Source: a bacterium (GTDB lineage Bacteria > Patescibacteriota > Minisyncoccia > UBA6257 > GWB1-50-10). Taken from it: a DNA stretch of 64,000 nucleotides. Both the position numbers and the translations under genes were made by a program. Location of the stretch: contig JAKAIX010000001.1 of NCBI GenBank assembly GCA_021814165.1, positions 150,787 through 214,786 of the forward strand, given 5' to 3'. This document shows positions 1 through 64,000 of the stretch, piece after piece. The notes beneath the pieces are model-generated. The model did not search any database. It was not told the DNA's origin and was given only the letters and a program-made list of their open reading frames with translations. Position 1 is the first letter of the stretch. The number at the start of each line of letters is the position of its first letter.

Positions 1-633
1 CGACTTGTGAGCGCGAATGAGATTATGCAGTACGCGCAGGTATGCCGCGAGAGATCTCCTCTGCGGCGGCCAGTTTCCCAAAAGATAAGATAGGGAAGTA
101 TAAATCTCCGGTTCGTTAAGAGTTATCCAAAAATGAACGTCATCTCCCAATTCAGAAACAACCTTCTTTACAAAGCGCGAGAAATAACGGACGCACTCCG
201 GGGATTCCCATTCTCCTTTCTCCGCAAACCATACGGGAATAGCCCAGTGCCACAACGTAACGAACGGTTCCATGCCGCGTGCACGAAGCGCGGCGATTAC
301 GTCCCGATAGTGCCGGATTTCTTTCTCGTCGAACTTTCCTTCTTTCGGTTCGATGCGCGACCACGCGATCGAAAAGCGGTGTGCGTTGTGTCCAAGCGAT
401 CGGGCGATATCGAAATCTTCTTCATAGCGATGATAGTGGTCGGCGGAGATTCCGGATACATAGTTTTCCCTGCTGAGCGGAGACGGATACATGTCGCGGA
501 TGTAGTCGGGCCATTTTCTTTCCTTCGCCGACTCCGCTTTCTTCTCCGCTGTTTTCTCCTCCCACTCGCTCCAGTTGTCATGATTCCCTCCCTCCACCTG
601 ATGGGAGCTCGTCGCTGCACCGAATAAAAACAT
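1..633 (-). CDS. Glycoside hydrolase family 1 (beta-glucosidase-like), N-terminal part; C-terminus runs off the window
   Basis: Manual translation of the minus strand from ATG at 633 gives MFLFGAATSSHQVEGG... (GH1 N-terminal signature) and ...HFWITLNEPEIY (TxNEP acid/base motif). This frame is not in the ORF track because it is open to the window edge. Confidence 0.8.
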   Translation of the reverse strand, partial: MFLFGAATSSHQVEGGNHDNWSEWEEKTAEKKAESAKERKWPDYIRDMYPSPLSRENYVSGISADHYHRYEEDFDIARSLGHNAHRFSIAWSRIEPKEGKFDEKEIRHYRDVIAALRARGMEPFVTLWHWAIPVWFAEKGEWESPECVRYFSRFVKKVVSELGDDVHFWITLNEPEIYTSLSYLLGNWPPQRRSLAAYLRVLHNLIRAHKS

Positions 634-840
634 GGTCTTATTATATCAATTTCCTTCCTCCGCCTTCGCAGAAATCCACGGGCGGTAAGCCTGCGGATGA
701 ATGCGAGGCGGATCCTTCGTAGCTCGAAGAGCGAAGAAGGATGCTTCGGCGGATTTTGCCGAGAACGATAAAGAAGCCACGACTATAGAAGTAGGCTCGA
801 CTTCATTCTTTCGGGCACTTGGTCTATATTGAGGAAAAGC

Positions 841-2319
841 ATGGAAAGACGAAAAACCGTCCATTTTGTCGGTATTGGCGGCATCGGCATGAGCGCACTT
901 GCGAGGTGGTTTTTAGCCAGAAAATGGGCTGTTTTTGGCTCCGATATAGCGGAGGGTAAAATTACCCTTGACCTCAGAAAACAGGGCTTAAAGGTCAAAA
1001 TAGGCCATAAAAAGGGCAATATAAGACCTAAAACCGACCTTATTATATATAATAATGCCATCCCCAAGGATAACCTTGAGCTCGGGGAGGCAAAGAAAAG
1101 AGGCATTCCTATCTTTTCATTTCCCGAGGCCCTCGGCGAACTTACCAAACACTACGAGACCTTCGCCGTTGCCGGGGCTCACGGAAAAAGTACGACGACC
1201 TCCCTTCTCTCTCTGGTACTCCTCAAAGCGCGATGGGATCCGACGGTAATCGTCGGAACGAAGCTTAAGGAGTTCACCCCGCCTGCCGATGGCTCGAATT
1301 TCAGAATGGGAAAGAGTTATTATTTGGTGCTCGAGGCGGACGAATGGAAGGCGGCGTTTTTGAACTACTCCCCTACTTACGCGATTATTACAAATATAGA
1401 CAAAGAGCACCTGGACTTCTACAAGAACTTCTCGAATATCAAAAAAACATTCCTGAAATTCATCGGAAACGTAAAACCGAAGGGCTTGCTCGTCGTGAAT
1501 CGCGACAACAAGGATCTCTATGCGCTCCGTGCGCAAATCTCAAAAATCACAAAAGCGCATCACGTGAAGGTGATCTGGTACTCGATCGAGCAATCTTCTC
1601 CTTCTCTTGTGGCGAAACTGAAGAACAACCTCTCGGTTTCCGGGACGCACAACCTCTCGAACGCACTTGCGGTTTACACGCTTGCGCGTCATTTTAACAT
1701 CAACGAGAAACTCATTCTTTCCGCGCTGAAAAGCTACCACGGCGCCTGGCGCCGCTTCGAATACCGCGGACAACTGAAAATCGGGAATAAGGAATTAGGA
1801 ATAAGGAATAGGAGATTGGGAACGCGGCGGGACGACACCATGATTCTTAATTCCAAATTCCTAATTCCCGTCTACGATGACTACGCCCATCACCCAACGG
1901 AGATCGCGGCTACGCTTCAGGCATTCAGGGAAAAATTTCCGAAATCCCATATTATTTGCATATTCCAACCCCACCAGGCGAAACGTCTTAAGCTGCTTTT
2001 CAAGGAATTCACGCAGGCATTCAAGAGCGCGGACACGTTGGTACTCCTCCCCGTATACAAAGTCGCGGGCCGCGATAAAATAAACCCTCGCTATGATTCC
2101 CGCGCCCTCGCGAAAAAGATCGAAAACTCGATATACCTGGGCAATCCTAGTAAGTTGTCAAAAGTGATTCGTAGAGTCGTTGTTAAAAATTTCAAATTAA
2201 AAATTTCTGCCCAAGGCGGATCCGCCTCTGGCGGAAAAAACTATGTGCTCGTCATGATGGGTGCGGGAACGATCGTCGAGGAAACGGATAAATTACTAAA
2301 AATGTCAAAATCCAAATGA
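841..2319 (+). CDS. murC: UDP-N-acetylmuramate--L-alanine ligase
   Basis: VHFVGIGGIGMSALA, GAHGKSTTTSLL and DDYAHHPTEI motifs. GAGGA RBS lies 6 nt upstream of ATG 841. TGA stop with conserved C-terminus. Confidence 0.9.
   Translation: MERRKTVHFVGIGGIGMSALARWFLARKWAVFGSDIAEGKITLDLRKQGLKVKIGHKKGNIRPKTDLIIYNNAIPKDNLELGEAKKRGIPIFSFPEALGELTKHYETFAVAGAHGKSTTTSLLSLVLLKARWDPTVIVGTKLKEFTPPADGSNFRMGKSYYLVLEADEWKAAFLNYSPTYAIITNIDKEHLDFYKNFSNIKKTFLKFIGNVKPKGLLVVNRDNKDLYALRAQISKITKAHHVKVIWYSIEQSSPSLVAKLKNNLSVSGTHNLSNALAVYTLARHFNINEKLILSALKSYHGAWRRFEYRGQLKIGNKELGIRNRRLGTRRDDTMILNSKFLIPVYDDYAHHPTEIAATLQAFREKFPKSHIICIFQPHQAKRLKLLFKEFTQAFKSADTLVLLPVYKVAGRDKINPRYDSRALAKKIENSIYLGNPSKLSKVIRRVVVKNFKLKISAQGGSASGGKNYVLVMMGAGTIVEETDKLLKMSKSK
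1783..1876. repeat. AT-rich palindromic element inside murC, in-frame (GGAATAAGGAATTAGGAATAAGG ... ATTCTTAATTCCAAATTCCTAATTCCC)
   Basis: GGAATTAGGAAT and its reverse complement ATTCCTAATTCC flank a ~35-bp core. It encodes about 17 extra residues (LKIGNKELGIRNRRLGTRRDDTMILNSKFLIP) between the RRFE and DDYAHHPTE motifs compared with typical MurC spacing. Confidence 0.55.
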
Positions 2320-2424
2320 CTAATATCAAATTAAATCGGGATGCTTAAATGTTAAAAAACGTTTTTATCATTTCAGTTTTGTCATTGATTCGACATTTGG
2401 CATTTGAAATTTAGATTTCCAACT

Positions 2425-3189
2425 ATGAATACTTTTTCTTCTCCTAAAGAATTCAAAGAAACGTGCGGCTATGAAATAGATAATTTCTGGTATCCTCGCG
2501 TAACAAAAATTGTGGAGATTAAAGCAAAACCGGCGCTTTACCGTTTTTACGCGTCGATGAATAATTTCGACGAAGGAGAACGGATGAAGCAAAAATCCGC
2601 CGAGGAAGGGACATTAATCCACGAGACGGTTGAGGCGCTGCTCCTTGGCGAACATCCCGCAATCCCCTCCTCCGTAGCGCCGTCCATCAGGGCATTCGAG
2701 GAGTTTACCGACAAAAACAGCATTCAGGTGAACAAGGAGTTCGTCGAGCGACGGCTCGTAAATTTCGAGGAGCGCTATGCGGGAACGCTTGATGCGATCG
2801 CGGTAATCGACGGCAGGGTTGGGATTCTGGACATCAAAACCTCGCAGGAGGTGTATCGCGATTACAACCTCCAGACATCGGCCTATATGGCGGCAATGAA
2901 AGATATCGTACCGGAACTCGAGACGAGATGGATTCTGCGAATCGACCAGACTCGACGCTGTAAAAAGTGCGGAAGTTTACTCCGCAGCAAGGGCGGGAGA
3001 GACAAGGTGCGTTTGAACTGGAGAAATTACTCCTCAAGAACATGCGTGCACGAATGGGGCCAGATGGAAGGAGAAGTGGAACTCAAAGAATTCCCTACCT
3101 GGCACGAGGACTATCATGCCTTTCTCGGTGCAAAGAAACTCTGGGAGTGGGAGCATATAGACTGGCTGAAGAAAGTGGGATATTTGTAA
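2425..3189 (+). CDS. PD-(D/E)xK nuclease, Cas4/RecB-like (DUF83-type), solitary
   Basis: GTLDAIAVIDGRVGILDIKTS (D...D/E-x-K) and YNLQTSAYMAAM (QxxxY) motifs. One N-terminal Cys plus C-terminal CKKCGS...C, consistent with a 4-Cys cluster. Confidence 0.6.
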   Translation: MNTFSSPKEFKETCGYEIDNFWYPRVTKIVEIKAKPALYRFYASMNNFDEGERMKQKSAEEGTLIHETVEALLLGEHPAIPSSVAPSIRAFEEFTDKNSIQVNKEFVERRLVNFEERYAGTLDAIAVIDGRVGILDIKTSQEVYRDYNLQTSAYMAAMKDIVPELETRWILRIDQTRRCKKCGSLLRSKGGRDKVRLNWRNYSSRTCVHEWGQMEGEVELKEFPTWHEDYHAFLGAKKLWEWEHIDWLKKVGYL

Positions 3190-3212
3190 AATTAGAAACT
3201 CTCAAAAAATGC

Positions 3213-3250
3213 AAAAGCCGTGAAAGATGTTCTCCACGGCTTTTTTGACT
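3213..3250 (+). terminator. Rho-independent terminator after the nuclease gene
   Basis: AAAGCCGTG ... CACGGCTTTTTTG hairpin followed by a T-run. Confidence 0.5.
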
Positions 3251-3386
3251 TCAACAGGTTCTCGAATGACGACATGCATAACCAAACAGTAACAAGAATG
3301 GAAAAAATATCAAAACTTTCAAAATCTCAACAATCGGACCAAAAATGCACACTAGTATGAAAAGTAATTTTTTCATACTCACCTCC

Positions 3387-3746
3387 TTATACTGGTTTTC
3401 TGAAACGGACAATACGGAGATTAGAACGTTTTATCCTTTGTGAGACCGGAATTACAAAGTACTCTTCCTCCCACGGAACAAACGCCCGAAATCCTTTGAA
3501 CTTGACCATTGAGCCCCTTACCTTTTCGACAGTAAGAGATCGGGACGGAATCTGTTCAAGGAGTATTATTCTCCCAGAAAAATACAGAAGATAGAGAACA
3601 TTCTTCGCTCGTACAACCTTCCCGACTAATTCGTCAGATGCATGTACTGCCGATGTACGCAATAACTTTCCAGCAATGACATTCTCTACTAGAAAGCTAC
3701 GGTCGGCAAAGAACTTGAGTTCTTTTTCATCCACAATTGTCACCAT
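3387..3746 (-). CDS. Hypothetical protein
   Basis: 119-aa ORF with no recognisable motif. Confidence 0.35.
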   Translation of the reverse strand: MVTIVDEKELKFFADRSFLVENVIAGKLLRTSAVHASDELVGKVVRAKNVLYLLYFSGRIILLEQIPSRSLTVEKVRGSMVKFKGFRAFVPWEEEYFVIPVSQRIKRSNLRIVRFRKPV

Positions 3747-4258
3747 GATCTATTCCTTCTGAAGTTTTTAATAGCTTGCTAGGTTAAACTAATTGCATCC
3801 TAACGCCCACGCGAAGAGGAGTCAATCCTTCATAAAACAAAGTGACGTCCCGTAAGGAAACGTCATTGTTAATAAATAAAAGTGGTGGCTTGGAGAGAAG
3901 ATGAACATCTCCTCCTTATTGCCTTGATTCAGAACCAGCCAATTCGAATTAAGGCAACTTGGTCCCAAAGCTTACTCCTATTTCCTTTCGGAACCCTTTT
4001 TTTCGCTGCATAGTCCGTGAAGGGAAGTAATTCGGAGAAAGATTATCCCGTAGGCATTCCCCGGATTTTTAGCCACCGAACCTCCACAGACCCTGCCTTG
4101 TGTCCCCTCTCTTAAGAAAACAAGGCAGAGTCAGCGGAAATTCTTTATTTCAAGTTGCTATGACGTTGTACTCCTTTTCTCTTACAATCGTCAAGCTTAA
4201 ACCGAATCCCCGAACCAGCCTCAAAATTTATGCATATGCATAAATTTTGAGGCTGCTG

Positions 4259-4444
4259 CTACCCGCTGTGTTTTTCGATAATAATAGGGGGTTGATTTTT
4301 CTCCTGCCCTACGAGATACCCCACCCCGAAACTTGAGAGGATAAGAAGAACGAGCCCTCCCCAGAAGATGATCCAGGCACGGTTATCCTTGAACCATATT
4401 CCTATTGACCCTATACGATCTTTCATGTAGTATTTATTGTACAA
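4259..4444 (-). CDS. Small membrane protein (one TM helix)
   Basis: 61 aa with the hydrophobic stretch [24 protein letters not shown]. Confidence 0.3.
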
Positions 4445-4564
4445 AATCGGACATTAAGGAATGGCGCCCCGCACTTCTTTAATAGTCAAAGAGAGAAATG
4501 CGGGATGCTCATAGTTGTGGTGAAATATTCTCACCCAGCTTTGGGCGAAAATATTTCAACAACT

Positions 4565-4837
4565 ATGGCACATACAAAGGCAAAAGGATCTACCAAATTA
4601 GGAAGAGAATCCGAGTCTAAACGGCTTGGCGTGAAGCTGTTTGACGGCGAGATCGCGAAACCGGGCAATATCCTAATCCGCCAGCGCGGCACGAAATACT
4701 ACCCCGGTATAAACGTAAAACAAGGCAGCGACGACACGCTTTATGCGATAAAAAACGGAACGGTTAAATTCACGACGAGAACGAAGAAAAATTTCAACGG
4801 TTCCTCGAAGAAAGTGAAAGTAGTAAACGTGGTGTAG
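4565..4837 (+). CDS. rpmA: 50S ribosomal protein L27
   Basis: [29 protein letters not shown]...[11 protein letters not shown] matches the L27 signature. Start taken at the internal ATG giving MAH. Confidence 0.9.
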
Positions 4838-4841
4838 GGAT

Positions 4842-4930
4842 ATACCCGCATCATATTCCCCCTCAGCTCGGGCGCTCCGGGCCGCTTGGCCAAGTCCTAC
4901 CCTCGTTCGGAGGAATATGATGCGGGTATG
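4842..4930. repeat. 18-bp perfect inverted repeat (ATACCCGCATCATATTCC / GGAATATGATGCGGGTAT) enclosing 53 nt, 3' of rpmA
   Basis: Read directly from the sequence. It would form a long GC-rich-loop stem structure in the rpmA 3' UTR. Confidence 0.5.
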
Positions 4931-4957
4931 TGCGGGAGAAGAGGATCCGAAAATGTA

Positions 4958-4987
4958 AAATGCCCTTCAGGGCGTTTTTTATTTTTC
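4958..4987. terminator. Bidirectional intrinsic terminator between rpmA (+) and rplI (-)
   Basis: GCCCTTCAGGGC hairpin flanked by A-run and T-run. Confidence 0.55.
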
Positions 4988-5422
4988 ATCCGGTTCAACT
5001 TGGACGTTTATCTCCGCTTTTATCCCCTCCCCGAAATCGATTGTGATGGCATGAGTACCGAGCGTCTTGATTGATTTTTCAAGCATCGGTTTCGCATGTG
5101 CAACTTTTTCCTTCTTGAGCTCCTCTTCAATATCCTTCTTGGTCACCGATCCGAAAACCGAGTCGTGTTCGCCGGTCTTCACCGCAAAGGAAAGCGTCTT
5201 CCCCTGCACTTTCTTTGCTTCCTCGCGGAGCGATGTAATAAGCGCTTCATGCTCCGCGGCGAGCTTTTTTCTTTGCACCTCAAGTTTCGCGAGTGCATCT
5301 TTCGTAGCGAACATCGCGAGTCCCTTGGGAATCAAAAGATTACGCGCATAACCATCCGAAACATCCTTTACTTCAAATTTCCTTCCTACGCCGCGAATGT
5401 CCTGTAGCAAGATAACCTTCAT
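4979..5422 (-). CDS. rplI: 50S ribosomal protein L9
   Basis: MKVILLQDIRGVGRKFEVKDVSDGYARNLLIPKGLA is the L9 N-domain. Confidence 0.9.
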   Translation of the reverse strand: MKVILLQDIRGVGRKFEVKDVSDGYARNLLIPKGLAMFATKDALAKLEVQRKKLAAEHEALITSLREEAKKVQGKTLSFAVKTGEHDSVFGSVTKKDIEEELKKEKVAHAKPMLEKSIKTLGTHAITIDFGEGIKAEINVQVEPDEK

Positions 5423-5429
5423 CTTGTCT

Positions 5430-6650
5430 TTATCTTGTTATTTCTTTCTTTATGATCTCCATTGCCTTATCGTACTGCGGATCTTTCCCGCTTTTGGCAT
5501 TATCTTCCGTGAGCTTCACTTCCACATCGGGTTCAAGTCCTTTTTTATTGATCTGATGTCCTTTTGGCGTAAGCCATTCCGCAATCGAAACTTTCATGGA
5601 CGACCCGTCCTTCAAATACTCCACCTCCTGCACGCTTCCTTTTCCGAATGTCTTTTCTCCTACAAGTTTGATGCCGCGCTGATCCTGCAACGCACCCGCG
5701 AGAATTTCCGATGCCGATGCGGAGCCGCCGTCCACGAGCACCACAACCGGAAGATTCAGGAACGCCTGGTTCCCGTTGGCGCGAAGATAGTTTTCTTCTC
5801 CTGATCTGAGCTTCTCGCGTACTACAATATCTCCCCGTTTCAAAAACCATCCTGCGATATCGTGCGCGGCCTCCAGATATCCGCCGGGATCGTTTCGGAG
5901 ATCAAGTACAACTCCTTTTACGCCCTGAAAGAGTGCGGAGAATGCCGCATCGTAGAACGCCGAAGGAGCGTTCCCGTTGAAATTGTAAAGCTGAATGTAC
6001 GCAATATCGCCGTCTACCACCTTCCAGTCGAGCGTTGGAATCGTGATTGTCGCACGCGTCACTTCTATCTCTTTTGCTTCTTTCCATCCTTCCCGGACGA
6101 TAAGAAGCTTCACTTTCGTACCTACGGGACCCCGTATCAGTTTTACCGCCTCATCCACCGTAAGATCGCTCGCTACCGTGTCGTCAATCTTCAATATTTT
6201 GTCACCTGCCTTGAGCCCCGCTTTTTCCGCAGGATTATCTTTCATGGGAGCAACAATCGCAAGTTGTTCATCCTGCATACCAATCTCGGCGCCGATACCG
6301 CCGAAGTTCCCGTTTAAGTCCTCCTCAAATTTCTTCGCGTCGCTCGGCGGAAAGAATACCGTATACGGATCACCGGTCGATTGTACCGCACCCTTGATCG
6401 CGCCGTACAAAATATCCTGATCACTCACGTCCTTGATACCATAATAATTCCCTTTTAACGTTTTGATTGCATCACCAAAGAGCGAGAAGTCGACATCCCC
6501 GAGAACTCCTTGCTCAAGCTTTGGCGAAACGGGTTCCGCATCCGCTCTCTTTGAATACCCCGTCTGAAACCCTCCATAAAAAATACCGATCGCAACAAGA
6601 ATTGCGAGCAGGATAAGTGAAATCCTTTTCCTGTAGTTATATTCCATCAC
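5430..6650 (-). CDS. ctpA: Carboxyl-terminal processing protease (S41 family), N-terminal TM anchor
   Basis: PDZ region plus S41 catalytic region LPVVVLVDGGSASASEILAGALQD. Confidence 0.85.
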   Translation of the reverse strand: MMEYNYRKRISLILLAILVAIGIFYGGFQTGYSKRADAEPVSPKLEQGVLGDVDFSLFGDAIKTLKGNYYGIKDVSDQDILYGAIKGAVQSTGDPYTVFFPPSDAKKFEEDLNGNFGGIGAEIGMQDEQLAIVAPMKDNPAEKAGLKAGDKILKIDDTVASDLTVDEAVKLIRGPVGTKVKLLIVREGWKEAKEIEVTRATITIPTLDWKVVDGDIAYIQLYNFNGNAPSAFYDAAFSALFQGVKGVVLDLRNDPGGYLEAAHDIAGWFLKRGDIVVREKLRSGEENYLRANGNQAFLNLPVVVLVDGGSASASEILAGALQDQRGIKLVGEKTFGKGSVQEVEYLKDGSSMKVSIAEWLTPKGHQINKKGLEPDVEVKLTEDNAKSGKDPQYDKAMEIIKKEITR

Positions 6651-6756
6651 TTTATTAAAGAGGAAAAAGCCGGAAAAAGCAAAAATATATCGATAATCCT
6701 GAGGAGCGGAACGACGTCGGGTTTACCTTGTTAAGATTATAATCTCGACAGATTGA

Positions 6757-7329
6757 TCAAAGAGGAATTTCGAACACCGTTTCATATTCCGCGCCTTTCC
6801 TAGAAAGATGCGATTCGACAAGCCGAATCGCCTCGGCGCGGTAGGATCGCCCCACGGGAACGCGAAGCGGAGGAAGAGTGCGAATGGGAACCGACTCGAA
6901 TCGCGCGAGCGTAAGATGCCCCTGATACGTTCTTTCTTGTTCCTCCCATGTCACTCCCCTCTTTTTGAGTTCGATCTCCAGACTATTTTTCAAAAATCCT
7001 ATTTTGTGCGAACTCTCCTTATCGGTCGTGAGCCAAATCCCCCGTGCATCTCCACGGGGCGGAAAAGGTCCGTACGTAACCGCATCGAGCGCTATGATAA
7101 CCTCCGTTTTCTCCCGATGCGCGATTGCTTGTTCTATTGAATCTCTTATCGCGTCGATCACCGTTTCTTCCTGATTACCGAGAAACAGTACGGTAAAGTG
7201 CCAGTTCCCTTCGGGGACGATCCTTAAACGCTCGACGCGAGGAAAGCGAATATTCGAAAATACTCGATAAATCTCGCGCTGCAATGAGTCTGGAATCGGA
7301 ATCGCGATAAAAAGGCGTCTTGCGTCCAT
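6757..7329 (-). CDS. thpR: RNA 2',3'-cyclic phosphodiesterase / 2'-5' RNA ligase (2H phosphoesterase)
   Basis: Two H-x-T-x motifs (HFTVLFLG and HLTLARF). Confidence 0.7.
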   Translation of the reverse strand: MDARRLFIAIPIPDSLQREIYRVFSNIRFPRVERLRIVPEGNWHFTVLFLGNQEETVIDAIRDSIEQAIAHREKTEVIIALDAVTYGPFPPRGDARGIWLTTDKESSHKIGFLKNSLEIELKKRGVTWEEQERTYQGHLTLARFESVPIRTLPPLRVPVGRSYRAEAIRLVESHLSRKGAEYETVFEIPL

Positions 7330-7380
7330 ATGATTCTATCTGGTGTCCGATGGTATTCTAACATACAATAGTAATATCGC

Positions 7381-7662
7381 ATGGATGACAATGTGCAAAA
7401 AGACTATCTTGCGTCGCTAAAAGAGCGGGGAAAGGAAAGCCGTGTCTACAAGAAATATCAAATGACGGGTCTCATGCTCGCGGAAATACTCGGTGACAAC
7501 GCACACAAAGCGCTTTATATCAAGCTCGCGAAGGATCACGACGAAGAGAAACTCGTTCGGCTCGCAAAAGACATCGCGGAGAAAAAAAACATACGGAACA
7601 AAGGTGCGTATTTCATGAGAATGCTTTTTGATGGAAGAAAAAATACTTCTCATCACGAATAA
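7381..7662 (+). CDS. Hypothetical protein
   Basis: 93-aa charged ORF; its 3' end overlaps the def start. Confidence 0.3.
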   Translation: MDDNVQKDYLASLKERGKESRVYKKYQMTGLMLAEILGDNAHKALYIKLAKDHDEEKLVRLAKDIAEKKNIRNKGAYFMRMLFDGRKNTSHHE

Positions 7663-8149
7663 GGATGACGAGTCGTTCTTAAGGAAAAAAACGATCCCTT
7701 TTGATTTCACGACGCACCCTTTGAAGGAGGTGCAGGCGCTCGTAAAATCGATGCGCGAGATAATGAAAAAGGCGGACGGCGTCGGACTAAGCGCAAATCA
7801 GGTGGGTCTCCCCTACCGCATGTTCGTGGCACAGGTACCGGACAGCCAGGGCCAGGTAAAATTCTACGCGATCTTCAATCCGGAAATTGTCAAACAATCG
7901 AAAGAAACGGAGATCGTTGAAGAGGGCTGCCTGAGTGTTCCTCGAAAATTCGGATCCGTTGAACGGCGGTACCGCCTCACGCTCACGGGGTTCGATATGC
8001 GCGGAAAGAAACTCAAGATTAACGCATGGGGACTCCTCGCAAGGGTATTCCAGCACGAGACGGATCATCTGGAAGGAAAACTCTTCGTGGATAAAGCGAA
8101 GGTACTACACAGTGTCGAGGATTTCGGAAACGAGAACGAAGAATCGTGA
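7628..8149 (+). CDS. def: Peptide deformylase
   Basis: GVGLSANQVG, EGCLSVP and QHETDHLEG motifs. Confidence 0.9.
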   Translation: MMEEKILLITNKDDESFLRKKTIPFDFTTHPLKEVQALVKSMREIMKKADGVGLSANQVGLPYRMFVAQVPDSQGQVKFYAIFNPEIVKQSKETEIVEEGCLSVPRKFGSVERRYRLTLTGFDMRGKKLKINAWGLLARVFQHETDHLEGKLFVDKAKVLHSVEDFGNENEES

Positions 8150-8159
8150 ACGACGAACC

Positions 8160-9050
8160 ATGGAAAATTTTCTGACTCCCAATTCAAAATTCGTGTTTTT
8201 CGGTACGCCTCGTTTCGCGGAGATTGTCTTGGAAAAACTCATCCAAGGAGAGATGCCACCCGCGCTCGTCGTCACGAACCCCGATCGCCCCGTGGGAAGA
8301 AAACAGATTATTACCCCGCCTCCCGTGAAACAGAGAATCATGAATTATGAATCAGGAATTAGGGAAAAAATCAAAATTCTGCAACCGGAAAAATTGGACC
8401 CTTCTTTATTCCCAATTCCCAATTCCCAATTCGACTTCGCCATTCTTGCTTCCTACGGGAAGATAATTCCGAAGGAAATCATCGAGCTCTTTCCCAAGGG
8501 AATTATCGTTGTACACGGTTCTCTTCTTCCAAAATACCGAGGCGCGACGCCAATCCAGACCGCGCTCTTGAACGGCGACCTGACAACCGGCATTACGCTT
8601 CTCCTTATGGACGAAAAGGTAGATCACGGGGAGATACTCTCGAGCTCCGAACTGCAAATCCTTCCCGATGATACCTATACTTCTCTCATCGAAAAACTTG
8701 CCAACATAAGTGCGGAGCTGCTCTTGAAAACAATTCCGAAATATCTCGCGGGAAAGATTATTCCACGGGAACAAAATCACGCGGAAGCGACGTTCACAAA
8801 AAAATTCAGAACAGAGGACGGATTCTTGCCTTGGAACCATCTTAAGGAGGCGGAAGAACAAGGCGGAGAGAAAGCGGCGACAATCGACCGAATGATACGG
8901 GCGCTGAATCCGGATCCGGGAGTGTATACGCTGAAGGAAGAGAAAAGAATAAAACTCCTCGAAGCGAAACTTGAGAACGGGAAATTACAACTTGTGAAGA
9001 TCCAAGAGGAAGGGAAGAAACCAAAAATTATCGAGGCCCGGCCTCGATAA
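8160..9050 (+). CDS. fmt: Methionyl-tRNA formyltransferase
   Basis: FFGTPRFAE, VVTNPDRPVGRK and HGSLLPKYRGATPIQ motifs. The start overlaps the def stop. The ORF-track N-terminal extension (from 7935) is not used. Confidence 0.9.
   Translation: MENFLTPNSKFVFFGTPRFAEIVLEKLIQGEMPPALVVTNPDRPVGRKQIITPPPVKQRIMNYESGIREKIKILQPEKLDPSLFPIPNSQFDFAILASYGKIIPKEIIELFPKGIIVVHGSLLPKYRGATPIQTALLNGDLTTGITLLLMDEKVDHGEILSSSELQILPDDTYTSLIEKLANISAELLLKTIPKYLAGKIIPREQNHAEATFTKKFRTEDGFLPWNHLKEAEEQGGEKAATIDRMIRALNPDPGVYTLKEEKRIKLLEAKLENGKLQLVKIQEEGKKPKIIEARPR
8408..8432. repeat. Tandem (CAATTCCC)x3 inside fmt coding sequence; related GAATTATGAATCAGGAATTAGGG lies at 8342-8364
   Basis: Read directly; it encodes FPIPNSQF. 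Confidence 0.6.
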
Positions 9051-9089
9051 TGTTATCCACAGAATATATTGAGGCCCGGCCTCGATATA
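9028..9089. terminator. Two copies of the TATCGAGGCCCGGCCTCGATA hairpin family with TTATCCACA (DnaA-box 9-mer) between them
   Basis: 9-bp stem TATCGAGGC with CCGG loop at 9028-9050. TTATCCACA at 9053-9061. A second imperfect hairpin at 9066-9089. Lies between convergent fmt (+) and the cupin gene (-). Confidence 0.6.
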
Positions 9090-9485
9090 TTACTCGGTTG
9101 TTTTACCGTCGAAGTGATCGCCTTCATCCTTCATCGCATCCGCTTTTTCGGGATGTACCGTTTTATCTTTGTGTTCCGGCGGAGAATAGACGGTATAGAG
9201 TTTCATCGGCTCATTCGAGGTATTGACCACATTATGCCGCGTTCCTTCCGGAACCACGATCGCGTAATCCGCTTCGACGTTGTGTTCGACACCGTCCAAG
9301 ATCGCGACGCCGCTCCCCTTTTCGATCCGGATAAACTGATCCAGATCGTGTACTTCCTCCCCTATTTCTTCGCCCGGTTTCAGCGCCATCACGACGAGCT
9401 GGCTGTGCTTCGCGGTATAAAGCACTCTGCGGAAGTTCTCGTTTCCTTCCGTTTCCTTCTCGATGTTTCCTACGTATCCTTTCAT
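9090..9485 (-). CDS. Cupin domain protein
   Basis: 131 aa with conserved cupin His/Glu motifs (GEEIGEEVH...H). Confidence 0.65.
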   Translation of the reverse strand: MKGYVGNIEKETEGNENFRRVLYTAKHSQLVVMALKPGEEIGEEVHDLDQFIRIEKGSGVAILDGVEHNVEADYAIVVPEGTRHNVVNTSNEPMKLYTVYSPPEHKDKTVHPEKADAMKDEGDHFDGKTTE

Positions 9486-9497
9486 ATAAATAGTATA

Positions 9498-10223
9498 TCA
9501 CACTTCCAACACGACCGAGATCGGCAAGTGATCCGAACCTTTCGAATCATGCACTTTAAACGAATGGAATTTCAAGTCTTTTGTGACGAAGAGATAATCA
9601 AGGCGCGTATCGATCGCCTGGGGCTTGCACACGGGGCACCCTTCCGGGTATACGCCCCACGTCGGAGCGAGCTCGGAATCCGTATTTATCATCGTCTTTT
9701 TCAAAACTTTCACCGTAGCACTCTGCGGCGTCGCATTGAGATCCGCACCAAGAAGCGCGCGTTTCTTCGGAATAATCTCGGCCATGCGCTTTGCCTGAAA
9801 CTCTTGAAGATCGGAGGGTTCTTGATGCGTATGGATAAGATGCGAAGAAAATATGTGGAGTATCTCGCCGTTCGCCGGAATGAGCGCCTCTATCAGGAAT
9901 CTCGTTTTTTCTTCCGACAAGGGGTGTACCTTGAAATCCTGAATGGCATTTCTGCTCACGATCGCGTTTCCCATCGCCACGATTCTCGGCTCGAGCTCCT
10001 TGTAATACTTCGCGGTATCAATCTCGTATGTCGAGGTAAAATACGACGATTTATAACCGAGGTGTCGGGCAATTGTCTCCGCCGTATTATTTTTCCCATT
10101 CAAATCCTGTATCGTTTCCTGAAGACATATGATGTCGGGCTTGAACTCCGAAAGGAAATCCAATATCCCGGACAAATGCTGCCCGCCCCATATATTCCAT
10201 GAAACTACTTTTACTTTCGCCAT
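9498..10223 (-). CDS. Endonuclease/exonuclease/phosphatase (EEP) family protein
   Basis: N-terminal WNIWGG and C-terminal SDHLPISVVLEV motifs. Confidence 0.75.
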   Translation of the reverse strand: MAKVKVVSWNIWGGQHLSGILDFLSEFKPDIICLQETIQDLNGKNNTAETIARHLGYKSSYFTSTYEIDTAKYYKELEPRIVAMGNAIVSRNAIQDFKVHPLSEEKTRFLIEALIPANGEILHIFSSHLIHTHQEPSDLQEFQAKRMAEIIPKKRALLGADLNATPQSATVKVLKKTMINTDSELAPTWGVYPEGCPVCKPQAIDTRLDYLFVTKDLKFHSFKVHDSKGSDHLPISVVLEV

Positions 10224-10232
10224 GGTTGATAT

Positions 10233-11039
10233 TTATGTTACCGTCTCCGCACTGTAGCGGGCAATAAGACCGGTGCGAACGGCTTTTCGGTATACCCCCA
10301 CGAAAATCACGCAGGCGAGAACAATATAAACGAGAGAGGTAAAAAATCCCCAGAAAAATGTTGACGAAGAAAATGTTCCTCCGCTAATGATTTCTCGAAT
10401 CCCGGTGAACACGTAGGACGGCGGGAGAAGGTGGCCGATAAACTGCATCCACTCCGGAAGTACTGACAGAGGATAAAATACGCCTATAAAGGGCGACAGG
10501 AACGCGGGAATGGGCCAGACCAGCCACTCGGCCGCGGGCCCTAACCGAAGAACGATACTGATTCCGATGACGCCGAGCGCAATACCGAAAAGAAAAAGGA
10601 TAAGAAGAAATGCCGCAAGCGAAGCACCGAAACCGAAAATGGAAAAGCTGAAAACAAGCGCCGCAAAAAGAAACATCACAATGAGTGCAAGTATGCTCCT
10701 CCCTATTCCCGAAAGTATAAGTCCTGCGACATATTCGGATATCTTGAGCGGGGATGCAAAAATATTCAGGAAATTCCGCGACCAGACATCTTCAAAAAAC
10801 AGCATGGTGATACCCTGCATTACATTGGTTGAAAAATCCCAAAGCAATACTGCCCCCAAGAACATTGTTGTGAAACTGAACTCCGACCCAGCGGTTCCCG
10901 TGAGATATCTGGTGATAAATCCCCAGAGCGTAATATCCACTATAATCCAGATAAAAATCTGGAAGAAACGTGTTGCAGTGCCGCGGATGAGATATAACTG
11001 ACGAACGAATATAGCCCAGATTCTTTTGACACTCATATA
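10233..11039 (-). CDS. ABC-2 type transporter permease
   Basis: Six TM segments; it starts just after the ATPase stop (MSVKRIWAIF...). Confidence 0.75.
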   Translation of the reverse strand, partial: YMSVKRIWAIFVRQLYLIRGTATRFFQIFIWIIVDITLWGFITRYLTGTAGSEFSFTTMFLGAVLLWDFSTNVMQGITMLFFEDVWSRNFLNIFASPLKISEYVAGLILSGIGRSILALIVMFLFAALVFSFSIFGFGASLAAFLLILFLFGIALGVIGISIVLRLGPAAEWLVWPIPAFLSPFIGVFYPLSVLPEWMQFIGHLLPPSYVFTGIREIISGGTFSSSTFFWGFFTSLVYIVLACVIFVGVYRKAVRTGLIARYSAETVT

Positions 11040-11040
11040 A

Positions 11041-11796
11041 TTACATTGATTCCAAAAGCAACGGCTCTCTTGCGACCATAATGAAAAGTTCCTCGAGATT
11101 CTTTTTCTTGTACTCACCGGGGAGCGTCTTAGGATCCCCCTGAAGGAGAATCTTCCCATGCGAAAGGAATAGTACCCGATCGCAGACGTCCGTCACTTCA
11201 TACATATTGTGCGAAGTCCAAAGTACTCCCCCTTCTCCCTGTGCTGCGTATTCTTTTATTTTTTCTCGAATACTCTGCGCCGTCGAAGGGTCGAGCGATG
11301 CGGTCGGCTCATCAAGAAGAAGGAGATGCGGCCTGTTAATCGTCGCCTTCGCCAAACTCACTCTTGTCTGCTCGCCGGAAGAAAGCACGCCGCACCTCGT
11401 ATTCCTGAACTGCTTCAATTCAAACTCTTCGAGAAGCTGCTCAATCCGTTTCTCCGAATCGGGGACGTTATACAAGAGTCCGAAGATACGAAGATTCTGG
11501 GATACCGTAAGATTACCGGGAAGCGGCGAATACACTGCGGCGAAGTTCGTACGCTCGAGCGCCTCGCTCCGTTCAAGAGCGACATCTCTTCCTTCGATTC
11601 GGATCGAACCGTGGGTCGGTTCCAAAACCCCGAGAATCATGTTTATCGTCGTCGTCTTCCCCGCGCCGTTCGGACCCAGGAGCCCTACAATTTCGTTCGA
11701 GCGCACCTCAAAAGAAACGGAGTCGACCGCAGTCGTACTCTTGTAGTTCTTGGTAAGGCCTCGTACCTCAAGTACCGGCTTTTTGCTTACTGTCAT
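11041..11796 (-). CDS. ABC transporter ATP-binding protein
   Basis: Walker A GLLGPNGAGKTT, signature LSSGEQTRVSLAKA and Walker B LLLLDEPTASLD. Confidence 0.9.
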   Translation of the reverse strand: MTVSKKPVLEVRGLTKNYKSTTAVDSVSFEVRSNEIVGLLGPNGAGKTTTINMILGVLEPTHGSIRIEGRDVALERSEALERTNFAAVYSPLPGNLTVSQNLRIFGLLYNVPDSEKRIEQLLEEFELKQFRNTRCGVLSSGEQTRVSLAKATINRPHLLLLDEPTASLDPSTAQSIREKIKEYAAQGEGGVLWTSHNMYEVTDVCDRVLFLSHGKILLQGDPKTLPGEYKKKNLEELFIMVAREPLLLESM

Positions 11797-11941
11797 CGCC
11801 TTTTAGTATACCCGACCGGCGTGAATATGGCATTTTTTCATTATTCTCCCCGGAATTTATAAAAAGCGATTTTGAGTTTGAACAACAGCGTTTGCCACGC
11901 CATTCGGAATAAATACTTGTATTTTTTTAGTTTCCAAAAGT

Positions 11942-13687
11942 TCATAGGAATTCCGCGCGATAGCAGTCGGCGCAATAGATTATCTCCCTTCTCTCCGGCG
12001 AGAAGGTCGTTTCGAATTCGGCAGCACACGGATTGTCGCCGTGAACGTGGCCGGCCTTATTGCACATGCATTTCCGGCGCCAGAGCGTATAAGCATTCCG
12101 CCACCGTAATCGCTCCGCATTGCGGCAGTTCGGACAGAGACGAGGTAAGGCGATGTTCATCTTGCGATAAAACTCCAGTTCCGCCTGACTGATACGAAAG
12201 GCCGTCGTGCATTGTTCGTTGCATATACCCTTATGCGCGCAACCGACCACTTCCCGCGTTATCGAATCATCGACATCACGGACATGATCCGGAAGATTTT
12301 CCGGCTTTAAGGATATCTCATACGACCGCTCGGATGGATCCCGCCATTGCCATCCTTCCCCTACCACTTCCTCTTTTGTCTTCGGATACCAGGGAAATGC
12401 GAACGCTTCGTTATACGCGTATGCGGAGAGCTCCGGCGGAAAAAACTCGCCGAACTTGTACACGCGTCCTTTCTTGTCGATATAAGGTATGTCTTCCATC
12501 TGCTTTTTTATTTTCGGAAGGAGTTCCTCATACTCCTGTTTCGTATACTGCTTGTTCAAAATGCAGTACTGCTTGTTTTTAATAGAAATGCATCCGAAGA
12601 CGTAAGAAGAATTAGCCGCCCAGTCTGAGTAATACGTGTCTCTGCAGTTCGTACCTCCCGCCGAGAAAAAGCACCGTGAAGCGTGTCCCGTAACGGCGCA
12701 CGTTTCGTACATCAGATTCGAGGTGTCACCGCCAATACTCGTATCCCACGCGTCTTTCAGATTTAAACCGCCAAAGTAGACATATCTGCAATGCTCCACG
12801 CCGTCCAACGCCGAAAAACACGTCTTGCAATCTTTAGTATCCCTGATAATGTCTCCCGTCACGTCCTGGCTGCTTACCACGTGTGCAAACCGGTGCGGCG
12901 TCGAGAGATAAAGCGAACGGAATTTATTTTTTGCTTCCTCCAAACGCGCGTAGCTCCCCAGATCCCAATATTTCAAGCGTTCGTAGTATTCTTCTTTTGA
13001 GAACTGCTCATTCCAGAGACGATACTTTTGTTTCCTCAAGTTGATACACCCGAAACAATCCGAGCAGCCCACGCAATCAAATATAAAAGAAGAATTCATG
13101 CAATCATCCGAGAAAAATCCGTTTCTCACTTTGTAAAGACGATTGCAGTGAAGCGACCCGTATACGTGGTCCGAATTATCCGTCACATAGCAGTCGTACG
13201 CGTTTTTCGAGAGAAGAAGCGCATAGCAATTTTCCGCATTCTCGGAAAAATAGCTCCAGAAAACGTAATAGCAATCCTTCACGTTGAGACACGCGTGCGT
13301 GAAGTCGCTTCTCACAAGGTTAGCGCCGGTGAGTGCCGGCCGCGGTACCGCCTCCATGAGTTCGCGATACTGCGCGAAGAAAGGCCTCTTGAAATCGTAC
13401 GCGCGCCCATACGACAACGGATCCCACTTGTCGGAGTTGTAGCATTCACGACAAATCACCGTGAAGGGGCCGCCCGGAGCGTGGATAGTGACGATCTTTT
13501 TGCCGCACAATTTACAAATATCCCGATAGAGCGTTTTTTCTTCCCTCCAGAGCATCCGCCGCATATTCCTGCAACCGGGACACCACGTGGGCGGCGGCAC
13601 GTCGATTTTCTCGTAAAACAAGAAATCTTCAGGCTCAATCGCAAATGAATTCCGGCAATTCTGGCATACACGAGACTCTTTTTGCAT
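11942..13687 (-). CDS. Cysteine-rich 581-aa protein with duplicated N- and C-terminal zinc-ribbon-like modules; function unknown
   Basis: N-terminal CQNCRNSFAIEPEDFLFYEKIDVPPPTWCPGCR and C-terminal CTTAFRISQAELEFYRKMNIALPRLCPNCR are clear internal homologues. The Cys-containing repeat core lies between them. No signal peptide. Confidence 0.6.
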   Translation of the reverse strand: MQKESRVCQNCRNSFAIEPEDFLFYEKIDVPPPTWCPGCRNMRRMLWREEKTLYRDICKLCGKKIVTIHAPGGPFTVICRECYNSDKWDPLSYGRAYDFKRPFFAQYRELMEAVPRPALTGANLVRSDFTHACLNVKDCYYVFWSYFSENAENCYALLLSKNAYDCYVTDNSDHVYGSLHCNRLYKVRNGFFSDDCMNSSFIFDCVGCSDCFGCINLRKQKYRLWNEQFSKEEYYERLKYWDLGSYARLEEAKNKFRSLYLSTPHRFAHVVSSQDVTGDIIRDTKDCKTCFSALDGVEHCRYVYFGGLNLKDAWDTSIGGDTSNLMYETCAVTGHASRCFFSAGGTNCRDTYYSDWAANSSYVFGCISIKNKQYCILNKQYTKQEYEELLPKIKKQMEDIPYIDKKGRVYKFGEFFPPELSAYAYNEAFAFPWYPKTKEEVVGEGWQWRDPSERSYEISLKPENLPDHVRDVDDSITREVVGCAHKGICNEQCTTAFRISQAELEFYRKMNIALPRLCPNCRNAERLRWRNAYTLWRRKCMCNKAGHVHGDNPCAAEFETTFSPERREIIYCADCYRAEFL

Positions 13688-13759
13688 ACGATTATTATAG
13701 CAATCGACACCGACTCACGGGTGCTATAATGAAATAAAGGTCGGAAGCTCTCAATTATT

Positions 13760-14056
13760 ATGGCAAAAGAAGTAATAAAGCGTGGTGGCGTACGTGCGCC
13801 GTTCAAGTCCGAGAAGATAAAACGATCGATCCGGAAAGCGTGCAAGGACGTTCATCTTCCCGCGGCGCGGACAAAGAAGGTGGTTTCCAAGGTTTCCGCA
13901 GCGGTACTTCGGTTCGCCAGAACAAGAAAGACGGCTATTAAGACGTCGGTAATCCGCCAAAAGATACTTGCGGGATTGAAAAAGGAAGAGCCAACAGTAT
14001 GGAAGGCGTGGATGAAATATGACAAACGCCGTCGCGCGCGGAGAAAGAAGAAATAG
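13760..14056 (+). CDS. Stand-alone ATP-cone domain protein (NrdR-like, without zinc ribbon)
   Basis: VIKRGGVRAPFKSEKIKRSIRKA fits the ATP-cone N-terminal pattern. Basic C-terminal tail. Confidence 0.55.
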   Translation: MAKEVIKRGGVRAPFKSEKIKRSIRKACKDVHLPAARTKKVVSKVSAAVLRFARTRKTAIKTSVIRQKILAGLKKEEPTVWKAWMKYDKRRRARRKKK

Positions 14057-14077
14057 ATGTTATCAGAAATTGACGAA

Positions 14078-14108
14078 TGAAAGCGGCACGGAATTCCGTG
14101 CCGCTTTG
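14078..14108. terminator. Bidirectional terminator hairpin of the GAAGCGG(T/C)AC family
   Basis: Palindrome GAAAGCGGCACGGAATTCCGTGCCGCTTTG. Confidence 0.55.
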
Positions 14109-14111
14109 TTA

Positions 14112-14861
14112 TTACGGAATCAAAATACGATCCCCTCTTTTCAATTTCATGCGGATTCTCGCTTCGACGGTCTGACTGCAATAAGTCATGACATCAAAAA
14201 TGTAGTCATACATTTTTTCTTCGGAAAACTTTTTCTTGCCATTCCGCATCAGATGAGCATCTCTAATGAGCCGACGTTCTTTTGGAGTGAGTCTTAATTT
14301 TCTTGATGTTTTTACTATATCCCCGAAACCGATTGGAAAATCTCCATTCAGATATTCCAAACTCAATGTCGCAAACAGGCATGCTTTATAACTCATCTCA
14401 TACGCTTCCTTTGTATTGCCCGCTCTCAAGAAGAAAAGGCCCGCCAAGACACGCATAGTGGAAAAACATGCTTCCCGATAGGCGTCGAGAAGCGTAAGCG
14501 GCGGTGGCACGAGACGTTCCATTATTTCCTTGCCCCAGATTGTTTGCGAGGTGAGGGCAAGGTGACGTATAAAAACGCTTTTTGTAAAAGGAGAATTTAC
14601 CGTTCCCTTCTTGAATCCTTCAAGATCATACGCGTAAACGCGAAGAGTTAATGATTTCCTTTTGGAATATTTTTGCGCGATAGCTTTGAGTGTTCTATTT
14701 GAGACATCACTCTTTTTCTTTCGCAAGACGCCGATCTCCAGATCGGATACTCCGGGCACATAGTCATTTGCAGCGTAACTTCCGTAGAGAAAGATAGATA
14801 CAGGCTTCGTTTTTCGTACTATCTCCATTACAACTCTACTCACTATATCTTCAGTTCCCAT
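14112..14861 (-). CDS. Nucleotidyltransferase-domain protein (KNTase-like: minimal NTase plus C-terminal HEPN-like helical domain)
   Basis: LYGSYAANDYVPGVSDLEIGV is the GS-x(n)-DhE motif. The C-terminal RRLIRDAH resembles Rx4-6H. Confidence 0.65.
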   Translation of the reverse strand: MGTEDIVSRVVMEIVRKTKPVSIFLYGSYAANDYVPGVSDLEIGVLRKKKSDVSNRTLKAIAQKYSKRKSLTLRVYAYDLEGFKKGTVNSPFTKSVFIRHLALTSQTIWGKEIMERLVPPPLTLLDAYREACFSTMRVLAGLFFLRAGNTKEAYEMSYKACLFATLSLEYLNGDFPIGFGDIVKTSRKLRLTPKERRLIRDAHLMRNGKKKFSEEKMYDYIFDVMTYCSQTVEARIRMKLKRGDRILIP

Positions 14862-14947
14862 TCAATAATTATAACACTTCAATCGAATTGACGGCGCGAC
14901 GGAGAAGTGTTACGTTCTTTGTAATTTACAACAAAATAAGGATGCCT

Positions 14948-16273
14948 ATGAAGAACATTCTGACCTTGCGAAGGGTGGAACGGGTCATAGAAGACACCGC
15001 GAAGAAATTCGTTATTGATGGCCTTGAGTTTGAAGATCTCGTCCAAATAGGGAGAATTGCGGTTTGGAATTTGCTGAAAAAGTACGACATCAATGAAACG
15101 AACGTAGCTGAACACACGGGGATTATCAGAAACAGCGTAAAATATGCGCTCCTGAACGAACGCACAAAATCCAAAGCGAAGAAAAGAATCGAACTCACAA
15201 AAGCGATTTCACTGGACGAGGGAATCGATGAAGAGGACGGCGACGAGAGAACATTACAGAATTTCATCGCATCGGACGAAGAAAATGGGATTGATATCCT
15301 TGAGAAACATGAAAACGATGTAGAACGTCTCAAATTTCTCGTTCGCAACTCGTTTGCTGAAAAAACCGTGAAAAGCAAACGTGCGGTGATATTCTTCCTC
15401 GTAAAAATGTTGGGATTGAGCGAACCCGAGATTCCTAAGAGGATAAAATACGAAACATTCCTCAAACTAAGAATTTCAAGATGGCTCTGGGTATTTTTCA
15501 ACAACTCCCCTTTCAGAGCCCTTAATCTCGCCTATCCTGGAAAATTCCTCCCATATGAAATGAGCCGAATCCCCAAAAAACAATGGGACGGACTGCGAGG
15601 GAAAAAGAGAGCAATAAAGGCCCTGAAACTTGCTTTGGAAAAAACCGGATACGCGCCGGAACACTTTCCAAAACTCCTGAACTATCATTTCTTCGAGGAG
15701 TTCAGGCTCGTTACCCCTCTCAAAAACATCTTCGAGTACGACAGATTCTCTTACCTGAATGCGACATTCCCTTCCCGGTATCATGCGTGGGATCTATCCT
15801 TCACGCAAAGAGGTTTTTTTGATTCGCTGGATCACCTGAAAGATGCGACAAAATGGCTTGTCAGAAAGAAGCTCGGTTATGATATTGACGGCCTTAGCGT
15901 CCACGAGATATGGGAGAAAAAGATCGCACTCAAGATTGGGAAGGAAGATTTCTGCCAAAACGGATTGCGTGGAGTTATGGCGGTCTACGGATCACCGGAA
16001 CCCGTTTTGAGACTTACCTATCCGGGAAAATTCCTGCCGTGGAGCTTTCAACGAAGAGACAAGTGGTACGGAAGAAGCGGAAAAGCGCTTGCCGCACTTG
16101 CAACTCGCTGGGTAGTTGAAAGATATGCAAAGATCTCTCCCTTGTCGCCCAAGATAACGTTCTACTTCTTTGTACAAAACGGTCTGCACGGTATGATTAC
16201 GGCAAGGAGTCTTGGTTTCAATTCTTCTCCAAAAAAAGCGATGCGGAATGCCTATCCGGGACTATTTCACTAA
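14948..16273 (+). CDS. ECF/sigma-70-family-like protein with C-terminal triple YPGKFLP(W/Y) repeat domain
   Basis: EDLVQIGRIAVWNLLKKYD...GIIRNSVKYALLNE resembles sigma region 2. KRAVIFFLVKMLGLSEPEIPKRIKYETFLKLR is region-4-like. Three repeats follow: ALNLAYPGKFLPYEMSRIP, VLRLTYPGKFLPWSFQRRD and AMRNAYPGLFH. AAGGA RBS precedes the ATG. Confidence 0.55.
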   Translation: MKNILTLRRVERVIEDTAKKFVIDGLEFEDLVQIGRIAVWNLLKKYDINETNVAEHTGIIRNSVKYALLNERTKSKAKKRIELTKAISLDEGIDEEDGDERTLQNFIASDEENGIDILEKHENDVERLKFLVRNSFAEKTVKSKRAVIFFLVKMLGLSEPEIPKRIKYETFLKLRISRWLWVFFNNSPFRALNLAYPGKFLPYEMSRIPKKQWDGLRGKKRAIKALKLALEKTGYAPEHFPKLLNYHFFEEFRLVTPLKNIFEYDRFSYLNATFPSRYHAWDLSFTQRGFFDSLDHLKDATKWLVRKKLGYDIDGLSVHEIWEKKIALKIGKEDFCQNGLRGVMAVYGSPEPVLRLTYPGKFLPWSFQRRDKWYGRSGKALAALATRWVVERYAKISPLSPKITFYFFVQNGLHGMITARSLGFNSSPKKAMRNAYPGLFH

Positions 16274-16312
16274 CCCTCTTTTGTAGCTCAAAAGAGGGTT
16301 TTATTTTTTTGA
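16266..16312 (+). terminator. Rho-independent terminator after the sigma-like gene
   Basis: CCCTCTTTTGTAGCTCAAAAGAGGG hairpin followed by TTTTATTTTTTT. Confidence 0.7.
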
Positions 16313-16489
16313 GCTTACTTTGAACTTCTTCAGATCGAAATTGAAGTGGCACCCGTCCGTACAGGGACACTTCACGAGTTCGTGATGGTGATGCGCACAG
16401 TCGAGCGCCTGACACACGCCCGGCGTGTTCGAGACCCCCTTGCATCCGCCAAGGCATACGTAATGCTCTTTATATATGTTTTGTGCCAT
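16301..16489 (-). CDS. Small Cys/His-rich protein (putative metal-binding)
   Basis: 62 aa with 9 Cys and 5 His, including DCAHHHHELVKCPCTDGCH. Confidence 0.4.
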   Translation of the reverse strand: MAQNIYKEHYVCLGGCKGVSNTPGVCQALDCAHHHHELVKCPCTDGCHFNFDLKKFKVSSKK

Positions 16490-16548
16490 ATATTATTACT
16501 ACAAGACACCCGATCGTTTTCTTTCAATAGAAAAGAAAGACAAGCAGG

Positions 16549-17118
16549 TTAAACACCCGGAAGCAGTTCGAAAAGTTCTCCAACCGGAATTCCGTGTCCG
16601 TTAGAAATCCCAAAATATTTTGAGACACCCACGGACGGCTGAGCCGTCATCGGATCCCCTTTTTTGCGATCTGCGTAATTTACGACAATTGTTCCGTCCC
16701 GGATCTCGGTAGTCTGCGGCGCGATCCTGTCACCCAACAAAATTCCATTTGTTCCCTTGTATCCCGCGTCCGTCTTGAGCGCAGCTACCACGTAATAAAA
16801 CGTGCCGCTTCCCCCGCCGGTTTGCGTAAGAAGAAATGCGATATCCGGTTTGCCATCACCGTTCAAATCCCCTTCCGCGGCATTTCCGAAGTAGCGAGTT
16901 ACGAGTTTCGATGCGGATCCCGGCGCAATCCCAACCTCGGAATATCCGTCGACAAGCGTGATTGTTTTCCCATCGATCGTGTATGTCGCATTTTTGTACG
17001 GGGGAGAAACAATATTCTTTTGCTTCTCAACCGGAACAGTCGCATCTTCCTTGGGCCAAAGAATTATTCCGAGGATTGCGACAACGACGATAACGAGAGG
17101 AATAATTATTTTATACTT
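16549..17118 (-). CDS. Membrane-anchored exported protein with FG-GAP-like Ca-binding motif
   Basis: N-terminal TM (MKYKIIIPLVIVVVAILGI) and DLNGDGKPDIAF motif. Confidence 0.45.
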   Translation of the reverse strand, partial: KYKIIIPLVIVVVAILGIILWPKEDATVPVEKQKNIVSPPYKNATYTIDGKTITLVDGYSEVGIAPGSASKLVTRYFGNAAEGDLNGDGKPDIAFLLTQTGGGSGTFYYVVAALKTDAGYKGTNGILLGDRIAPQTTEIRDGTIVVNYADRKKGDPMTAQPSVGVSKYFGISNGHGIPVGELFELLPGV

Positions 17119-17166
17119 CATAAGATCATTGTAGCAGTTGATGCCTATATATACTGCTCTAATACC

Positions 17167-17190
17167 GTCACTATGACGCGTCATAGTGAC
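17167..17190. repeat. 24-bp perfect palindrome GTCACTATGACGCGTCATAGTGAC (second copy of its core at 18838-18855)
   Basis: Read directly. Both copies lie 3' of the divergent gene pair 17199-18179 (-) and 18250-18781 (+). Confidence 0.6.
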
Positions 17191-17198
17191 CGGCCCCT

Positions 17199-18179
17199 TT
17201 AATAAAAAATGGTCCTGCTTCTGTGGTATGGTTTCAGATTATCTTGATTCTGGCTCATGAGCCAGATGGTGTTGTCTATGTCCGCGGAGGACATGCCGTG
17301 CAGGTAATCTTTCAAGAGTTCTACGGCCCAGATCGTAGATGCCCGTATTTCTATCTCTTCCCTGCTGTCGTGGGGAATCTGGACATAGTTGTCTATCTTC
17401 CCGGCAAGATCCGGTTTGTATTCGAGAACGCCGTTCGCGCGAAGAAGCTGGGGCAGCTTGTAGTCCGCGAAGGCAGTCAGCTGATTCAATTTCTTGAGCT
17501 TCCTGCCCTTGGGAAGAATACAGTTTATGTCCTGGGAAAGAATCTGGGCTCGTTTGTAGAAGAACACGTTTTTCCCTTCCGGATGGGAAACGTCCCGGAA
17601 AGAAGGGAAATTCTCTATCACCGCCCTCGTCACTTGTATCGCATCATCGTTCGTTCCATTGAAAAGATTTACGAACTTTCCCTGAAACCTGCTCACCAAT
17701 ATTTTTCCCGCCTCGCGCAGGTTTTGAATTCTCTCGTTCAATAAAGGAATCCTGGTATTCTTTATGCCCCTGAAGAACTTCGCGCCGTCATCGAGGGAAA
17801 GGTTGGAAAGGTAATCCGCGTTGAGAATAGGAACTCCTTCTTTTATTCCCCTCTCGAAACTTGTCTTGAGACCAAACCAGCCTCCCGAACTAACTTCTCC
17901 GTTCAGTCCTTCGACCTGCCACTTCGGTTCACCTTGATCCGGCCAGAAGCAGAAATTCACCACGTTTTCCAGAAATACCAGCTGAAGATCATCCTCGAAG
18001 TTCCCCACGAAAGAATACCCCATCGTTTTCGTATTTAGCTCGCCGCGGTGCTTTTTTATCAGTTCCGCCGCGGCCTCGAGGTTTTTGTCGTTCAGGAAAA
18101 CAAAACGCGCCCCCTCGACAACTTCTCTTGTTGATCTGAGGATATCCAGCGGATCCCCTGTTTTGGTTTTCAGTTCCAT
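17199..18179 (-). CDS. Queuosine-salvage Qng1/DUF2419-like protein (tentative)
   Basis: Size (~326 aa) and the ADYKLPQLLRANGVLEY segment are reminiscent of the C9orf64/Qng1 family. Assigned from memory, not searched. Confidence 0.4.
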   Translation of the reverse strand: MELKTKTGDPLDILRSTREVVEGARFVFLNDKNLEAAAELIKKHRGELNTKTMGYSFVGNFEDDLQLVFLENVVNFCFWPDQGEPKWQVEGLNGEVSSGGWFGLKTSFERGIKEGVPILNADYLSNLSLDDGAKFFRGIKNTRIPLLNERIQNLREAGKILVSRFQGKFVNLFNGTNDDAIQVTRAVIENFPSFRDVSHPEGKNVFFYKRAQILSQDINCILPKGRKLKKLNQLTAFADYKLPQLLRANGVLEYKPDLAGKIDNYVQIPHDSREEIEIRASTIWAVELLKDYLHGMSSADIDNTIWLMSQNQDNLKPYHRSRTIFY

Positions 18180-18249
18180 TGGTGGGATGTTTTACGACGA
18201 AAGTATCATTCGTCAGAGTAAGAAAATTGTTATATAATCATGTTACCAT

Positions 18250-18781
18250 GAATAACTTCAAAAAGGGTGGATTCCGGAAAGGAGGCGGCAAGTTCGGTGG
18301 ACGCCCAAAATTCGGAGGTAATAAATTCGGAGGCGGGAGGGACAGAGGCGACAGATCGGGAGGACATATGCAGCTTTTCCCTGCGGTATGCTCCGAATGC
18401 AAAAAGAGCTGTGAGCTTCCATTTCGCCCCACCGGTGATAAGCCGGTCTACTGCCGCGACTGTTTCAACAAACAAAGGCAGGTACCGGGACGCAATTCGA
18501 ACGGTGCCGATGGTCCGCGTATGGACTTCCGAAGAGATGCTTTTCCCCAACACGAACAGCAACCCGAATATGCAAGACCTCAAAACAACGGGGAGATGAA
18601 CGCGCTTAAGTCAAAACTCGATTCGCTCGAATCGAAAGTGAATCGCATTCTCGATCTCGTGAGCAAGAAGCCGCAAGCTCAAGCTCCTGCCGCTCCGATT
18701 ACAGCGACTGCTCCTCAGGCGGCAAAAGCGAAAAAGGCAAAATCCCCCGCTCGCAAAGCTACGAAGAAGAGAAAGAAGTAA
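18250..18781 (+). CDS. Gly-rich (KFGG/RGG repeats) protein with CxxC...CxxC zinc ribbon and basic coiled-coil tail
   Basis: MNNFKKGGFRKGGGKFGGRPKFGG... and CSECKKSCELPFRPTGDKPVYCRDCF. The C-terminus is AKAKKAKSPARKATKKRKK. Confidence 0.5.
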
Positions 18782-18944
18782 TATTCTTGCCTATAGTGAC
18801 GTAAAACCGCTTGCTATTTTGGTGAGCGGTTTAGTAGTACTATGACGCGTCATAGTGGCTAACAAAATGCGTTTGTTCGCTTATTCTTTTGTGCTATCAT
18901 GCGACTAGAAGATAAACAATTTGGCAACTAAGACGGAGTAAACA

Positions 18945-19220
18945 ATGGAAGGTACAAGTAAGTTACCCGAGAGGGAAAGAAATCCTATAGTTAAGAAACT
19001 TTTTGAAACACACACCATCAACACTGTGTCTGACATATACGACGCGTATGAAAAGGATTGTGGCCAACTTTCCTATTCCGACAGAGGAATGATTGAAAGC
19101 ATGATTGATGACTGGTATGAAAGTGGCGAAATCGACATCAACGGTCATAGTGTTACTTACAACAAAAAGCTTTCTCCAAAAACTATCGTTGTATTCTCTT
19201 CCGGTTTTCGAACCTATTAA
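18945..19220 (+). CDS. Hypothetical protein
   Basis: 91-aa ORF followed by the terminator hairpin 19238-19271 (GAAGCGGTAC family). Confidence 0.3.
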   Translation: MEGTSKLPERERNPIVKKLFETHTINTVSDIYDAYEKDCGQLSYSDRGMIESMIDDWYESGEIDINGHSVTYNKKLSPKTIVVFSSGFRTY

Positions 19221-19533
19221 TACTTCCTTATAAAGGAGAAGCGGTACAGAACTCATTTTCTGTGCCGCTTCGATATTTTTGAACTTGCCTTAATTCAAAT
19301 TTTACGCCCGAAATCTTTTAATTCCTTCTTCGCTCGTTTCACAAACTTCCCGAACTCGCAATCTTTTGCTCCTCTTTTGATGAGACATTAAACATCTGTG
19401 TGCCGGTGATCTTCGCCAGATACTCTCCGTTATGGTTTTTCGCCCTGTAGGATTCTTTATATTCGCTCGTTACCCGCGCAACCGAAAACGCATCCAACCC
19501 CATACCACAAGGGCGTGCTTGGTTTGTACTTGC

Positions 19534-19603
19534 TGCGGGACTAGGGTTCGAACCTAGATTACATGATTCAGAGTCATGTGGCCTACCGGTTAGCCGATCC
19601 CGC
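19534..19603 (-). tRNA. tRNA-Gln (anticodon CUG)
   Basis: Manual fold: acceptor GCGGGAT/GTCCCGC, anticodon stem CATGA/TCATG with loop CTCTGAA, T-arm TAGGTTCGAACCCTA. Confidence 0.75.
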
Positions 19604-19718
19604 AATTCAGCCCACTTATTGTACTGAAAACATGCCCAATTTTCAATGTAACTCGTACTGATTTATTGATCATTTGAAGCGGCTTAAAACGAGGACTACA
19701 ATGAAGACAAAATCCACC

Positions 19719-20384
19719 ATGGATACTAAAAAACAGATTATCGACGCTTTCAATTTCCGCCACGCGTGCAAGGAGTTCGATCCGACGAAAAAGATTTCGG
19801 AGGACGATTTTAAAACGATCCTTGAGGCGGGGCGGCTTTCTCCAAGTTCCTTCGGCTTCGAGCCGTGGCAGTTTGTGGTTATCCAGAATCAGACCATTCG
19901 GGAGAGGATAAAAACCGTTTCCTGGGGAGCTCAGAAACAACTACCGACGGCGAGCCACTACATCGTATTCCTCGCCCGCCAGGCGGCCGATCTTAGACCC
20001 GGCTCCGAATACCTGAACTACATCATGTCGGAGGTGCAGAAGGATCCTCAGGATATTATCGCAAGACGAATGGCGCGCGTCGAAAAATTCCAGCAAAACG
20101 ACTTCGATCTGAAAGACGACCAGGCGCTCTTCCATTGGGCGTGCAGACAGACATATATCGCGCTCGGCAATATGATGACGGCCGCCGCGCTTCTCGGAAT
20201 CGACTCCTGCCCCATCGAGGGATTCGAACTGAAACCGCTTGAAAAGATCCTGGAAGATGAAAAAGTTCTCGATCGGAAGCACTTCGGCGTGGCCTGCATG
20301 GCGGCCTTTGGCTACCGGCTCAAACCTCCCGCAAAAGAAAAAACCAGGCGTAAACCCGATGAGGTTATAACCTGGGTAAACTGA
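19719..20384 (+). CDS. NAD(P)H nitroreductase family protein
   Basis: IIDAFNFRHACKEFD...LEAGRLSPSSFGFEPWQFVVI is the nitroreductase fold signature. Start ambiguous (19701 or 19719). Confidence 0.75.
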   Translation: MDTKKQIIDAFNFRHACKEFDPTKKISEDDFKTILEAGRLSPSSFGFEPWQFVVIQNQTIRERIKTVSWGAQKQLPTASHYIVFLARQAADLRPGSEYLNYIMSEVQKDPQDIIARRMARVEKFQQNDFDLKDDQALFHWACRQTYIALGNMMTAAALLGIDSCPIEGFELKPLEKILEDEKVLDRKHFGVACMAAFGYRLKPPAKEKTRRKPDEVITWVN

Positions 20385-20459
20385 GAAGGAACATATCATT
20401 CCCCCACACCCGTAAAACACTTGAAGCGGTACAAAATCTATTATACCGCTTCGGCGCGA

Positions 20460-20885
20460 TTATTTAATTAGAAGATAAACTGCAGTAGCAGCAAAACAAT
20501 AACCAAAAGTCTTTTGAGTATCTGGAATCACACCATTTAATGCCCAATCCAAAATAGAAGCCATTACGATCATAAGGATCGCAACAATTGTCATAAAGGC
20601 CGCAGTCGAAATCTTTGGATCTGCTATTTTCAATGAGTAGAAATAAAAAGCAATTCCATTCAAGACCCCTGCAGTTACAAGAATGACGATCGCTTTTATG
20701 GATGGTGACTGAAGAGTGGTTATTTGTCTGCTTAAGAACGATAGAATAAACGTCGCAGACGCACTCCCTACTGCGACAATTACTCCCACCCATGCTCCTT
20801 GGGCACCTGAATATTTACTGACTACTGGCCACACCGCAAAACAAAATGATATCAAGATTGCTGCTATTAACGACTGAAGGTTCAT
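20460..20885 (-). CDS. Small 4-TM membrane protein (DMT/EamA-like)
   Basis: 141 aa with four hydrophobic helices. Confidence 0.45.
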   Translation of the reverse strand: MNLQSLIAAILISFCFAVWPVVSKYSGAQGAWVGVIVAVGSASATFILSFLSRQITTLQSPSIKAIVILVTAGVLNGIAFYFYSLKIADPKISTAAFMTIVAILMIVMASILDWALNGVIPDTQKTFGYCFAATAVYLLIK

Positions 20886-21218
20886 TTCGGTCCTCGTTTA
20901 TTTTTTGAATTAGTTATTTCACCCAAACCGTAAACGAATTCCGATCTGAGTGAAATAACCAAGTCGATAAAGAGAACTAAGATTCTTCTTAAATTATTAA
21001 AGTTCCTATATTAACTATTTTTTAGCATAAAAACAGAGAAAAGTCAATTTACGGATAAATTTCAAGGACTTGTCTATGACAAGTCCTTTTGAATGCGCCT
21101 CTGATGAGGGGTAAGTTCTTATTCTGTCTCCAGTCCGTAGAACGGAGGGAAACAATTACCTTTTTAGGAGGAACTACTGTGCGTTTCATTCCCCAACCTT
21201 TTCACCATTGGCAGATAA

Positions 21219-21641
21219 TTAACGCTCTTTGCCGAAGGAATCTTCCGTAATGGAAATTCCCGCTTCTCTAAAAAAGAGAGCTATTTCACCGAAAGATATT
21301 CCTGTTTTTTCCGACATTTTCTCTATTTCGTTTCTCCCCATATCCAGGAATTTCATCCCGTCTCTCCTCAGGATATATTTACCGTACTCGAAGGCAATAT
21401 TTCCCTCTTCCTCCGGGTCGAGTTTCGCGAGTTCAACTTCGATCCTGAATGTCGTCTTAAGGAGATCTCCGATCCTTCTGAGGAGAAATCTTTCGAGTTT
21501 CTCTTTTGAAATCCCTATTTCGTTACTCGCATTATAGAGGTTCCTTTTCTCGCTAGGAGCTATCCTTATTCCCTTCTGCTCGAAACGATAATTGTGCAGC
21601 GCGATTGCGATTTCGCCGATTCTTTTTCTAGTGAGCGGCAT
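21219..21641 (-). CDS. Hypothetical protein
   Basis: 140-aa ORF with no motif recognised. Confidence 0.3.
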   Translation of the reverse strand: MPLTRKRIGEIAIALHNYRFEQKGIRIAPSEKRNLYNASNEIGISKEKLERFLLRRIGDLLKTTFRIEVELAKLDPEEEGNIAFEYGKYILRRDGMKFLDMGRNEIEKMSEKTGISFGEIALFFREAGISITEDSFGKER

Positions 21642-21741
21642 AAAGCCCTCCCTTATTTTGTTGTAAAATAGTGTTTTGGCAGCATGAAACTGCGTGATAA
21701 CTTATACCACAAAATCAAAGAAAAAACAAGTCAGAAATGCG

Positions 21742-22680
21742 TTACTGCTTCCGCGGTTTCGAGATACCGAAAATCGAGATGATTTTCCTTGTCCCCTCTT
21801 CCGCTTCTTCCTTGAGTTTTTTCGGATCCTGGGTAATAAGTCCGACTCCAAATCTTACGGGTGCCACGATATTTACGTTTATCCCGTCAAGAAGCCGTTC
21901 GTTCTCTAATATGTGAAGCGAGTGATGATATGCTCTGTTTCTCCGGAGAAACGCCTCCTGGAATCGTTTCGAAAATTTGTGGAGGTAAAGCTTGATCGCC
22001 ATTTTCTCGAGAAAAGAAATGGAATCATCCTTGTGATCCAGCGGCTCATTAACGACAATAAGGACATCGGTCGGTCTGAACCGCTCGATGATCTCTTTCA
22101 CGGGAAGCGGCTTCGTGGCTCCTCCATCCACAAATTTCTCCTTGCCGATCGTTACTTTCCGGTTATAGAGCACCGGCATCGCCATCGACGCCTTAAGGCC
22201 GGTAATGATATCGTCGAGTTTTTTCGCTTCGATGAGTTTTTCTTTTCCGTCCAACTCAGTTACGCTGAAATACAAATCGGGACGCGCTTTTCGTATTGCA
22301 CCGGTATCGAGTTTTTTCTTTTTACGGAATACGTTTTCCAAATAATCAATGTCTACCACCTTCGAGAGGCGATGGAAATTAATGAACCGATCGTCTATCA
22401 AATCCTCAAGGTACACAGTGAGCGCAAGCGATGTTTGGTTACTCAGAAAATATGCGGAATCACACGCCCCTGCAGAGATACCGACGACAACATCGAATGC
22501 GTCGAGAAAACCCGCCTCGCTCAAACCGTGAAGTACCCCCATTCCGAAGATACCTTCCATACCTCCTCCAGCGACGATGAGTACGGTTTTTATTTTTTCG
22601 TGCGCCCGATCCCTCGATCGTAAGAGCCTCGCCTTGTATTGCAGCCGCTTTGCAAACGAGGAATCTCTTTGCAATTCCAT
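21742..22680 (-). CDS. Patatin-like phospholipase
   Basis: Gly-rich VAGGGMEGIFGMG, GISAG (GxSxG) and DGGATKP (DGG) motifs. Confidence 0.8.
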   Translation of the reverse strand: MELQRDSSFAKRLQYKARLLRSRDRAHEKIKTVLIVAGGGMEGIFGMGVLHGLSEAGFLDAFDVVVGISAGACDSAYFLSNQTSLALTVYLEDLIDDRFINFHRLSKVVDIDYLENVFRKKKKLDTGAIRKARPDLYFSVTELDGKEKLIEAKKLDDIITGLKASMAMPVLYNRKVTIGKEKFVDGGATKPLPVKEIIERFRPTDVLIVVNEPLDHKDDSISFLEKMAIKLYLHKFSKRFQEAFLRRNRAYHHSLHILENERLLDGINVNIVAPVRFGVGLITQDPKKLKEEAEEGTRKIISIFGISKPRKQ

Positions 22681-22772
22681 ATGACTCCTACTATATCAAG
22701 AAACTACGCGGCGATACAACCGCATGCTGTTTAAAATTGGAAACTTCTGGCATATTGTAGTTACATAGTCAC

Positions 22773-23258
22773 ATGCGATTATCGACTTCAGAGGAAAAAG
22801 GATTGCGCACGGTTTTTATCATAGGTCTCGTCTTGAAAGGAATCGGCGGGATTGTCGAAGCGGCAACGGGCGTTCTCCTGTTTTTCGTACGACAAACGAC
22901 GATCGTGAAACTTGCGGGGTTTCTCACCCAGGGAGAACTTCGCGAAGAACCGAACGATCTAATCGCAAATGCGGTAAACAATTTCGCGAAACATCTTTCT
23001 TTAGATATCAAAACATTCGGCGCTTTCTATCTCCTGGCACACGGTGCGATTAACATTCTCCTCGTTGCCGGCCTCCTTCGCAACAAACGTTGGGCATACC
23101 CTTCGGCACTCGTGTTTTTAGGGATATTCCTTATTTACCAGACATATCGCCTCGCCTTTCTTTCTTTTTCATTATGGCTCCTTGCACTCACGATCTTTGA
23201 CGTCTTCATATTCGTGCTTATCTGGCACGAGTGGAAACGTTTCGGAAAACCTGCATAA
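22773..23258 (+). CDS. DUF2127-like membrane protein
   Basis: Four TM helices. N-terminal EEKGLRTVFIIGLVLKGIGG is typical of DUF2127. Confidence 0.45.
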   Translation: MRLSTSEEKGLRTVFIIGLVLKGIGGIVEAATGVLLFFVRQTTIVKLAGFLTQGELREEPNDLIANAVNNFAKHLSLDIKTFGAFYLLAHGAINILLVAGLLRNKRWAYPSALVFLGIFLIYQTYRLAFLSFSLWLLALTIFDVFIFVLIWHEWKRFGKPA

Positions 23259-23265
23259 TGAGGTT

Positions 23266-23343
23266 ATGAAAGCCGTTGTTGTCGTTCTTGGAGTGGTGCT
23301 CCTTATACTCCTTGGGGTGCTTCTTTTTGTTCCCGTGAAATAA
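23266..23343 (+). CDS. 25-aa hydrophobic peptide (MKAVVVVLGVVLLILLGVLLFVPVK)
   Basis: GAGG RBS 4 nt upstream. Immediately after the DUF2127 gene. Followed by the terminator hairpin. Confidence 0.3.
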   Translation: MKAVVVVLGVVLLILLGVLLFVPVK

Positions 23344-23405
23344 AAAAAAGACGACGAGGATGATTAATATGGAGAAGCCCGGCTCGAGGACGACTTCAAT
23401 ACTTG

Positions 23406-23436
23406 GAGGCCGGGGCGCCATGGGTGCCCCGGCCTC
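23406..23436. terminator. Bidirectional hairpin GAGGCCGGGGC...GCCCCGGCCTC
   Basis: 11-bp GC stem between the peptide ORF (+) and the uvrC 3' end (-). Confidence 0.55.
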
Positions 23437-23442
23437 AGCTTC

Positions 23443-24669
23443 CTACGGGAGAAACTCCGCTTTTCTTACTTTTTTGTGATAGGTAATTGCAAAGCGGTGC
23501 GCCTCGTCGCGAACGCGGACGAGTGTCGTTTCATCCGCGAACCCAGGAATGCGACCAATGATGTCATTCTTTTTTCGTGTAGGCCCTTTTGCAATTCCCA
23601 CGACGGGAATACTGAGCCCCGCCGCCTTCAGCACGTCTCTTGCGACACGTACCTGCCCTACTCCTCCGTCTATCAAAATAAGATCAGGCTTCGGCCAGTT
23701 TTCTTCTCCCGTATGTCTAAAACGGCGCGAGAGCATTTCTTTGAGCATCCCCACATCGTTCGGCTTCTTGAGCGTTCGAATCCTAAACTTCCTGTACCAC
23801 CGCTTCGACGGTTTCCCATTCTCGAATACTACCATTGCGCCAACAGCAGATGCTCCTGAAATATTTGAAATATCAAATCCTTCAATTCGCGTTCCATAAT
23901 TCTTAATTCCTGACTCATAATTCCCAATCTCATTCTCTTTTACGAGTGCTACGTCTTGAATGTGTTGTAATGCAAGAATGCGCCGCCTGATCTTCTCCGC
24001 CTTCTCAAACTCAAGCTTCTTGCTCGCTTCCCGCATCTCCCGCTCGAAATTTTTCATAATCTTCTCTCTTTTCCCCTCGAGAAGAAGTTTAAGATCCCTT
24101 ATTGTTTTTAAATACTCCTCTCTTCCCTCGACGGCAACGCAGAATCCCGGACAAAGACCTATCTGCGCATCGAAACACGGTTTTCCTTTTCCTATCTCTT
24201 TCATCGAATGTACGCTCCACGGAAATATCTTTCTTAAAATACGGAGTGCCTCGCGGATACTCGAAGGAGAAGTGAAAGGACCGTGAATAGCGCTGTATCG
24301 GGTACCAGCATCTCGTTGTTTCAAATCCTTTCCCCTTATCAAAAGCACTCTCGGGAATCGCTCCTTCGTGATGACGACATACGGGAAACTCTTGTCGTCC
24401 TTCTCGCGGATGTTGAACGGCGGCTGGTGTTTTTTTATAAGATCCGCCTCGAGAATGAGCGCTTCGATTGCCGTGGCCGTTTTACGCACTTCTATCTTCC
24501 GGATTTCTTTCACTAACTTCTCAATGCGGGAATCGTGCGGGCGTAAAAAATAACTCGAAACGCGGCGTTTCAAGTTCACGGCTTTTCCCACATACAAGAT
24601 GCTCCCCTTCGCGCCTTTCATAAGATAGACGCCGGGAGTTTCGGGAAGGTTCCTATAGAGTGTCATCAA
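23443..24669 (-). CDS. uvrC: Excinuclease ABC subunit C (short form, 408 aa)
   Basis: GIY-YIG N-terminus (PGVYLMKGAKGSILYVGKAVNLKRRVSSYF) and central RIEGFDISNISGASAVG endonuclease region. No C-terminal HhH extension. Confidence 0.85.
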   Translation of the reverse strand: MMTLYRNLPETPGVYLMKGAKGSILYVGKAVNLKRRVSSYFLRPHDSRIEKLVKEIRKIEVRKTATAIEALILEADLIKKHQPPFNIREKDDKSFPYVVITKERFPRVLLIRGKDLKQRDAGTRYSAIHGPFTSPSSIREALRILRKIFPWSVHSMKEIGKGKPCFDAQIGLCPGFCVAVEGREEYLKTIRDLKLLLEGKREKIMKNFEREMREASKKLEFEKAEKIRRRILALQHIQDVALVKENEIGNYESGIKNYGTRIEGFDISNISGASAVGAMVVFENGKPSKRWYRKFRIRTLKKPNDVGMLKEMLSRRFRHTGEENWPKPDLILIDGGVGQVRVARDVLKAAGLSIPVVGIAKGPTRKKNDIIGRIPGFADETTLVRVRDEAHRFAITYHKKVRKAEFLP

Positions 24670-25543
24670 AGAGAAAATCTACGAATTTCTGAACGGGTGT
24701 TTTCTTCGGTTCCGGATAACCGGTACTCCTACAAATCTCTTTTAGATGCAAGGCGATCTCTTCCGCTCCCTGCTTGATAATGTCTTTCGCCTCGGGAAAA
24801 TCGAACCAGTGGTATTGCATCACGGGCGGACGAAGCGCGATGTCCGCTTTCGTTATTATGCGCCGCACGAGCTGATACTCGAGGGCGGGAAGCGCGTCCG
24901 CAATGATGGATTTGATTCCATGAATGCTGACAGTCTCTTCCGAAATATCGGGCCAACGACTTGAAACATCGACCGCAATCACATATTCCGCTCCCATGTC
25001 CCTCACTACGTCAGCGGGCACCGGATCCACCATACCGCCGTCGGAAAGCAATCTTCCGTTGACAGTTACCGGGGCAAATACCAATGGAAGCGCGGAAGAT
25101 GCCTGGATAGCCTCCACAAGCGGCCCTTTCTTCAACACCACCATGTCGCCACTCTTCGCATCGGTTGCAATTGCCGCAAAAGGGATTTTGCACTTCTCGA
25201 TGGAAAAACCTTTGATGTGCGATTTTAATATCTCGACGACCGGCTTTGTATCTTTAAACGGCGATTCCAACTTGCTGTGCACATGCAGCATTTTCCGTAT
25301 CGGTACCATGTCCTTTTCGGTTATATTGGAAAAAAGTTTTTCAAGAAGATCAATATCCTGTGTTGCGGCGTAAAACCCGCCGACCAGAGAACCCATGCTC
25401 GTACCCGCGATATAATCGATATCGATACCCGCTTGTCGAAGTACCCTGATAACGCCGATGTGGGCGAGCCCCCTTGCTCCCCCGCCTCCCAAGGCAAGAC
25501 CCACCGATTTCCTCTTCCTCGGCTTCGGCTCCCTTTTCTTCAT
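24653..25543 (-). CDS. Patatin-like phospholipase (RssA-like)
   Basis: LALGGGGARGLAHIGV, GTSMG (GxSxG) and DGG motifs. Confidence 0.8.
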   Translation of the reverse strand: MKKREPKPRKRKSVGLALGGGGARGLAHIGVIRVLRQAGIDIDYIAGTSMGSLVGGFYAATQDIDLLEKLFSNITEKDMVPIRKMLHVHSKLESPFKDTKPVVEILKSHIKGFSIEKCKIPFAAIATDAKSGDMVVLKKGPLVEAIQASSALPLVFAPVTVNGRLLSDGGMVDPVPADVVRDMGAEYVIAVDVSSRWPDISEETVSIHGIKSIIADALPALEYQLVRRIITKADIALRPPVMQYHWFDFPEAKDIIKQGAEEIALHLKEICRSTGYPEPKKTPVQKFVDFLFDDTL

Positions 25544-25578
25544 GATCTAATAGTAAAACAAAAAAGAGAAAGAGAGAA

Positions 25579-28101
25579 CTATCTTAGAGCTTTCTTTAAA
25601 TACTGCCCCGTGAAACTTCCCGCCCTCTTCGAAATGTCCTCGGGAGTGCCGGTTGCGACAATCTCTCCCCCCTTCTCCCCTCCCTCGGGTCCCAGATCAA
25701 TCACCCAGTCGGCCGTCTTTATCACATCCAGATTGTGCTCGATAACAACCACCGTATTTCCCCTGTCCACGAGCCGTTGGAGCACGTCGATCAAATTCTG
25801 CACATCCGCGAAGTGAAGTCCGGTCGTCGGTTCGTCCAAGAGATAAAGCGTGCGGTGCGTGTCTCGCTTCCCGAGCTCCGCGCCGAGCTTCACGCGCTGC
25901 GCCTCACCGCCCGAAAGCGTCGTTGCTGACTGCCCGAGTTTGAGATACCCGAGCCCCACTTCGTTCAAAATTTTCAAACGATCGTAGAGCCACGGAATGT
26001 CTTCGTAAAATTCCGTCGCCTCCTCGATCGTCATTTTTAAAACTTCATACACGTTTTTCCCTTTATAACGTACGTTCAGTGTTTCTCTATCGAATCGTTT
26101 TCCCTTGCATACCTCGCATTCGACGTAGACCGTCGGAAGGAAATGCATCTCGATCGCGATCATCCCGTGCCCTTCGCAGTTTTCGCATCTGCCTCCTTTC
26201 ACATTAAAACTGAAACGACCCGGTTTGTAGCCACGGACGCGCGCGTCTTCCGTCGCCGCAAAAAGTTCGCGGATAAAGGTCCATGCGCCTACGTACGTTG
26301 CGGGGTTCGACCGCGGCGTGCGTCCGATCGGCGACTGGTCGATATTGATAATGCGGTTGATGTATTCGGTGCCCGTAATCGCTTTATGCGGCCCCGCTTT
26401 GTAATCCGCGCCATTAAACTTGTTCGCGAGCGTCTTATAAAGCACGTCATAAAGAAGCGTGCTTTTTCCGGATCCCGAAACGCCCGTAATTGCGGTAAAG
26501 CGCTTCAAGGGGATATCCACATCCACGTTCTTCAGATTATTTGCCGTAATCCCTTTTATCTTCAGATGTTCTTTATCTTTGCTCACGATTCGCCTTTTCT
26601 TCGGAACCTCGATAAATCGCTTGCCGCGGAGATATTCCAGCGTAAGCGAATCCTGCTTCATGTCTTTGATAATGGAAGGTATCGGACCCTGTGCAATGAT
26701 TTTTCCCCCGTGGACTCCCGCGGCGGGACCGATATCGACGAGATAATCGGATGAACGAATAGTGTCTTCGTCGTGCTCGACGACAATAATGGTATTCCCG
26801 AGATCGCGGAGATCCTGAAGCGTTTTGATGAGCTTCGCATTGTCGCGCTGATGGAGCCCTATTGTCGGTTCGTCCAGGATATAAAGCGTTCCCACGAGAC
26901 GCGAGCCGATCTGGGACGCAAGACGGATGCGCTGGGACTCGCCTCCCGAGAGCGTACCGGCCTTCCTGTTAAGCGTGAGATAGTCGAGTCCTACGTCGAT
27001 CATAAATTGCAGACGGCTTTTGATTTCCTTTAAGGGGACCTCGGCGATTTCCGCGAGATTTTTTTTCTTTGCGAGTTTTTCCCCAACTTTCGTGAAAAAC
27101 GCGAACGCGTCGTCGATCGAGAGTTCAACAACCGAGGCTATGTTCTTGTTGTCGATTAAGACATTCAAACTTTCTTCCTTGAGACGCTTTCCCGCGCACG
27201 CGGGGCAGATCTTCTCGGACCAGATACTTTCAGTGCCAAGCCCATGGCACTCGGGACACGCGCCGTAGGGACTATTAAACGAGAAGAGCCGCGGCTCGAT
27301 TTCGGGAAACGAAAACCCGTCCTCGGGACAGGTGTACTGTGCCGAAAGCGATACTTCCTTGTCGGTGATGACGGTAATCACGTCGTGGCCGTATTTCAGG
27401 GCCGTCTCGACCGACTCCGCAAGCCGCATTCTGTTATCTTTCTCGTTGAAATCGATTCCCGCGGGCATTCGATCAACCACGAGATCGATCGTGTGTTGTT
27501 TATAGCGGCTCAAATCGATCCGTTCGCGCAAGCTCGTGAACTTGCCGTCGACCCGCACCTCCGAGAATCCGGAATTCAGAAAATCATAGAGCATTTGATA
27601 GTACTCTCCCTTTCTGCCGCGCACGACGGGAGCAAGAATCACCACGTTCCTTCTGTCTTTGTTTTCTCCCGAAATATCGATAATAACGTCCACGATTTCC
27701 TCGTTCGTCATTTTTCGTATCTCTCTTCCGCACTTGGGACAGAACGGCTTTCCCGCGCGCGCAAAAAGCACGCGGAGATAGTCATAAATCTCCGTAATGG
27801 TCGCGACGGTCGAGCGCGGATTCGCCGAGTGATGCTTTTGATCGATCGAGATTGCGGGCGACAATCCTTCGATTTCATCAACATCCGGCTTATCCAATCT
27901 CCCCAAGAACTGGCGCGCATAGGCGGAGAGCGACTCGATATAGCGCCGCTGTCCTTCCGCAAAAATGGTATCGAACGCCAAGGATGATTTTCCCGAACCC
28001 GAGAGACCGGTAAAGACGATCATCTTATCTCGCGGGAGTTCGAGATTGACGTTTTTGAGATTATGCTCGCGGGCACCTTTTATGATTATCTTGTCTCTCA
28101 T
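25579..28101 (-). CDS. uvrA: Excinuclease ABC subunit A (840 aa)
   Basis: Two ABC cassettes ([12 protein letters not shown]; [11 protein letters not shown]), zinc fingers and LSGGEAQR signature. Confidence 0.9.
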
Positions 28102-28104
28102 GTC

Positions 28105-28245
28105 CCTAAAACTCTAAACTCTAATTTCTAAATCCTAAATAATGACCAAAATACGAAATCATAATGACTGAAACGCGTGTTTTGTTATTTTGAATTTGGG
28201 ACATTTGAATTTATTTAGAGTTTAGGGTTTTGTGTTTAGAATTTC
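28105..28245. repeat. AT-rich imperfect palindrome built from CTAAA / TTTAG iterations
   Basis: AAACTCTAAACTCTAATTTCTAAATCCTAAATAA ... TTATTTAGAGTTTAGGGTTTTGTGTTTAGAATTT. Sits immediately upstream of the uvrA start. Confidence 0.5.
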
Positions 28246-28344
28246 GTTTGTATACGCAAACACTCCCCCGTTTCGGTTCACTGGGGGGTGAGTATAAGAG
28301 AAAGATACTCCTCGCTTCTTGTGAGGTCAAGATTGTTTGATTCG

Positions 28345-28740
28345 AGTTGAGGAATGATCTTCCTCTTTCATCGGCAAGTGTACGAACCGTTCCCCTCTCT
28401 CACAAGAGCCTCCGGATGCGAACACGCGTATTCGCTCGCACGCTCCTCGCCACCCTGCACGCCTATTCGGCGAGGGGCCTGGCTCGGCAACGCGGCTCGC
28501 TCATACATGTTCGCGCATCCTTCGGCAAATGTTCGTTCGGGGAACAGTTCATGCGCTCTCAAAAACAACCCCAGAGAGATAACTTTTTCTCCTCTCGGTG
28601 AAGCATCGTGGAGCGAGATTAACGCCTTCCCGAACGAGACAAAAGAAATGAGGGAATCGCGCACTGTACGAATCCCGAAGCGAAGCGGAGGTTGAGTTGC
28701 GCGAACCCTCAATTTCCGCATGGCGAGTGAGGAGAAGGCG
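28345..28740 (-). ncRNA. Copy A of a ~400-nt conserved element (candidate structured RNA of unknown family); sense strand not determined
   Basis: Reverse complement aligns with 42598-42990. Flanks and several internal blocks are near-identical; the middle diverges with indels not in multiples of 3. The terminal long-range helix differs in sequence but pairing is preserved (GTTCCCC/GGGGAAC here). Confidence 0.55.
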
Positions 28741-28792
28741 TATCGAGCGGAACGTTTTGCTGAACGAGAGGAGAAAAAGTTATCTCGAAATC

Positions 28793-29152
28793 TTACTTCC
28801 CGGGTCTTCTCTTTCTTCGCGCCCGCTTCGAGTACTTCTCTACCGTCTTTTCTTTGTGCTTTTGGATATCCTTCTTCGCTTTGTCTTTTGCTATTTCCAC
28901 CGCCGCAAGGAGATCGCTGTTTTCTTCCTCCGCTCGTATCTTCTTTCCTGGGAGATTAATATCTACCGAGGCGTGATAAATTTCACCATGGCGATGATGC
29001 TCCGTCGTACGTTCAATCTCAACTTCCGCATTCACGCTGTCGTTCTTATCAAACCGCTTAAGAAAACGTCCGAGCGCACCGACTTTCTTCCGCACATACT
29101 CCTTAAGTGCGGGGGAGAGATTCACCCGCACACTTTTGATATTGATACGCAT
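28793..29152 (-). CDS. hpf: Ribosome hibernation promoting factor / RaiA family
   Basis: MRINIKSVRVNLSPALKEYVRKKVGALGRF...EIERTTEHHRHGEIYHASVDINLPGKKIRAEEE. Confidence 0.85.
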   Translation of the reverse strand: MRINIKSVRVNLSPALKEYVRKKVGALGRFLKRFDKNDSVNAEVEIERTTEHHRHGEIYHASVDINLPGKKIRAEEENSDLLAAVEIAKDKAKKDIQKHKEKTVEKYSKRARRKRRPGK

Positions 29153-29159
29153 ACGGATA

Positions 29160-31193
29160 TTATACCGCCCGCTTCTTTTTCGGAGTACTTGACTGTTTTC
29201 CGATTTTCCCTTGAAGCAGCCTCAATTCGTCCCGTAAAATGGCGGCAAGCTCGAAATCAAGCGCTTCTGCGGCTTTTTTCATCTCCCGTTCTTTTTCCCG
29301 TACAAGTCTCTCGATGTTTGTTCTTGACTTGGGGATAACCTTCGTTTCGAGCGCAAGAATCTCATCCGCGGGAAGGATATCTTTAATTTCTTTTTCGATG
29401 GTTCTTGGCGTGATTTTATGCGCCTTATTGTACGCGAGTTGGAGCGCTCTCCGCCGCTCGGTTTCCGCAACCGCCCGTTTGATGGACCCGGTAATCGAGT
29501 CCGCATAAAGCAATACTTCTCCACGCACGTTCCTTGCCGCACGCCCTATCGTTTGGATCAAAGATGTCTCACTTCTCAAAAATCCTTCCTTATCGGCGTC
29601 GAGTATTGCAACAAGCGACACCTCAGGAAGATCAAGTCCTTCCCTTAAAAGATTCACCCCGACAAGAACGTCGAAGCCGCCTTTTGCAGATCCTCTTCGA
29701 AGATTCGTGAGAATTTTGATGCGATCGAGCGTCTTTACGTCGCTATGAAGATACGAAACACTTACCTTAAGTTCTTCAAGGTATCCGCTTAAATCTTCCG
29801 CCATCTTTTTCGTAAGCGTCGTGACGAGTACGCGTTCCTTCGCTTCCGCCCGCTCGCGGATGCGCGGAATAAGATCATCGATCTGCCCCCGTGCCGGCCT
29901 GATAGTGACCTTCGGATCTATAAGTCCCGTAGGCCTGATAATTTGTTCCACAATCTGCGAACTTTTCTTTTTTTCAAACTCTCCCGGCGTCGCGGAGGTA
30001 TAAACGGTCTGATTCGTCCGTTCCTCGAACTCCTTGAATTTCAAAGGACGATTATCCGCCGCCGAAGGGAGTCGGAATCCATATTCGATGAGGGTTCGCT
30101 TGCGCGACGCATCGCCCTCGTACATTCCCTGAATCTGCGAAACGGTCACGTGCGACTCGTCGATGATGGTTAGAAAATCCTTCGGGAAGTAATCGAGAAG
30201 CGTCGCCGGCGGTTCTCCCTTCTTTCTTCCGGAAAGATGAAGCGAGTAGTTTTCGATGCCGTTGCAATATCCGACCTCGCGTATCATCGCCATGTCCGCT
30301 TTCGTTCTCCGTTCGATGCGCTCCGCTTCCAGAAACTTTTTCTCTTTCTCGAATATCTTGAGTTGTTCCTTAAGCTCTGTTCGAATCGCCTTTAGGGCGT
30401 GTTCCCTGTCTTCGACGGGCGTGATGAAGTGTTTCGCGGGTGCGATGTAAATCTCCGGCAGTTCGGGTGTTTTTCCTGCCTGCGCAGGCAGACCCGGATG
30501 AAATCCTTCCACCGGATTTACCTCAAAGATGTTTTGAATGACATCATTCTTCGTTTCGAATACGTAGAGTATCTCCCTGTCGGGCGGCATGATTTCCCAA
30601 TGATCCCCCCGGAGACGAAATGATCCCCTCTTCAAATCGGAGTTTGTCCTTGTAAACTGAAGTTCGACGAGTTTCCGGGCGAATTCCTGCCTTGAAACCT
30701 TATCCCCCGGCCTCAAGTGAAAGATATTCTCGGCATACGCCTCCGGACTGCCGAGACCGTAGATACAGGAAACGGAAGCGACCACGATTACATCCTTTCT
30801 CGTAAGAAGCGCGGCGGTTGCCGCATGGCGGAGTTTGTCGATCTCGTCGTTTACCATTGCTTCCTTCCCGATGTAGGTATCGCTCGAAGGAATATACGCC
30901 TCCGGCTGATAGTAGTCGTAGTAGGATACGAAATAATTTACCGAATTATGCGGAAACAGTTCGCGAAATTCGTTACAAAGCTGTGCGGCGAGCGTCTTGT
31001 TGTGCGCAATGACAAGCGTCGGCTTTCCGACGTTCTGTATCATATTCGCCATTGTGAACGTCTTCCCCGACCCCGTGACGCCCAAGAGCGTCTGATCGCG
31101 GTACTTGTTCCGAATCCCTTCGGTAAGCGCCTCGATCGCTTTTGGCTGATCTCCCGCAGGTTTGTTTTTTGAAATAAGTTCGAATGTTTTCAT
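29160..31193 (-). CDS. uvrB: Excinuclease ABC subunit B
   Basis: GVTGSGKTFTMANMI Walker A, helicase motifs and C-terminal UVR domain (AAILRDELRLLQ). Confidence 0.9.
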   Translation of the reverse strand: MKTFELISKNKPAGDQPKAIEALTEGIRNKYRDQTLLGVTGSGKTFTMANMIQNVGKPTLVIAHNKTLAAQLCNEFRELFPHNSVNYFVSYYDYYQPEAYIPSSDTYIGKEAMVNDEIDKLRHAATAALLTRKDVIVVASVSCIYGLGSPEAYAENIFHLRPGDKVSRQEFARKLVELQFTRTNSDLKRGSFRLRGDHWEIMPPDREILYVFETKNDVIQNIFEVNPVEGFHPGLPAQAGKTPELPEIYIAPAKHFITPVEDREHALKAIRTELKEQLKIFEKEKKFLEAERIERRTKADMAMIREVGYCNGIENYSLHLSGRKKGEPPATLLDYFPKDFLTIIDESHVTVSQIQGMYEGDASRKRTLIEYGFRLPSAADNRPLKFKEFEERTNQTVYTSATPGEFEKKKSSQIVEQIIRPTGLIDPKVTIRPARGQIDDLIPRIRERAEAKERVLVTTLTKKMAEDLSGYLEELKVSVSYLHSDVKTLDRIKILTNLRRGSAKGGFDVLVGVNLLREGLDLPEVSLVAILDADKEGFLRSETSLIQTIGRAARNVRGEVLLYADSITGSIKRAVAETERRRALQLAYNKAHKITPRTIEKEIKDILPADEILALETKVIPKSRTNIERLVREKEREMKKAAEALDFELAAILRDELRLLQGKIGKQSSTPKKKRAV

Positions 31194-31270
31194 ACGCGAA
31201 ATACACTTCCTACTCGGATAAAGGGAGTGTTATGAGCAACTTTACGCGCAGGGCACAAGAGCGTCAAGTA

Positions 31271-32770
31271 CTACTTCAGATAATAAGGGAGTTTTTCCAA
31301 ATCTATTACGTCCCCGTACCTCTGCTGTATTTGTTTGATTTGTCCTTTCATATCCTCCAGGAGCCGCGCGGCTTTCTCTTCAAACACCGAATACCCGCGT
31401 ATTGTCTTATAATTTTCCAGTTGCTCGCTAAGAACTCGCCCCTCGATGACCGCCTCTCCAAAAAGTTTATCTGTCTTCTTAACTTTTCCTTTCGCCATAC
31501 TGAAGATCTTTTCGCGAAGATCATTCTTTATAAACCTGGGCACTTCTCCATTGCCCGGTTCCATCAGTATTGTACGCACTGATACGCGATCGTTTTCCTT
31601 TTCTCCTTTCTCCGATCTCAAAAATTGCGCCACGCGCACGCGTGCATCGATCTTCGCGCGCTCGGCAGCTTCATGATTTGCAATCGCTTCTTCCACTTCT
31701 TTCTTATCCTTACCAGATCTTCTCATTTGCTCGGCAAACGTTCTCGTCAGTATCTTTACCGCTATGTCACGCGTAGTTTTGTAACTTTCTTCGAGAAGAT
31801 TGTTCTTAATGTCTATCTTAAGTTTTCCTCCTTCCCTCTCCTTGTTCCCCTTCACAAGAAAAGCGGCGGTATGGTTAAAATATTCAAGTTCCCGCTTATC
31901 TTCCTCCGCGAGATGCGGAAAAGAATCCATATCCGTGAAATCAACGGAGAGTTTTCCATTCCCTTCATGATGCGCACTGAGACCAGTTCCGTGCAGCATC
32001 TCCGCAAAATCTTCAGCGACGACGGCCTCCTGTTCCGACAACTTCGCCAAATCTCCGACATTAAGAGATATTAATTCTTTTTGCCCTTCCTGCAGCCAGA
32101 AGAATTTATCTTTCTCGCCAGAATTTTCTCCGATTTCTTGTTGCCCATCCGGCACTTCATAAGGAACTACGCTGTCCCCGCTTCTTATCAATTCCTCCCC
32201 TGTCTGTTTTGTCTGTTCTTTTTTATTTGCGGTCTTCTCCGAAGCCGCGGATGCCGCACTTTCGTTCTTCTTCTCCGACATCTTGATTTTTTTCTTTAAG
32301 TCGATGCTTTCCTTCCGATTCTGTAACTCGATCGTTATTCTTGTATATTTCTCGAGTTCTTTCTGCACTTTTTCATTCTTTGGAAACTGAAGGTGGAATT
32401 TATTTAATTCGTCGGTTTTATCGGTGTAGTATCCGACGGGATCTTGCATTAACTTTTGGAACTTCGCCTTATAATTTTCGAAATAAGTAGAACCCGGGTT
32501 GGCTTGCGCGGATTCGAGTACGCTCTGTAGATTACGCAGTTCTTTCAGAGCGTCCTCTTTTGTCTCTTCACTTAGGAACCCATACAATAGAATGTCTTCC
32601 GGAGGATATTCTTGCGTTTCCGATTCAATCTCGACCGGTTCTCCATTCTCCGGTTCTTCCTTTATATCGACAAACTTTGCTTCTTCTATTTCGTTGGAAG
32701 AAATCCGTTCCTCCGGTTTTCGTCCCTCCACATCTCCCGTTAGTTCCGGTTCAAATAATTTTTCCGTCAT
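31271..32770 (-). CDS. Hypothetical acidic coiled-coil-rich protein (499 aa)
   Basis: Long ORF with strong coding bias; no motif recognised. Confidence 0.5.
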   Translation of the reverse strand: MTEKLFEPELTGDVEGRKPEERISSNEIEEAKFVDIKEEPENGEPVEIESETQEYPPEDILLYGFLSEETKEDALKELRNLQSVLESAQANPGSTYFENYKAKFQKLMQDPVGYYTDKTDELNKFHLQFPKNEKVQKELEKYTRITIELQNRKESIDLKKKIKMSEKKNESAASAASEKTANKKEQTKQTGEELIRSGDSVVPYEVPDGQQEIGENSGEKDKFFWLQEGQKELISLNVGDLAKLSEQEAVVAEDFAEMLHGTGLSAHHEGNGKLSVDFTDMDSFPHLAEEDKRELEYFNHTAAFLVKGNKEREGGKLKIDIKNNLLEESYKTTRDIAVKILTRTFAEQMRRSGKDKKEVEEAIANHEAAERAKIDARVRVAQFLRSEKGEKENDRVSVRTILMEPGNGEVPRFIKNDLREKIFSMAKGKVKKTDKLFGEAVIEGRVLSEQLENYKTIRGYSVFEEKAARLLEDMKGQIKQIQQRYGDVIDLEKLPYYLK

Positions 32771-32937
32771 AATTATTTCTTTATTATAGCAAGTTATGTA
32801 GCTTTAATTTCGAAATAATAATACCACAAAAGCAGAAAAAAAGCAAGTGTTACTTTTTCCCTGTTTTCCGAAGATAAGTTGGTGCGGGTAAGGAGAATTT
32901 TGTGCTTTGCCCCGCAGAATTTCTGCGAGTTACCTTG

Positions 32938-33008
32938 TGCGGGTAAGGAGAATCGAACTCCTGTCTCAACCTTGGGAAGGTCGCATTCTACCACTAAACC
33001 ATACCCGC
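32938..33008 (-). tRNA. tRNA-Gly (anticodon CCC)
   Basis: Manual fold of GCGGGTATGGTTTAGTGGTAGAATGCGACCTTCCCAAGGTTGAGACAGGAGTTCGATTCTCCTTACCCGCA. Anticodon stem CGACC/GGTTG with loop TTCCCAA. Confidence 0.75.
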
Positions 33009-33015
33009 GTTCTTG

Positions 33016-33327
33016 TTAATTCTTCGTTGAAGTACTTATCGGCGAACTGGAAGCGCTCGAAGAAGCACCGGGAACGACAATGATCACCCGTTCTCCTTCT
33101 TCGCGATACGTCGTTTGTTTCTTCAACTCCTTCAAAAGATTAACAGGATTTCCGTAGTAATCAATATCGCTCTTCAGTCTTGTGTTCTCCGCCTCAAGAT
33201 TCCCGAGTTTTTGCTCGAGATCATTCCTTTGTTGTTCCATATCCTTCTTGGATCCTTCCAGACTGACAAGCCCCCAAGAAAGGAGCGCGATTACAAGAAC
33301 GAGAATGATAATCTTCCAGGGTTTCAT
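33016..33327 (-). CDS. Septum formation initiator (FtsB/DivIC-like)
   Basis: N-terminal TM, coiled coil (QQRNDLEQKLGNLEAENTRLKSDIDYY) and Ser-rich tail. Confidence 0.5.
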   Translation of the reverse strand: MKPWKIIILVLVIALLSWGLVSLEGSKKDMEQQRNDLEQKLGNLEAENTRLKSDIDYYGNPVNLLKELKKQTTYREEGERVIIVVPGASSSASSSPISTSTKN

Positions 33328-33360
33328 TTATTCCTATTATAGTCCACCACGCTCAATACG

Positions 33361-33398
33361 AGGAGGCCCGGCTTCCTATCGGAGGCCGGGCCTCCAGT
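33361..33398. terminator. GGAGGCCCGGC / GGAGGCCGGGCCTCC hairpin (family member)
   Basis: Lies between the ftsB-like start region and the lepA 3' end. Confidence 0.45.
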
Positions 33399-33404
33399 CA
33401 TCGC

Positions 33405-35228
33405 TTATTTTTTCAAAAGTTCCTTGAAGAGATGCGGAGGGATGCGAACGTGGGCGCGCGCCTTGAGCCGTTCTTTTCCTTTCTTTTGTTTCTGCCACAA
33501 CTTCATTTTCCTCGTCCTGTCACCCCCGTTTTTCCCGAAGTTTCCCAATTCCTTTCTCATTGCGGGAATGTCCTCCCGTGCGATAATTTTCGCTCCCACC
33601 TTTGCCTGTATCGGCTGGGGAAATTGCTGCTGCGGAAGCGTTTTCTTAAGCCGCTCCACAAGCTGGCGGGCTTCGTACTGCACCGTCTCCTTCGGGAAAA
33701 ACCGCGAGAGGCCCGGAATAAGCTCTCCCGCAACCGCAACATCCACCCTCTCGATATCCGCTTTTCTGTAATCGGCGAGTTCGTAGCTGAATGAAGCATA
33801 GCCGGCAGTCGCCGACTTCAACTGGTCGTCAAAGTCGCTTACGAGCTCCGCAAGAGGCATTTTCGCCTTGATTTCCGTCTGGTTCTGGAATGTTTCGGTC
33901 GTACTTTCCATGAACCTGAATCGCTTTTGAAGCGGATAAATATTATTCAGAAACTCCGGAGAAGTGAGAATTACGATCTGTACCATCGGTTCCATAATTT
34001 CCTCATGCTCCTCGGGAAGTTCCTCGGGCTTCACAATCGTCTGCCAGCCCTTCTTTGTCTTCACTTTATAAAGCACCGAGGGAAAGGTGCTCACCGTTCT
34101 CACCTTGAACTCGCGTCTCAAACGTTCCGCGGTAATCTCAAAATGAAGATGCCCAAGAAATCCCACCTTGAATCCCCTGCCCAGAACTTCGTTCTGATCG
34201 GGTTCAATCGAAAGCGACGAATCATTAAGTCTCAGTTTATCAAAACTCCGCTTCAGGAGATCGTAGTCGTCATTATTCTCGGGATAAAATGAAACGAACA
34301 CTACCGGTTGCGGTTCGCGATAGCCGTGGAGCGCGAGCGGTCTTGGATTTTGAACCTTAAATTTCGAACTTATCGCCGTATCCCCGATTTTCACGAGCGC
34401 GATGTCCTTGATGCCCGTCGCGATATAACCGATCTCCCCCGCATTCAAAGTTTCGGTCGGCGTAAGCGCCGGCGCGAAACAACCGATTTCTTTTATTTTC
34501 GAGGAGGCGCCGGATGCGGCAAGAGTAACCGTATCCGTCGATTGTATGATTCCTCCGAAAACGCGGACCGAGGCGATAACGCCCTTGTGATCGTCATAAA
34601 AAGAATCAAAGATGAGCGCTCGCGCCGGCGTTTCTCTTCCTTGTATCCCGCTCTGTGCTGTTTCCCCCGGAGGAGGCACGCGACGGACTACCGCTTCCAG
34701 AAGTTCCCTCGTTCCTTTCCCCGTTTTCGCAGACACCATGAGTACTTCCTCTTTCCCGGCATTGAGAAGTTCCGCAACTTCGCCTCGGACACGATCAAGC
34801 CCTTCTTCGTCGCCGTTCCCTTCGAGTACGTCGATTTTATTCACCGCGCCGACAACGGTAAGTCCGGCCTTTCTCGCCGAATGCAGGTTCGCGAGCGTTT
34901 GTGCCTGTATTCCTTGTGTCGCATCGACGAGAAGAATCCCTCCCTCAACTGCCGCAAGCGCACGTGATACCTCATAGGAAAAATCGGAATGTCCCGGAGT
35001 ATCAATCAGGTTCAGTTCATACCGTTCTTGTCCGAGTTCATAACGCATCCTCACGGGAGCCATCTTAATGGTAATCCCGCGTTCGCGCTCGAGTTCGAGT
35101 TGATCGAGATACTGTTCGTGCATCCGTCTCGTATCCACCGCGCCGGTGATTTCAAGAAACCGATCGGCAAGCGTGGACTTCCCGTGGTCAATGTGCGCGA
35201 TAATACAAAAATTCCTTATATGCTCCAT
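33405..35228 (-). CDS. lepA: Elongation factor 4
   Basis: MEHIRNFCIIAHIDHGKSTLADRFLE G-domain plus LepA C-terminal domain. Confidence 0.9.
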   Translation of the reverse strand: MEHIRNFCIIAHIDHGKSTLADRFLEITGAVDTRRMHEQYLDQLELERERGITIKMAPVRMRYELGQERYELNLIDTPGHSDFSYEVSRALAAVEGGILLVDATQGIQAQTLANLHSARKAGLTVVGAVNKIDVLEGNGDEEGLDRVRGEVAELLNAGKEEVLMVSAKTGKGTRELLEAVVRRVPPPGETAQSGIQGRETPARALIFDSFYDDHKGVIASVRVFGGIIQSTDTVTLAASGASSKIKEIGCFAPALTPTETLNAGEIGYIATGIKDIALVKIGDTAISSKFKVQNPRPLALHGYREPQPVVFVSFYPENNDDYDLLKRSFDKLRLNDSSLSIEPDQNEVLGRGFKVGFLGHLHFEITAERLRREFKVRTVSTFPSVLYKVKTKKGWQTIVKPEELPEEHEEIMEPMVQIVILTSPEFLNNIYPLQKRFRFMESTTETFQNQTEIKAKMPLAELVSDFDDQLKSATAGYASFSYELADYRKADIERVDVAVAGELIPGLSRFFPKETVQYEARQLVERLKKTLPQQQFPQPIQAKVGAKIIAREDIPAMRKELGNFGKNGGDRTRKMKLWQKQKKGKERLKARAHVRIPPHLFKELLKK

Positions 35229-37339
35229 TATTCGTTCGGAGATCCCAATCTTAGCGTGAGCGTAATTACGGTACGCGCATCGGGATCGTCGTTGTTATAC
35301 GCGAATACCCTATCGTTCGACTCCGCCCAATAATATTGGAAAGGAGCGTTTATAACAAGATGAAGCGAGTTCTTAACCCCGGACTGCCGTTCGAAGATGA
35401 ACGTATATGTCTGTCCGGAAGCAAGAGAGGGAAGGTTCGCATACTGCGTTTGGTACCTCATATGCAACGTCTTCGAGCTTCCCGAGGGTAGCATAAACCA
35501 TGTCGCAAAAACGTTTTTACCCGAATCCTGTCTTTGCCATGCCTTATAATTCGTAAGATACACGTCGTTCTGTTCTATTGCCGCAAGATCGGCATTTACC
35601 GCGTAATTGGTGTGCGCATAATCAAGCGTGGAATAACTCGTCTTTGTATCATTTCCATCAAGGGCGACCAGGGTCGCATTCGGCTCGGTGAAAATCTGGA
35701 TAAAATCCTTGTTCGTAGCGCGCCACCACGGATCTTTCTGAGTGTCTCCCAAATGCGTCCGCGTAATATCCGCGTTCGTAAACGTATTGCCGCTCACGTC
35801 GATGTCGACGTTCGCGCGCACATCTTCCGTTACGAATGCATCGCTCTTTCCCCCCGCGATGTTCGCGTTCACTACGCCAAGATAACTCCCCCAAAAACTC
35901 GAAGGAAGACCGAATATCGAACCGTCCAGATCGTTCGTTGCGAGGAAATCGGAGAGCACCGGATCTTTTGCGTAGAGCATAATATCTTTCTTCTGTATCG
36001 CATCTTTAATCGCCTCGAAGAGCGACTTCCGTTCGCTATCTGAAAGATTGTTAAGCCGTTCGAGAAGAAGGGGGGTAATGATTTTAAGTATCCGCTTCGG
36101 CTCCCCCGCTTTTTTATCATCGCCTGATTCCACCTCACGTTGAATCTCGGAAAGGAAATTCGCGCTGGTGATGACCTTGTTGTATTCCGGAATGGGAATG
36201 GGACCCGTGATATTTAAAAACGATTCCAGAACACGGATGTTGAGCGCGATAGCGGCATCGAACGTCACATCGCGTTCCGAGTACATTTTCGACGCTTCAA
36301 GGAAATTTACGATCGTCTTTGCGGAAGTCGGGAAATTGAAAAACCAATTCGCGTCGCGGGCGCCCCATCGTTCCGTGAGCGTTTGAAGCTGCTTCGGAGG
36401 AACCACTTTTTGGTCAAGCTGCCCATCGGGATCGTAGATATCCCGTACGTCCATATTCGTCATCTGTCCTCCCGAAACGGTAAGGTCGGCATAACTCCCC
36501 ACGAACCCTCCGCCCGGACGTATCTCCGAAGGATTTTGGAAAAGAAGAAGAACATGGTGATCCCCGGGTGCGCCGAGCCACTTCACGAGAGCGACAAGCG
36601 CATTATCCCATCCATAGAGCGCCGCGCTATATTTCAGGTACTCTCCTCCAATCGCATCATCCACGGTGTTGAATGCGGAAGAGAGATTCTTAAGCGCCGA
36701 GGAAGCGTTTTTGATGGAAACGGTGTTGTCGCGTATCGCCTGAATCGTCTCGTGCGTTTTCGAGAGCGCGGCAATGAGAGCGGCGCCGTCATGCTGGAAG
36801 TAACCGAGCGCGTTCGTCTGGAGCGTTTCGAGATCCTGGCTCAATTCAAGGAACTGGAGATTCAGGTTCGTCACTTTCCCCAAAAAACCCACGCTCCCTT
36901 TCACGATAGGAACGAAACTGCCGACCGTATCGATAATAGACTGACCGATGCCTTTATGAAGCGTCGAAGTAATGGTATTCAGTTCTTCGTCGTTCTTTTT
37001 GAGAAATTCGGACGCGGTCTGCGGTTCGAAATTTTTGAGTGCGGTCGCCGAAGAAGTGAAATTCTTCATAATCGACGACCCGCTGTCGGTAATGGTGGCC
37101 TTGATAGTCCGCAGATTACTCGCAACAAGAAGCAGAAAGAGAATTATGCCGAGGAGTATCATACCGAATGCACCCACCAAGGCGCGCTTCAGGACCGAAA
37201 ATCGCGGCCGAGACGCCTCGGGAACGCGCCTCAAGTTTACCGTACCGAATCTGTTCAGCCGCTCGTAGTTGAAATGGGGATTTCTTACGTCGACAAGGAT
37301 CGGATCGATATTCTTTTTTGGCACCGATTTTTTTACCAT
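35228..37339 (-). CDS. DUF4012-like large envelope protein (N-terminal TM, 703 aa)
   Basis: N-terminal basic region, then TM (GMILLGIILFLLLVASNL), then a long extracytoplasmic domain. It precedes the glycosyltransferases. Confidence 0.5.
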   Translation of the reverse strand: MVKKSVPKKNIDPILVDVRNPHFNYERLNRFGTVNLRRVPEASRPRFSVLKRALVGAFGMILLGIILFLLLVASNLRTIKATITDSGSSIMKNFTSSATALKNFEPQTASEFLKKNDEELNTITSTLHKGIGQSIIDTVGSFVPIVKGSVGFLGKVTNLNLQFLELSQDLETLQTNALGYFQHDGAALIAALSKTHETIQAIRDNTVSIKNASSALKNLSSAFNTVDDAIGGEYLKYSAALYGWDNALVALVKWLGAPGDHHVLLLFQNPSEIRPGGGFVGSYADLTVSGGQMTNMDVRDIYDPDGQLDQKVVPPKQLQTLTERWGARDANWFFNFPTSAKTIVNFLEASKMYSERDVTFDAAIALNIRVLESFLNITGPIPIPEYNKVITSANFLSEIQREVESGDDKKAGEPKRILKIITPLLLERLNNLSDSERKSLFEAIKDAIQKKDIMLYAKDPVLSDFLATNDLDGSIFGLPSSFWGSYLGVVNANIAGGKSDAFVTEDVRANVDIDVSGNTFTNADITRTHLGDTQKDPWWRATNKDFIQIFTEPNATLVALDGNDTKTSYSTLDYAHTNYAVNADLAAIEQNDVYLTNYKAWQRQDSGKNVFATWFMLPSGSSKTLHMRYQTQYANLPSLASGQTYTFIFERQSGVKNSLHLVINAPFQYYWAESNDRVFAYNNDDPDARTVITLTLRLGSPNE

Positions 37340-37352
37340 ACCGTTTACATTT

Positions 37353-38501
37353 TTACATATTCCGCGCTACGGAAGCGAAACAGTGCATATGCTCCGCGGC
37401 GCTTGTGCGCCAATCGAAACGGGCAATATTATCTTTCCCCCGCTTCTTGAACGTCTCGCAAAGCGCGGGGTTGTCGAGAAACGCTTCGATCGCCTCAATA
37501 AGCTCGCGTACCTTCCAAGGATCCGCGAGAAGCGCGCTCGTACCGAGTATTTCGGGAAGCGAAGTGCGGTTTGATGCGACGACGGGAGTGCCGCACGCCT
37601 GCGCTTCGAGAGGGGGAAATCCAACCCCCTCGAAAAACGAAGGATATACGAACACCGTCGCAAGACGGTACAAACGCCGCATCACTTCGTGCTCCGCCTT
37701 TCCCCACACGATAATGTCCTCCCGGTACGGCGAATGTTCCACCTCTTTGAAAATTGTATCATAGGACCATCCGCGCGACCCCGCGAGCACGAGAGAAAGC
37801 TCCTTGTTTCTCGATGCTTGTTTGAGCGCGTTAAACGCACGCACGACCGCGACGATATTTTTTCTCGGCTCGATCGTTCCCGAATAAAGAAGGAACCGAT
37901 CGGGAAGCTTATGCTTATTTTTAAAGACCCGAAGCGCTTCGTCGGTATCCTTCTGCTCTTTATATATCACATTGATTCCCGGATAGATCCTCGTAATCTT
38001 CCGTTCCGGAATTTTGAATACATCCATAAGCGTTTCCTTCGTGAAATTGGAAGGAGCGATGAGATGTCCCGCTTCACCTATCTCGCGGCGGTATCCCTGC
38101 CGCCAATGCCACAACCGCTGCTTTACGGAAAAAAATTCCGGATAGCAGAAAGATATATCATGAACCGTCACCACGCGCCGCTCGGGATTCTTTAAGGAAA
38201 GAATGTTGATGTTCGGACTCCAAAACACATCGGAAGGGAGAAGTGCATCTATTTTTGGAATGCGGAATAAGAGATTTAACGGATCGAATATCCTGTTCGG
38301 AATCCCGAAATTGATTACGGCGCCGTTAACCCCGTTTTGTAGGAACGGTATTCCCTTTTGTTTCCTGAAACCGTTCGCGAAAAACGTATAGTGATGCTCC
38401 GGATAATCGGCGATAAACCGTTCGATAAGAAGTCGCGTATATTCCGATATTCCGGAAAATGTATTCGGCCTATATGGCCTCGTATCGATGAAAATATTCA
38501 T
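37353..38501 (-). CDS. Glycosyltransferase family 4 (GT-B)
   Basis: EGVGFPPLEAQACGTPVVAS motif. Start set at MNIFIDT to avoid overlap with the upstream gene. Confidence 0.8.
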   Translation of the reverse strand: MNIFIDTRPYRPNTFSGISEYTRLLIERFIADYPEHHYTFFANGFRKQKGIPFLQNGVNGAVINFGIPNRIFDPLNLLFRIPKIDALLPSDVFWSPNINILSLKNPERRVVTVHDISFCYPEFFSVKQRLWHWRQGYRREIGEAGHLIAPSNFTKETLMDVFKIPERKITRIYPGINVIYKEQKDTDEALRVFKNKHKLPDRFLLYSGTIEPRKNIVAVVRAFNALKQASRNKELSLVLAGSRGWSYDTIFKEVEHSPYREDIIVWGKAEHEVMRRLYRLATVFVYPSFFEGVGFPPLEAQACGTPVVASNRTSLPEILGTSALLADPWKVRELIEAIEAFLDNPALCETFKKRGKDNIARFDWRTSAAEHMHCFASVARNM

Positions 38502-38514
38502 AGACGAATCGGCA

Positions 38515-39612
38515 TTAAAACGTGAAACCGTATTTTGCGAGTGTTGCAAGAATGCTTCCGCGAAACGTCTCTTTCGAGAACCGAAGCGCAGATCGCGCAA
38601 TTGCACGCCGATCGAAAGTGAGATATTCGAAACTCCGCACCGCCTCCACAATTTTCTCGGGTGTCTGCTCGGAAAAGAATACGCCGGTCTTCTTATCGAT
38701 AACTATCTCGCGGGCGCCTCCTTTTGCAAACGCGATAACGGGCGTTCCGCACGCCTGCGCTTCCGCGGCGACGAGCCCGAAATCCTCGATCTGCGGAAAT
38801 ATGAGCGCTTTCGCATTGCTATAAAGCATCCTGAGTTCTTCATCTCCCGCAGATTCGATAAATTCGATAAGCGGCGATTTTACGAGCTTCTTCAGCTCCG
38901 AGAGTTCCGGTCCTCTTCCTACGATCTTCAGTGGCTTCTGGAGCTGATTGAACGCCGCGATGCCGAGATCAAACCCTTTGTAATACAGAAGTCGTCCCGC
39001 CATAAGGTAGTATTCTTTTCTTCCCGACTGGAGTTCGGGATAAAAAAGTTCGGTGTCGACGGGAGGATATACCACGACCGCATCGCGGCCGTAGTATGAA
39101 TGAATTTTCCCCGCAATAAATTCGGAGTTTGCAATGAAAAGGTTCACGCGTTGCGCCGCGCGCGTATCCCAGTTCTTAAGCCATCGCGCGATCGGGTACG
39201 CGATAAGATTCGAGAGTGCCTTCGGAGAAAATCTGAGATTTTTCAGATAATCGATTTCCCACGCGTAACGAAGCGGGCTGTGGCAATAACTCACGTGATA
39301 AGGGGCGCGTATGCCGAATCCTTTGGCATATCCCGCAGTCGAGGAGATGAGCAGGTCATATTCCTGTTCCGATTTAAGAAGCGAAGCCGCAATCGGCATC
39401 AAAGGGATAAAGAGGCGATGATGCTTCTTAATCCCCGGCATGTTGAGAATACTCGTATGCAGCTTGTACCGTTCGAAGAGACCGCGGGTTTTTTCCTTGT
39501 CGTAGAGAAGCGTATAGAGATCGGCGTCGGGAAACATCTCGAGAAGCGCTTGAAGCACCCGTTCCCCTCCTCCGAACTGATTCAAATAATCATGTGCAAT
39601 CGCAACGCGCAT
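38515..39612 (-). CDS. Glycosyltransferase family 4 (GT-B)
   Basis: EDFGLVAAEAQACGTPVIAF motif. Confidence 0.8.
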   Translation of the reverse strand: MRVAIAHDYLNQFGGGERVLQALLEMFPDADLYTLLYDKEKTRGLFERYKLHTSILNMPGIKKHHRLFIPLMPIAASLLKSEQEYDLLISSTAGYAKGFGIRAPYHVSYCHSPLRYAWEIDYLKNLRFSPKALSNLIAYPIARWLKNWDTRAAQRVNLFIANSEFIAGKIHSYYGRDAVVVYPPVDTELFYPELQSGRKEYYLMAGRLLYYKGFDLGIAAFNQLQKPLKIVGRGPELSELKKLVKSPLIEFIESAGDEELRMLYSNAKALIFPQIEDFGLVAAEAQACGTPVIAFAKGGAREIVIDKKTGVFFSEQTPEKIVEAVRSFEYLTFDRRAIARSALRFSKETFRGSILATLAKYGFTF

Positions 39613-39723
39613 GTCGTCATTTTATCGTTAATCGCACATTCTTGGAAGCGGTTACGGAAGAGTTTGATTTCTTCGAATCGGACCACAATCGGATTATCGA
39701 ACTAAATGAAGCCGCCTCAAAAT

Positions 39724-39759
39724 ACGCTCATATGCGCGTATTTTGAGGCTGTCATCTTC
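39724..39759. terminator. Palindrome GCCTCAAAATACGCTCATATGCGCGTATTTTGAGGC (related copy at 4216-4255)
   Basis: Read directly; lies 3' of the carboxypeptidase gene. Confidence 0.5.
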
Positions 39760-39774
39760 TTCTTTTAGGGCGCG

Positions 39775-40686
39775 TCAAAACGTATACGCCTTTTCGATCC
39801 ACTCAAGCATGCCATTCGTTTCCTTCACGCGATCCGGACTCCCGAGAATAATGATCGCGATCTGTCTGTTTCTGAAAGAGAGCACCGCGGCGAAGTTTTC
39901 TTTCGCCAAGGGCGACGTACCCGTCTTTCCGCCAAGGAAATCGGCGCGGGTCGCGAGGAGATCGACGTTCGGCACGACATGGCTTCTTTCCGAATTCGTC
40001 GGTTGCACGAGAAGCGAGGTAAGCCGCGTCCATCGTAAAATGTCGGGATCCTTTGCGATGATGTATTTAAGAAGCATCAGCATGTCACGCGCCGTAGTCG
40101 TATTCGTGTCATTAAGTCCGGAAGAATCGTGGATGAAAGTTTCCGTCATGCCTATCTCTTTCTCTTTTTTATTCACCAGATCCAAGAAAGCGTCTTTTCC
40201 TACATATTCTTCAAGCGCTGCCGCCGCATCGTTCGAAGAGGCCATGAGCATGATTTTCAAAAGATCTTCGACGGTGTACACCTCACCGGCATGCAATCCC
40301 CCCGCAGTACCTTCCGTATCCACTGCGGCATTGGAAACGACTACTTTCTGATTCAATCCTCCGCGCTCCGTAATAAGAACGGCGGTCATGAGTTTCGTAA
40401 GCGAAGCCATTGGCCACGCGGTATCGGAGTTATAGCGAAAAAATGGAAAATTATCGTCCAAAGATTGCACGATGACAGCGCGCGCGTTTATTGCCGGGTC
40501 GGGAACGTCCCAATTACGCACCGGCACTTTTTCCGCTTTCGGAGGAATAGGAGTCGATCCCGTCGAAGTCGCAACGTTCATAATATTCGTTTCTCCCTCC
40601 GTCCTCCAAAAATTCAGGAGCGGGAGCTTCGAGAGCCCCACTGAGACAAGAATGATAGCAATGAGAAGTATGACCTGCCAACGCAT
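39775..40686 (-). CDS. D-alanyl-D-alanine carboxypeptidase (S11, PBP5-like)
   Basis: SLTK (SxxK), SSND (SxN) and KTGTS (KTG) motifs; N-terminal signal/TM. Confidence 0.8.
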   Translation of the reverse strand: MRWQVILLIAIILVSVGLSKLPLLNFWRTEGETNIMNVATSTGSTPIPPKAEKVPVRNWDVPDPAINARAVIVQSLDDNFPFFRYNSDTAWPMASLTKLMTAVLITERGGLNQKVVVSNAAVDTEGTAGGLHAGEVYTVEDLLKIMLMASSNDAAAALEEYVGKDAFLDLVNKKEKEIGMTETFIHDSSGLNDTNTTTARDMLMLLKYIIAKDPDILRWTRLTSLLVQPTNSERSHVVPNVDLLATRADFLGGKTGTSPLAKENFAAVLSFRNRQIAIIILGSPDRVKETNGMLEWIEKAYTF

Positions 40687-40692
40687 GAACGT

Positions 40693-41310
40693 TTACTCGG
40701 TTAAGGGAGATTCTGCGGAAGGCTGCTCCTGCGTCGTTTCGGATTCCTCTTGGGCGGCGGCGGTGACGCCGAACTCTTCGAGGATGCGGCGATAACGATC
40801 GTATTCCGGCAGCGCCCCCGGCGATTCAATCCCCATGTGACGCAGGAAATCGAAACTCGCGGAGTACTCGAAGACATTCTTTTTCCGCTCGTGCGGCGCG
40901 CGCGTCACGAGTCCGCGCATGAGCAAACTTCGGAGGATAAAACTCGAATTCACGCCGCGGATGAAGTCGATCGTCGACCTCGTAACCGGCCCGAGGTACG
41001 CGATGATGGAAAGCGTTTCGACGGCCGCAGGCGTAAGTTCCTCCTTGAACTCTTCTTGCGCCAGCGCCTCCCCGAATTTGTGAAATGGGGGCTTCGTGCC
41101 GAGTTGAAATACGTTCCCGTTCCGGAGCAAAAGCAATCCGCGGCGCTCATCCCTTCCCAGCACTTCTCCAAATTCTATGAGGAGTTCCTCCGCTGATTTT
41201 TCATCCATCCCCAAAAATTTTGCAACCCGTTTAAGCTCCATCGGTTCGCCGTAGTAGAAAAGAAGCGCCTCAAGCGCCGCATATTTTGCTTCATAACGTA
41301 ATGTCTCCAT
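40693..41310 (-). CDS. scpB: Segregation and condensation protein B
   Basis: LEALLFYYGEPMELKRVAKFLGMDE winged-helix pair. Confidence 0.8.
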   Translation of the reverse strand: METLRYEAKYAALEALLFYYGEPMELKRVAKFLGMDEKSAEELLIEFGEVLGRDERRGLLLLRNGNVFQLGTKPPFHKFGEALAQEEFKEELTPAAVETLSIIAYLGPVTRSTIDFIRGVNSSFILRSLLMRGLVTRAPHERKKNVFEYSASFDFLRHMGIESPGALPEYDRYRRILEEFGVTAAAQEESETTQEQPSAESPLTE

Positions 41311-41461
41311 AATAATGCCTATTGTACCTCCTCCTTGCGTCTACTTCAAAATCCTTCCGACCAGCCTGAAAATATTTCTCGAGGATTTTGCAAGATGGAA
41401 AAAGTGGGTAAGACTTGGCCAAGCGGCCCGGAGCGCACACTTCTTCTGTCTTGCAAAATCC

Positions 41462-42211
41462 TCATATTGAAGTCTGGTCCTTTTTCTTCCTTGCGATAAA
41501 GATATCCGAAAAATGACTACCCTGCTCCACCATGACAAGCTGTTCCTTCACGAGATGCAAAACCGCGAGAAAGAGCACGACAAGCTCGCTCCGTCCGCTT
41601 GATCCGCTCCCGAAACTCTTGAAATTCACCGGATGTTCCGTAAGACGCGCAAAAATTTCCTCGATCTTCTGCTTCAGATGGATAATCTCGTTCTTGACCC
41701 GCACGACAGGGCGCATGAAACGCTCGAGTTCTCCCACGACGCGCCGAACGGCGCTTACGAGATGCTCTTCCGAAAATTTTTTCGGCGGATAAAAAATGGG
41801 CGTGCGTTCCATAAGGAATGCGCGCGAAAAAATAGTCGGCACCGGATGCCATCCCGCCTTGATATATTCTCTCGTCTTTTTGAGTTCCTGATACAGTTTG
41901 AGACGCGTTTCAAGATTTTTTATATCGCTCTCCTCTTCCTCGGTAAGTTCGAGAGAAGGAAGAAGCGTTTTCGATTTAATGAGAAGGAGTTTTGAGGCGA
42001 CCACCAGAAAATCGGCCACAAGAGAGTGATTCGCGCCCGCGGCCTCGAGACGATGGAGATAATCAAAAAAGCCGCCCGTGACCTCGGCGAGACTCACGGT
42101 CGTAATCTCCAGTTTTTTCTCCTCGATGAGTTCAAGAAGCTTTTCGAGAGGCCCCTGGAACCCGGTCAGTTCAAGCTTATATGCCACATCACTATGATAT
42201 AATGAAACCAT
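41462..42211 (-). CDS. scpA: Segregation and condensation protein A
   Basis: ELTGFQGPLEKLLELIEEKKLEITTVSLAEVT. Start taken at MVSLY. Confidence 0.75.
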   Translation of the reverse strand: MVSLYHSDVAYKLELTGFQGPLEKLLELIEEKKLEITTVSLAEVTGGFFDYLHRLEAAGANHSLVADFLVVASKLLLIKSKTLLPSLELTEEEESDIKNLETRLKLYQELKKTREYIKAGWHPVPTIFSRAFLMERTPIFYPPKKFSEEHLVSAVRRVVGELERFMRPVVRVKNEIIHLKQKIEEIFARLTEHPVNFKSFGSGSSGRSELVVLFLAVLHLVKEQLVMVEQGSHFSDIFIARKKKDQTSI

Positions 42212-42575
42212 GATGAAAGGAACAACAAAACTCACCCCCGCGTTCGTGCTCCGCATCGGGCTCGGACTCACGCTCATTTACGCCGGTGCACACATTTTAG
42301 GAGACACGGTAACCTGGGCGGGATTTATTCCTCCGTGGCTCTACAAACTCATGAATCCGTCGCTCTTCCTCACAATCCACGGAATCGGCGAACTGCTTTT
42401 GGGAGTTCTTCTTCTTGCGGGGATTTTCCTTCCCGCGGCTTCCATCCTGACTTTCCTCGATATGCTCTCGATCATGATATTCTACGGCGTGGACGATATT
42501 TCTTTCCGCGACTTCGGCCTCATGATGGCGGCACTCGCGCTCTTTCTCCTCGTGAGAAAGAAGGAAACAGAGTAA
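42210..42575 (+). CDS. DoxX-like small membrane protein
   Basis: Four TM segments (RIGLGLTLIYAGAHIL...); divergent from scpA. Confidence 0.45.
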   Translation: MMKGTTKLTPAFVLRIGLGLTLIYAGAHILGDTVTWAGFIPPWLYKLMNPSLFLTIHGIGELLLGVLLLAGIFLPAASILTFLDMLSIMIFYGVDDISFRDFGLMMAALALFLLVRKKETE

Positions 42576-42597
42576 ATTTCTTTCCCCCTCCGTCAGC

Positions 42598-42990
42598 CAA
42601 CGTTCCGCTCGAATGTCTTCTCCTCACTCACCATGCGGAAATTGAGGGTTCGCGCAACTCAACCTCCGTCCGCCAACTGGCGGACTTCGGGATTCGTACA
42701 GTGCGCGATTCCCTCATTTCCTTTATCTCGTTCGGGAAGACATCTGTCTCGCTTCACGATGCTTCCTTAGGGGGAAAGAGATTTACTCTAACCTGTGAAG
42801 TTGCAAAACAAGAGTCTCACCAGAAGAGTCTTATTCTCCCCGAGTGAGCATTGTCGTAAGATATCGAGAAACTTACGAGCGAGCCGCGTCGCCGAGACAG
42901 GACCCCCGCCGTAAGGCGAGTCGGGTGGCGAGGAGCGTGCGAGCGAGTAGAAGTTTTTATATCTGGAGGCCCATGCGAACGAGGGGAGAA
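42598..42990 (+). ncRNA. Copy B of the ~400-nt conserved element (inverted relative to copy A); sense strand not determined
   Basis: See copy A. Here the internal 19-bp long-range helix is AAGAGTCTTATTCTCCCCG / CGAGGGGAGAATAAGACTCTT. It abuts the ychF stop codon. Confidence 0.55.
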
Positions 42991-43004
42991 TAAGACTCTT
43001 CCTT

Positions 43005-44000
43005 CTATCCATGTCTCACTACAATCACATCGCCGTCCTGCATCACGTACTCCTTCCCCTCGAGACGGAGCCACCCTTTCTGTTTTGCGTGACTCCATCC
43101 GCCCGCTTCGAGTAACTTTTCCGTACTTATCACCTCCGCGCGGATGAATTTTTGCTCGAAGTCCGTGTGAATCACACCCGCCGCCTGCGGCGCCTTCGTG
43201 CCGCGTTCGATCGTCCATGCGCGCGTCTCGTCTTCTCCCGTGGTGAAAAAACTGATGAGATTCAAGATCGCATACGCTTTCTTGATAAGCTCCGGCACTG
43301 CGGATTCATCCTTCAGATCCGCGATGAGATATTCGAATCCCATCTCGGCTATTTTTCGTTTTACATCCTCGCTCACCTCCTCGGGTGATCCGTTCAAAAG
43401 AAAAAGCTGCGGCTTCGCGCTTAAGAGCTGAAGCTCGTGCACGATCGGTTCGTCTTTAAAACGCCCCGTAAGATTTCCCGCCTCGAGTTCCGCGCGGATT
43501 TGTTTCAAGACGCCCAGGTTTTTGATAGCCGTCTTGTCGTTTCCCCGCGCCTCCGCTTCGAGTTTTCCCATCCGCTTATCCACGGTTTCGATATCCTTGA
43601 AGATGAGTTCCATTTCAATAATGTCGATATCGCGGATCGGATCCACCGTCGATTCGACGTGGATGATATCACCTTGTCCGAAACAGCGAACGATATGCGC
43701 GACCGCCTGTACGTTTCTGATGTTTGCAAGAAACTGGTTTCCCAATCCCTCGCCCTTATTCGCACCCTTCACGAGCCCCGCAATGTCGTAGAATTCCACG
43801 ACCGCCGGGATTTCCTTCTTCGAGCTCGAAAGTTTCGAGAGTTTCTGCACCCGCTCATCGGGCACGGACACGACGCCCACATTCGGATCAATCGTCGCGA
43901 AGGGATAGTTTGCGATCGTAATCTCCTGCTTCGTAAGCAATTTGAAGAGCGTTGACTTCCCTACGTTCGGGAGTCCCACAATACCGATGGATAATTTCAT
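43005..44000 (-). CDS. ychF: Ribosome-binding ATPase YchF
   Basis: MKLSIGIVGLPNVGKSTLF G1 motif, TGS domain at the C-terminus. Confidence 0.9.
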   Translation of the reverse strand: MKLSIGIVGLPNVGKSTLFKLLTKQEITIANYPFATIDPNVGVVSVPDERVQKLSKLSSSKKEIPAVVEFYDIAGLVKGANKGEGLGNQFLANIRNVQAVAHIVRCFGQGDIIHVESTVDPIRDIDIIEMELIFKDIETVDKRMGKLEAEARGNDKTAIKNLGVLKQIRAELEAGNLTGRFKDEPIVHELQLLSAKPQLFLLNGSPEEVSEDVKRKIAEMGFEYLIADLKDESAVPELIKKAYAILNLISFFTTGEDETRAWTIERGTKAPQAAGVIHTDFEQKFIRAEVISTEKLLEAGGWSHAKQKGWLRLEGKEYVMQDGDVIVVRHG

Positions 44001-44122
44001 TCCAAATATTATATTCCTCAAGCGATGGAGATTCCATACGCACACGCATCTTGTTTCCGTGAGTTGACCAAAACTAGTTTTAATTGTAAAATCATCCCAG
44101 AATAATTTAAAGGAGAATATGA

Positions 44123-44368
44123 GTGAAAAAGAGAATCAAGAATATTCTTGGCCTCCTGAAGCACTTCTGGCCAGTGGTATTATTTCCTGCAGCAATGTGG
44201 GTTTTATCCCAAAAAACTCCGGATTGGCTTAAGATGGTAGCTTCTCTCGTAGCGGGAGGGTCGTTCGCCTATGCACTTATCATGGCCTCCCCAGGCTTTT
44301 TTCTTGACTCCGTACTAAAGGAGCTGGAAAAGGTGATTAAAAAAACAGACAAGGGAGGTGAAGAATAA
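44123..44368 (+). CDS. Small membrane protein
   Basis: 81 aa with two hydrophobic segments. Confidence 0.3.
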   Translation: MKKRIKNILGLLKHFWPVVLFPAAMWVLSQKTPDWLKMVASLVAGGSFAYALIMASPGFFLDSVLKELEKVIKKTDKGGEE

Positions 44369-44369
44369 A

Positions 44370-44627
44370 ATGGAAGCAATCATTATTTTGACCACACAAA
44401 TCGTCGTGGGAGCGATGATCACTCACCTTTTTTATATGGAGAAGGTGATGCATACCCACAAAGAAAGTTTTTCCTTCTACCCATCCGAAGCGTTCATGGG
44501 ATGGGCTTGCACACTTATGACGCTCCTTTGGGAGGTATTCCTTCCAATTGAGCTTTTGACAGGTTTCAGAATTTGGAAGAAAGGAGGATTGAATTGGCGA
44601 CATTGGTCTGCATCGGAAATGGGCTAA
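44370..44627 (+). CDS. Small membrane protein
   Basis: MEAIIILTTQIVVGAMITHLF...; overlaps the next ORF by 55 nt. Confidence 0.25.
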   Translation: MEAIIILTTQIVVGAMITHLFYMEKVMHTHKESFSFYPSEAFMGWACTLMTLLWEVFLPIELLTGFRIWKKGGLNWRHWSASEMG

Positions 44628-45208
44628 GGAGCGGCAAAGATCCAAAAACCAGTAACATGAGTGCCGCGATTATCCACGAGGTATTCAAGTACTGGAACAC
44701 AATCTCTAACGTAAGAGGAATAGTTCTCTGCGGAGGATATAAAAACGCGGAAGGAGTAACAGAGGCGGAATCTATGCTCCATGACTTAATAAGAAACTAT
44801 CCTGACTTGTATTTATATCCATCCTTTAGAGAATCGCTTCTTATAGAGAAGAATTCGTACCGCACGCATAACAACGCTCTGGAGGCGATGAAAGTGATCT
44901 ACGGCAAAGTACTTTTGGACGATTTCAAGATCGTCGTCATTGACCATCCCAGACACCTCACCAGAACCCTTCTTTGCTTTCAGACAGTGAATCGTCTGTG
45001 GTACGGGGGCAGATACAAGATAAAAGGCCTGGCGGCACTGGAGGTCTATGACAAGGATATCCCGAACCAACCGTACTGGGCATCGCGGGAAACGTGGACT
45101 TCGCGGGAGAAAAAAACACTGTTACTGTACAAACTTTTGTTGTTCCGTCCGTGGGCACGTCTTGGGCTGTGGATACTGAGGACCGTCTGGCCTTCAGAAA
45201 AACAATAG
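44573..45208 (+). CDS. DUF218 (YdcF/ElyC/SanA-like) domain protein
   Basis: ATLVCIGNGL... and IVLCGGYKNAEGVTEAESM resemble DUF218 motifs. Start uncertain. Confidence 0.45.
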   Translation: MEERRIELATLVCIGNGLRSGKDPKTSNMSAAIIHEVFKYWNTISNVRGIVLCGGYKNAEGVTEAESMLHDLIRNYPDLYLYPSFRESLLIEKNSYRTHNNALEAMKVIYGKVLLDDFKIVVIDHPRHLTRTLLCFQTVNRLWYGGRYKIKGLAALEVYDKDIPNQPYWASRETWTSREKKTLLLYKLLLFRPWARLGLWILRTVWPSEKQ

Positions 45209-45218
45209 GAGGTGAACA

Positions 45219-45458
45219 ATGATTATCTATTATATTCTCGGGGTTCTCCTTATTATCACTGTTTCATACCCTAAAATTGGGAGGAGGATTGCGGAGAGAT
45301 GGTATCTACCAGGAATCCAAACCATCGCTATTGATTCAATGATCGATCTCGGAGAAAAAGACCTCAATGATATCGGGAAAATGATGATATGGTGGTGGCC
45401 GGTTCTTGTTCCAATAGAAGTATTTTCTGATTTTGTTCTCTTCAGATTTTGTTATTAA
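45219..45458 (+). CDS. Small membrane protein
   Basis: 79 aa with two hydrophobic helices. Confidence 0.3.
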   Translation: MIIYYILGVLLIITVSYPKIGRRIAERWYLPGIQTIAIDSMIDLGEKDLNDIGKMMIWWWPVLVPIEVFSDFVLFRFCY

Positions 45459-45565
45459 AAGTAAGAGCGTCGTTTCGAAAGATCGACGCTCTGAATATTT
45501 TTAAAACGTTTATAACGCTTTGGTAAAGCAACCCCATTAAGATTATTACTCTACCAATGTCACGG

Positions 45566-46117
45566 TTACTCATCACTTACTAAAACAAACCTTAATTTTC
45601 TCTTTTTCCAGTACTCCCCTGCATATTCGATGCCGATACGCGGAGATTTTTTGATCTTCGATTTTCTTGTCTTTATCCCTCTGTCTTCGATCCAAAGTCC
45701 GGAAGACCTTGCGACCGGTTTTCCATATAATTTCCCATCAATATGAAAATATTTCGTGACGCGTCCGGGACCCTCCACGTTTTCGGTGCTACGGATCAGA
45801 ATTGCGGCAGGGTATCCTTTCTCGCGCGTCGTCACGTTCACGAGCCAGTGCATCCCGTAGGTAAAATACGGATACCAAATCCCCGGATGCCCGAACATCA
45901 CCTTGTTCCGCGGCGTCACTCCGCGCGAGGCATGCGATCCCTTGTCATGAGGGCCATCATACACTTCGACTTCCATGATCATCCCGGAGACCTCTCTTGC
46001 CTGCCCCGAGCCGCGTCGAGGGGCCGCGATACGCCGCACGAGATATTTCCCCAGAAGTTCCTCCGCTACAATTCCCGTATCCCGATTGAAAAACTTTTGA
46101 TTTAGAACTCTGCGCAT
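45566..46117 (-). CDS. DNA-3-methyladenine glycosylase (AAG/Mpg family)
   Basis: FFNRDTGIVAEELLGKYLV...MIMEVEVYDGPHDKGSHASRGVTPRNKVMFGHPG. Confidence 0.8.
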   Translation of the reverse strand: MRRVLNQKFFNRDTGIVAEELLGKYLVRRIAAPRRGSGQAREVSGMIMEVEVYDGPHDKGSHASRGVTPRNKVMFGHPGIWYPYFTYGMHWLVNVTTREKGYPAAILIRSTENVEGPGRVTKYFHIDGKLYGKPVARSSGLWIEDRGIKTRKSKIKKSPRIGIEYAGEYWKKRKLRFVLVSDE

Positions 46118-46130
46118 AATTTCAAAATCT

Positions 46131-46168
46131 GGAGGCCCGGCCTCCGCGAGCAGGAGGCCGGGCCTCTT
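46131..46168. terminator. GGAGGCCCGGCCTCC ... GGAGGCCGGGCCTC hairpin (family member)
   Basis: Read directly. Confidence 0.45.
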
Positions 46169-46371
46169 CGCATTAACCGTTAAAGCAATCTCTTTATCTC
46201 CTGAAGCACCGATTCAGGCACCGGATCTCTTCGGGGAGCTTTTGCTGGATATCACCTGTCGCTGACGCTCCTTGAAACCCAGCGGTTTCAACAGCCTGCC
46301 TGCACAGGCAGGCTTCCGCCACAGGGAAACTCCCGTTTCCCCGACCCCTTTCCCGTGGAGATACCTAATCA

Positions 46372-46788
46372 TTAAATTATCTTTTTTAATTCGACAAGTA
46401 CCTCCTGTGGTATTGGGTCACGTACAGGGGCCTTTCCTGGGTATCTCCACACCGTAATGATCTTTATCGCTTTTTGCTTGTTCTGTCTCGTTTTGTTATT
46501 TTGCATTCGAAATTTGGAAATTGCTCGTGCCGCAGGCGCGAGTTTGTACATCACCCAGATTTCCGAATATCGCTTGGTGCCCGCGGGCTGCATCACGGCA
46601 ACCGTGCGCGGCGCAATCCCCTCCTCATAACGCGTGGGAAACCGGATGATTCGCTTCACGCGGCTCTCCGCAAGCCCGTAATACTTCATCTTCACGCGCG
46701 CGTGGATGGTCCAAATAAACTTTTCAGCCGAAGGAGAAGGAAACATAGAACGAGAATTTCCAATTTTCAATGACCAATGATCAATCAA
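46372..46788 (-). CDS. Hypothetical protein
   Basis: 138-aa ORF with no motif recognised. Confidence 0.3.
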   Translation of the reverse strand: MIDHWSLKIGNSRSMFPSPSAEKFIWTIHARVKMKYYGLAESRVKRIIRFPTRYEEGIAPRTVAVMQPAGTKRYSEIWVMYKLAPAARAISKFRMQNNKTRQNKQKAIKIITVWRYPGKAPVRDPIPQEVLVELKKII

Positions 46789-46855
46789 TTTTAGAACTAC
46801 AAAATTTTAAAATTGTGAAATTAACTGGAAATTGATAATTGAAAATTTAGTATCT
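46745..46855. repeat. AT-rich palindromic block (AATTTTCAATGACCAATGATCAATCAATTTT ... AAATTGATAATTGAAAATTT)
   Basis: Read directly; intergenic between two minus-strand genes. Confidence 0.45.
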
Positions 46856-47411
46856 ACTTCCTTCCATATTTTCCCATCAGTACCGTCTCCTCAAGCACGT
46901 GCCCTTTGATTGCCGCCTCAAGTTCCGCTTTCGAGGCGCCCTGCGGCAGATCGAGCGTCACATCAAGCGCATAGAGTTTGAACATGTAACGATGTGCCGG
47001 ATTCCCCCGCGGCGGACAAGGACCCCCGTAATGTTCTTTCCCGAAGCTGTTTTTTCCTTCGGTCGCGCCAAAAGGAATATTATCCTCCATTATGTACTGC
47101 GTTTTCGGATCGATGTTCCATATAATCCAGTGATCCCAGACGCCGCCGTTCGACGCGTCGGGATCATCCACGACGAGTGCAAATGACTTCGTCTCGTGCG
47201 GCGCATTCCTGATCTCGAGCATCGGGTTCACGTTGTCGCCGTCACACGTGAATTTCGCGGGAATCGGATCCCCGTCCCTGAATACGGAGCTTTTTAGATT
47301 GAGATTGCCCATGGTTATCGATCGGGACGGGACTTCGAAATACAAGCATGCTCCAGCCCCCAACGCTATTATAATAGCGGAAAAAATGATAATTCGCACG
47401 TTCCTTTTCAT
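46854..47411 (-). CDS. YbhB/YbcL (PEBP/RKIP) family protein with signal peptide
   Basis: DDPDASNGGVWDHWIIWNI motif. Confidence 0.75.
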   Translation of the reverse strand: MKRNVRIIIFSAIIIALGAGACLYFEVPSRSITMGNLNLKSSVFRDGDPIPAKFTCDGDNVNPMLEIRNAPHETKSFALVVDDPDASNGGVWDHWIIWNIDPKTQYIMEDNIPFGATEGKNSFGKEHYGGPCPPRGNPAHRYMFKLYALDVTLDLPQGASKAELEAAIKGHVLEETVLMGKYGRK

Positions 47412-47461
47412 AGTCGCGTATCCTATATACTATATACTTAATACTATATACTAATAACCGT

Positions 47462-48583
47462 ATGCCTCATCTCGCCCTCTACCGCAAATACCGCCCGCTT
47501 GCCTTCGAGGATCTCGTAGGGCAAGAGCATGTCGTCCGCATCTTGAAGGAGGCGGCGCGCCAGGACAAGCTCGCGCATGCCTATCTTTTTGCGGGGCCGC
47601 GCGGCACGGGAAAGACCACGACGGCGCGCCTCATCGCGAAGATCGCGAACTGCGAAAAGCGCTCGAATGACGCGAAATTCACCGCAAAAGGCGAACCCTG
47701 CAACGAGTGCGCCGCCTGCCGCGCCATTGACGAGGGGCACGCAATCGACGTCGTTGAAATTGATGCCGCTTCAAACCGCGGCATCGACGAGATACGAAAC
47801 CTGAAAGAGAGCGTCCGCGTCACCCCCTCAACCGCACGGTATAAAGTGTTCATCATCGACGAGGCGCACATGCTCACAAAAGACGCCTGGAATGCGCTTC
47901 TGAAAACACTCGAAGAACCACCCGCACACGTGATACTAATCCTCGCAACGACGGAAATCGAAAAAGTACCGCTCACCATCAGCTCGCGTACGCAGAAGTT
48001 TTATTTCAAGCGCGCCACGCTCCAAGAGATCACAAAAAAACTGAAGAAGGTCGTCGACGACGAAGGAATTAAAATATCGAACGAGGCGTTGAATCTCGTC
48101 GCAACCTCCGCGGAAGGAAGCTTCAGGGACGCGGAGTCGCTTCTTGATCAGCTTATCTCCCTGGATGACAAAGACATCACGCTCCCCGAGGTTGAGCATA
48201 TGATAGGGAAAGTCGGATTCGACAAGCTCTCCCGTTTCGCCGGACTCCTCCTTGAAGAGGACGTGGATGACGCGCTTGCGACGCTCGCGGAAATTGAAGA
48301 CGGCGGATTCAACCTCGTGCAGTTTACGAAGGATCTTATCCAGTATCTCCGCCGCGTCACGGTGCTCGCGACAAACCCGAAAATGGAAGAATACTTCAAG
48401 GAAGAACTCATGGAAGAGCACCTGAAGACGATTACGGACGCGGCAAAGCTCTTCACGCCCGCGCACGTGAAGCTTCTCGAAGCGCTTATGGAGGCCTACG
48501 GCGAGATGCGCTATAGCCAGTTCCCCATCATCCCGCTCGAGGTGGCGCTTCTGAACGCTCTTCCTAAAAAGAAAGGGGCATGA
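47462..48583 (+). CDS. dnaX: DNA polymerase III subunit gamma/tau (short, 373 aa)
   Basis: YLFAGPRGTGKTTTARLIAK Walker A, zinc module CNECAACRAIDEGH, DEAH box. Confidence 0.9.
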   Translation: MPHLALYRKYRPLAFEDLVGQEHVVRILKEAARQDKLAHAYLFAGPRGTGKTTTARLIAKIANCEKRSNDAKFTAKGEPCNECAACRAIDEGHAIDVVEIDAASNRGIDEIRNLKESVRVTPSTARYKVFIIDEAHMLTKDAWNALLKTLEEPPAHVILILATTEIEKVPLTISSRTQKFYFKRATLQEITKKLKKVVDDEGIKISNEALNLVATSAEGSFRDAESLLDQLISLDDKDITLPEVEHMIGKVGFDKLSRFAGLLLEEDVDDALATLAEIEDGGFNLVQFTKDLIQYLRRVTVLATNPKMEEYFKEELMEEHLKTITDAAKLFTPAHVKLLEALMEAYGEMRYSQFPIIPLEVALLNALPKKKGA

Positions 48584-49232
48584 GAAGCAAATGAAGGAAC
48601 CCTTGAATCGCAAGCGTACATAACGCGGCGACGAGAAGCGGTATACCGAGCGTGGTATACCGCTCTTTTGTTACGAGCCCGCGTATCACGGAAATGAGCA
48701 CTACAAAAAGAAGCGCGAGAGGAAGAAACGCGACGAAATTCGGCCAACCGACCGCGAGAGCGAGTGCAAATCCGAGTTCCGTTTCCCCCGTCTCGAAAAA
48801 TCGCTCATTGTATTTCTGGAGCATCTTCAAAAATAGAAAAAAGAGAAAAGCGATAAGCGCGCCGAGAAGGAACGGGAACCAGAAATGCTGGAGCGAGTAG
48901 AATATGAAATATCCCGAAGGAACTTGGAACACTCCGGGGAACGTTTCGACGAGCGGCACCGGGATATTCTTCGGGAGCGACGTTGTGAGAAGCGATTTAG
49001 AGAGCGGATCTTGCGACCACACATAATGCTGACTCCACGTGAGAAGCCCCGCGTTCGTCACTTGAAGCGCGAGAAGAAGAAAAATAACGGCGATGAAAAC
49101 ATGTCTTCTCGTCGTTCCCTGATATTTCAGATAGAAAAAGAGCGCGACAAGCGCCGCTCCTCCCGAGATGATTCTCGGAAGCCATTCAAGAAACGGGCCA
49201 AGAAGAAAATTCGTCATAACTCCCGATATCAC
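48564..49232 (-). CDS. Polytopic membrane protein (possibly prepilin-peptidase-like; weak)
   Basis: Six or seven TM helices; no firm motif. Confidence 0.35.
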   Translation of the reverse strand: MISGVMTNFLLGPFLEWLPRIISGGAALVALFFYLKYQGTTRRHVFIAVIFLLLALQVTNAGLLTWSQHYVWSQDPLSKSLLTTSLPKNIPVPLVETFPGVFQVPSGYFIFYSLQHFWFPFLLGALIAFLFFLFLKMLQKYNERFFETGETELGFALALAVGWPNFVAFLPLALLFVVLISVIRGLVTKERYTTLGIPLLVAALCTLAIQGFLHLLLMPLSF

Positions 49233-49891
49233 TTGTTGAAGACAAGGTATTTTCCTTCGCCAACGATCCGTACTTTTTTGCCGGTTACCTTGAGCGCCGA
49301 GCGATCGTCTAACGCATATATCGGCTCGCGGATCTGCTCCGCAATCCCTTCAAGATACTTTTTCCTCAGTAGGGGGAAATGCGGCGAATTCAGATGCGGA
49401 CGAATATGAAAGTTCACGTACCCCAGCGCCTTATTCGCCCGATACCCGAATCGCTTCTCGTAATGGATCCGCTTGTCTTTATTACTCAATTCAAGCGTGG
49501 GTGCCGTAACGATGCTCCCCGCACTGATACCCGCATATACTCTTGTTTTTAAAAGATCCGGAAGAAGTTTCTTGAGCCCCGACTTTTCAAGCCAGAACAT
49601 CAGATGGAGGGTATTTCCTCCCGAGAAGAAGAGTACATCGGCCGCCTTGAGTCGCGGAAGCCATATTTTTTTCGGAAGTGCGGCGATATCAACGATATCA
49701 AGGCGCTTCAATCCTTGTTTTGTGAGATTATGGAGATCATTCACAAGCCATCCTTTATCTTCGGCATCCACATCTGCCGAGGTGGGAACGAACGCGATCA
49801 CGGTATCTTTCGGTTTTTTGCCAACAAGACTGAAAAGCGCGTTCGCAATGGATTTATTCGTTAGTCCGCCGGAGGTAAGTAGAAGTTTCAT
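49229..49891 (-). CDS. Peptidase S51 (dipeptidase E / cyanophycinase family)
   Basis: FFSGGNTLHL...VYAGISAGSIV catalytic Ser region. Confidence 0.7.
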   Translation of the reverse strand: MKLLLTSGGLTNKSIANALFSLVGKKPKDTVIAFVPTSADVDAEDKGWLVNDLHNLTKQGLKRLDIVDIAALPKKIWLPRLKAADVLFFSGGNTLHLMFWLEKSGLKKLLPDLLKTRVYAGISAGSIVTAPTLELSNKDKRIHYEKRFGYRANKALGYVNFHIRPHLNSPHFPLLRKKYLEGIAEQIREPIYALDDRSALKVTGKKVRIVGEGKYLVFNK

Positions 49892-49897
49892 GTTTAA

Positions 49898-50371
49898 TTA
49901 TGGAAGTTTTATTTCAATCCGTATATCAATGTTCTCATCACCGATTTTTTCGTCACTGTTTAACCACACTTTCTCCGGTACCGCTTTGTAGATGCGACGC
50001 GGGCGCATATCAAGAAAATGGCTCACATCCCTGAGTTTTTTCTTCTTCCTCGTGTAGAGAAAATAAATCGCCTTTGCCATTTCTTTTGGGTCAGTTACCA
50101 CAGATGCCTTAGCTTGCACATATACCCCCTCACCCGTTCCTTCGGGCACCGTCGAATCATAAATCGCAAGAAACACATTCGGGTTCGCTTCAATATTCTT
50201 ACTATGCTGAGCAGCTCTGGGAGAAACCCAATAGAAAGTGTAACTATCTTTATCGTAGGCAGAATATACGGGGCTGTTCCACGGTTTACCCTCGGGAGTC
50301 ACGCTCGCAATCGTAATGTAGATTATTTTCTCGATAATCTCCCTTGCGCGAGCAATCAAGTCCTCTTGCAT
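49898..50371 (-). CDS. Pyridoxamine 5'-phosphate oxidase-like FMN-binding split-barrel protein
   Basis: Size and the IASVTPEGKPWNSPV pattern. Confidence 0.55.
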   Translation of the reverse strand: MQEDLIARAREIIEKIIYITIASVTPEGKPWNSPVYSAYDKDSYTFYWVSPRAAQHSKNIEANPNVFLAIYDSTVPEGTGEGVYVQAKASVVTDPKEMAKAIYFLYTRKKKKLRDVSHFLDMRPRRIYKAVPEKVWLNSDEKIGDENIDIRIEIKLP

Positions 50372-50414
50372 AAGAAAATAATACCTCCCTCTTTTCTCGA
50401 GGGCAAACTCAATT

Positions 50415-51350
50415 TTAACGTTCCTTTCCCTTCAAAATCCTAAAGAAATCTTTCTTGAATCTCCCGCCGTCAACCTTCGTCGCAACGAGTACATTCACGT
50501 CCTTCATTCCCCAGATCCTCCGCTCCGCAACCGTCATGCCGCGCGTGAACTCGCCTTTCGTTTCAATCCTCACGTCCATCGGTTCCAAGATATACGCATT
50601 GGGATCAACGAAATAGTACGCGGCAAGCGGATCGTACACCAGCGCACCTTTTACCTTTTCGTTCATCGAGATTCCCGAGATGTATTTCTCCATCATTTTG
50701 GAAACCGGTTCGTAAAGCGGGGTGCCTTTCAGCGCATTAAAGTCGGACTTTGTGAGAATAATATCGTTGCACACATCGAGCGGCACAAGCACTTTCTCGA
50801 CAGGCGCATTGAACACAATCTCCGCGGCTTCGGGATCCACGAATATATTGAACTCAGCGACCCTGCTTTCATTTCCGGGAGCCGCGATCGAGCCCCCCAT
50901 AATCACCATCCGCTTTACGAGGCGTGGTAATTCCGGGTCGAGAAGAAACGCTTGGGCGACGTTCGTCTCCGGTCCTATGGCGAGGATTGAAATTTCCCCC
51001 GGATTTTCCCTTATGATCGATATAATCCTCCGGACCGCATCCCCCGTAAGCTTGCCGCCGCGTTCCACCGGGGCTCCGTCCAATCCGTTCTCTCCATGCA
51101 CCACGGCGCGTACCAGCGCTCTTTTGAGCGGTTTCGAAGAACCCGAATAGAGCGGCGCGTCGCTTCCCAAGAGCCCCAAAACGTATCTGGCATTATCCGT
51201 CACGTTCTGGATAGTGCCATTTCCCGCAACTGTGGTTACGGCTTTGATATCCACCATCTCCGAATACTCAAGCAGCATGATCGCCAACGCATCGTCGTGC
51301 CCCGGGTCGGTATCTATAATGATCGGTACCTTTTTATTGTTTTGTTTCAT
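50415..51350 (-). CDS. Inosine-uridine preferring nucleoside hydrolase
   Basis: VPIIIDTDPGHDDALAIMLL (DxDxxxDD) motif. Confidence 0.85.
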   Translation of the reverse strand: MKQNNKKVPIIIDTDPGHDDALAIMLLEYSEMVDIKAVTTVAGNGTIQNVTDNARYVLGLLGSDAPLYSGSSKPLKRALVRAVVHGENGLDGAPVERGGKLTGDAVRRIISIIRENPGEISILAIGPETNVAQAFLLDPELPRLVKRMVIMGGSIAAPGNESRVAEFNIFVDPEAAEIVFNAPVEKVLVPLDVCNDIILTKSDFNALKGTPLYEPVSKMMEKYISGISMNEKVKGALVYDPLAAYYFVDPNAYILEPMDVRIETKGEFTRGMTVAERRIWGMKDVNVLVATKVDGGRFKKDFFRILKGKER

Positions 51351-51459
51351 TTGTCTCCGGATATTCGAACAATCGCCGACACAGGGAGATGGCCCGATGC
51401 CTTCGAGAAAAAAATCCATGTTTGCTGACGATGCTGTTCCCGATCATTTTGAAATCAAA

Positions 51460-51867
51460 CTAATTTTCCTCTCGTGGATACAACCACAATAACACTCCGA
51501 CCCACAAAAAACCTAAGATTCCCTCCACGATGGTTTGCGTGCTTTTTTCAAAAGCTCCCAACGCGGCGAAATCGATCTTAAAAACTATCCAGAAACTGAA
51601 AATCGATGCGGCGGTGGCGCTCACGATCACCGCTTTCAGCATGTCCTTATTCTTAACCGGATCTCTTGCAATGACGATCAGAAAATATGCCAAGATAACC
51701 GCAACGAGAGCGATTACGGAATCTTGATAGGGCGCGTAGAGCGCTCCGTCAAACCACGGGAAAAGCGTAAGCCCGAACCAGTGAGCAACAGCGCCAATGA
51801 TGTAGTACGCGGCACCGAGGTATAATACGGACCTGAGCGCACCTCGTTTTTTTAACTCTTCCTGCAT
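51460..51867 (-). CDS. Membrane protein (4 TM)
   Basis: Hydrophobicity only. Confidence 0.35.
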   Translation of the reverse strand: MQEELKKRGALRSVLYLGAAYYIIGAVAHWFGLTLFPWFDGALYAPYQDSVIALVAVILAYFLIVIARDPVKNKDMLKAVIVSATAASIFSFWIVFKIDFAALGAFEKSTQTIVEGILGFLWVGVLLWLYPREEN

Positions 51868-51890
51868 ACAACAATTATACTCTCCTCACC

Positions 51891-52592
51891 CTAAAGAAAA
51901 TTCATTATTTCTTTGAGGTCTTCAACCTTCTTCCAAGCGATGTTTTCGAGATGGTGGGCTCCTTCCGACCTCACCATTATTCCGTTCCCGGTAAGAGAAA
52001 ATAATTTCACGTCGTTATAGCCATCGCCGACTACGGCACAGTCCGAGGGGTTGAGATTCTGCTCGCGGCAAAATTCCAAAAACTGTTCAAGCTTCTTTTC
52101 CCCCTGTTTTACATCGTAATCAAAATCTATCAGCTTCCCGCTTTCATCCCATACGAACCGCGCGTTCGGTATGAAATACGCTACCCCGAGCCGTTTTGCA
52201 ACCACCTCGGCATAGAGATCGACGGCACCGGTAATAAGGCAGATAAGATATCCTTTCGACTTCAGATAATCGACGAGCTCTTCCGCTCCCTCCCGGAAAG
52301 GCCAGCTCATGAACAACTTCTCAAAAAAATCCTTATTGGCATTCCCGGTTGCCTGCCACAATTTGAGTAACTCCCCTTTTGAGATTTCGTAGGCTATCGT
52401 TCCGTCACGATGTCCCCGATAAAGTTCAAGATGTTTCTCTACCGATCCCCCCAGATCTCTCGTAAGCGCGGTCCACGACACATCCGGAGTTAATGTTCCG
52501 TCTATGTCGAATATAACGGCTTTGAATGCATGATTATCGTTCATATGCCGATTCCGATATTCTTGGTGCTTTAGTTTGAAATTATCCAGCAA
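51891..52592 (-). CDS. HAD-superfamily hydrolase (phosphoserine phosphatase-like)
   Basis: AVIFDIDGTLT motif I, GDGYNDV motif IV. Confidence 0.75.
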   Translation of the reverse strand: MLDNFKLKHQEYRNRHMNDNHAFKAVIFDIDGTLTPDVSWTALTRDLGGSVEKHLELYRGHRDGTIAYEISKGELLKLWQATGNANKDFFEKLFMSWPFREGAEELVDYLKSKGYLICLITGAVDLYAEVVAKRLGVAYFIPNARFVWDESGKLIDFDYDVKQGEKKLEQFLEFCREQNLNPSDCAVVGDGYNDVKLFSLTGNGIMVRSEGAHHLENIAWKKVEDLKEIMNFL

Positions 52593-52625
52593 ATAAGCTA
52601 TTTTATCAATGTTCGCTTAAACGAT

Positions 52626-52696
52626 TGGGGGATCGTCTAACGGTAGGACACATCCCTTTGGAGGATGGTATCGGGGTTCGAATCCCTGTCCCCCAG
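52626..52696 (+). tRNA. tRNA-Gln (anticodon UUG)
   Basis: Manual fold: U1-A72 acceptor (typical of bacterial tRNA-Gln), anticodon stem CATCC/GGATG with loop CTTTGGA, T-loop GTTCGAATC. Confidence 0.75.
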
Positions 52697-52747
52697 CTCA
52701 TAAAACATTGAAAGCGGTATGAATATCCATGCCGCTTTCGTTTATAA

Positions 52748-53374
52748 CTAAGAACTGAACTGTTGAATTGCTGTAATAACTTCATCATCAGAAATATCAG
52801 GGAAGGAAAAATAAAAGATTCCAGAAGTCGGGTTTTTTAGCTTTGTCTCTCTCCAAAAGAAAATCTCGTAACTCTTGAACATCTTTCTGATCCGTGAAGT
52901 GACGACAGGGATGGCGATTATAATTTCTTTTACACCAATCAGCTGCATTGCTCGTACTACTATACTTAGGGTAGTACCAGATACGGCACCGTCATCACAG
53001 ATAATTACCCTCTCCTTTGGAGAAAATTCTTTTCCTGCATTCAAGAGCGCTTGTCTCTTTGAAAGCCCTTCGAATAATGGAGTAGGAAATCCCCGTAACG
53101 TAGAGAAATCATCAAAAGGTTTGATCTTATTCTTATTTGCAAGATATCCATTTTTCTGAGACGTGATACAAATGACACCATCATCAAAGATCTTTTTACC
53201 GATCGCAAAAGGAAGAAGTTGTATATTGCATCTTTTTGCAATCTCGAGACCAACCATCACACCTCCCTTGGCAATTCCTACGACACAGAAATCTGGCCAG
53301 CTCTTTTGATCAAGATTTTTCGCCACAATATCAGCAAGTATCTTTCCTGCATGAGCTCTGTCTTTAAAGAACAT
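52748..53374 (-). CDS. Type I phosphoribosyltransferase domain protein
   Basis: RVIICDDGAVSGTTL PRPP-binding motif. Start set at MFFKDRAHAG. Confidence 0.65.
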   Translation of the reverse strand: MFFKDRAHAGKILADIVAKNLDQKSWPDFCVVGIAKGGVMVGLEIAKRCNIQLLPFAIGKKIFDDGVICITSQKNGYLANKNKIKPFDDFSTLRGFPTPLFEGLSKRQALLNAGKEFSPKERVIICDDGAVSGTTLSIVVRAMQLIGVKEIIIAIPVVTSRIRKMFKSYEIFFWRETKLKNPTSGIFYFSFPDISDDEVITAIQQFSS

Positions 53375-53456
53375 AGTAACCTCCAACAAATAAGGAAAAA
53401 TGTGCGTGGAGAAGAAATTCCTCCACGCTTTATACAAACGCTGGGATACGGTTCTG

Positions 53457-53744
53457 TTAACAAGAAGAAATGTGATTGCTTTTTACCAGTTCTTTCATTT
53501 CATCAAGGTTAACGTCTAAATCATCTGTAATTGCCTTTGCGCCGCCTTCAACTAAATCGGCAGCGAGATGTTGTGCAACAACTTCAACACCTTTGAGCTT
53601 GCTTTTTTTAAAGCTTTTTCCATTCATGCGTTCCTGCACAATCTGGCCAGCTCTTGTAATAACAAGCTCTTTGAAGTCATCGCTAGTCATTTTTTCTTGA
53701 ATTTCAGCGACGAGACCGCAGTGATTGATGATATAGTCACTCAT
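53457..53744 (-). CDS. Hypothetical protein
   Basis: 95-aa ORF; carries the conserved upstream motif (see findings). Confidence 0.3.
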   Translation of the reverse strand: MSDYIINHCGLVAEIQEKMTSDDFKELVITRAGQIVQERMNGKSFKKSKLKGVEVVAQHLAADLVEGGAKAITDDLDVNLDEMKELVKSNHISSC

Positions 53745-53975
53745 TGGTAACTCCTAAAGATAGTTTATGGATATTTCTCCCTTAAAGGCGGAGAATTCAA
53801 CCTTTTTTTACTATTTAGTTTCTGGGGTGAATTAAAGCATTTCTTTGTGATGTAGTCAATAGCAGGCTTCGTACAGAGACATCACTCCAAAACTCGTTCA
53901 AAGATCGTCTAAGACCCATCAGCCCGACAAAATAATAAAGCGAATACATCGTATTCGCTTTATTTTTTCTAAGGA

Positions 53976-54830
53976 TTAAACCTGGATATACTTCTTCGGG
54001 ATGATTCCATATTCTTTTCTGAATTTCTCTTCAGGGAAATCATCAATTACAACTTCAAGTTCTGCTCCTTTGAGGTCAAATTTCGAAAGAATCGGGCAGG
54101 TGAATCCAAATCCTTTTAACTTAGTTTGGACGTTTTTGGGATCACTATCCGAGATGATACAAAATTGTTTATCAGATCCCAGTTCTTCGATCTTTTTCTG
54201 AATCTTCTGGTTTATCTTCCCATCTACTACCAGTGTTCCCTGAAAGTCTATAAACACTCCTTCCAGATATTTCCCTTCAAATCTTCCTGCAGTCTTGCGT
54301 TCCCAGTTTCTCACCTTTTCTATTATTTCTTTTTCTGTTCCTGTAAACCCGGCTTTTTGTGCTCGATCAAGCCACAATACCATTCGTTCGGGATCTGCTT
54401 CTGCGTAATGTAAATCATGGCGAAGTATCGAGACTTCTCGTTCAAACATCTCAATTTCGAACGCAAACTTCCCGAGTGTGCTTTCCTTTTTCTCACCCTT
54501 TTTCAACATCTGATAAGTAGTAACAATTTGAACAAGTTGAGGAGGAAGTTGAAGAAATGCAAGGTTTTTGTAGCATAGAAGTCCTGCCAACTCCGGTCTT
54601 ATCGAGAGAAGACCTTGCTTACTCATGAAGCTCATGAGAATTACTATCTTTTTTGGATCATCGGCATACTCTTTCGCGGTATTCAGACCATTAAAGTCTG
54701 TGCGAAGAGAAGACTCGCTCGATTTGTATTCAGCACACACGAGATATAGATCGTCCGCTCCGTTTTCTACAAGCGGAGTAAGTGCTCGTTGCAATGCCTC
54801 CTTCACGGGGCTTTCAAAAATTATTTCCAT
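53976..54830 (-). CDS. Hypothetical protein with C-terminal HAD-like motif (IDFQGTLVVDG)
   Basis: Start set at MEIIFESP because a TTGAAC-N15-TATAAT promoter lies upstream of it (inside the longer ORF-track version). Confidence 0.4.
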   Translation of the reverse strand: MEIIFESPVKEALQRALTPLVENGADDLYLVCAEYKSSESSLRTDFNGLNTAKEYADDPKKIVILMSFMSKQGLLSIRPELAGLLCYKNLAFLQLPPQLVQIVTTYQMLKKGEKKESTLGKFAFEIEMFEREVSILRHDLHYAEADPERMVLWLDRAQKAGFTGTEKEIIEKVRNWERKTAGRFEGKYLEGVFIDFQGTLVVDGKINQKIQKKIEELGSDKQFCIISDSDPKNVQTKLKGFGFTCPILSKFDLKGAELEVVIDDFPEEKFRKEYGIIPKKYIQV

Positions 54831-55010
54831 CTTTTCTATCTCCCTAGCTAGTTTGAAATTATTAAAGATAAATTGTGGATTAACTATAAACCGAAAGTAA
54901 TTCCTTGTCAATTTAAAACTAAGGGAATTATATACGGTCCTGTTCTTGTTCAAAGATCGTCCAAGACCCCCAGAAAGGTCAACGGGTCGATCCTCTCGAA
55001 TCGAGTTTTT

Positions 55011-55613
55011 CTAGAACGAGCCTGTTTTTACTTCTCCGTCGCGTTTGTAGTTGGCGAATATGACGCCCTTCGGAGTATACGAGCAATTCTCCAACGTGAA
55101 CGCAGTCGGGATCGCGCCGCCATCGAAAAGGCGCTTCCCGGAGCCGAGCGTGATCGGGAAAATTTTGAGCCACAGCTCGTCCACGAGATCGTTCTTGAGG
55201 AGCGTCTGGATGAAATTGCCGCTGCCGTGCACCTGAAGCTCCGGACCATCCGATTGTTTCAGTTTTTTTATTTCATCCACCACATTATCTTTGAGTATTA
55301 CGGTCTTTTCCCAATCGGAACCGGCGAGCGTAGTCGAAGCTACATATTTGGTCGCGGCGTTGATTCCCGCTCCGATGATGCCCTCGTTGTGCTGAGGCCA
55401 GTATGACCTGAAAATATCATAGGTCTTTCTTCCAAGGAGCAGATCAAAGGGATGTCCCAACTGTGCGATCATCATCGCACCACTATGCTCATCGCTATAC
55501 GGAACCGTCCATCCGCCATATTTGAAGCCGCCCGACGTATCTTCCTGCGGACCGCCCGGCGCCTGCATCACGCCATCAAGCGTGATGAACGAAAGAATAA
55601 TTACTTTTCTCAT
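55011..55613 (-). CDS. Dihydrofolate reductase family protein (RibD C-terminal-like)
   Basis: ILSFITLDGVMQAPGGP...GRKTYD. Confidence 0.7.
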   Translation of the reverse strand: MRKVIILSFITLDGVMQAPGGPQEDTSGGFKYGGWTVPYSDEHSGAMMIAQLGHPFDLLLGRKTYDIFRSYWPQHNEGIIGAGINAATKYVASTTLAGSDWEKTVILKDNVVDEIKKLKQSDGPELQVHGSGNFIQTLLKNDLVDELWLKIFPITLGSGKRLFDGGAIPTAFTLENCSYTPKGVIFANYKRDGEVKTGSF

Positions 55614-55755
55614 GAAGGTAGTATAGCATCTTTATGACGATACTCACCCTGATTCAAAGATCACCCAAGACCCCCTAGCTATAGTTGGTAAAACAGGAAA
55701 GCGACACAAAATAATCACGTGTCGCTTTCTTTTTATTACTCATAAGAAACCATGT

Positions 55756-56445
55756 CTACCCGAGAGGAATATATCCCATATCCCTTAATGTCTGAAGAAG
55801 GAATATCTTATCTTCAAACACGCCGAGTTTTTTTGTCTCCACTCCGCCGTATTCGAGAAATAATTTCCATGCTTCTTCGTCTGCCACAGGGATCCAAAGT
55901 TCTTCTTCGTTATTCACTCTCCACCAGTTCGTTCCGCAGCTGCAGGCGAAACAATTTTCAGGAAACTGCTTCTTCGTCAGTGCTTCCCACGGGAATGGAT
56001 CCGTTTTAGAACTTTTTCGCAAATCTTCACATACGCAGGGTCCCTTATATCTTTCCTGAGGACCGGTGTATTTTTCGGGAGCAGGCGTACTGGTTCCTAC
56101 AAAAAACTCACGCATCTTTCCGCAAATGAACGCTTTCATTGCGTGGTTTATTGCGTTGTTCGCGGTGAACAAGGGTTCTTCCGTTTCCGGATCTATCCAG
56201 AATGTATCGTCATCCTTTGACCGCCTTACTTCCCAGTGGTACGAGCCGTCATTTTGTTTAATCCCCTTTGCTTCCCAGGGATCGGTGAAAACGATTCCAC
56301 CTTCGATATAATCGATCGCCGTGATTGCGCCCTTGGCGAATTTCTCCTTTTCGCTCAGGTCTTCTACCGACTCAACGACCAGATGCTGCACACAACAAGC
56401 CATAACGAGATCCGTTTCGGGACCGTGCCATTCATAAAGAGGCAT
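55756..56445 (-). CDS. Hypothetical protein
   Basis: 229-aa ORF with no motif recognised. Confidence 0.35.
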   Translation of the reverse strand: MPLYEWHGPETDLVMACCVQHLVVESVEDLSEKEKFAKGAITAIDYIEGGIVFTDPWEAKGIKQNDGSYHWEVRRSKDDDTFWIDPETEEPLFTANNAINHAMKAFICGKMREFFVGTSTPAPEKYTGPQERYKGPCVCEDLRKSSKTDPFPWEALTKKQFPENCFACSCGTNWWRVNNEEELWIPVADEEAWKLFLEYGGVETKKLGVFEDKIFLLQTLRDMGYIPLG

Positions 56446-56585
56446 ATATCCTCCTTCTTTTGATTTCTATCTAGTTAATTAGAAAGTTGCTTTGATACGA
56501 AAGTACAACAATATACGGATTTCGTCAATCTACGGGTGTATCGTACTCCTTCGATAACTTTCTTGTTTCTGATATAATCGAGGAC

Positions 56586-56993
56586 ATGAATATCATTACC
56601 ATTTTAATCTCGGCGGCAGTTTGTTTTATTATCGGGTTCCTCTTCCACGGACCCCTTTTCGGAAAGGTCTGGATGAAACTCGCGAACATCACTCCCACCG
56701 GGAATGAAAAATTCTCCGACATGTGGAAGCAGATGCTTTGGAACTATATCGGGTGCGCAGTCACGGCGGCGATACTCAGCATGATGATCTGGATCGCGTC
56801 CTACTCCACGATCATGGGAATCATGACCTGGTATAAAGGCGCCATTATCGGCGCATGGCTCTGGCTGGGTTTCGTCGCGGTATGGACCTCGATGGATGTG
56901 ATATGGATGAAAAAATCCTTCAAGCTCTGGCTTTTTGATTCTGTCTCATTCCTCGTTTCCATCGCAGTAATGGGAGCGATACTGGCCGCCTAA
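56586..56993 (+). CDS. DUF1761-like membrane protein
   Basis: GFLFHGPLFGKVWM motif and four TM helices. Confidence 0.5.
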   Translation: MNIITILISAAVCFIIGFLFHGPLFGKVWMKLANITPTGNEKFSDMWKQMLWNYIGCAVTAAILSMMIWIASYSTIMGIMTWYKGAIIGAWLWLGFVAVWTSMDVIWMKKSFKLWLFDSVSFLVSIAVMGAILAA

Positions 56994-57018
56994 CAAGAGC
57001 GCGACCATCACTACCGGG

Positions 57019-57534
57019 CTATTTCCCCAGAAGCAGCCCGGTTAAGAAACGCGTGAAAATATCCGTGTCCGGACCGTATACTATCGCCCCGCCCAAAGTT
57101 CCGGTAAGGAACAAAAGTCCGAGGCCCACGAGCGCAAGTACAACCATCATCCAGGAGCGGAATATCGAGGTGCGCAACAAACAGACGGTTCTCCACGCCC
57201 TGAAATTCAAGAGAGACGGAAACTTCGCGACGAAGACGTTATTGACGACGTCCACGAGATACGGGATGAGGAGCACCGCGAAAGCGATCGTCGTGGCGGC
57301 AGCGAATCCGGAATGGATTTCGATTAAATCCCTCGCGTGCGGATACAAGGATTCGCCGAACTCCCCCGTTCCCAAGGCCGCGAACGCTCCCAAAAGCCCG
57401 AAGAAGAGCAGGGCAAATTTTATGTAAAACCACTCCTTAAGCGCCATGAGCTTATTCGATCTCACAAGCTCAAAAAGCCCGTAGAGCGAAAGCAGGGCTA
57501 TCGGAAAATGCACCAAGATAGGATGAATGTTCAT
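57019..57534 (-). CDS. DUF2231-like membrane protein
   Basis: MNIHPILVHFPIALL N-terminus. Confidence 0.5.
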   Translation of the reverse strand: MNIHPILVHFPIALLSLYGLFELVRSNKLMALKEWFYIKFALLFFGLLGAFAALGTGEFGESLYPHARDLIEIHSGFAAATTIAFAVLLIPYLVDVVNNVFVAKFPSLLNFRAWRTVCLLRTSIFRSWMMVVLALVGLGLLFLTGTLGGAIVYGPDTDIFTRFLTGLLLGK

Positions 57535-57630
57535 TTCCTCGTATATCCGTCTTATTGTAACACACGATAGATGCGGATGGCGACCGTAAAAATATTGAAG
57601 CGGTACAGGGTTTATTCCGTACCGCTCCGA

Positions 57631-58038
57631 TTACATCGGGTAGAGTAACATACAAAGCGCGAATCCCTCGGACTTGTCATCGCGGGAATCGACCTTGTAT
57701 TCCCCTGAAAATTTTCCGTGGCTTACCTCGGTGAGGTTATAAATAACCTCATACGGGAATATATTCTCATCTTTAGGATCAAGATATCTTTTCTTAAATA
57801 TCAATTGCCTTCCGGCATTTGACATGAATATCTCGCCATCCTTGATAAGAAAAGTCCCGTGGCCATCTTCGAAGTTGCTAATTGTACTGAAACTGCTGTT
57901 GTTAAAAACAACAGGTGCCATGAAGAAATTCTCCGGATGCCTCGGTCCCGAAAAAATAGCCCTTAAGAACTCATCCTCACTAAAAACATCAAAGAAAGGG
58001 TGAGAACTGAATACTGCTACTAATACCGCTTTCATCAC
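57631..58038 (-). CDS. Hypothetical protein
   Basis: 135-aa ORF. Confidence 0.3.
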   Translation of the reverse strand: MMKAVLVAVFSSHPFFDVFSEDEFLRAIFSGPRHPENFFMAPVVFNNSSFSTISNFEDGHGTFLIKDGEIFMSNAGRQLIFKKRYLDPKDENIFPYEVIYNLTEVSHGKFSGEYKVDSRDDKSEGFALCMLLYPM

Positions 58039-58197
58039 TACCTCACGATCTATTTTGATTTTGTAAATTATCTCTTCTCCCTACACCATGTAGTATCGCA
58101 AAAAACGATTCCAGTCAACCAACTCCCCAAACGACGAATCCCCACTCCTCATGGAGCGGGGCATATCGTCAATCGTGTCGGAAGAAATGTGAATTCC

Positions 58198-58908
58198 TTA
58201 TTTCCCCGTTTTCGGGAGAGAAATATCCCGAACGACGGTCGCGGTGATCGTTCCGTTTGCGTTCGTTCCGAACGCGCGAACGGTATCTCCGTTCTGGATG
58301 TCACCCACCGTGATGGAACCCCACTTCTTGTTCAAGAATCTCGCATTCGAGGCGAAATTCACCGTATAGGCGGTTCCGTTCGCTGTCGTGAGCGTAATCG
58401 ACGAGGCGCTTACCGCACTTGCGGTGCCCTGGTACGTCCTTGCTCGCTCGCTTTCCATCTCCTGACGAGCGGACTTCCTGTTCTGGGTATTTTCCGCGTT
58501 TACCGTCTTTCCGTATGTCCAGTCATGCACCGTCTTCGCATTAACGGCCCAGCTTCCGCTCTCGGAAACGGCTCCTAAGACGCCGACAAAATCTCCCTGG
58601 CTGAACTTCGACGCGTCCCCTCCCGGCAAGACCTCGGCGGAAGAAGGAACGTTCACCGTCCACTCGCCGCCCCAGCTCTTCACCGTGAGAGTACCGCTTC
58701 CTACCGAGTCAATCGTACCACGCAGAAGCACTCTTCCTCCCGCGTTTACCTCCAATACCATCGGCTGCGTTTTAGGAGTCGGCGTTGACGCCGGCGCTGT
58801 CGTAGTCGTAGGGGTCGGCACGGTCTGGGCTCCCGCAACGAGCGTTGAAGCAAGAAGCAGCCCCATTGCCGCGATTCCGCCGCCTACAAGCGATCTTTTT
58901 ATACTCAT
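58198..58908 (-). CDS. Secreted protein with signal peptide and Thr/Pro-rich linker
   Basis: MSIKRSLVGGGIAAMGLLLASTLVAGA signal peptide, followed by a PTPTTTTAPASTPTPKT linker. Confidence 0.5.
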   Translation of the reverse strand: MSIKRSLVGGGIAAMGLLLASTLVAGAQTVPTPTTTTAPASTPTPKTQPMVLEVNAGGRVLLRGTIDSVGSGTLTVKSWGGEWTVNVPSSAEVLPGGDASKFSQGDFVGVLGAVSESGSWAVNAKTVHDWTYGKTVNAENTQNRKSARQEMESERARTYQGTASAVSASSITLTTANGTAYTVNFASNARFLNKKWGSITVGDIQNGDTVRAFGTNANGTITATVVRDISLPKTGK

Positions 58909-59015
58909 AAGTTGGATTATTGTTGTGTTTCTCGACCTTTGATAATACTACAAAGAGAAGAACCCCGATATTTCACGGAAAGCGAGCCAGAACGGCACGG
59001 GAAGGATATAATTAC

Positions 59016-59261
59016 CCCATGCGGTATTTTGTGTATATCCTTCAATGCGCGGATGGAACGCTTTATACAGGGTCTACCAACGACCTCAAAAAGCGCGTTC
59101 GGGAGCATAATTCCTCGAAACGGGGGGCCCGTTATACGAAGACCCGGCGGCCGGTCATTCTGAAATACTCCGAAACATTCCAGACACTCAGCAGGGCGAG
59201 ATCGCGCGAACATGAAATAAAAAGCTGGACTAGAGAAAAGAAACTGAATCTAATAGACTAG
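59016..59261 (+). CDS. GIY-YIG nuclease family protein (UPF0213-like)
   Basis: MRYFVYILQCADGTLYTGSTNDLKKRVREHN. Confidence 0.75.
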   Translation, partial: PMRYFVYILQCADGTLYTGSTNDLKKRVREHNSSKRGARYTKTRRPVILKYSETFQTLSRARSREHEIKSWTREKKLNLID

Positions 59262-59273
59262 GAGAAACGGACA

Positions 59274-59957
59274 ATGGCGCAATCCCAAAAACATATCGTC
59301 ATCTTCTCGCACGGCTTCGGAGTCCGGTGGGGCGATCGCGGCCTTTTTTCGGACATCGCGGCGTCTCTGCCGGACGTCGAACCCGTTCTTTTCGACTACA
59401 ACGAGGTAAACGAAGCGGCGAATACTCTCACGGTTCGCCCTTTTTCGGAACAAGCGGAGCTGTTCAAAAAAACTTTGGAAGACGCGCGACGAAAAGACGC
59501 GAACGCAATCATCGATGTAATCTGCCATTCTCAGGGCGCTTTGCCCGTGGCACTCGCAAAGCCGGAAGGAATCCGCACAACGATCCTGCTCGCCCCTTCG
59601 TTTACGAACGACACGCAACGCATGGTTTTACAATTCGAGAACCGCCCGGGCACCGAGATAAACCTGAAAGGAATATCAAAACTTGCCCGAGCCGACGGAA
59701 GCACGACCATCGTACCCGCCGAGTACTGGGCCGAACGCGCGCGGACGGAGCCGGTTGATTTGTACAATGCCCTTGCCGATCATACCGAGCTTGTTATCAT
59801 TATTGCCAAACAGGACGAGATTTTAGGGCATCACGATGTCGAAGGATTGAATGAAAAGATAACGATCAAGGAGCTGGACGGCGCTCATAGTTTCGCGGGA
59901 GAACCGAGAAAGATTCTTATAAAAGAACTCGAAGCCGTGCTCCGGATCGGCGAATAA
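59274..59957 (+). CDS. Alpha/beta hydrolase
   Basis: HIVIFSHGFG and nucleophile elbow CHSQG. Confidence 0.65.
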   Translation: MAQSQKHIVIFSHGFGVRWGDRGLFSDIAASLPDVEPVLFDYNEVNEAANTLTVRPFSEQAELFKKTLEDARRKDANAIIDVICHSQGALPVALAKPEGIRTTILLAPSFTNDTQRMVLQFENRPGTEINLKGISKLARADGSTTIVPAEYWAERARTEPVDLYNALADHTELVIIIAKQDEILGHHDVEGLNEKITIKELDGAHSFAGEPRKILIKELEAVLRIGE

Positions 59958-59975
59958 TCACACCAAAGAACGAAC

Positions 59976-62597
59976 ATGAAATCACGTAAACCAAAACCGG
60001 TGCGACTTTCCCGACATATCGTTCCTTTGAAATATACATTGAAGCTCACGCCGGACTTGGAAGCATTCACTTTCGAGGGCGAAGAGACTATCCGCCTTCG
60101 AATCAAAAAGGAAACCAGGAATATCACGCTTCACTCGAAAGAACTCGCGCTCGAAGTCGCCGAAATTACGCGAGGAAACGAAAAAGAATTCGCGCTTAGT
60201 ACCACCTACGACGAGAAAGCGGAAACCGCGACTTTTTTGTTCCGAAAAAAGATCCCGAAAGGAACCGCCGATTTGCGGCTCGTATTCCGCGGGGTATTAA
60301 ACGACAAGATGCAGGGATTCTACCGGAGCCGTTATGACGTAGGCGGCGAAACGCGCCACATGGCGACGACGCAGTTCGAGGCGACTGACGCGCGAAGAGC
60401 ATTCCCCTGTTTCGACGAACCCGCGATGAAATCGATTTTCCAGGTAACGCTCGTCGTCCCGAAAGACAAAACGGCGATCTCAAACACGATCCCCTCGGAA
60501 ATTCGGGAGCACGAGGACGGACGAAAAAGCGTCGTCTTCGCGCCGACACCGAAAATGTCCACTTATCTTCTCGCTTTCATCGCGGGCGATTTCGAGCATA
60601 TCCAAAAGAAAACAAAAGAGGGCGTGCTGGTGCGCGTGTTCACAACTCCGGGAAAAATCCGTCAGGCGGAATTTGCGCTCCTCTGCGCCGTAAAAACGCT
60701 TTCGTTCTTCACCGAGTATTTCAAGATTCCGTATCCCCTTCCAGTATTGGATATCATCGCCGCGCCCGACTTCGCGGCAGGTGCCATGGAAAACTGGGGC
60801 GCGATCACATTCCGGGAAACCGCGCTCCTTGTCGATCCGAAACATTCCTCCAACGCGAACAAGCAATGGGTTGCGCTCGTCATCGCGCACGAACTCGCCC
60901 ACCAGTGGTTCGGAAACCTTGTAACCATGGAATGGTGGACACACTTGTGGCTCAACGAAGGCTTCGCTTCTTATATCGAATATTGTGCGGTAGATCACCT
61001 CTTCCCAAAGTGGGATATCTGGACGCAGTTCGTGCATCGCGAGCCCGGCATAGCGCTCGAACTCGACGCACTGGAGAATACCCATCCCATAGAAGTCGAC
61101 GTACATCACCCCGACGAGATCGGGGAAGTATTCGACACGGTGAGCTACTCGAAAGGAGCGAGCATCATCCGCATGCTTGCCGAATATCTCGGAGAAAAAG
61201 ACTTCCGCGACGGGCTGCGATACTATCTCAAGAAGCACAGTTATTCCAATACTTCGACTGCTCACCTTTGGAGCGCTTTTGAGAAGACGTCGGGAAAACC
61301 GGTCGGCGCGATCATGAAATATTGGACGAAGAAGCCCGGCTATCCTCTCGTCACGCTTTCAGACCGCAACGGTTCGTTTGTCCTGAAGCAGGAGCGATTT
61401 TTTTCGAGTTCCCTCTCCCGAGCGCGCTCGCGGGAAAAAACAACCTGGCCCATACCCGTTATCTTGAAAACCGCGAACGGAACAACGCGGCGAATACTTG
61501 CGGAGAAAAAAACCGTCACTCTCCCGGAAAAATTCGGAATGCCCATAAAATTAAACAGCGGCGAATCGGGTTTCTTCGTGACGCAATATCCAAAGAGCTT
61601 CATTCCGATTATAAAAAAATCGCTGCGGGAGAAACGATTTGAAGCCCGCGACCGGCTCGGTCTTATACGAGACATGATGATGCTCGCGGAATCGGGCAAG
61701 TGCAAAACCGAGGAGGCCCTGGACCTTGCCTCATATTATCTGGAAGAGACCGACTACACCGTATGGTCCGAACTGGTTTCCTCGCTCAACAAAATAAAAT
61801 CGCTCGTCGCGGAGGAACGCTTTCGAGAAGGTTATTATTCCTTCGCGCGGGAATTACTCGCTCCGGTCATGAGGGAGGTGGGCTGGAAACCGGCACCGCG
61901 CGAGAATCACACCCGCGCGCTTCTTCGAAGTCTTGTACTTCGGAATGCCGGGATGTACGGGAACAAGGACATGATACGACGCGCGAGAAACGAGTTTAAA
62001 AAAATAACGGGGCGTGCAAACCCGGTTTCTGCGGACTTACGGGATGCGGTGTACTGCACCGTCGCAAGCCACGGCGGCGCAAAAGAACATGCCGCCCTGG
62101 TCGCAATGTACCGCCACGCGACGCTTCACGAGGAAAAGAACAGGATCGGGAGAGCGCTCGGATGCTTTACCAACAGGAATCTTCTCAAGAATACGCTTGC
62201 GTTCTCGGTATCGCGCCACGTGCGGCCCCAAGACACCGTGGGAGTCATTTCAGCGGTGTGGTCAAACCCCGAAGGACGGGATCTTGCGTGGACGTTCGTA
62301 AAAACGCACTGGAAATTTCTCCTCGACCGATACGGGAGCAGCCATGCGCTTGCGCGGCTTATCGCGTTTTCCGGAACATTCACGTCAGCGGCAAAAACGA
62401 AAGAAGTGGAACGATTTTTCAAGGCAAATCCTGCTCCGGGAGCATCGAGAACGATTCATCAGGCGATCGAGAAGATACGCTCGAACGCCGCGTGGCTCTC
62501 ACGCGAAAGAGAAGCGCTTACAAGGCTCTTTATGCGGAAGGATTCTTTTCCCTTACGCACTTCGTATCCAACGCGCACGAACCCGCACCGGTCATGA
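59976..62597 (+). CDS. pepN: Aminopeptidase N (M1 family)
   Basis: GAMENWG and HELAHQWFGNLVTMEWW...LNEGFA zincin motifs. Confidence 0.9.
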   Translation: MKSRKPKPVRLSRHIVPLKYTLKLTPDLEAFTFEGEETIRLRIKKETRNITLHSKELALEVAEITRGNEKEFALSTTYDEKAETATFLFRKKIPKGTADLRLVFRGVLNDKMQGFYRSRYDVGGETRHMATTQFEATDARRAFPCFDEPAMKSIFQVTLVVPKDKTAISNTIPSEIREHEDGRKSVVFAPTPKMSTYLLAFIAGDFEHIQKKTKEGVLVRVFTTPGKIRQAEFALLCAVKTLSFFTEYFKIPYPLPVLDIIAAPDFAAGAMENWGAITFRETALLVDPKHSSNANKQWVALVIAHELAHQWFGNLVTMEWWTHLWLNEGFASYIEYCAVDHLFPKWDIWTQFVHREPGIALELDALENTHPIEVDVHHPDEIGEVFDTVSYSKGASIIRMLAEYLGEKDFRDGLRYYLKKHSYSNTSTAHLWSAFEKTSGKPVGAIMKYWTKKPGYPLVTLSDRNGSFVLKQERFFSSSLSRARSREKTTWPIPVILKTANGTTRRILAEKKTVTLPEKFGMPIKLNSGESGFFVTQYPKSFIPIIKKSLREKRFEARDRLGLIRDMMMLAESGKCKTEEALDLASYYLEETDYTVWSELVSSLNKIKSLVAEERFREGYYSFARELLAPVMREVGWKPAPRENHTRALLRSLVLRNAGMYGNKDMIRRARNEFKKITGRANPVSADLRDAVYCTVASHGGAKEHAALVAMYRHATLHEEKNRIGRALGCFTNRNLLKNTLAFSVSRHVRPQDTVGVISAVWSNPEGRDLAWTFVKTHWKFLLDRYGSSHALARLIAFSGTFTSAAKTKEVERFFKANPAPGASRTIHQAIEKIRSNAAWLSREREALTRLFMRKDSFPLRTSYPTRTNPHRS

Positions 62598-62970
62598 ATA
62601 GAGTGACGACTGCCGCGAGAAGAATAAGCACGTACTCGTACCCTCCTTTCGAGACATAGAAACCGTTCCCGATATGAACCAGAAATAACGCGACGATCAT
62701 GTCGACGGTAAGGAATAACGACGCCCAGCGCGTGAGAAAACCGGCGATAAGCGCGATACCGCCCAAGAGTTCCACGAGCGTGACGACGTATGCAAAAAAC
62801 AAAGCCAACGGAACGCCGAGCGACGCGAGAAACTGCTCCGTCCCTCCTATGCCGCCCGCGAGTTTCTGGTAACCGTGCACGGCGAAAATGACTCCGGTGA
62901 CCACCCGAAGCACAAAGAGTCCCCACCCTTCGCATGTCTTCCCGCCGCGGGAAAAAATTGGATTATTCAT
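62530..62970 (-). CDS. DoxX family membrane protein
   Basis: LFVLRVVTGVIFAVHGYQKL... Start set at MNNPIF. Its 3' end overlaps the pepN 3' end by about 67 nt. Confidence 0.55.
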   Translation of the reverse strand: MNNPIFSRGGKTCEGWGLFVLRVVTGVIFAVHGYQKLAGGIGGTEQFLASLGVPLALFFAYVVTLVELLGGIALIAGFLTRWASLFLTVDMIVALFLVHIGNGFYVSKGGYEYVLILLAAVVTLFMTGAGSCALDTKCVREKNPSA

Positions 62971-63035
62971 GGGAATAATTGTATCAGAGCGAATTGTTCC
63001 TCTCAATATAATGCGATATGATACTAGTAATAAAG

Positions 63036-63070
63036 TTATCCACAATTTTATCGAGGCCCGGCCTCGATAA
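63036..63070. terminator. TTATCCACA + TTATCGAGGCCCGGCCTCGATAA composite repeat
   Basis: Exact DnaA-box 9-mer at 63036-63044 and hairpin at 63048-63070. Confidence 0.55.
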
Positions 63071-63081
63071 TTGTTAGAGAC

Positions 63082-63417
63082 ATGACCACAGACCTTATGA
63101 CCTGCCCATCGTGCCACGCGACAATCCCCCTTCAGGAAGCGAGATTTTGTCCTTATTGCGGGAAGATGTTCAAAATATCGACGTCCATAGGAAAACAAGT
63201 CGTGGTATATTTTGTGAGTTTGTTTATCCCTCCCTTCGGCTTCTGGTACGTTTGGAAATACATTCGGCAAGGAGACCGGAAATCCAAGGTTATTGGAATT
63301 GTTGCCGCGATCCTTACCGTAATCTCGATAGTCATCAGCATCTGGCTCTGGGACAAATCCGTTGCTGCCCTGAACCAGGCGATGAATGCGTCGCTCGGTG
63401 GCTTTGGACTCTACTAG
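63082..63417 (+). CDS. Zinc-ribbon (CPSC...CPYC) protein with two TM helices
   Basis: MTCPSCHATIPLQEARFCPYCG followed by hydrophobic segments. Confidence 0.4.
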   Translation: MTTDLMTCPSCHATIPLQEARFCPYCGKMFKISTSIGKQVVVYFVSLFIPPFGFWYVWKYIRQGDRKSKVIGIVAAILTVISIVISIWLWDKSVAALNQAMNASLGGFGLY

Positions 63418-63451
63418 TTATCCACACTTCTATCGAAGCCCGGCCTCGATA
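63418..63451. terminator. TTATCCACA + TATCGAAGCCCGGCCTCGATA composite repeat
   Basis: Exact DnaA-box 9-mer at 63418-63426 and hairpin at 63431-63451, between convergent genes. Confidence 0.55.
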
Positions 63452-63452
63452 A

Positions 63453-63977
63453 TCACACTCGTATCTCTTTTTCGAGCCACGGGATATGTTCGTGCGTCCT
63501 CTTCCACCACAAATCCTCCCAGAGATAATGCACCGCGAGTTGCTTGTAACTCCCGAACCGTTCGAAATATTTTAGAAGTTTTTTGACGGATACCGGACGC
63601 TCCGTGCTCCGATTAAAGAACAGCTTCGAATAAATCTTCTGTTCCCATGGCGAGACGTGGTTGAAAAAATCCCAATGATGAAAGACGTCAAAAAGAAGAT
63701 ACCATACGGTTGCCGGCCCCACGCCGTACAGTTCGAGAAGTTTTTCCATCTGGGTTTCCCTGGACTTTTTCCGTAGCTCTTCTTCATCCATCAATCCTTT
63801 CCCGAAATACTCATCCGTTTTTTTTATCGACTTCGCGCGGTATCCCATCTTCAATTTACGGAGCCGCTCCTCCGATACCCTTGAGAGCGCTCCCGGTTTC
63901 CAAAAACACCATAATTCTTTTTCGTCGAATCTAAGAAGCGCCCCATAATGTTCAAGAAGCGTTTTGAACATCTGCAT
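63453..63977 (-). CDS. HhH-GPD superfamily DNA glycosylase-like protein
   Basis: LELYGVGPATVWYLL helix-hairpin-helix region. The N-terminus may extend past the window end. Confidence 0.45.
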   Translation of the reverse strand: MQMFKTLLEHYGALLRFDEKELWCFWKPGALSRVSEERLRKLKMGYRAKSIKKTDEYFGKGLMDEEELRKKSRETQMEKLLELYGVGPATVWYLLFDVFHHWDFFNHVSPWEQKIYSKLFFNRSTERPVSVKKLLKYFERFGSYKQLAVHYLWEDLWWKRTHEHIPWLEKEIRV

Positions 63978-64000
63978 CGATCGCCGTACCGTGGCGTTTT

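Follow-up and report, generated by a model that had tools for sequence, protein, structure and literature searches.

The murC gene of a Patescibacteria genome contains an AT-rich palindromic segment that leaves the reading frame intact, which raises the question of whether a discrete element was inserted into this essential gene or whether the segment belongs to another class of repeat. A preliminary description had likened it to the Rickettsia palindromic elements (RPEs). Here, we examined the segment within the 64,000-nt stretch of DNA in which it lies (contig JAKAIX010000001.1, positions 150,787 to 214,786; hereafter the window), in orthologous genes and in other genomes.

The murC foldback and its place in the enzyme

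Homologues of the window MurC (UDP-N-acetylmuramate--L-alanine ligase) contain the Pfam domains Mur_ligase, Mur_ligase_M and Mur_ligase_C, and its matches to MurC entries of the PDB went down to E = 1e-72. The sequence quoted in the preliminary description was located at 1783-1870 and was indeed in frame, stop-free and palindromic within a housekeeping gene. The features of the gene are the following:

841..2319, + strand: murC, the host gene, 492 aa (translation)
1782..1812, + strand: left heptad array GGAATAA GGAATTA GGAATAA GGAATAG, an inverted-repeat arm encoding GNKELGIRNR (TRF period 7, 5.6 copies; periodicity scan)
1813..1842, + strand: inter-arm loop GAGATTGGGAACGCGGCGGGACGACACCATG, GC-richer, encoding RLGTRRDDTM
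1843..1870, + strand: right heptad array ATTCTTA ATTCCAA ATTCCTA ATTCCC, with units that are reverse complements of those on the left, encoding ILNSKFLIP (TRF period 7)
murC insert, + strand: insert peptides ELGIRNR and ILNSKFLIPVYDDYAHHPTEIAATLQAFR
2204..2237, + strand: second, different in-frame palindrome GGCGGATCCGCCTCTGGCGGA, encoding AQGGSASGGK (inverted-repeat search)

The segment is an imperfect, in-frame hairpin of 89 bp (1782-1870), translated as LKIGNKELGIRNRRLGTRRDDTMILNSKFLIP within murC (829/841..2319, +). Its best inverted repeat comprises two 28-nt arms (1782-1809 and 1843-1870) with 86% complementarity and a spacing of 33 nt, and these arms are tandem heptanucleotide repeats, (GGAATWA)4 facing (TWATTCC)4. 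As originally described, GGAATTAGGAAT and its exact reverse complement bracket the core, the former at 1791-1802 (+) and the latter at 1857-1868. Folding of the segment as RNA yielded -33.7 kcal/mol (z = -4.0), which was better than all 200 dinucleotide shuffles, and folding as DNA yielded -17 kcal/mol (z = -3.75). With up to two mismatches, the 12-mer GGAATTAGGAAT matched the window 20 times, compared to 9.4 ± 3.0 times in shuffled sequences (0 of 100 shuffles reached 20). When the sequence was read codon by codon, the unit variants (TAA/TTA/TAA on the left, CAA on the right) were exactly those that dodge in-frame TAG/TAA stops. A G-quadruplex was ruled out for these arrays, as the unit GGAATWA has only GG and no run of three or more G.

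In order to place the segment in the protein, we inspected an AlphaFold2 model of the window MurC (mean pLDDT 91.8). The model shows a beta-hairpin with base strands 307-315 and 339-347 and a low-confidence tip at 316-338, with pLDDT values of 54-59 in the 10-residue blocks covering 321-340 and the lowest values of the whole model in the inter-arm loop. Solved MurC structures in the PDB have only 4-6 residues at the insert point. With respect to these structures and to the shortest orthologues, the extra length amounts to approximately 25-27 residues, a larger figure than the 17 or so first proposed, while the suggested location in a surface loop agrees with the model, in which the insert is a loop on the enzyme surface, at the tip of the beta-hairpin. 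The heptad insert would lie in the beta-hairpin that links the central and C-terminal domains; it would be transcribed and translated, with the array bases lengthening the native hairpin and the remainder forming a flexible tip of around 23 residues, presumably tolerated by the enzyme. Among close homologues, MurC length ranges from 435 to 641 residues.

The palindrome at 2204..2237 (pLDDT 67-70) marks a second insertion hot spot, in which other orthologues hold heptad arrays (VIHNSKFIIHNS; alignment columns 560-590).

Heptad arrays in fmt, uvrC and intergenic DNA

Sequences related to the murC segment had also been reported in fmt (8342-8364) and uvrC (23898-23928). Both were found as quoted, and both translations contain the peptides described, NYESGIREK in Fmt and NYESGIKNY in UvrC. 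The arrays of the window outside murC are listed below:

8335..8364, + strand: fmt left heptad array GAATCAT GAATTAT GAATCAG GAATTAG, encoding RIMNYESGIR (TRF period 7)
8365..8404, + strand: native Fmt core between the arrays, EKIKILQPEKLDPS, no part of an inserted element
8405..8433, + strand: fmt right heptad array TTATTCC CAATTCC CAATTCC CAATTCG, encoding LFPIPNSQF (TRF period 7, 3.6 copies, 100% matches)
23896..23930, - strand: uvrC direct heptad array TTGGGAA TTATGAG TCAGGAA TTAAGAA TTATGGA, encoding IGNYESGIKNYG in a variable linker before RIEGFDISN
28103..28250, strand not applicable: intergenic heptad-armed hairpin (CTCTAAA)n ... (TTTAGAG)n, directly upstream of uvrA (25579..28101, -) (TRF; inverted repeat)
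46762..46847, strand not applicable: weaker intergenic foldback with approximately 7-nt periodic arms (AATGACC/AATGATC ... AATTGAT/AATTGAA), 43 nt each and 72% complementary
47418..47453, strand not applicable: intergenic direct heptad array (TATACTA)x5 between divergent genes (TRF period 7, 5 copies; periodicity scan)

The relationship among the three genes holds for the heptads but not for an element as a whole: only GAATTAN heptads are common to the murC, fmt and uvrC segments, and their inter-arm sequences are unrelated. In fmt, the segment between the arrays (ILQPEKL) aligns with PVLQP/PVFQP of solved Fmt structures and is conserved in array-less orthologues; the left array adds only 4-6 residues with regard to PDB Fmt, and the right array, convergent with the left one, lies in a segment of normal length. 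The tandem repeat noted there does exist, although its unit is not an 8-mer; TRF defined it as (ATTCCCA)x3.6, with period 7. The DNA fold of the fmt segment did not differ significantly from shuffles (z = -1.3). The uvrC linker is of ordinary length, its direct array gave neither a palindrome nor a hairpin in the fold test, and other orthologues hold different heptad-derived peptides at this position (e.g., IGNWKLEIGN). A 20-mer, GAATTATGAATCAGGAATTA, differs at a single base between its fmt and uvrC copies.

Six period-7 arrays were counted in the window, compared to 0.15 expected from shuffles, while periods 5, 6 and 8-11 remained at background. Convergent array pairs occur in murC (1782-1812/1843-1870), in fmt (8335-8364/8405-8433) and in the intergenic hairpin at 28103-28250, which lies next to a gene identified as uvrA by its UvrA Pfam match. 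The DNA fold of this intergenic hairpin reached z = -3.3; that of the foldback at 46762..46847 was not significant (z = -1.6). No mechanism accounts for the 7-nt step.

Arrays of this kind are frequent in related genomes. In 0.92 Mb of Patescibacteria loci, which had been chosen for murC, 181 arrays were detected, 47% of them (85/181) within long ORFs, while approximately 69% of the sequence met the ORF criterion; this represents a mild intergenic excess in these murC-chosen loci. Genomes with a MurC array had 2.4-fold more arrays elsewhere (p = 0.015-0.03), and units common to two arrays (with at most one mismatch) were more frequent within (19%) than between genomes (12%; p = 0.0005). In two orthologous loci (L139 and L152), murC and fmt use one and the same unit. 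A single templated unit per genome was ruled out, as the excess of unit sharing within genomes is weak and different arrays of one genome locus carry several units. A genome scan furthermore recovered heptad hairpins similar to that of murC in many phyla, mostly in intergenic DNA (11 of 126 matches outside Patescibacteria were within long ORFs), including Xanthomonadales examples with the convergent pattern. There was no sign of a phage origin, with two matches in viral contigs for the heptad hairpin and two for the GC-rich palindrome.

Repeat states of the MurC loop and how they may arise

The preliminary description had raised the possibility of a lineage-specific insertion, and this does not apply in a simple sense. 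Across 85 Patescibacteria orthologues, the MurC loop is in one of three states (direct heptad array, hairpin with heptad arms, empty), and 7-nt arrays with highly varied units and lengths were present in most orthologues. Rather than a filled-or-empty pattern, the site displays a length continuum (27-108 nt) together with a continuum of units, and all versions have lengths divisible by three and no stop codon. The best DNA period was 7 in 77% of inserts measuring 36 nt or more, compared to 4.8% of 1216 control windows taken from other parts of murC; 61% of site windows and none of the controls had lag-7 match fractions of 0.6 or higher. The units include AAATTCA, AAATTAC, GGAAATT, AGATGTC, CGCATGT and AAGTCAA. 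Moreover, 13 hairpins at this site have arms complementary in their own unit, such as GTATC/GATAC (L147), GGTTT/AAACC (L192) and GCCAT/ATGGC (L137).

In a neighbour-joining (NJ) tree of MurC, hairpin, direct-array and empty states are mixed among close relatives, and 14 of 73 orthologues, close relatives among them, have an empty site. In an orthologue with 78% identity (L003), the right arm alone is kept, with all its units changed from ATTCC to ATACT. Orthologues with similar segments, which had been named beforehand as a sign of ancestral sequence, were found in part: the window, L001 and L124 have a common 108-nt insert with homologous loops. The GAAT-type hairpins as a group are scattered over the tree, and their distribution suggests that they could be either ancestral or repeatedly acquired. 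The native flanking codons GKFK (GGA AAA TTC AAA) already hold the seed of the AAATTCA unit. An assembly artefact was ruled out, since identical MurC sequences were present on six contigs from three sources and the feature is common to orthologues; a mini-intron, or any removal before translation, was judged unlikely with all orthologues in frame and stop-free and with the unit variants placed to dodge stops.

With confidence only slightly better than even, we regard the murC segment as a translated and tolerated heptad 'foldback' repeat, which forms part of a genome-wide class of arrays and is not a discrete transposable palindromic element. The foldback would consist of a 7-nt unit with a GAAT core, tandemly repeated in two convergent arrays approximately 30 nt apart. 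In this lineage, heptad arrays, either direct or in convergent pairs, would fill intergenic DNA as well as variable loops and linkers of housekeeping proteins, namely the two MurC sites, Fmt and UvrC. Such arrays probably originate and evolve where they stand, through strand slippage that adds or removes 7-nt units, and further through inverted duplication (template switching) and arm deletion. In an essential gene, only stop-free versions with a net length that is a multiple of 3 nt would survive, which would explain the exact positions of the arm mismatches. However, the invariance of the repeat cores (see below), the identity of the fmt left arm and of the 20-mer, and the sharing of units within genomes speak against a purely in-place origin and allow for copying between loci or for selection on the motif.

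Conservation of the heptad register and competing readings

In 20 of 21 orthologues, none of 300 synonymous recodings reached the 7-nt periodicity of the natural sequence. At identical residues, third-base identity was 45% over the gene, compared to 79% in the right arm and 66% in the left one. Between the window and L001, the right array (1843..1870) had 93% nucleotide identity, with third codon positions identical in nine out of nine cases; the inter-arm loop (1813..1842) was the least conserved part, with 57% identity compared to 75% for the whole gene. In the eight MurC orthologues with GAAT-type hairpins, the ATTC cores were 100% invariant at any codon position, and conservation followed the heptad register (R2 = 0.48) and not codon position (R2 = 0.04). 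These results show, for the sequences compared, that it is the DNA that keeps the 7-nt period and its GAAT/ATTC cores, independently of codon position.

Invariant cores across a MurC divergence down to around 55-63% identity are hard to obtain under neutral slippage. Concerted evolution alone is insufficient, because the spacers inside the arrays of MurC orthologues are not homogenised. Hairpin pairing, a heptad-binding factor or biased homogenisation may maintain the cores. With regard to pairing, the stability of the murC hairpin exceeded that of synonymous recodings only modestly (window z = -2.1), and several orthologues scored between 0 and -1, with many not significant; because of this modest effect, we do not claim a selected RNA hairpin.

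Register-bound conservation with invariant cores speaks for a different reading, in which the arrays are functional nucleic-acid cis-elements, either a hairpin or cruciform or 7-bp sites for a putative DNA- or RNA-binding protein that binds convergent arrays. Their position inside genes would be due solely to the scarcity of intergenic space in these small genomes, and would be merely tolerated by the protein. The synonymous conservation in the arms is consistent with such a role, and so is the fmt left array, which keeps 93-97% nucleotide identity to orthologues that are 61-62% identical over the gene as a whole. Convergent pairs with a spacing of 30-90 nt also surround the native segment of fmt and occur in intergenic DNA. 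Heptad operator arrays with a known binder do exist: omega of inc18 plasmids, a ribbon-helix-helix protein, binds promoter and centromere arrays with the unit WATCACW, which resemble those described here in that contiguous 7-bp units, direct or inverted, act as an array, but here the units vary and are chromosomal and partly coding. The convergent architecture is furthermore found in many phyla, with 70-75 convergent paired sites among approximately 185 repeats in Xanthomonas (PMC4692102). However, different lineages have completely different units at the MurC site, and some close relatives leave it empty, so that no single conserved function is needed at this position. Besides the modest stability of the murC hairpin and the fmt and uvrC fold results, an Rfam 15 scan of the whole window returned three tRNAs only, with no family match for the repeats, and no candidate binding protein was identified. 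On balance, we consider a cis-element rather unlikely.

A broader possibility, which we put forward tentatively and at well below even confidence, is that a heptad-specific process or factor acting on DNA writes and maintains convergent 7-nt arrays in many phyla and has, in Patescibacteria, colonised loops of essential enzymes. Candidates would be a putative protein that reads short cores at a spacing of 7 nt, or a step of replication or repair that advances by 7 nt. If so, the arrays would be a major, so far undescribed source of protein insertions typical of Patescibacteria, which have little intergenic space, and their loops (two sites in MurC, one each in Fmt and UvrC) would have been remodelled repeatedly.

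The earlier comparison with RPEs amounts to a third reading, that of a miniature mobile palindromic element (like RPEs or MITEs), with terminal inverted repeats built of heptads, that inserts in frame into permissive loops. RPEs measure around 150 bp and are present in dozens of copies per genome; the members of a family share a conserved consensus and encode a conserved peptide (Ogata et al. 2000, as reported in PMC10969869). The likeness is real in that the murC segment is palindromic and in frame in a loop, and that a related motif occurs in frame in three unrelated housekeeping genes, translated as extra peptide at positions compatible with the fold; the near-identical 20-mer of fmt and uvrC, the raised unit sharing within genomes and the patchy presence at the MurC site would also fit. 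Moreover, the GGCGGATCCGCCTCTGGCGGA palindrome is truly sequence-conserved in coding and intergenic DNA of many Patescibacteria, a 21-mer of it recurs in at least seven other Patescibacteria loci, and in L173 it lies inside the heptad array at the MurC hairpin site.

A discrete inserted element is not supported by the comparison. The murC segment measures 89 bp and has arms of 7-nt tandem repeats, murC is the only one of the three genes whose segment forms a stable hairpin, and the three genes have neither a family consensus nor a conserved peptide beyond the heptad, their loops being unrelated; the fmt 'loop' is native protein sequence and uvrC has a single direct array. Presence at the MurC site is a continuum of lengths and units instead of a discrete presence or absence, and the host is a Patescibacterium and not Rickettsia. 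The flanks of the murC hairpin (...AAAATC/GGGAAT ... ATTCCC/GTCTAC) contain no direct repeat and hence no target-site duplication of the kind that accompanies the terminal inverted repeats of MITEs, and no transposase was found among the 10 window ORFs scanned against Pfam. REP/REPIN sequences and MITEs are likewise short, dispersed and hairpin-forming, but no REP-like conserved consensus was found among the window hairpins, which have no conserved palindrome sequence, no GTAG-type head and simple-sequence-repeat arms. Hairpins at the MurC site built of wholly different units imply either evolution in place or a separate element for each lineage. A mobile element is therefore improbable in our view.

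Selection on the protein, for a longer amphipathic MurC beta-hairpin serving a lineage-specific interaction with the DNA repeat as a by-product, is very improbable: although a heptad array would encode a 7-residue repeat (KFKIQNS KFKI) whose alternation fits a beta-hairpin with a two-residue turn, the strands of the native hairpin extend into the arm bases in the AlphaFold2 model and the loop is occupied in most orthologues, the peptide is extremely variable in sequence and length and is lost in close relatives, the DNA periodicity is far above what the peptide needs (0 of 300 recodings), conservation ignores codon position, the tip has low model confidence and the same repeats occur in intergenic DNA.

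The tolerated foldback repeat has close counterparts among heptameric repeats of other bacteria, and convergent heptanucleotide arrays, which turned up in many phyla, are already described in the literature on Xanthomonas and Nostoc. The G-rich repeats of Xanthomonas (GGGAATC) and Nostoc (GGGGAYT) are dispersed tandem units with many convergent pairs (Rehm et al. 2015, PMC4692102), over-represented in non-coding DNA, under-represented in genes and read as G-quadruplex formers. The arrays described here resemble them in their dispersed, over-represented head-to-tail 7-nt units, in the GAAT-containing unit and in frequent convergent pairs able to form a stem-loop, and differ in that they lie in frame in essential genes, have GG only and no G3 tracts, and fill the same protein loop across a phylum-level group. 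Direct 7-nt arrays of unexplained origin are also in lineage-wide excess elsewhere, as illustrated by the repetitive heptanucleotides of the cyanobacterium Calothrix PCC 7601 (as cited in PMC4692102) and by the TAACTGA repeats found in Beggiatoaceae, cyanobacteria and Bacteroidetes (MacGregor 2015, PMC4679880). TAACTGA arrays are found mostly just upstream of start codons and have stops in all frames on one strand; in reverse orientation they are occasionally read through in ORFs, which gives 7-residue peptide repeats. Their coding cases concern protein termini or hypothetical proteins, with only one indirect (inverted) repeat (PMC4679880), in contrast to the conserved internal loops of essential enzymes occupied here. 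In the literature searched, we found nothing that ties Patescibacteria or Parcubacteria to heptamer or tandem repeats or to in-frame palindromes.

Heptanucleotide repeats were recognised as being in excess in bacteria in 2007 (as cited in PMC4692102), and this excess is still unexplained. The murC case offers an unusually clean handle on it, as alignable essential genes separate codon position from register, and the register-bound conservation in the eight GAAT-type MurC orthologues makes the question of "why 7?" testable in terms of a binding factor, a hairpin or biased repair. Essential enzymes are evidently able to carry unstable foldback repeats over long periods, and our results suggest that heptad arrays are a concrete mutational source of protein length variation in Patescibacteria. 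In proteins from metagenome-assembled genomes, in-frame low-complexity loops (e.g., ELRIKN / IHNSKF / GGSASGG) can reflect repeats of the DNA and not features of the protein, which matters for the annotation, alignment and phylogenomics of Patescibacteria.

The heptanucleotide hairpin of murC

The palindromic sequence quoted from murC in the preliminary description was found at 1783-1870, with GGAATTAGGAAT matching exactly at 1791-1802 and its exact reverse complement at 1857-1868; as had been proposed, it lies in frame within the gene, which encodes a MurC of 492 residues. The arms of its best inverted repeat (28 nt each) are 86% complementary and spaced by 33 nt. The segment was more stable than every dinucleotide shuffle, both as RNA (-33.7 kcal/mol vs. 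-21.6 ± 3.1 in the shuffles, z = -4.0) and as DNA (z = -3.75). What had been overlooked is that both arms are tandem heptanucleotide repeats, as established by tandem-repeat detection and direct reading:

841-2319 (+), murC
1782-1809, left arm of the hairpin: GGAATAA GGAATTA GGAATAA GGAATAG
1843-1870, right arm of the hairpin: ATTCTTA ATTCCAA ATTCCTA ATTCCC

Where the arms fail to match is not a matter of chance: the variants present are exactly those that leave the frame open. By direct reading, a left heptad 1 ending in TTA would create TAG, a left heptad 2 ending in TAA would create TAA, and a right-arm heptad 2 ending in CTA would also create TAA.

In the AlphaFold2 model of MurC (118 homologues; mean pLDDT 91.8, pTM 0.90), strands 307-315 and 339-347 make up the hairpin base; no secondary structure is assigned to residues 316-338, and mean pLDDT is 54-59 in the 10-residue blocks spanning 321-340. 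The insert thus extends a native beta-hairpin, being partly ordered with a flexible tip. The loop comprises only 4-6 residues in solved MurC structures, compared with 31 in the window MurC.

The MurC site across orthologues

The closest MurC homologues carried the source labels Patescibacteria, Minisyncoccia or Paceibacterota. In an alignment of 25 homologues, length was variable between WRRxEyRG and VYDDYAHHP, with ELRIKN...IIHNSKFIIP-type inserts at this loop in several sequences and none in others. When the DNA of 85 orthologues was compared (loci designated by L numbers), the region from G310 to Y345 spanned 27 to 108 nt. Period 7 scored best in 77% of the distinct inserts 36 nt or longer (n = 61), vs. 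just 4.8% of 1216 control windows taken from other parts of the same murC genes, and the lag-7 match fraction reached 0.6 or more in 61% of MurC-site windows vs. 0/1216 controls. The units were highly diverse (AAATTCA, AAATTAC, GGAAATT, AAATTGN, AACTCAT, AAGTCAA, AGAGTCA, AGATGTC, CGCATGT, CCTACCN and others).

Table. State of the MurC site in 73 orthologues, assigned by rule-based classification
Direct array of heptads, usually 5 units (45 nt): 31/73
Hairpin: 13/73
No insert: 14/73
Non-periodic: 15/73

Arm complementarity in the hairpins is built from each lineage's own unit, namely GTATC/GATAC in L147, GGTTT/AAACC in L192, GCCAT/ATGGC in L137 and GAAT/ATTC in the window, L001, L124-L127 and L163. 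In a rough neighbour-joining tree from which the insert site was excluded, the states intermingle among close relatives: the window and L001 have a hairpin and L003 a direct array, while L124 and L125 have hairpins, L130 a direct array and L131 nothing. The MurC of L003 (78% identical) retains the right arm alone, with ATTCC replaced by ATACT in every unit. In insert-free orthologues, the native flanking GKFK codons (GGA AAA TTC AAA) already hold the seed of the AAATTCA unit.

The repeat is maintained as DNA, with the peptide carried along as a passenger, because recoding, third-base identity and register-bound conservation all point this way. Firstly, when the MurC inserts of 21 orthologues were each recoded with synonymous codons (300 versions per insert), the 7-nt periodicity of the actual insert was unmatched by any recoding in 20/21 orthologues. 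Hairpin stability was only modestly above that of the recodings (window z = -2.1, 8/300; range +0.2 to -3.2). Secondly, the right arm was the best conserved part in the comparison with the L001 orthologue.

Table. Identity of murC between the window and L001
Whole gene: nucleotides 75%, third codon positions 56%
Left arm: nucleotides 77%, third codon positions 8/11
Loop: nucleotides 57%, third codon positions 6/10
Right arm: nucleotides 93%, third codon positions 9/9

Among eight GAAT-type orthologues compared in pairs, which are not phylogenetically independent, third bases at identical residues agreed in 45% of cases over the whole gene (3393/7499), 79% in the right arm (159/202) and 66% in the left arm (63/96). 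Thirdly, the right-arm ATTC cores were invariant (4/4 units in 8/8 of these orthologues), and per-base conservation of this arm tracked the heptad register (R2 = 0.48), with codon position explaining almost nothing (R2 = 0.04).

Further features were observed in and around murC. A second, GC-rich palindrome, conserved in sequence, reads (TCYGCCCAAG)GCGGATCCGCCTCTGGCGGA(AAA) and occurs at these sites:

Window 2204-2237, in murC (second hot spot)
L003, 11402
L137, 14634-14663
L151, 5904
L173, 1721-1750, nested within that locus's heptad array (first MurC site)
L207, 11842-11871
L210, 585

In MurC it is translated in frame as GGSASGG(K) and corresponds to a second low-confidence patch of the model (451-470); related peptides occur in Fmt and UvrC homologues, and the palindrome is also intergenic in many Patescibacteria genomes. 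With a nucleotide sequence that stays conserved from genome to genome, it resembles a genuine dispersed element more closely than the heptad arrays do. More insertion hot spots were present in Patescibacteria MurC at columns 68-85 and 455-475 of the protein alignment A1 (proteins P0006, P0007, P0014 and P0033), the N-terminal insert reading QSLDKLG..TAKG or GGPERSRLGQGPERSRRG; P0033 carries an 18-residue insert following REKYP, and close homologues range from 435 to 641 residues. Directly upstream of murC, L125 (9349-9864) and L126 (9450-9956) have a LAGLIDADG_1 homing-endonuclease-like ORF, whose window counterpart (133-627) gave no Pfam match.

Repeats in fmt, uvrC and elsewhere

Period 7 was the sole enriched tandem period in the window, which covers 64 kb of the source genome (6 arrays vs. 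0.15 expected from dinucleotide shuffles; periods 5, 6 and 8-11 were at background). Besides murC, the following were found:

8335-8364 and 8405-8433, convergent arrays in fmt
23443-24669 (-), uvrC, with a direct 5-unit array
28103-28250, intergenic hairpin (CTCTAAA)n...(TTTAGAG)n, DNA fold z = -3.3, directly upstream of the start of uvrA (25579-28101, -), where a promoter or 5' leader would lie
46762-46847, weaker foldback with roughly 7-nt periodic arms, between two minus-strand genes
47418-47453, direct array (TATACTA)5 between divergent genes, its unit resembling the ATACTWA unit of the L003 MurC loop
4216-4255 and 39714-39749, zero-spacer palindromes with the common arm core GCCTCAAAAT...ATTTTGAGGC, one with 20-nt arms (100% complementary), the other with 18-nt arms (94%); these may be bidirectional terminators or belong to a further family of dispersed palindromes

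The fmt and uvrC sequences reported earlier are real and have the NYESGI peptide in common; the notion of one inserted palindromic element was ruled out for both genes. The fmt arrays lie on either side of EKIKILQPEKLDPS, a native segment that aligns with PVLQP/PVFQP, conserved in solved Fmt structures; relative to these, the net gain is 4-6 residues, and the fold was not significant (z = -1.3). In uvrC, the direct array occupies a variable linker of ordinary length before RIEGFDISN, in which other orthologues have other heptad-derived peptides (IGNWKLEIGN, IKNFKLKIKN), and the fold test detected no hairpin.

Many Patescibacteria Fmt proteins contain RIMNYESGIR.KIKILQPEKLDPSLFIIPNS (54-77% identity) and others VLAQKHGIPVLQPE..NFKFEIRNSKFDF, and the same two places hold other heptads in other lineages, such as (CTGAAAC)3...(GGTTTCA)4 in L163 and CAATTTY in L152. 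The fmt left arm was 93-97% nucleotide-identical to orthologues in which the gene is only 61-62% identical, with the third base of identical residues being the same in 9/10 and 9/9 cases vs. ~45% gene-wide. One unusual unit is used by both the murC and fmt arrays in L139 (WWGTCAR; 8925-8946 and about 15880-15965) and in L152 (CAATTTY), and the window has GGAATTA in both, which hints at copying or at a constraint common to the loci.

Canonical UvrC has ~600 residues and a C-terminal helix-hairpin-helix domain. The window's UvrC is short, as is that of each of its 120 closest homologues (about 380-446 residues; precomputed Pfam domains PF27096, PF02151, PF01541 and PF08459), a length that suggests that this domain may be absent.

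Non-duplicate Patescibacteria loci totalling 0.92 Mb contained 181 period-7 arrays, 85 of them within long ORFs, a fraction biased by the choice of loci via murC. Genomes with a MurC-site array had 2.4-fold more arrays elsewhere (1.5 vs. 0.64 per 10 kb, p = 0.015-0.03). Units were diverse inside a single genome, and sharing within one mismatch amounted to 19% within genomes vs. 12% between them (permutation p = 0.0005).

Relation to known repeats and competing explanations

When one genome of each bacterial species was scanned for (GAATNNN)3 with (ATTCNNN)3 lying 20-50 nt downstream, a pattern that imposes the GAAT core, at least 120 stretches matched. The matches listed came from Acidobacteriota, Bacteroidota, Verrucomicrobiota, Lentisphaerae, Planctomycetota, Chloroflexota, Gemmatimonadota, Xanthomonadales, Elusimicrobia, Saccharibacteria and others; every one was a heptad-armed hairpin, some with a GC-rich inner stem-loop, and of 126 matches outside the window just 11 were located in long ORFs. 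In L042, a Lentisphaeria MAG, a hairpin unit of ~85 bp is present in three head-to-tail copies (715-973; (GAATGCT)4 ... (CATAATT)n, then a GC-rich spacer), the foldback itself thus being amplified in tandem.

The GGGAATC repeats of Xanthomonas, which include 70-75 convergent paired sites, and the GGGGAYT repeats of Nostoc are mostly non-coding (Rehm et al. 2015, PMC4692102), and TAACTGA heptamers are occasionally read through by ORFs at protein termini (MacGregor 2015, PMC4679880). No report in our literature search connected heptad repeats with Patescibacteria or placed them in internal loops of essential enzymes. The murC element has its architecture in common with the Xanthomonas and Nostoc repeats; unlike them, it is in frame within essential genes, the same loops are reoccupied across the sampled Patescibacteria MurC, Fmt and UvrC orthologues, and conservation follows the heptad register.

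The main rival explanation is that the arrays are functional nucleic-acid elements, acting as hairpins or as sites for a heptad-binding factor. Conservation bound to the register speaks for it, as does the fmt arm with its 93-97% identity; nevertheless, the units at a given site turn over completely and arrays there are often lost, which argues against any fixed function, and we regard this explanation as unlikely, if worth retaining. A mobile RPE/MITE-like element is more doubtful still, since the consensus, boundary and target-site-duplication tests all spoke against it. The suggested resemblance to Rickettsia palindromic elements (RPEs) thus extends to the outcome, in-frame palindromic DNA in loops of housekeeping genes, but not to the family consensus that defines RPEs (PMC10969869). 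Protein-level adaptation, at odds with both the recoding and the register results, is highly improbable.

We lean towards a heptanucleotide foldback repeat evolving in place in a permissive loop, translated, tolerated and filtered by selection for frame and absence of stops, as the reasonably probable explanation. Its anatomy, its place in a loop, the open frame, the repeated occupancy of the hot spot, the periodicity as DNA and the register-bound conservation are established by the data; the repeat would change through inverted duplication, the loss of an arm and slippage by 7 nt at a time.

What the first reader, a model, noticed from the sequence alone, without database searches (positions are those of the whole stretch)
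10233..13687. Cysteine-rich 581-aa protein with duplicated zinc-ribbon modules in an operon with an ABC exporter
ORF 11942-13687 (minus strand) has about 45 cysteines. Its N-terminal module (CQNCRNSFAIEPEDFLFYEKIDVPPPTWCPGCRNMRRMLWR...CKLCGKK...CRECY) and C-terminal module (CNEQCTTAFRISQAELEFYRKMNIALPRLCPNCRNAERLRWR...CMCNK...CADCY) are clearly homologous to each other. They flank a core of irregular Cys/Gly/Asp-containing repeats that looks like a beta-helix. There is no signal peptide. The gene is co-directional with, and directly upstream of, an ABC ATPase plus ABC-2 permease, then an EEP nuclease/phosphatase and a cupin. A similar CxxC-x(n)-PVYCRDCF ribbon occurs in the Gly-rich protein at 18250-18781. 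Function is unknown: it could be a metal/redox protein, or a scaffold whose product is handled by the exporter.
Basis: seen in the sequence. Interest (0 to 1): 0.5.

Follow-up and report, generated by a model that had tools for sequence, protein, structure and literature searches.

The report
Zinc-finger β-solenoid protein; ABC link incidental
The gene is a real, very well conserved member of a large uncharacterised protein family of ultra-small (Patescibacteria/CPR) bacteria; its neighbouring ABC transporter is a local coincidence, while across relatives the family's recurrent partner is an 'orphan' VirD4-like secretion-coupling ATPase whose role is unknown.

Summary

The ABC linkage is not conserved. 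The window-type ABC pair follows the gene only in the window and two 85-87% identical relatives (3 of 95 loci), and a 145-bp gap with a promoter-like site separates the genes.

The family is large (2,542 clusters at 50% identity), nearly confined to Patescibacteria, uniform in architecture, and often in same-strand tandem arrays of 2-8+ copies. Its one strongly recurrent neighbour is a soluble VirD4/TrwB-like ATPase carrying the same zf_Tbcl_2 finger. It lies within 1 kb in 21 of 95 loci, and 5 of 5 ATPase loci chosen independently carry family arrays. The cassette is 74-aa TM protein, DUF8128-like, T4CP-zf, family genes, CutA1, short T4CP.

Best reading: a cytoplasmic multi-zinc solenoid that is a client (cargo or adaptor) of this ATPase module. 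The function is untested.

The parts
11942..13687 (-). 581-aa Cys-rich protein; the window's single copy of a Patescibacteria-wide family
   Evidence: ORF; 36 Cys. 3,763 homologs, all 'hypothetical', 48-88% identical over the full length. The core alone finds 2,542 representative clusters. No Pfam, NCBIfam, PHROG or PADLOC family passes threshold.
13403..13687 (-). N-terminal double zinc-finger module (aa 1-95): site N1 = C8/C11/C36/C39 (zf_Tbcl-like); site N2 = C58/C61/C79/C82 with exact CxxC-x17-CxxC spacing (zf_Tbcl_2-like); basic, pI 8.7
   Evidence: Homologous to the C-module. 31 and 36 of 81 family members hit PF13451 and PF23477. Cys are lost as units across 387 relatives (phi 0.82-0.98). 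pLDDT 86-95. pI.
13004..13336 (-). Beta-solenoid A (aa 118-228), roughly 15-residue coils with a Cys/Ser ladder, ending in the conserved cap CVGCSDCFGC-x-NLR-x-Q-x-Y
12548..12883 (-). Repeat region B (aa 269-380), a diverged duplicate of solenoid A ending in the conserved cap FGC-x-S-x-K-N-K-Q-Y-C-I-L-N-K-Q-Y
   Evidence: Internal similarity aa 166-238 versus 330-390, E = 9e-10. Only moderate AF2 confidence, pLDDT 62-73.
12242..12547 (-). Conserved acidic alpha/beta region (aa 381-482) containing the near-invariant G-E-F-F-P-x-E-L-S-x-Y-x-Y-N-E motif
   Evidence: Lowest column entropy outside the fingers. pLDDT 89-97 in the full model but poorly predicted in isolation, so it probably packs on the solenoid.
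11945..12241 (-). C-terminal double zinc-finger module (aa 483-581): site C1 = C489/C493/C518/C521; site C2 = C540/C554/C572/C575 (universal in the family); fixed 6-residue tail Y-x-x-E-[VFI]-x after the last CxxC
11805..11833 (-). Promoter-like site in the 145-bp gap between the Cys-rich gene and the ABC ATPase
   Evidence: Consensus scan, 9 of 12 matches; gap sequence. This is a consensus match only, not proof of function.
9090..11796 (-). Neighbouring, tightly packed four-gene unit judged NOT to belong to the family's system: DrrA-like ABC ATPase (11041-11796), ABC-2 permease (probable start at M42, 10233-11036), EEP hydrolase (9498-10223), cupin (9090-9485); terminator at 9027-9051
   Evidence: Pfam and NCBIfam. 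Spacing of 4-12 nt. Terminator. Synteny with the Cys-rich gene only in L001 and L002.
18179..18781 (+). Gly/Arg-rich, Lys-tailed basic protein (pI 10.4; probable ATG at 18248) with a bona fide zf_Tbcl_2 / CxxC-x17-CxxC finger. This is the finger type found in the Cys-rich protein and on the C-terminal tail of the T4CP-like ATPases elsewhere
   Evidence: PF23477 E = 1.1e-15; TIGR04272 E = 1.5e-15. tblastn match of the L051 T4CP-zf finger to 18347-18478. pI.

Best explanation
The gene encodes a cytoplasmic multi-zinc beta-solenoid protein. Two homologous double zinc-finger modules, four Cys4 sites in all, cap an internally duplicated solenoid core.

It is the most conserved, stand-alone orthologue of a Patescibacteria-wide family. 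Members of that family work with a membrane-anchored VirD4/TrwB-like ('orphan type IV coupling protein') ATPase module, not with the adjacent ABC transporter.

Proposed mechanism (inferred):
- The universally conserved C-terminal zf_Tbcl_2-type finger and its fixed-length tail, together with the conserved solenoid caps, are the handle by which the hexameric ATPase recognises the protein. The ATPase carries the same finger on its own tail and is tethered to the membrane by a DUF8128-like protein and a 74-aa two-TM protein.
- The variable solenoid faces give each paralogue its own binding specificity.
- The ATPase then translocates or remodels these proteins, or whatever they hold. In short, they are its clients, most likely its cargo or cargo adaptors.

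What is shown: domain anatomy, zinc-site units, family size and architecture, tandem arrays, non-conservation of the ABC linkage, and a strong two-way gene-neighbourhood link to the ATPase cassette.

What is inferred: physical interaction, the direction of action (cargo versus adaptor), and any export.
For: Anatomy:
- Module duplication.
- Finger identity: 36 of 81 members hit PF23477 and 31 of 81 hit PF13451.
- Exact CxxC-x17-CxxC spacing. That domain binds Zn experimentally in M. mazei small proteins (PMC12704099).
- Four Cys sets are lost as units, phi 0.79-0.98.

Family:
- 2,542 clusters at 50% identity, nearly all 550-600 aa with the core at about 97-480.
- 43 of 95 loci carry 2-6 same-strand copies; 8 copies lie in 21 kb in an Abawacabacteria genome.

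Partner:
- The only neighbour cluster found in more than 10 loci is a TrwB_AAD_bind/TraG-D_C/DUF87 ATPase, often with a C-terminal PF23477 finger.
- It lies within 1 kb, always co-directional, in 21 of 95 loci. It is present in 23 of 87 lineage groups and next to members of at least 9 subfamilies, including the window's own clade (L003, L022, L036).
- A DUF8128-T4CP fusion protein exists in L019.
- Background frequency: about 2 VirD4-like genes per Patescibacteria genome, nearly all far from virB4; the authors raise possible exaptation (PMC12102498).
- The family's C-terminus is fixed in length and sequence in 152 of 156 copies.
Against: - In this window there is no T4CP-like ATPase within 64 kb, so for this copy the link is by homology only.
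- About three quarters of family loci lack the ATPase nearby, and the Bdellovibrionota copies stand alone, so the proteins may act independently of it.
- Gene neighbourhood does not prove interaction. The five reciprocal loci share about 70% identical ATPases and common flanks (SecDF, sigma factor), so they partly reflect inherited synteny.
- The window's orthologous group is conserved at housekeeping levels (60-88% identity across orders), which is atypical for secreted effectors.
- Stably folded zinc proteins are awkward substrates for an unfolding translocase.
- No structural or sequence similarity to any known T4SS substrate or adaptor was found.
Confidence: 0.45

Rival explanations
1. One reading: the protein forms an operon with the ABC-2 exporter and is a scaffold or maker of something that the exporter handles.
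For: - The gene is co-directional with the ABC operon and no terminator-like site is predicted in the gap.
- The arrangement is kept in L001.
- Unrelated MsbA-type exporters lie directly beside or inside family arrays in 5 loci (L028, L030, L037, L038, L046).
Against: - The window-type ABC pair is adjacent in only 3 of 95 loci, all at least 85% identical relatives, and L002 has lost most of the ATPase gene.
- The MsbA-type cases reduce to two lineages.
- The total frequency, about 8%, is near the chance expectation for ABC genes.
- A 145-bp gap with a promoter-like site contrasts with gaps of 4-12 nt inside the ABC/EEP/cupin unit.
- Four other inspected contexts have no ABC neighbour.
Confidence: 0.05
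2. A nucleic-acid-binding factor: the basic zinc-finger modules clamp DNA or RNA, and the VirD4/FtsK-like ATPases act as nucleic-acid translocases, for example in DNA uptake or processing in nucleotide-auxotrophic CPR cells.
For: - The finger modules are basic (pI 8.7) while the core is acidic.
- The same zf_Tbcl_2 finger occurs in the window's RGG-like, Lys-tailed protein of pI 10.4.
- NCBI names the partner 'type IV secretion system DNA-binding domain-containing protein' and JGI once names a family member 'Zn ribbon nucleic-acid-binding protein'. These are annotations, not tests.
Against: - No match to any known nucleic-acid-binding domain.
- Three of the four zinc sites are dispensable in many paralogues.
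- No nuclease, helicase or recombinase is consistently in the cassette.
- The faint LIM-like similarity points to protein-protein interaction modules instead.
Confidence: 0.2
3. A metal-homeostasis or redox protein (zinc buffer or chaperone, or an Fe-S protein).
For: - 36 Cys, four Cys4 sites and a CxxCxxCxxC motif.
- CutA1 ('divalent ion tolerance') lies immediately downstream in 6 loci and inside the cassette in 2 more.
- DnaJ, itself a zinc-finger chaperone, flanks the cassette in 6 loci.
Against: - The Cys4 sites have the spacing of structural treble-clef fingers, and three of them are lost wholesale in many members that keep the fold.
- C205-C214 are replaced independently by Leu, Val or Ser, so they are buried core residues rather than ligands.
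- No Fer4, radical-SAM or thioredoxin match.
- Cys density of 6% is far below that of metallothioneins.
- No metal transporter or regulator is a conserved neighbour.
Confidence: 0.1
4. A diversifying conflict or defence module: an intracellular sensor array with a HerA/FtsK-class ATPase.
For: - Tandem arrays of up to 8 or more paralogues with variable solenoid faces on a conserved frame.
- A ParE/Phd toxin-antitoxin pair sits inside one array.
- HerA/FtsK-type ATPases occur in several defence systems (general knowledge).
- The family is also present in predatory Bdellovibrionota.
Against: - No PADLOC or PHROG match. No copies on IMG/VR viral contigs or in phage genomes.
- The cassette sits in stable housekeeping synteny (SecDF, sigma factor, DnaK/DnaJ) rather than in variable islands.
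- Orthologues are conserved at housekeeping levels.
- No effector nuclease or toxin domain is present.
Confidence: 0.1

Closest known systems
Treble-clef zinc fingers zf_Tbcl (PF13451) and zf_Tbcl_2 (PF23477 / TIGR04272 'CxxC-x17-CxxC domain')
   Same: Each terminal module is one finger of each type. N2 (C58-x2-C61-x17-C79-x2-C82) and C2 (C554-x17-C572-x2-C575) have the defining spacing. 31 and 36 of 81 family members hit the two models. The domain binds zinc in M. mazei small proteins (PMC12704099).
   Different: The window protein scores below the curated cut-offs (14.1 bits versus 27 for PF23477). The known members are small stand-alone proteins or C-terminal tails. Here two finger pairs bracket a 390-aa solenoid core that has no family assignment.
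VirD4/TrwB type IV coupling proteins and their substrates. By analogy, type VII EssC/EccC (FtsK-like ATPases) with tandem arrays of substrates encoded downstream
   Same: An FtsK/VirD4-class ATPase is encoded directly beside arrays of paralogous soluble proteins that share a conserved C-terminus. The ATPase is membrane-tethered: there is a DUF8128-T4CP fusion in L019 and a 2-TM partner.
   Different: The ATPases lack the canonical N-terminal TM domain and are not near virB4 (PMC12102498). No relaxase, channel or WXG/LXG-type substrate is present. Translocation is untested. The window's own copy has no such ATPase nearby.
Beta-solenoid proteins (curli CsgA 8c50, spruce-budworm antifreeze 1m8n, left-handed beta-helix acyltransferases, bactofilin)
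LIM-domain adaptor proteins (CRP1/CRP2)
   Same: Two consecutive Cys4-type fingers form one compact module. There is a faint profile similarity, E = 0.06, to avian CRP. LIM domains are protein-protein docking modules, which matches the proposed role of the termini.
   Different: The match is not significant. The ligand spacing and the helix-containing first finger (F-x-I-x3-D-x2-F-Y-x-K) differ. LIM domains are eukaryotic.
DrrAB-type ABC-2 exporters (the neighbouring genes)
   Same: The neighbours are a typical DrrA-like ATPase (TIGR01188 E = 2e-58, below its cut-off) and an ABC-2 permease.
   Different: They are not a conserved partner of the Cys-rich family (3 of 95 loci).

Membership tests
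zf_Tbcl_2 / CxxC-x17-CxxC domain (PF23477, TIGR04272) | CxxC-x17-CxxC cysteine spacing | tested here: met
   C58-x2-C61-x17-C79-x2-C82 in the N-module, and C554-x17-C572-x2-C575 in the C-module (positions).
zf_Tbcl_2 / CxxC-x17-CxxC domain (PF23477, TIGR04272) | HMM score above the curated gathering threshold | tested here: not met
   The window protein scores 14.1 bits against a cut-off of 27 (E = 0.04) for PF23477, and has no NCBIfam hit. 36 of 81 homologues reach E <= 0.01, best 7.9e-6. It is a divergent relative, not a scored member.
zf_Tbcl_2 / CxxC-x17-CxxC domain (PF23477, TIGR04272) | The four Cys act as one zinc site | tested here: inconclusive
   Co-loss of C61/C79/C82 (phi 0.96-0.98) and of C554/C572/C575 (phi 0.79) across 387 relatives supports single units.
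zf_Tbcl (PF13451) | HMM match over the first finger (CxxC ... F-Y-x-K ... CPxCR) | tested here: inconclusive
   No hit for the window protein at E <= 0.1. 31 of 81 homologues hit at E <= 0.01, best 5e-7, and the precomputed annotation lists PF13451 on P0020, P0063 and P0077.
Substrate or adaptor of a VirD4-type coupling ATPase | Conserved genomic linkage to the ATPase | tested here: inconclusive
   Met at family level: 21 of 95 loci within 1 kb, 23 of 87 lineage groups, and 5 of 5 reciprocal loci. Not met for the window copy, which has no such ATPase in 64 kb.
Substrate or adaptor of a VirD4-type coupling ATPase | Physical recognition by, or translocation through, the ATPase | not testable with these tools
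   This needs a multimer prediction or experiments. The only indirect hint is the fixed, conserved C-terminal tail in 152 of 156 copies.
   3 of 95 loci, all at least 85% identical relatives. Other ABC neighbours are non-orthologous and come from two lineages.
Left-handed beta-helix (hexapeptide) acyltransferases / gamma-carbonic anhydrases | Hexapeptide-repeat HMM match and a significant structural match | tested here: not met
Ferredoxin-type [4Fe-4S] proteins | CxxCxxCxxxC(P) motif, Fer4 HMM match and conserved ligand set | tested here: not met
   The motif is CxxCxxCxxC. There is no Fer4 hit. C205, C208 and C214 are replaced independently by L, V or S in relatives.
Known anti-phage defence or phage protein families | Match to PADLOC or PHROG models, or presence on viral contigs | tested here: not met
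   No PADLOC hit. PHROG E >= 0.3. None on IMG/VR contigs or in 50,697 phage records.

The most novel reading that the evidence does not exclude
The cassette '74-aa two-TM protein, DUF8128-like membrane protein, VirD4-like ATPase with zinc finger, arrays of zinc-finger beta-solenoid proteins, CutA1, second VirD4-like ATPase' is a previously unrecognised protein-handling or delivery machine. It would be widespread in Patescibacteria and independent of the VirB4 type IV apparatus. The solenoid paralogues, including the window's highly conserved copy, would be its cargo, possibly delivered to host cells by these epibionts. This would explain what the thousands of 'orphan' T4CP genes in Patescibacteria are for.
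Probability: 0.17. Interest if true: 0.85.

Novelty: new variant of a known kind. Interest (0 to 1): 0.6.

Why it matters
Patescibacteria have tiny genomes, yet many devote several kilobases to tandem copies of this unannotated 580-aa protein. One Abawacabacteria locus holds at least 8 copies, about 13 kb. The window's orthologue is conserved as strongly as housekeeping proteins.

A published census found about 5,700 VirD4-like coupling ATPases in these bacteria, almost none next to a type IV secretion system, and left their role open (PMC12102498). The neighbourhood link shown here names a concrete candidate client family for those ATPases. That turns an open question into testable experiments: interaction, zinc stoichiometry, localisation, and essentiality in cultivable epibionts.

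It also corrects a tempting but wrong inference, the ABC-exporter operon, that would otherwise spread into annotation.

Tried and rejected
- Pfam, NCBIfam, PHROGs and PADLOC on the protein: nothing above threshold.
- PDB sequence search with the single protein and with the family profile: only faint LIM/CRP similarity, E = 0.06.
- Foldseek against the PDB: nothing below E = 0.06.
- AFDB50 fold library: unavailable.
- Model coordinates are not exposed, so zinc-site geometry could not be measured. Cys co-loss statistics were used instead.
- IMG/VR viral contigs and INPHARED phage genomes: no relatives.
- Literature searches for the family, DUF8128, and the PF13451/PF23477 identifiers found no description of this family or cassette.
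- My first greedy ORF-based adjacency count missed overlapping genes, including the window's own ABC ATPase. It was replaced by distance-based tblastn counts.
- An Fe-S reading of CxxCxxCxxC was considered and rejected on substitution patterns.
- A weak tblastn hit of a T4CP to window 43803-44018 falls on a 346-aa ORF (43005-44045) with an ordinary P-loop GTPase-like motif, not a T4CP.


Full report
**1. Observation**

The ORF at 11942-13687 (minus strand) exists and encodes 581 aa. It has 36 cysteines (6.2%), not about 45.

The N-terminal stretch (aa 8-86) and the C-terminal stretch (aa 490-578) align at 28% identity with a pairwise E of 6e-16, so the duplication of the terminal modules is real.

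The protein has no hydrophobic segment. The maximum 19-residue Kyte-Doolittle mean is 1.14 and the N-terminus is hydrophilic. It is therefore cytoplasmic.

Downstream on the same strand lie:
- a DrrA-like ABC ATPase (11041-11796);
- an ABC-2 permease (ORF to 11159, probable start at M42, position 11036);
- an EEP-family hydrolase (9498-10223);
- a cupin (9090-9485).

Those four genes are packed with gaps of 4-12 nt and end at a strong terminator-like hairpin (9051-9027). The Cys-rich gene is separated from them by 145 bp that contain a sigma70-like promoter match.

The Gly-rich protein at 18179-18781 has a clear zf_Tbcl_2 / CxxC-x17-CxxC finger (E about 1e-15).

The window as a whole is ordinary chromosome of a Patescibacteria (CPR) bacterium, with ORFs that look like UvrA/B/C, LepA and YchF and three tRNAs.

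**2. Anatomy**

No Pfam, NCBIfam, PHROG or PADLOC model passes threshold for the protein.

Scanning 81 homologues individually shows that the terminal modules are divergent pairs of two 'probable treble-clef' fingers. PF13451 (zf_Tbcl) is hit by 31 members and PF23477 (zf_Tbcl_2) by 36.

The second finger of each module has the defining CxxC-x17-CxxC spacing. That domain has been shown by ICP-MS to bind zinc in small proteins of Methanosarcina mazei (PMC12704099).

Model coordinates are not exposed, so I inferred the metal sites from evolution. In an alignment of 387 diverse relatives, four sets of cysteines are kept or lost as units:

| Site | Cysteines | Co-loss phi | Kept in |
|---|---|---|---|
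| N1 | C8/C11/C36/C39 | 0.82-0.95 | about 66-92% |
| N2 | C58/C61/C79/C82 | 0.96-0.98 | about 30% |
| C1 | C489/C493/C518/C521 | 0.92-0.96 | about 60% |
| C2 | C540/C554/C572/C575 | 0.79 | 97-99% |

The window protein has all four sites.

The central C205-x2-C208-x2-C211-x2-C214 cysteines behave differently. They are replaced independently by Leu, Val or Ser. That pattern fits buried solenoid-core residues and argues against an Fe-S or redox cluster.

AlphaFold2 with an 81-sequence alignment gives pLDDT 86 and pTM 0.86. The predicted layout is:
- zinc module (aa 1-95);
- a helix;
- a beta-solenoid of short strands (aa 118-228);
- helices;
- a second repeat region (aa 269-380, pLDDT only 62-73);
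- a conserved acidic alpha/beta region (aa 381-482);
- the C-terminal zinc module.

The second repeat region is a diverged copy of the first (aa 166-238 versus 330-390, E = 9e-10).

**3. The family**

The protein has 3,763 homologues at 90% clustering. All are 'hypothetical', and the best 120 are 48-88% identical over the full length. Named sources include Paceibacterota, Liptonbacteria, Wolfebacteria, Nomurabacteria and Woesebacteria. More distant copies occur in Peribacteria, Gracilibacteria and Abawacabacteria.

The solenoid core alone (aa 96-482) finds 2,542 representative clusters at 50% identity, 861 of them at E <= 1e-30. Almost all are 550-600 aa with the core at about residues 97-480, so the architecture is uniform.

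A few copies lie outside the CPR, in Bdellovibrionota. One is on a 1.87-Mb contig, which excludes a binning artefact.

No copy was found on IMG/VR viral contigs or in phage genomes.

The family is strongly prone to tandem amplification:
- 43 of 95 loci carry 2-6 copies, always on one strand.
- One Abawacabacteria locus has 8 confirmed copies in 21 kb, and locus tags indicate more elsewhere in that genome.

Across 156 diverse copies, the zinc modules, the two solenoid 'caps' (aa 201-240, 361-440) and the C-terminus are conserved, while the solenoid coils are the most variable part.

152 of 156 copies end exactly six residues after the last CxxC, with the tail Y-x-x-E-[VFI]-x.

**4. Is the ABC linkage conserved? 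No.**

I gathered 9 loci from species-representative genomes, 80 from metagenomes and several by exact-protein look-up. With the window this gives 95 loci falling into 87 lineage groups at an 80%-identity link.

- The window-type ABC ATPase plus ABC-2 permease (with EEP and cupin) follows the gene only in the window, L001 (87% identical protein) and L002 (85%). L002 retains only the last 36 codons of the ATPase.
- Unrelated, fused MsbA-type exporters lie directly beside or inside family arrays in 5 loci, with a sixth three genes away. These reduce to two lineages.
- About 8 of 95 loci with some ABC gene adjacent is near what chance predicts for so common a gene class.

**5. What is conserved instead**

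Clustering all neighbouring ORFs gave one cluster present in 30 of 95 loci. The next largest appears in 10.

The large cluster consists of soluble VirD4/TrwB-like ATPases (PF10412, PF12696, DUF87). Many have a C-terminal zf_Tbcl_2 finger and a low-complexity tail. The cluster also includes a DUF8128-like membrane protein.

Strength of the association:
- A T4CP-like ATPase lies within 1 kb, always co-directional, in 21 of 95 loci.
- It is present in 23 of 87 lineage groups.
- It lies directly next to members of at least 9 different 50%-identity subfamilies. These include the window's own clade, where the orthologue in L003, L022 and L036 (63-66% identical) is immediately upstream of a T4CP-zf gene.

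As a reciprocal test, I took five T4CP-zf homologues chosen only for long contigs. All five are followed by 2-4 family genes. The recurring cassette, often downstream of SecDF and a sigma70-r4/HARE-HTH gene, is:
- a 74-aa two-TM protein;
- a DUF8128-like protein (about 464 aa);
- T4CP-zf;
- the family genes;
- CutA1 in two of the five loci;
- a short T4CP in the same two loci.

In other loci the cassette sits between dnaK and dnaJ.

A 788-aa protein in L019 fuses the DUF8128-like domain to the ATPase. This suggests that DUF8128 is the detached membrane anchor of these otherwise TM-less coupling-protein homologues.

For background, a published census found 5,713 VirD4-like genes in 2,918 Patescibacteria genomes, only 148 of them near virB4, and the authors raised possible exaptation (PMC12102498). 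At roughly 2 such genes per genome of about a thousand genes (my own estimate of genome size), adjacency in about a quarter of family loci is an enrichment of well over tenfold.

**6. Mechanism**

Shown:
- a cytoplasmic protein with four unit-like Cys4 sites and a duplicated solenoid;
- a large family with uniform architecture and tandem amplification;
- variable coils on a conserved frame;
- an invariant C-terminal finger and tail;
- a strong two-way neighbourhood link to a membrane-tethered VirD4-like ATPase module that bears the same finger.

Inferred: the family members are clients of that ATPase, either cargo or cargo adaptors, docked through the conserved C-terminal finger and tail and the solenoid caps. 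Paralogue-specific solenoid faces would provide binding specificity.

I put about 0.45 on a functional partnership of this kind, and less (about 0.17) on actual export or delivery.

Caveats:
- The window's copy has no such ATPase within 64 kb.
- Three quarters of loci lack it nearby.
- The Bdellovibrionota copies stand alone.
- The window's orthologous group is conserved like a housekeeping protein.
- Neighbourhood is not interaction.

Rivals are set out in the Rival explanations section with their tests: nucleic-acid binding with a DNA-translocase-like ATPase, metal homeostasis (the CutA1 link), a diversifying conflict module, and the ABC model.

**7. Comparison with known systems, and novelty**

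The fingers belong to known but functionally uncharacterised zinc-finger families. The window protein is a divergent relative scoring below their thresholds.

The core belongs to the beta-solenoid fold class, with no detectable homology to hexapeptide, pentapeptide, curlin or antifreeze families.

The nearest system-level analogies are coupling ATPases with their substrates: VirD4 with T4SS effectors, and EssC/EccC with downstream substrate arrays. Here the ATPases lack their own TM domain, are not associated with virB4, and no channel is evident.

I found no publication describing the family or the cassette.

I rate it a new variant of a known kind. The gene itself is a typical member of a large family already present in databases as 'hypothetical protein', but neither the family nor its ATPase link has been described in the literature I could search.

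**8. Verdict**

The sequence observation is largely correct, apart from the Cys count. The ABC-operon interpretation is not supported.

What is really there is a member of a major unannotated Patescibacteria protein family whose conserved genomic partner is the orphan VirD4-like ATPase module.

Interest 0.6: the window locus itself is unremarkable, but the family-level link makes an open question directly testable.

Noticed in passing
L019:235-2601 (+): A 788-aa ORF fuses a DUF8128-like membrane domain (aa 7-359) to a VirD4/TrwB-like ATPase (aa 352-782). This is a Rosetta-stone hint that DUF8128 is the detached membrane anchor of the TM-less T4CP homologues of Patescibacteria.
   Followed up: partly
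L098:5349-5573, L099:5374-5598, L100:5358-5582, L101:5361-5582, L102:5358-5582: A conserved 73-74-aa protein with two predicted TM helices (MD-x-F ... FSFIYYWHL-x-K ...) lies immediately upstream of the DUF8128-like gene in all five T4CP-zf cassettes. It has no Pfam family.
   Followed up: partly
L042:5346-5651; also L006, L073, L083, L085, L086, L101:13310-13633, L102:12648-12953: CutA1 (PF03091, E = 4.5e-26) lies immediately downstream of family genes in 6 loci and inside the cassette in 2 more. The reason is unknown.
   Followed up: partly
L049, L087, L094, L037, L079: In several loci the T4CP-zf / Cys-rich / short-T4CP cassette sits between dnaK (PF00012) and dnaJ (PF00226, PF00684, PF01556), as if inserted into the chaperone operon.
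   Followed up: partly
L096 (Abawacabacteria, GCA_016207805.1), 1707-19792: There are 8 tblastn-confirmed family copies in 21 kb, plus probably 2 more divergent or truncated ones. A ParE/Phd toxin-antitoxin pair and a DUF4328 gene are embedded in the array. Locus tags show at least 4 further copies on another contig of the same genome.
   Followed up: partly
L095:10001-11566 (Bdellovibrionota, 1.87-Mb contig); L097:10001-11656 (Bdellovibrionales): Single family copies occur in predatory Bdellovibrionota, about 40% identical to Gracilibacteria/Abawacabacteria copies. There is no T4CP nearby. In L097 the gene follows TadE and RcpC pilus genes. This could reflect lateral transfer or a shared predatory or epibiotic function.
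   Followed up: partly
P0268 (731 aa): A divergent family member has an N-terminal GNAT acetyltransferase domain (PF00583, E = 3e-8) fused upstream, and has lost half of the first-finger cysteines. This is a single case and could be a gene-call fusion.
   Followed up: partly
L002:3105-3330: In this 85%-identical relative of the window locus, the ABC ATPase gene is almost entirely missing (only the last 36 codons match), while the permease, EEP and cupin remain. This could be a real deletion or an assembly artefact, since contig coverage is 0.85x.
   Followed up: no
window 16301-16489 (-): A 62-aa ORF is very rich in Cys and His (…CLGGCKG…PGVCQALDCAHHHHELVKCPCTDGCH…). It has no Pfam match and may be a small metal-binding protein.
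   Followed up: partly
window 14888-16273 (+): A 461-aa protein has only a Sigma70_r2 match (E = 1e-6) at its N-terminus. Its C-terminal half contains three repeats ending in the motif [AT]YPG-[KL]-F (LNLAYPGKFLPYE, LRLTYPGKFLPWS, MRNAYPGLFH). It looks like an atypical sigma-like protein.
   Followed up: partly
window 13760-14056 (+): A stand-alone 98-aa ATP-cone protein (PF03477, E = 7e-11) with a Lys/Arg-rich tail is transcribed divergently from the Cys-rich gene, 72 bp away. The pairing is conserved in L001.
   Followed up: no
L003:5694-6002 and L022 (cluster c17, about 100 aa): A small unannotated ORF of about 100 aa is wedged between family copies just upstream of the window-type orthologue in two loci. 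It has no Pfam match.
   Followed up: no

Follow-up and report, generated by a model that had tools for sequence, protein, structure and literature searches.

Divergent doublets of covarying hairpin units next to stop codons: a dispersed repeat family in Patescibacteria

Results

Gene Context, Extent and Folding of the Two Copies

The window analyzed in this work is a 64-kb stretch of DNA that contains two homologous copies of a strongly folded element in inverted orientation: copy A at 28341–28786 (minus strand) and copy B at 42569–43001 (plus strand). Their parts and the adjoining genes are summarized in Table 1. Copy A stands behind hpf, as an earlier sequence-only reading had it, and shares its strand. 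The same reading assigned copy B to ychF, and this part did not stand, as copy B lies 3′ of two convergent genes and not of ychF specifically: the stop codon of DoxX (42573–42575) falls within the outer arm of the first stem, and that of ychF (43005–43007) is 3 nt past the end of the last one. Elsewhere in the window, plain long-stem palindromes follow genes at 39714–39749 and 53930–53968.

Table 1. Parts of the two copies and neighboring features, in window coordinates.
Feature	Coordinates	Strand	Basis and remarks
uvrA promoter-like site (TTGACC, 17 nt, TATCTT), directly after copy A	28302..28330	-	
Orphan fragment, d1-type 3′ base module and arm (CTTGCCGATGAAAGAGGAAG...)	28341..28381	-	Alignment A2, columns 501-560
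Copy A, d2-type unit	28382..28552	-	R1 model 170.4 bits, E 2e-36; 14-bp closing stem
Copy A, spacer between adjacent unit 5′ ends	28553..28575	.	Sequence
Copy A, d1-type hairpin unit	28576..28786	+	22-bp perfect closing stem; alignment A6 member; purine-rich-loop strand is +, antisense to hpf; 3′ arm ends 6 nt from hpf stop
hpf (Ribosomal_S30AE), abutted by copy A	28793..29152	-	Pfam PF02482, E 2e-17
DoxX-family gene, left of copy B	42210..42575	+	Pfam PF07681
Copy B, d1-type unit	42569..42789	-	21-bp closing stem; A6 member
Copy B, spacer between adjacent unit 5′ ends	42790..42822	.	Sequence
Copy B, d2-type unit	42823..43001	+	R1 model 176.9 bits, E 8e-38; 19-bp perfect closing stem
ychF, right of copy B	43005..44045	-	Pfam PF06071 and PF01926

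The reverse complement of 28330–28800 aligned end to end with 42560–43010 at a mean column identity of 79%, with conserved blocks of 52 nt at 98%, 81 nt at 90%, 38 nt at 87% and 74 nt at 77%, and a longest exact common run of 38 nt. Conserved 23- and 34-mers occur in the window only at copies A and B (0 expected, from 100 shuffles), and both copies fold far better than shuffled sequence (z = −6.3 and −8.8). The helix proposed earlier to close the second half is real: in copy B, 42823–42851 pairs with 42973–43001, and in copy A ATGAACTGTTCCCC pairs with GGGGAACGGTTCGT. A second helix, which had been missed, encloses the first half (copy A, 28576–28597 with 28765–28786, 22 bp, 100%; copy B, 42569–42589 with 42769–42789, 21 bp, 95%), so the start of the element has to be set about 45 nt further out in copy A, and 30 nt in copy B, than had been noted.

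Concerning the coding potential, the claim that no ORF is conserved was borne out. An ATG-initiated frame open in copy A (117 aa) is shifted in copy B by an 11-nt hairpin insertion and runs into an early stop, and the ORFs of 117, 113 and 170 aa within the element gave no Pfam match. For lack of a conserved frame and of a Pfam match, a hidden protein gene was rejected. With Rfam 15, the whole window at gathering thresholds yielded three tRNAs only, and both copies searched at E ≤ 10 with permissive filters yielded chance matches only, of 11–18 bits against cut-offs of 45–53. Even at that level there was no match to raiA, OLE, GOLLD, ROOL, HEARO, intron, tmRNA or RNase P models, the known families that the earlier reading had named for checking, and 6S, self-cleaving ribozymes, TwoAYGGAY, T-box and SRP were likewise unmatched. 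A phage or plasmid origin was discarded: the 34-mer is unmatched in viral contigs, blastn gave nothing in collections of phages or plasmids, and seven GC-rich matches of a 17-mer were judged to be chance. Searches of the literature, by topic and by sequence string, and of Rfam found no description of such repeats in Patescibacteria, and the family is apparently undescribed.

Unit Architecture and Covariation

Each copy had been taken for a single RNA of ~400 nt. It is instead a doublet of two independent, rod-like hairpin units, one of d1 type (~210 nt) and one of d2 type (~175 nt), and each type also occurs solo in other genomes. The two types are distant paralogues, placed on opposite strands so that their 5′ ends are neighbors, 18–76 nt apart. 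A d2 covariance model matches d1 units solely on the opposite strand (E 1e-9 to 1e-6), which for the d1 unit of copy A means the plus strand only. Next to copy A, and immediately preceding the uvrA promoter, lies the orphan fragment, whose homologous counterpart in a relative (L001) is the 3′ end of a complete d1 unit; the promoter-like site itself is kept in relatives whose spacer content differs.

All units share a common plan. A locus-specific, perfectly paired closing stem of 13–25 bp (95% paired in the d1 unit of copy B) is followed directly above by a base module, common to units, with symmetric purine mismatches (tandem G.A, GGA/GGA), then by freely covarying middle helices, and finally by a subfamily-specific apex, which in d2 spans ~70 nt and is almost invariant. 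Cores about 98% identical can carry unrelated stems (L014, L018, L020). The possibility that closing stems act as guides with nearby targets was rejected, since none of the four stems has any other match within the window.

The description of the element as structured, non-coding and covarying holds for the whole family, as compensatory covariation is heavy in both subfamilies. In the d2 alignment (A4), 86.8% of cells pair, versus 30–53% with the partners slid, and both sides change in 42 of 62 pairs, a value reached by 0 of 500 shuffles. In the d1 alignment (A6), 93.3% of cells pair, versus 32–48% when slid, and both sides change in 50 of 67 pairs. The strand with the purine-rich loops is the better fold in 22 of 23 d2 and 13 of 13 d1 units, by a mean of 11–13 kcal/mol; in the window the advantage is 10 kcal/mol for the d1 unit (plus strand) and 18 kcal/mol for the d2 unit (minus strand) of copy A, and 10 and 14 kcal/mol for the d1 (minus strand) and d2 (plus strand) units of copy B. 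The asymmetry persists with DNA energy parameters in 19 of 23 d2 and all 13 d1 units. Leaving aside three invariant G.U columns, G.U exceeds A.C in the variable helices by no more than a modest margin (~69 versus 56 in d2, 41 versus 22 in d1), and for this reason the pairing looks nearly strand-symmetric.

Distribution of the Family and Neighboring Genes

A 22-base motif of d2 was found at 22 loci in about ten Patescibacteria metagenome-assembled genomes (MAGs), with up to five per MAG, and at 34 metagenome loci, and the d2 covariance model gave 44 matches at E < 1e-17. Matches of the 22-mer in Thermoplasmata (L012) and Oscillochloris (L015) were set aside as chance, the model match being absent or only partial. 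The doublets are divergent in 12 of 12 cases, from at least nine independent loci (11 in the census plus L079). The units in relatives abut trmD, dnaE, a TraG-like ATPase, a sugar transferase, an M23 peptidase, uvrA/patatin and lepA/divIC. Most family members thus adjoin functionally unrelated genes, which speaks against the link to ribosome hibernation or translation factors suggested by the sequence-only reading. Neither is the tie to hpf and ychF themselves maintained, as the hpf–uvrA and DoxX–ychF spacers of relatives hold other units, an IS110-family insertion, or nothing. The adjacency to both genes would then be incidental.

It is extremely improbable, accordingly, that each copy is one large RNA of ~400 nt tied to hibernation or translation-factor genes in the manner of the raiA motif, and the family distribution already contradicts it. 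The structure is real, hpf is directly followed by copy A in four related assemblies as well as in the window, and copy B touches ychF. Against this, the halves are separate units of opposite strands, each solo elsewhere; the content after hpf varies among relatives (a solo d1 unit, a d1 unit together with a hairpin of no relation, or an inverted version of the entire doublet); the majority of copies adjoin genes that have nothing to do with translation; and there is no Rfam match. Besides, the units stand 3′ of genes, versus the raiA motif RNA, which lies upstream of raiA.

Concerning proteins that might accompany the family, an all-against-all comparison of flanking ORFs gave orthologous neighbors only, so a recurrent neighboring protein was discarded. 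There is no transposase in the 64-kb window and none recurring within 3 kb of any copy. The window makes up about 8% of a genome; its 50 larger ORFs, all scanned, are housekeeping or without Pfam match, and no RAYT (Y1/HUH) transposase is among them.

Turnover at Orthologous Sites

Close relatives differ by the gain, loss or exchange of units, in every case directly behind a stop codon, and presence or absence was documented at four sites. The uvrA–patatin spacer has 35 nt in the window versus a 581-nt doublet in L001, the uvrA proteins being 95% identical, and the divIC–lepA spacer has 77 nt in the window versus a doublet in L066. The site at the stop codon of a sugar transferase gene is empty in L091 and holds in L014, L086 and L088 three unrelated units with three different stems, all three antisense to the gene. 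The DoxX–ychF spacer, with d1/d2 in the window, contains d1/d1 in L079 and an IS110-family insertion in L082; in L085 the two genes overlap and there is no spacer. A relation of the units to that insertion was discarded, as the insertion has no model match.

No target-site duplication was evident at two filled/empty junctions and 34 flank pairs, the junctions being low-complexity and T/C-rich, and no terminal repeat is conserved among copies, the closing stems being unrelated even on cores ~98% identical. The idea that a core inserts in the loop of a pre-existing terminator stem was attractive given the plain palindromes present after genes in the window. It was rejected because the empty uvrA–patatin site has no hairpin, the single sugar transferase site has received three units with three unrelated stems, and the empty alleles of this site carry none of those stems.

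These observations bear on two other explanations. The first, which we judge very unlikely, is that the 14-kb segment bounded by the two copies of the window (uvrB to scpA and DoxX) is flipped by them, the copies existing or serving as inverted repeats. Such a flip is physically possible, but no evidence that it takes place emerged. Their inverted orientation, the 38-nt exact run and the 52-nt block at 98% would be enough for occasional homologous recombination, and a small-scale flip is known in the family, since the hpf–uvrA doublet is inverted in L001 while the border sequences keep their orientation. On the other hand, the overall identity is only 75–79% with many indels, the one relative with enough context has the order and orientation of the window at the left junction, uvrA–element–hpf–uvrB, and at divIC–lepA, the arrangement scpB–scpA–DoxX–spacer–ychF is that of the window in L079, L082 and L085, and other copies of the family do not form matched pairs at a distance.

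The second explanation, possible although we hold it doubtful, is that the units are ends of a selfish single-stranded DNA hairpin transposon (of the REPIN or IS200-IS605 kind), with the purine loops as sites for a transposase encoded once elsewhere; the position and orientation at stop codons would then reflect tolerated or targeted insertion, with no host function. It is favored by the presence/absence and replacement at orthologous sites, by the obligate inverted doublets, as in REPINs, by the near-identical cores at different loci, by the strand asymmetry kept under DNA parameters and the nearly strand-symmetric pairing expected for DNA, and by the IS110-family element in the same spacer of a relative. 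It is disfavored by the transposase searches described above, by the lack of conserved termini and of a detected target duplication, by the variation between copies of the outermost 13–25 bp, which is the opposite of MITEs and REPs, and by the freely covarying middle helices, which point to selection on folding and not on sequence.

Orientation Relative to Genes and Transcript Ends

The distance from the stop codon to the outer arm is −8 to +9 nt in most abutting cases. Of 15 solo units abutting a stop codon, about 13 run antisense to the gene that it ends, a count based on crude gene calls, some of them Pfam-checked, and in the window this orientation is shared by the three gene-abutting units (the d1 unit of copy A relative to hpf, and the d1 and d2 units of copy B relative to DoxX and ychF, respectively). 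A long hairpin would thus be present in the mRNA of the abutted gene, in many cases with a U-rich tract behind it. The 10 nt located 5′ of the units contain, on the unit's strand, a mean of 4.2 A versus 2.1 T, and this A-rich far-side flank is U-rich in the mRNA. At L014 the order is stop codon, hairpin and UUUUUAGUUUUAUU, and in copy A the spacer read in the hpf direction is UCUGGGGUUGUUUUUGAGAGCGC, which places a U-rich tract behind the first hairpin. The tract is clear in about half of the copies (e.g., L014, L010, L048 and L024) and weak or absent in the rest. A consensus terminator scan called no terminator at the window copies. A consensus promoter scan gave no promoter-like site for any of the four window units, which includes the copy A spacer with its adjoining sequence and the copy B spacer, the latter also without terminator-like site. 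Independent divergent transcription from the spacer was thus discarded, the spacer being too short and without promoter-like sites.

A different interpretation, rather unlikely in our view, is that each unit is the gene of a stable rod-shaped small RNA, transcribed from the purine-loop strand convergently with the neighbor, and acting either as a protein sponge or scaffold, through the tandem G.A loops or an SD-like GGAGG, or, in cis, as an antisense RNA directed at the 3′ end of the abutted mRNA. The greater stability of the purine-loop strand in 35 of 36 units, the invariant G.U pairs and near-invariant 70-nt apex maintained across genera, and the A-rich 5′ flanks, often TAAAAT or GAAAAT and hence candidate −10 boxes, agree with such RNAs, and the consistent antisense orientation suits the cis-antisense role. 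However, 5′ ends only 18–76 nt apart in the doublets leave no room for two promoters, the scan called none for the window units, and the A-rich flank can equally well be read as the U-tract of the opposite strand. Furthermore, the 3′ arm has no terminator behind it (3.0 T versus 3.0 A per 10 nt of 3′ flank), so that such an RNA would run into the neighboring gene.

Discussion

The explanation that we consider probable is that the units form a turnover-prone, dispersed family of hairpin repeats of ~170–210 nt, of the REPIN/Correia kind, sited where terminators sit. They would spread as non-autonomous DNA, through transposition by a putative enzyme and/or gene conversion between copies. Each unit would be transcribed as the 3′ end of the abutted gene, and the long hairpin plus U-tract so formed might work as a terminator or as a hairpin protecting the 3′ end, while the conserved loops could be the recognition feature for a putative mobilizing or binding protein. 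This proposal has several weak points. For termination alone, the near-invariant apex of 70 nt and the conserved purine loops would be superfluous, which weakens the role at transcript ends. The mRNA would hold the less stable, pyrimidine version of those loops, which also counts against that role. The second unit of a doublet placed between co-directional genes, like the d2 unit of copy A, which runs in the direction of hpf and uvrA, is unexplained by termination of the upstream gene. The unrelated stems on near-identical cores are accounted for only loosely, by gene conversion or other insertion chemistry. As to mobility, neither a target-site duplication nor a conserved terminal repeat nor a mobilizing enzyme was found among the window ORFs and in the flank comparisons, and this counts against it.

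More speculatively, and with little confidence, the units could be mobile structured elements of a new type, possibly with insertion coupled to termination: a rod placed at a stop codon in one orientation, with a fresh perfect stem of 13–25 bp in each copy, and with the tandem-G.A core as the handle for a putative Patescibacteria protein.

The genomes of Patescibacteria are small and tightly packed (one complete relative has ~0.8 Mb), so hundreds of bases of non-coding repeat at many gene ends need explaining. There are also practical consequences: gene callers annotate spurious ORFs within the units, short-read assemblies break inside them, and a doublet can be mistaken for one large RNA tied to a neighboring gene. 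The covariation, the near-invariant core, the divergent doublets and the orientation at stop codons provide testable handles on transcript ends and DNA movement in Patescibacteria, and the d1 and d2 alignments can be directly converted to new RNA-family models.

Comparison with Known Systems

The likeness to intrinsic terminators lies in a hairpin within a few nt of the stop codon, with a U-rich tract next, which fills the space from the stop to the next promoter. The differences are the size of the hairpin (170–210 nt), its conserved, subfamily-specific interior, a U-tract that is weak or missing in about half of the copies, and the fact that the consensus scan does not call the units. With the raiA motif the elements share the condition of structured non-coding elements near a hibernation-factor gene, but they are downstream of hpf, multi-copy, next to many unrelated genes and unmatched in Rfam. 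The bridge RNA of IS110 elements has variable loops and conserved stems, whereas in the present units it is the stems that vary and the loops that are kept, and no DEDD/Transposase_20 gene adjoins any unit. MITEs differ in that the terminal inverted repeats are not conserved among the copies of the present family.

Correia (CREE/NEMIS, of Neisseria), ERIC/IRU, BOX and RUP repeats are dispersed hairpin repeats of 100–200 bp, co-transcribed with neighboring genes and reported as terminators, RNA-processing sites or mRNA stabilizers. They have conserved terminal inverted repeats, with a TA target duplication in the case of Correia elements, while in the family described here the termini vary, a duplication is not visible and the sequence shows no likeness to theirs. 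To our knowledge, neither a fixed antisense orientation nor obligate divergent doublets occur in those repeats.

TwoAYGGAY RNA, of Pseudomonadota, shows a very variable copy number with expansion like that of mobile elements, and a significant enrichment in divergent doublets (68%, median spacing 249 bp), and its AYGGAY apical loops are thought to bind Csr/Rsm (bioRxiv 10.64898/2026.09.22.753630). It resembles our family as a structured motif with expansion and divergent doublets, but it belongs to another phylum, differs in sequence and fold, is in Rfam and yet unmatched here, and contrasts with the spacing of 18–76 nt of our doublets.

REPs (~20–40 nt) and REPINs (~100 nt) are both defined by conserved sequence and are paired with a RAYT transposase. 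The units described here differ in being 170–210 nt long and each self-folding, with d1 and d2 too diverged to pair mutually, and in having an outermost stem that varies between copies while the internal purine loops and apex are conserved. REPINs are doublets of REPs that form hairpins (Bertels and Rainey 2011, PMC3116915). The present family resembles REP, BIME and REPIN sequences in consisting of multi-copy, non-coding extragenic palindromes at gene ends, typically in inverted doublets, and in behaving as non-autonomous mobile DNA whose presence or absence differs between relatives.

Organization of the two copies

The alignment of the two homologous copies extends from end to end (28330-28800 on the minus strand versus 42560-43010 on the plus strand), with a mean column identity of 79%. 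Four conserved blocks of 52, 81, 38 and 74 nt are 98, 90, 87 and 77% identical between copies A and B, and the longest exact run common to both has 38 nt. A conserved 23-mer and a conserved 34-mer occur in the 64-kb window at these two sites only, with none expected from shuffles. The sequence-only reading was right about the existence of the copies but set their limits too short on the 5′ side, where copy A reaches about 45 nt and copy B about 30 nt beyond them. The helix that it proposed to close the central region was found in both copies, and a second such helix, overlooked in that reading, closes the first half of each (see the table). Folds of the two copies are far more stable than those of shuffled controls (z = −6.3 and −8.8), and each copy gives two separate long imperfect hairpins, the units d1 (first half, about 210 nt) and d2 (second half, about 175 nt).

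Coordinates of the features considered (window positions unless another locus is named)
Feature	Locus	Positions	Remarks
Copy A	window	28341-28786 (−)	hpf-uvrA
Copy A, second closing helix	window	28576-28597 with 28765-28786	22 bp, perfect
Copy B	window	42569-43001 (+)	DoxX-ychF
Copy B, second closing helix	window	42569-42589 with 42769-42789	21 bp, 95%
d1-arm-like border sequences	window	28765-28786, 28341-28381	short
hpf-uvrA doublet	L001	6361-6900	inverted relative to copy A
DoxX-ychF doublet	L079	3403-3840	d1/d1
IS110-family gene	L082	3581-4816	411 aa, PF02371; also in L083, L084
ORF annotated in unit	window	28368-28721 (−)	
ORF annotated in unit	L073	1932-2285	
ORF annotated in unit	L001	9676-9981	
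AT-rich hairpin	window	28102-28231	arms 28108-28124, 28215-28231
Palindromes, arms 18-26 nt	window	4216-4255, 4842-4929, 41381-41463	
Palindrome, arms 18-26 nt	window	39714-39749	after carboxypeptidase stop
Palindrome, arms 18-26 nt	window	53930-53968	classic hairpin plus T-run
Region without ORF ≥150 aa	window	3190-5430	about 2.2 kb; hairpins/palindromes 4078-4143, 4216-4255, 4510-4567, 4842-4929
Exact d2 motif, chance match	L012	7243-7265	Thermoplasmata MAG
Exact d2 motif, chance match	L015	3179-3201	Oscillochloris MAG

As the sequence-only reading had stated, the copies have no reading frame in common, and the ORFs within them gave no Pfam match. In public annotation, ORFs of 117 and 101 aa are called inside units; since they lack a Pfam match and the frame differs between copies, they are probably spurious. 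Among the Logan contigs with identical hpf (L074-L078), several short-read contigs from different runs stop about 100 nt past hpf, within d1, at the start of the near-identical 52-nt block common with copy B. Given this coincidence, the repeat appears to break short-read assemblies.

Copy A is preceded on the minus strand by uvrB and hpf, in this order, and followed by a promoter-like site, an AT-rich hairpin and uvrA. Copy B occupies the space between the convergent DoxX (+) and ychF (−) genes, so that it lies 3′ of ychF, as had been noticed, but also 3′ of DoxX, a membrane protein. The AT-rich hairpin (about 125 nt, rich in CTAAA/TTTAG, folding z = −4.2) is single-copy in the window and ends at the uvrA start codon; two relatives (L001 and L008) lack it in a uvrA leader that is conserved in other respects, which marks it as a separate insertion. 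Other long, nearly perfect palindromes of the window, several of them just past gene ends, look like plain long-stem terminators, and none matched the family model. In the hairpin-containing region without long ORFs, neither an Rfam match nor a tandem array was found.

Conserved fold and paralogy of the units

The covarying helices reported from the two copies were borne out in both unit types, with compensatory change conserving structure. In the structural alignment of 23 d2 copies (A4), 86.8% of the cells were paired, versus 30–53% with the partners slid; both sides had changed in 42 of 62 pairs, and none of 500 shuffles reached the observed values. For 13 d1 copies (A6), the figures were 93.3% versus 32–48% and 50 of 67 pairs; the observed value was reached by 0/500 shuffles in four of five measures and by 5/500 for further pair types. 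The ratio of G·U to A·C in the variable helices was biased only modestly, so selection at the RNA level and at the single-strand DNA level cannot be separated by these data.

From the outside inwards, a unit consists of a perfectly paired closing stem of 13–25 bp with locus-specific sequence; a base module of symmetric purine mismatches (tandem G·A directly above the stem, next UGAA/UGAA and GGA/GGA); middle helices that covary freely; and a subfamily-specific apex. In d2 the apex is almost invariant over about 70 nt (GAGCGAGCCGCGUYGCCGAGCCAGGCCCC ... GGGUGGCGAGGAGCGUGCGAGCGA), an invariance partly built into the motif-based searches, from which its 5′ half and the two copies reached via hpf are free; two registers of this apex are possible.

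The d2 covariance model (R1) matched d1 units with E values of 1e-9 to 1e-6, only on the strand opposite the neighbouring d2, and the base module is common to the aligned matches of both types. The two unit types are paralogues that occupy opposite strands. The strand with the purine-rich loops, taken as the unit's own, folds better in 22 of 23 d2 and in all 13 d1 units, with a mean advantage of 11–13 kcal/mol (RNA parameters) or 3–4 kcal/mol (DNA parameters). Concerning the doublets, the left unit is on the minus strand and the right one on the plus strand in all 11 of the census and in one d1/d1 doublet (L079), drawn from at least nine independent loci, while random orientation would give a divergent pair once in four. 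The 5′ ends are 18–76 nt apart, and the arrangement is divergent even between co-directional genes.

Distribution and neighbouring genes

Among relatives reached via hpf homologues, hpf is followed by d1 alone (L005), by d1 and an unrelated small hairpin (L008) or by the whole doublet in reversed orientation (L001). Scanning one genome per species for a 22-base d2 motif yielded 22 loci in about ten Patescibacteria MAGs, with at most five per MAG, and a metagenome scan added 34 further loci. In most of them d2 has no partner unit, and the proposal of one RNA of about 400 nt gives way to one of two units per copy. Smaller relatives, in which the base module is the same but the interior differs, were found at five loci (L021, L022, L049, L086 and L088). 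Two exact motif occurrences outside the phylum were discarded as chance matches because of their GC-rich, coding-like surroundings, without a hairpin or a full model match.

Units adjoin trmD, dnaE and genes for a TraG-like ATPase, a sugar transferase, an M23 peptidase and a large surface protein, and the relative that L001 and L066 stand for has further units beside uvrA/patatin and divIC/lepA. All-against-all comparison of flanking ORFs disclosed no recurring neighbour except at orthologous loci. The suggested link to hpf, ychF, ribosome hibernation or translation is thus not maintained, and a hibernation-linked large RNA is rejected in favour of a two-unit repeat family near unrelated genes.

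Position and orientation relative to stop codons

Solo units with the 3′ arm no more than about 25 nt from a stop codon are antisense to the gene that ends there in about 13 of 15 cases, including all those checked with Pfam (dnaE, surface protein, TraG-like gene, sugar transferase and M23 peptidase). In the window, the unit facing hpf is d1(+), that facing DoxX d1(−) and that facing ychF d2(+). The 10 nt that precede the 5′ arm contain, on the strand of the unit itself, 4.2 A versus 2.1 T on average, and the 3′ flank is unbiased. Read in the mRNA direction of the abutting gene, the layout is stop codon, long hairpin and U-rich tract: UGA, hairpin and UUUUUAGUUUUAUU at the sugar-transferase locus L014, and UAA, 6 nt, hairpin and UCUGGGGUUGUUUUU at copy A. 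The promoter of the next gene is often directly beyond the unit. No promoter-like site for the units was found at any of the four in the window, and two promoters would not fit into a doublet spacer.

Turnover and inversion at orthologous sites

Between uvrA (95% protein identity) and patatin, the window has a 35-nt spacer without hairpin, versus a 581-nt insertion with a doublet in L001; between divIC and lepA, the window's spacer is 77 nt long and contains a small GC hairpin, versus a doublet in L066. After the sugar-transferase stop codon, L091 has 48 nt without hairpin and L090 has 67 nt, while a different unit, with a closing stem unrelated to the other two, is found in each of L014, L086 and L088; every one begins at the stop codon or no more than 3 nt from it and scores better on the gene-antisense strand. 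The position directly after the stop codon is a repeated target. The DoxX-ychF spacer contains d1/d2 in the window, d1/d1 in L079, an IS110-family transposase gene in L082 and nothing in L085, where the genes overlap. In L079 (DoxX 89% identical), the right-hand unit is replaced by one of a different subfamily; in L082 (DoxX 66% identical), the transposase gene is flanked by ATCAGC-rich palindromic sequence, and the insertion gave no d2 model match.

The units of L014, L018 and L020 have cores about 98% identical and unrelated closing stems, which indicates that the stems come along with the unit and rules out that they were terminator stems already in place.

As to the possible inversion of the intervening 14 kb, the inverted arrangement of the copies and their 38-nt exact run make occasional recombination conceivable; in relatives, both sides of the segment are arranged as in the window. 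At a smaller scale, L001 (hpf 88% identical) has the hpf-uvrA doublet the other way round and the bordering d1-arm-like sequences keep their orientation, the outcome to be expected if inverted copies of the arm had recombined. This suggests an inversion in place.

Interpretation and relation to known repeats

Beyond the observed family membership, fold, opposite-strand doublets, stop-codon position, orientation bias and units gained, lost or replaced at orthologous sites, the best-supported reading is that of a family of dispersed hairpin repeats, prone to turnover, that takes the place of terminators or 3′-end hairpins and, largely, their form. The units would be transcribed together with the abutting gene, possibly serving as terminating or protecting hairpins, and may spread by non-autonomous transposition and/or gene conversion. 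This reading does not account for the strong conservation of the 70-nt apex and the purine loops, the constant divergence of doublets regardless of gene direction or the unrelated perfect stems on near-identical cores.

Rfam 15 at gathering thresholds gave three tRNAs and nothing else in the whole window, and at E ≤ 10 with permissive filters only chance matches of 11–18 bits at each copy; the comparison recommended by the sequence-only reading thus found no known RNA family at either. Nothing similar to the copies appeared in viral contigs, phage records or plasmid records, and the literature, searched by topic and by sequence string, yielded no description of the family. It is apparently an undescribed structured repeat family, with unusual regularities, of a poorly studied phylum. 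As dispersed hairpin repeats, its members are of the same broad kind as REP/REPIN, Correia and ERIC elements. The nearest parallel in behaviour is TwoAYGGAY RNA, whose copy number varies and whose divergent doublets are enriched, although its sequence and fold are unrelated to those of the present family.
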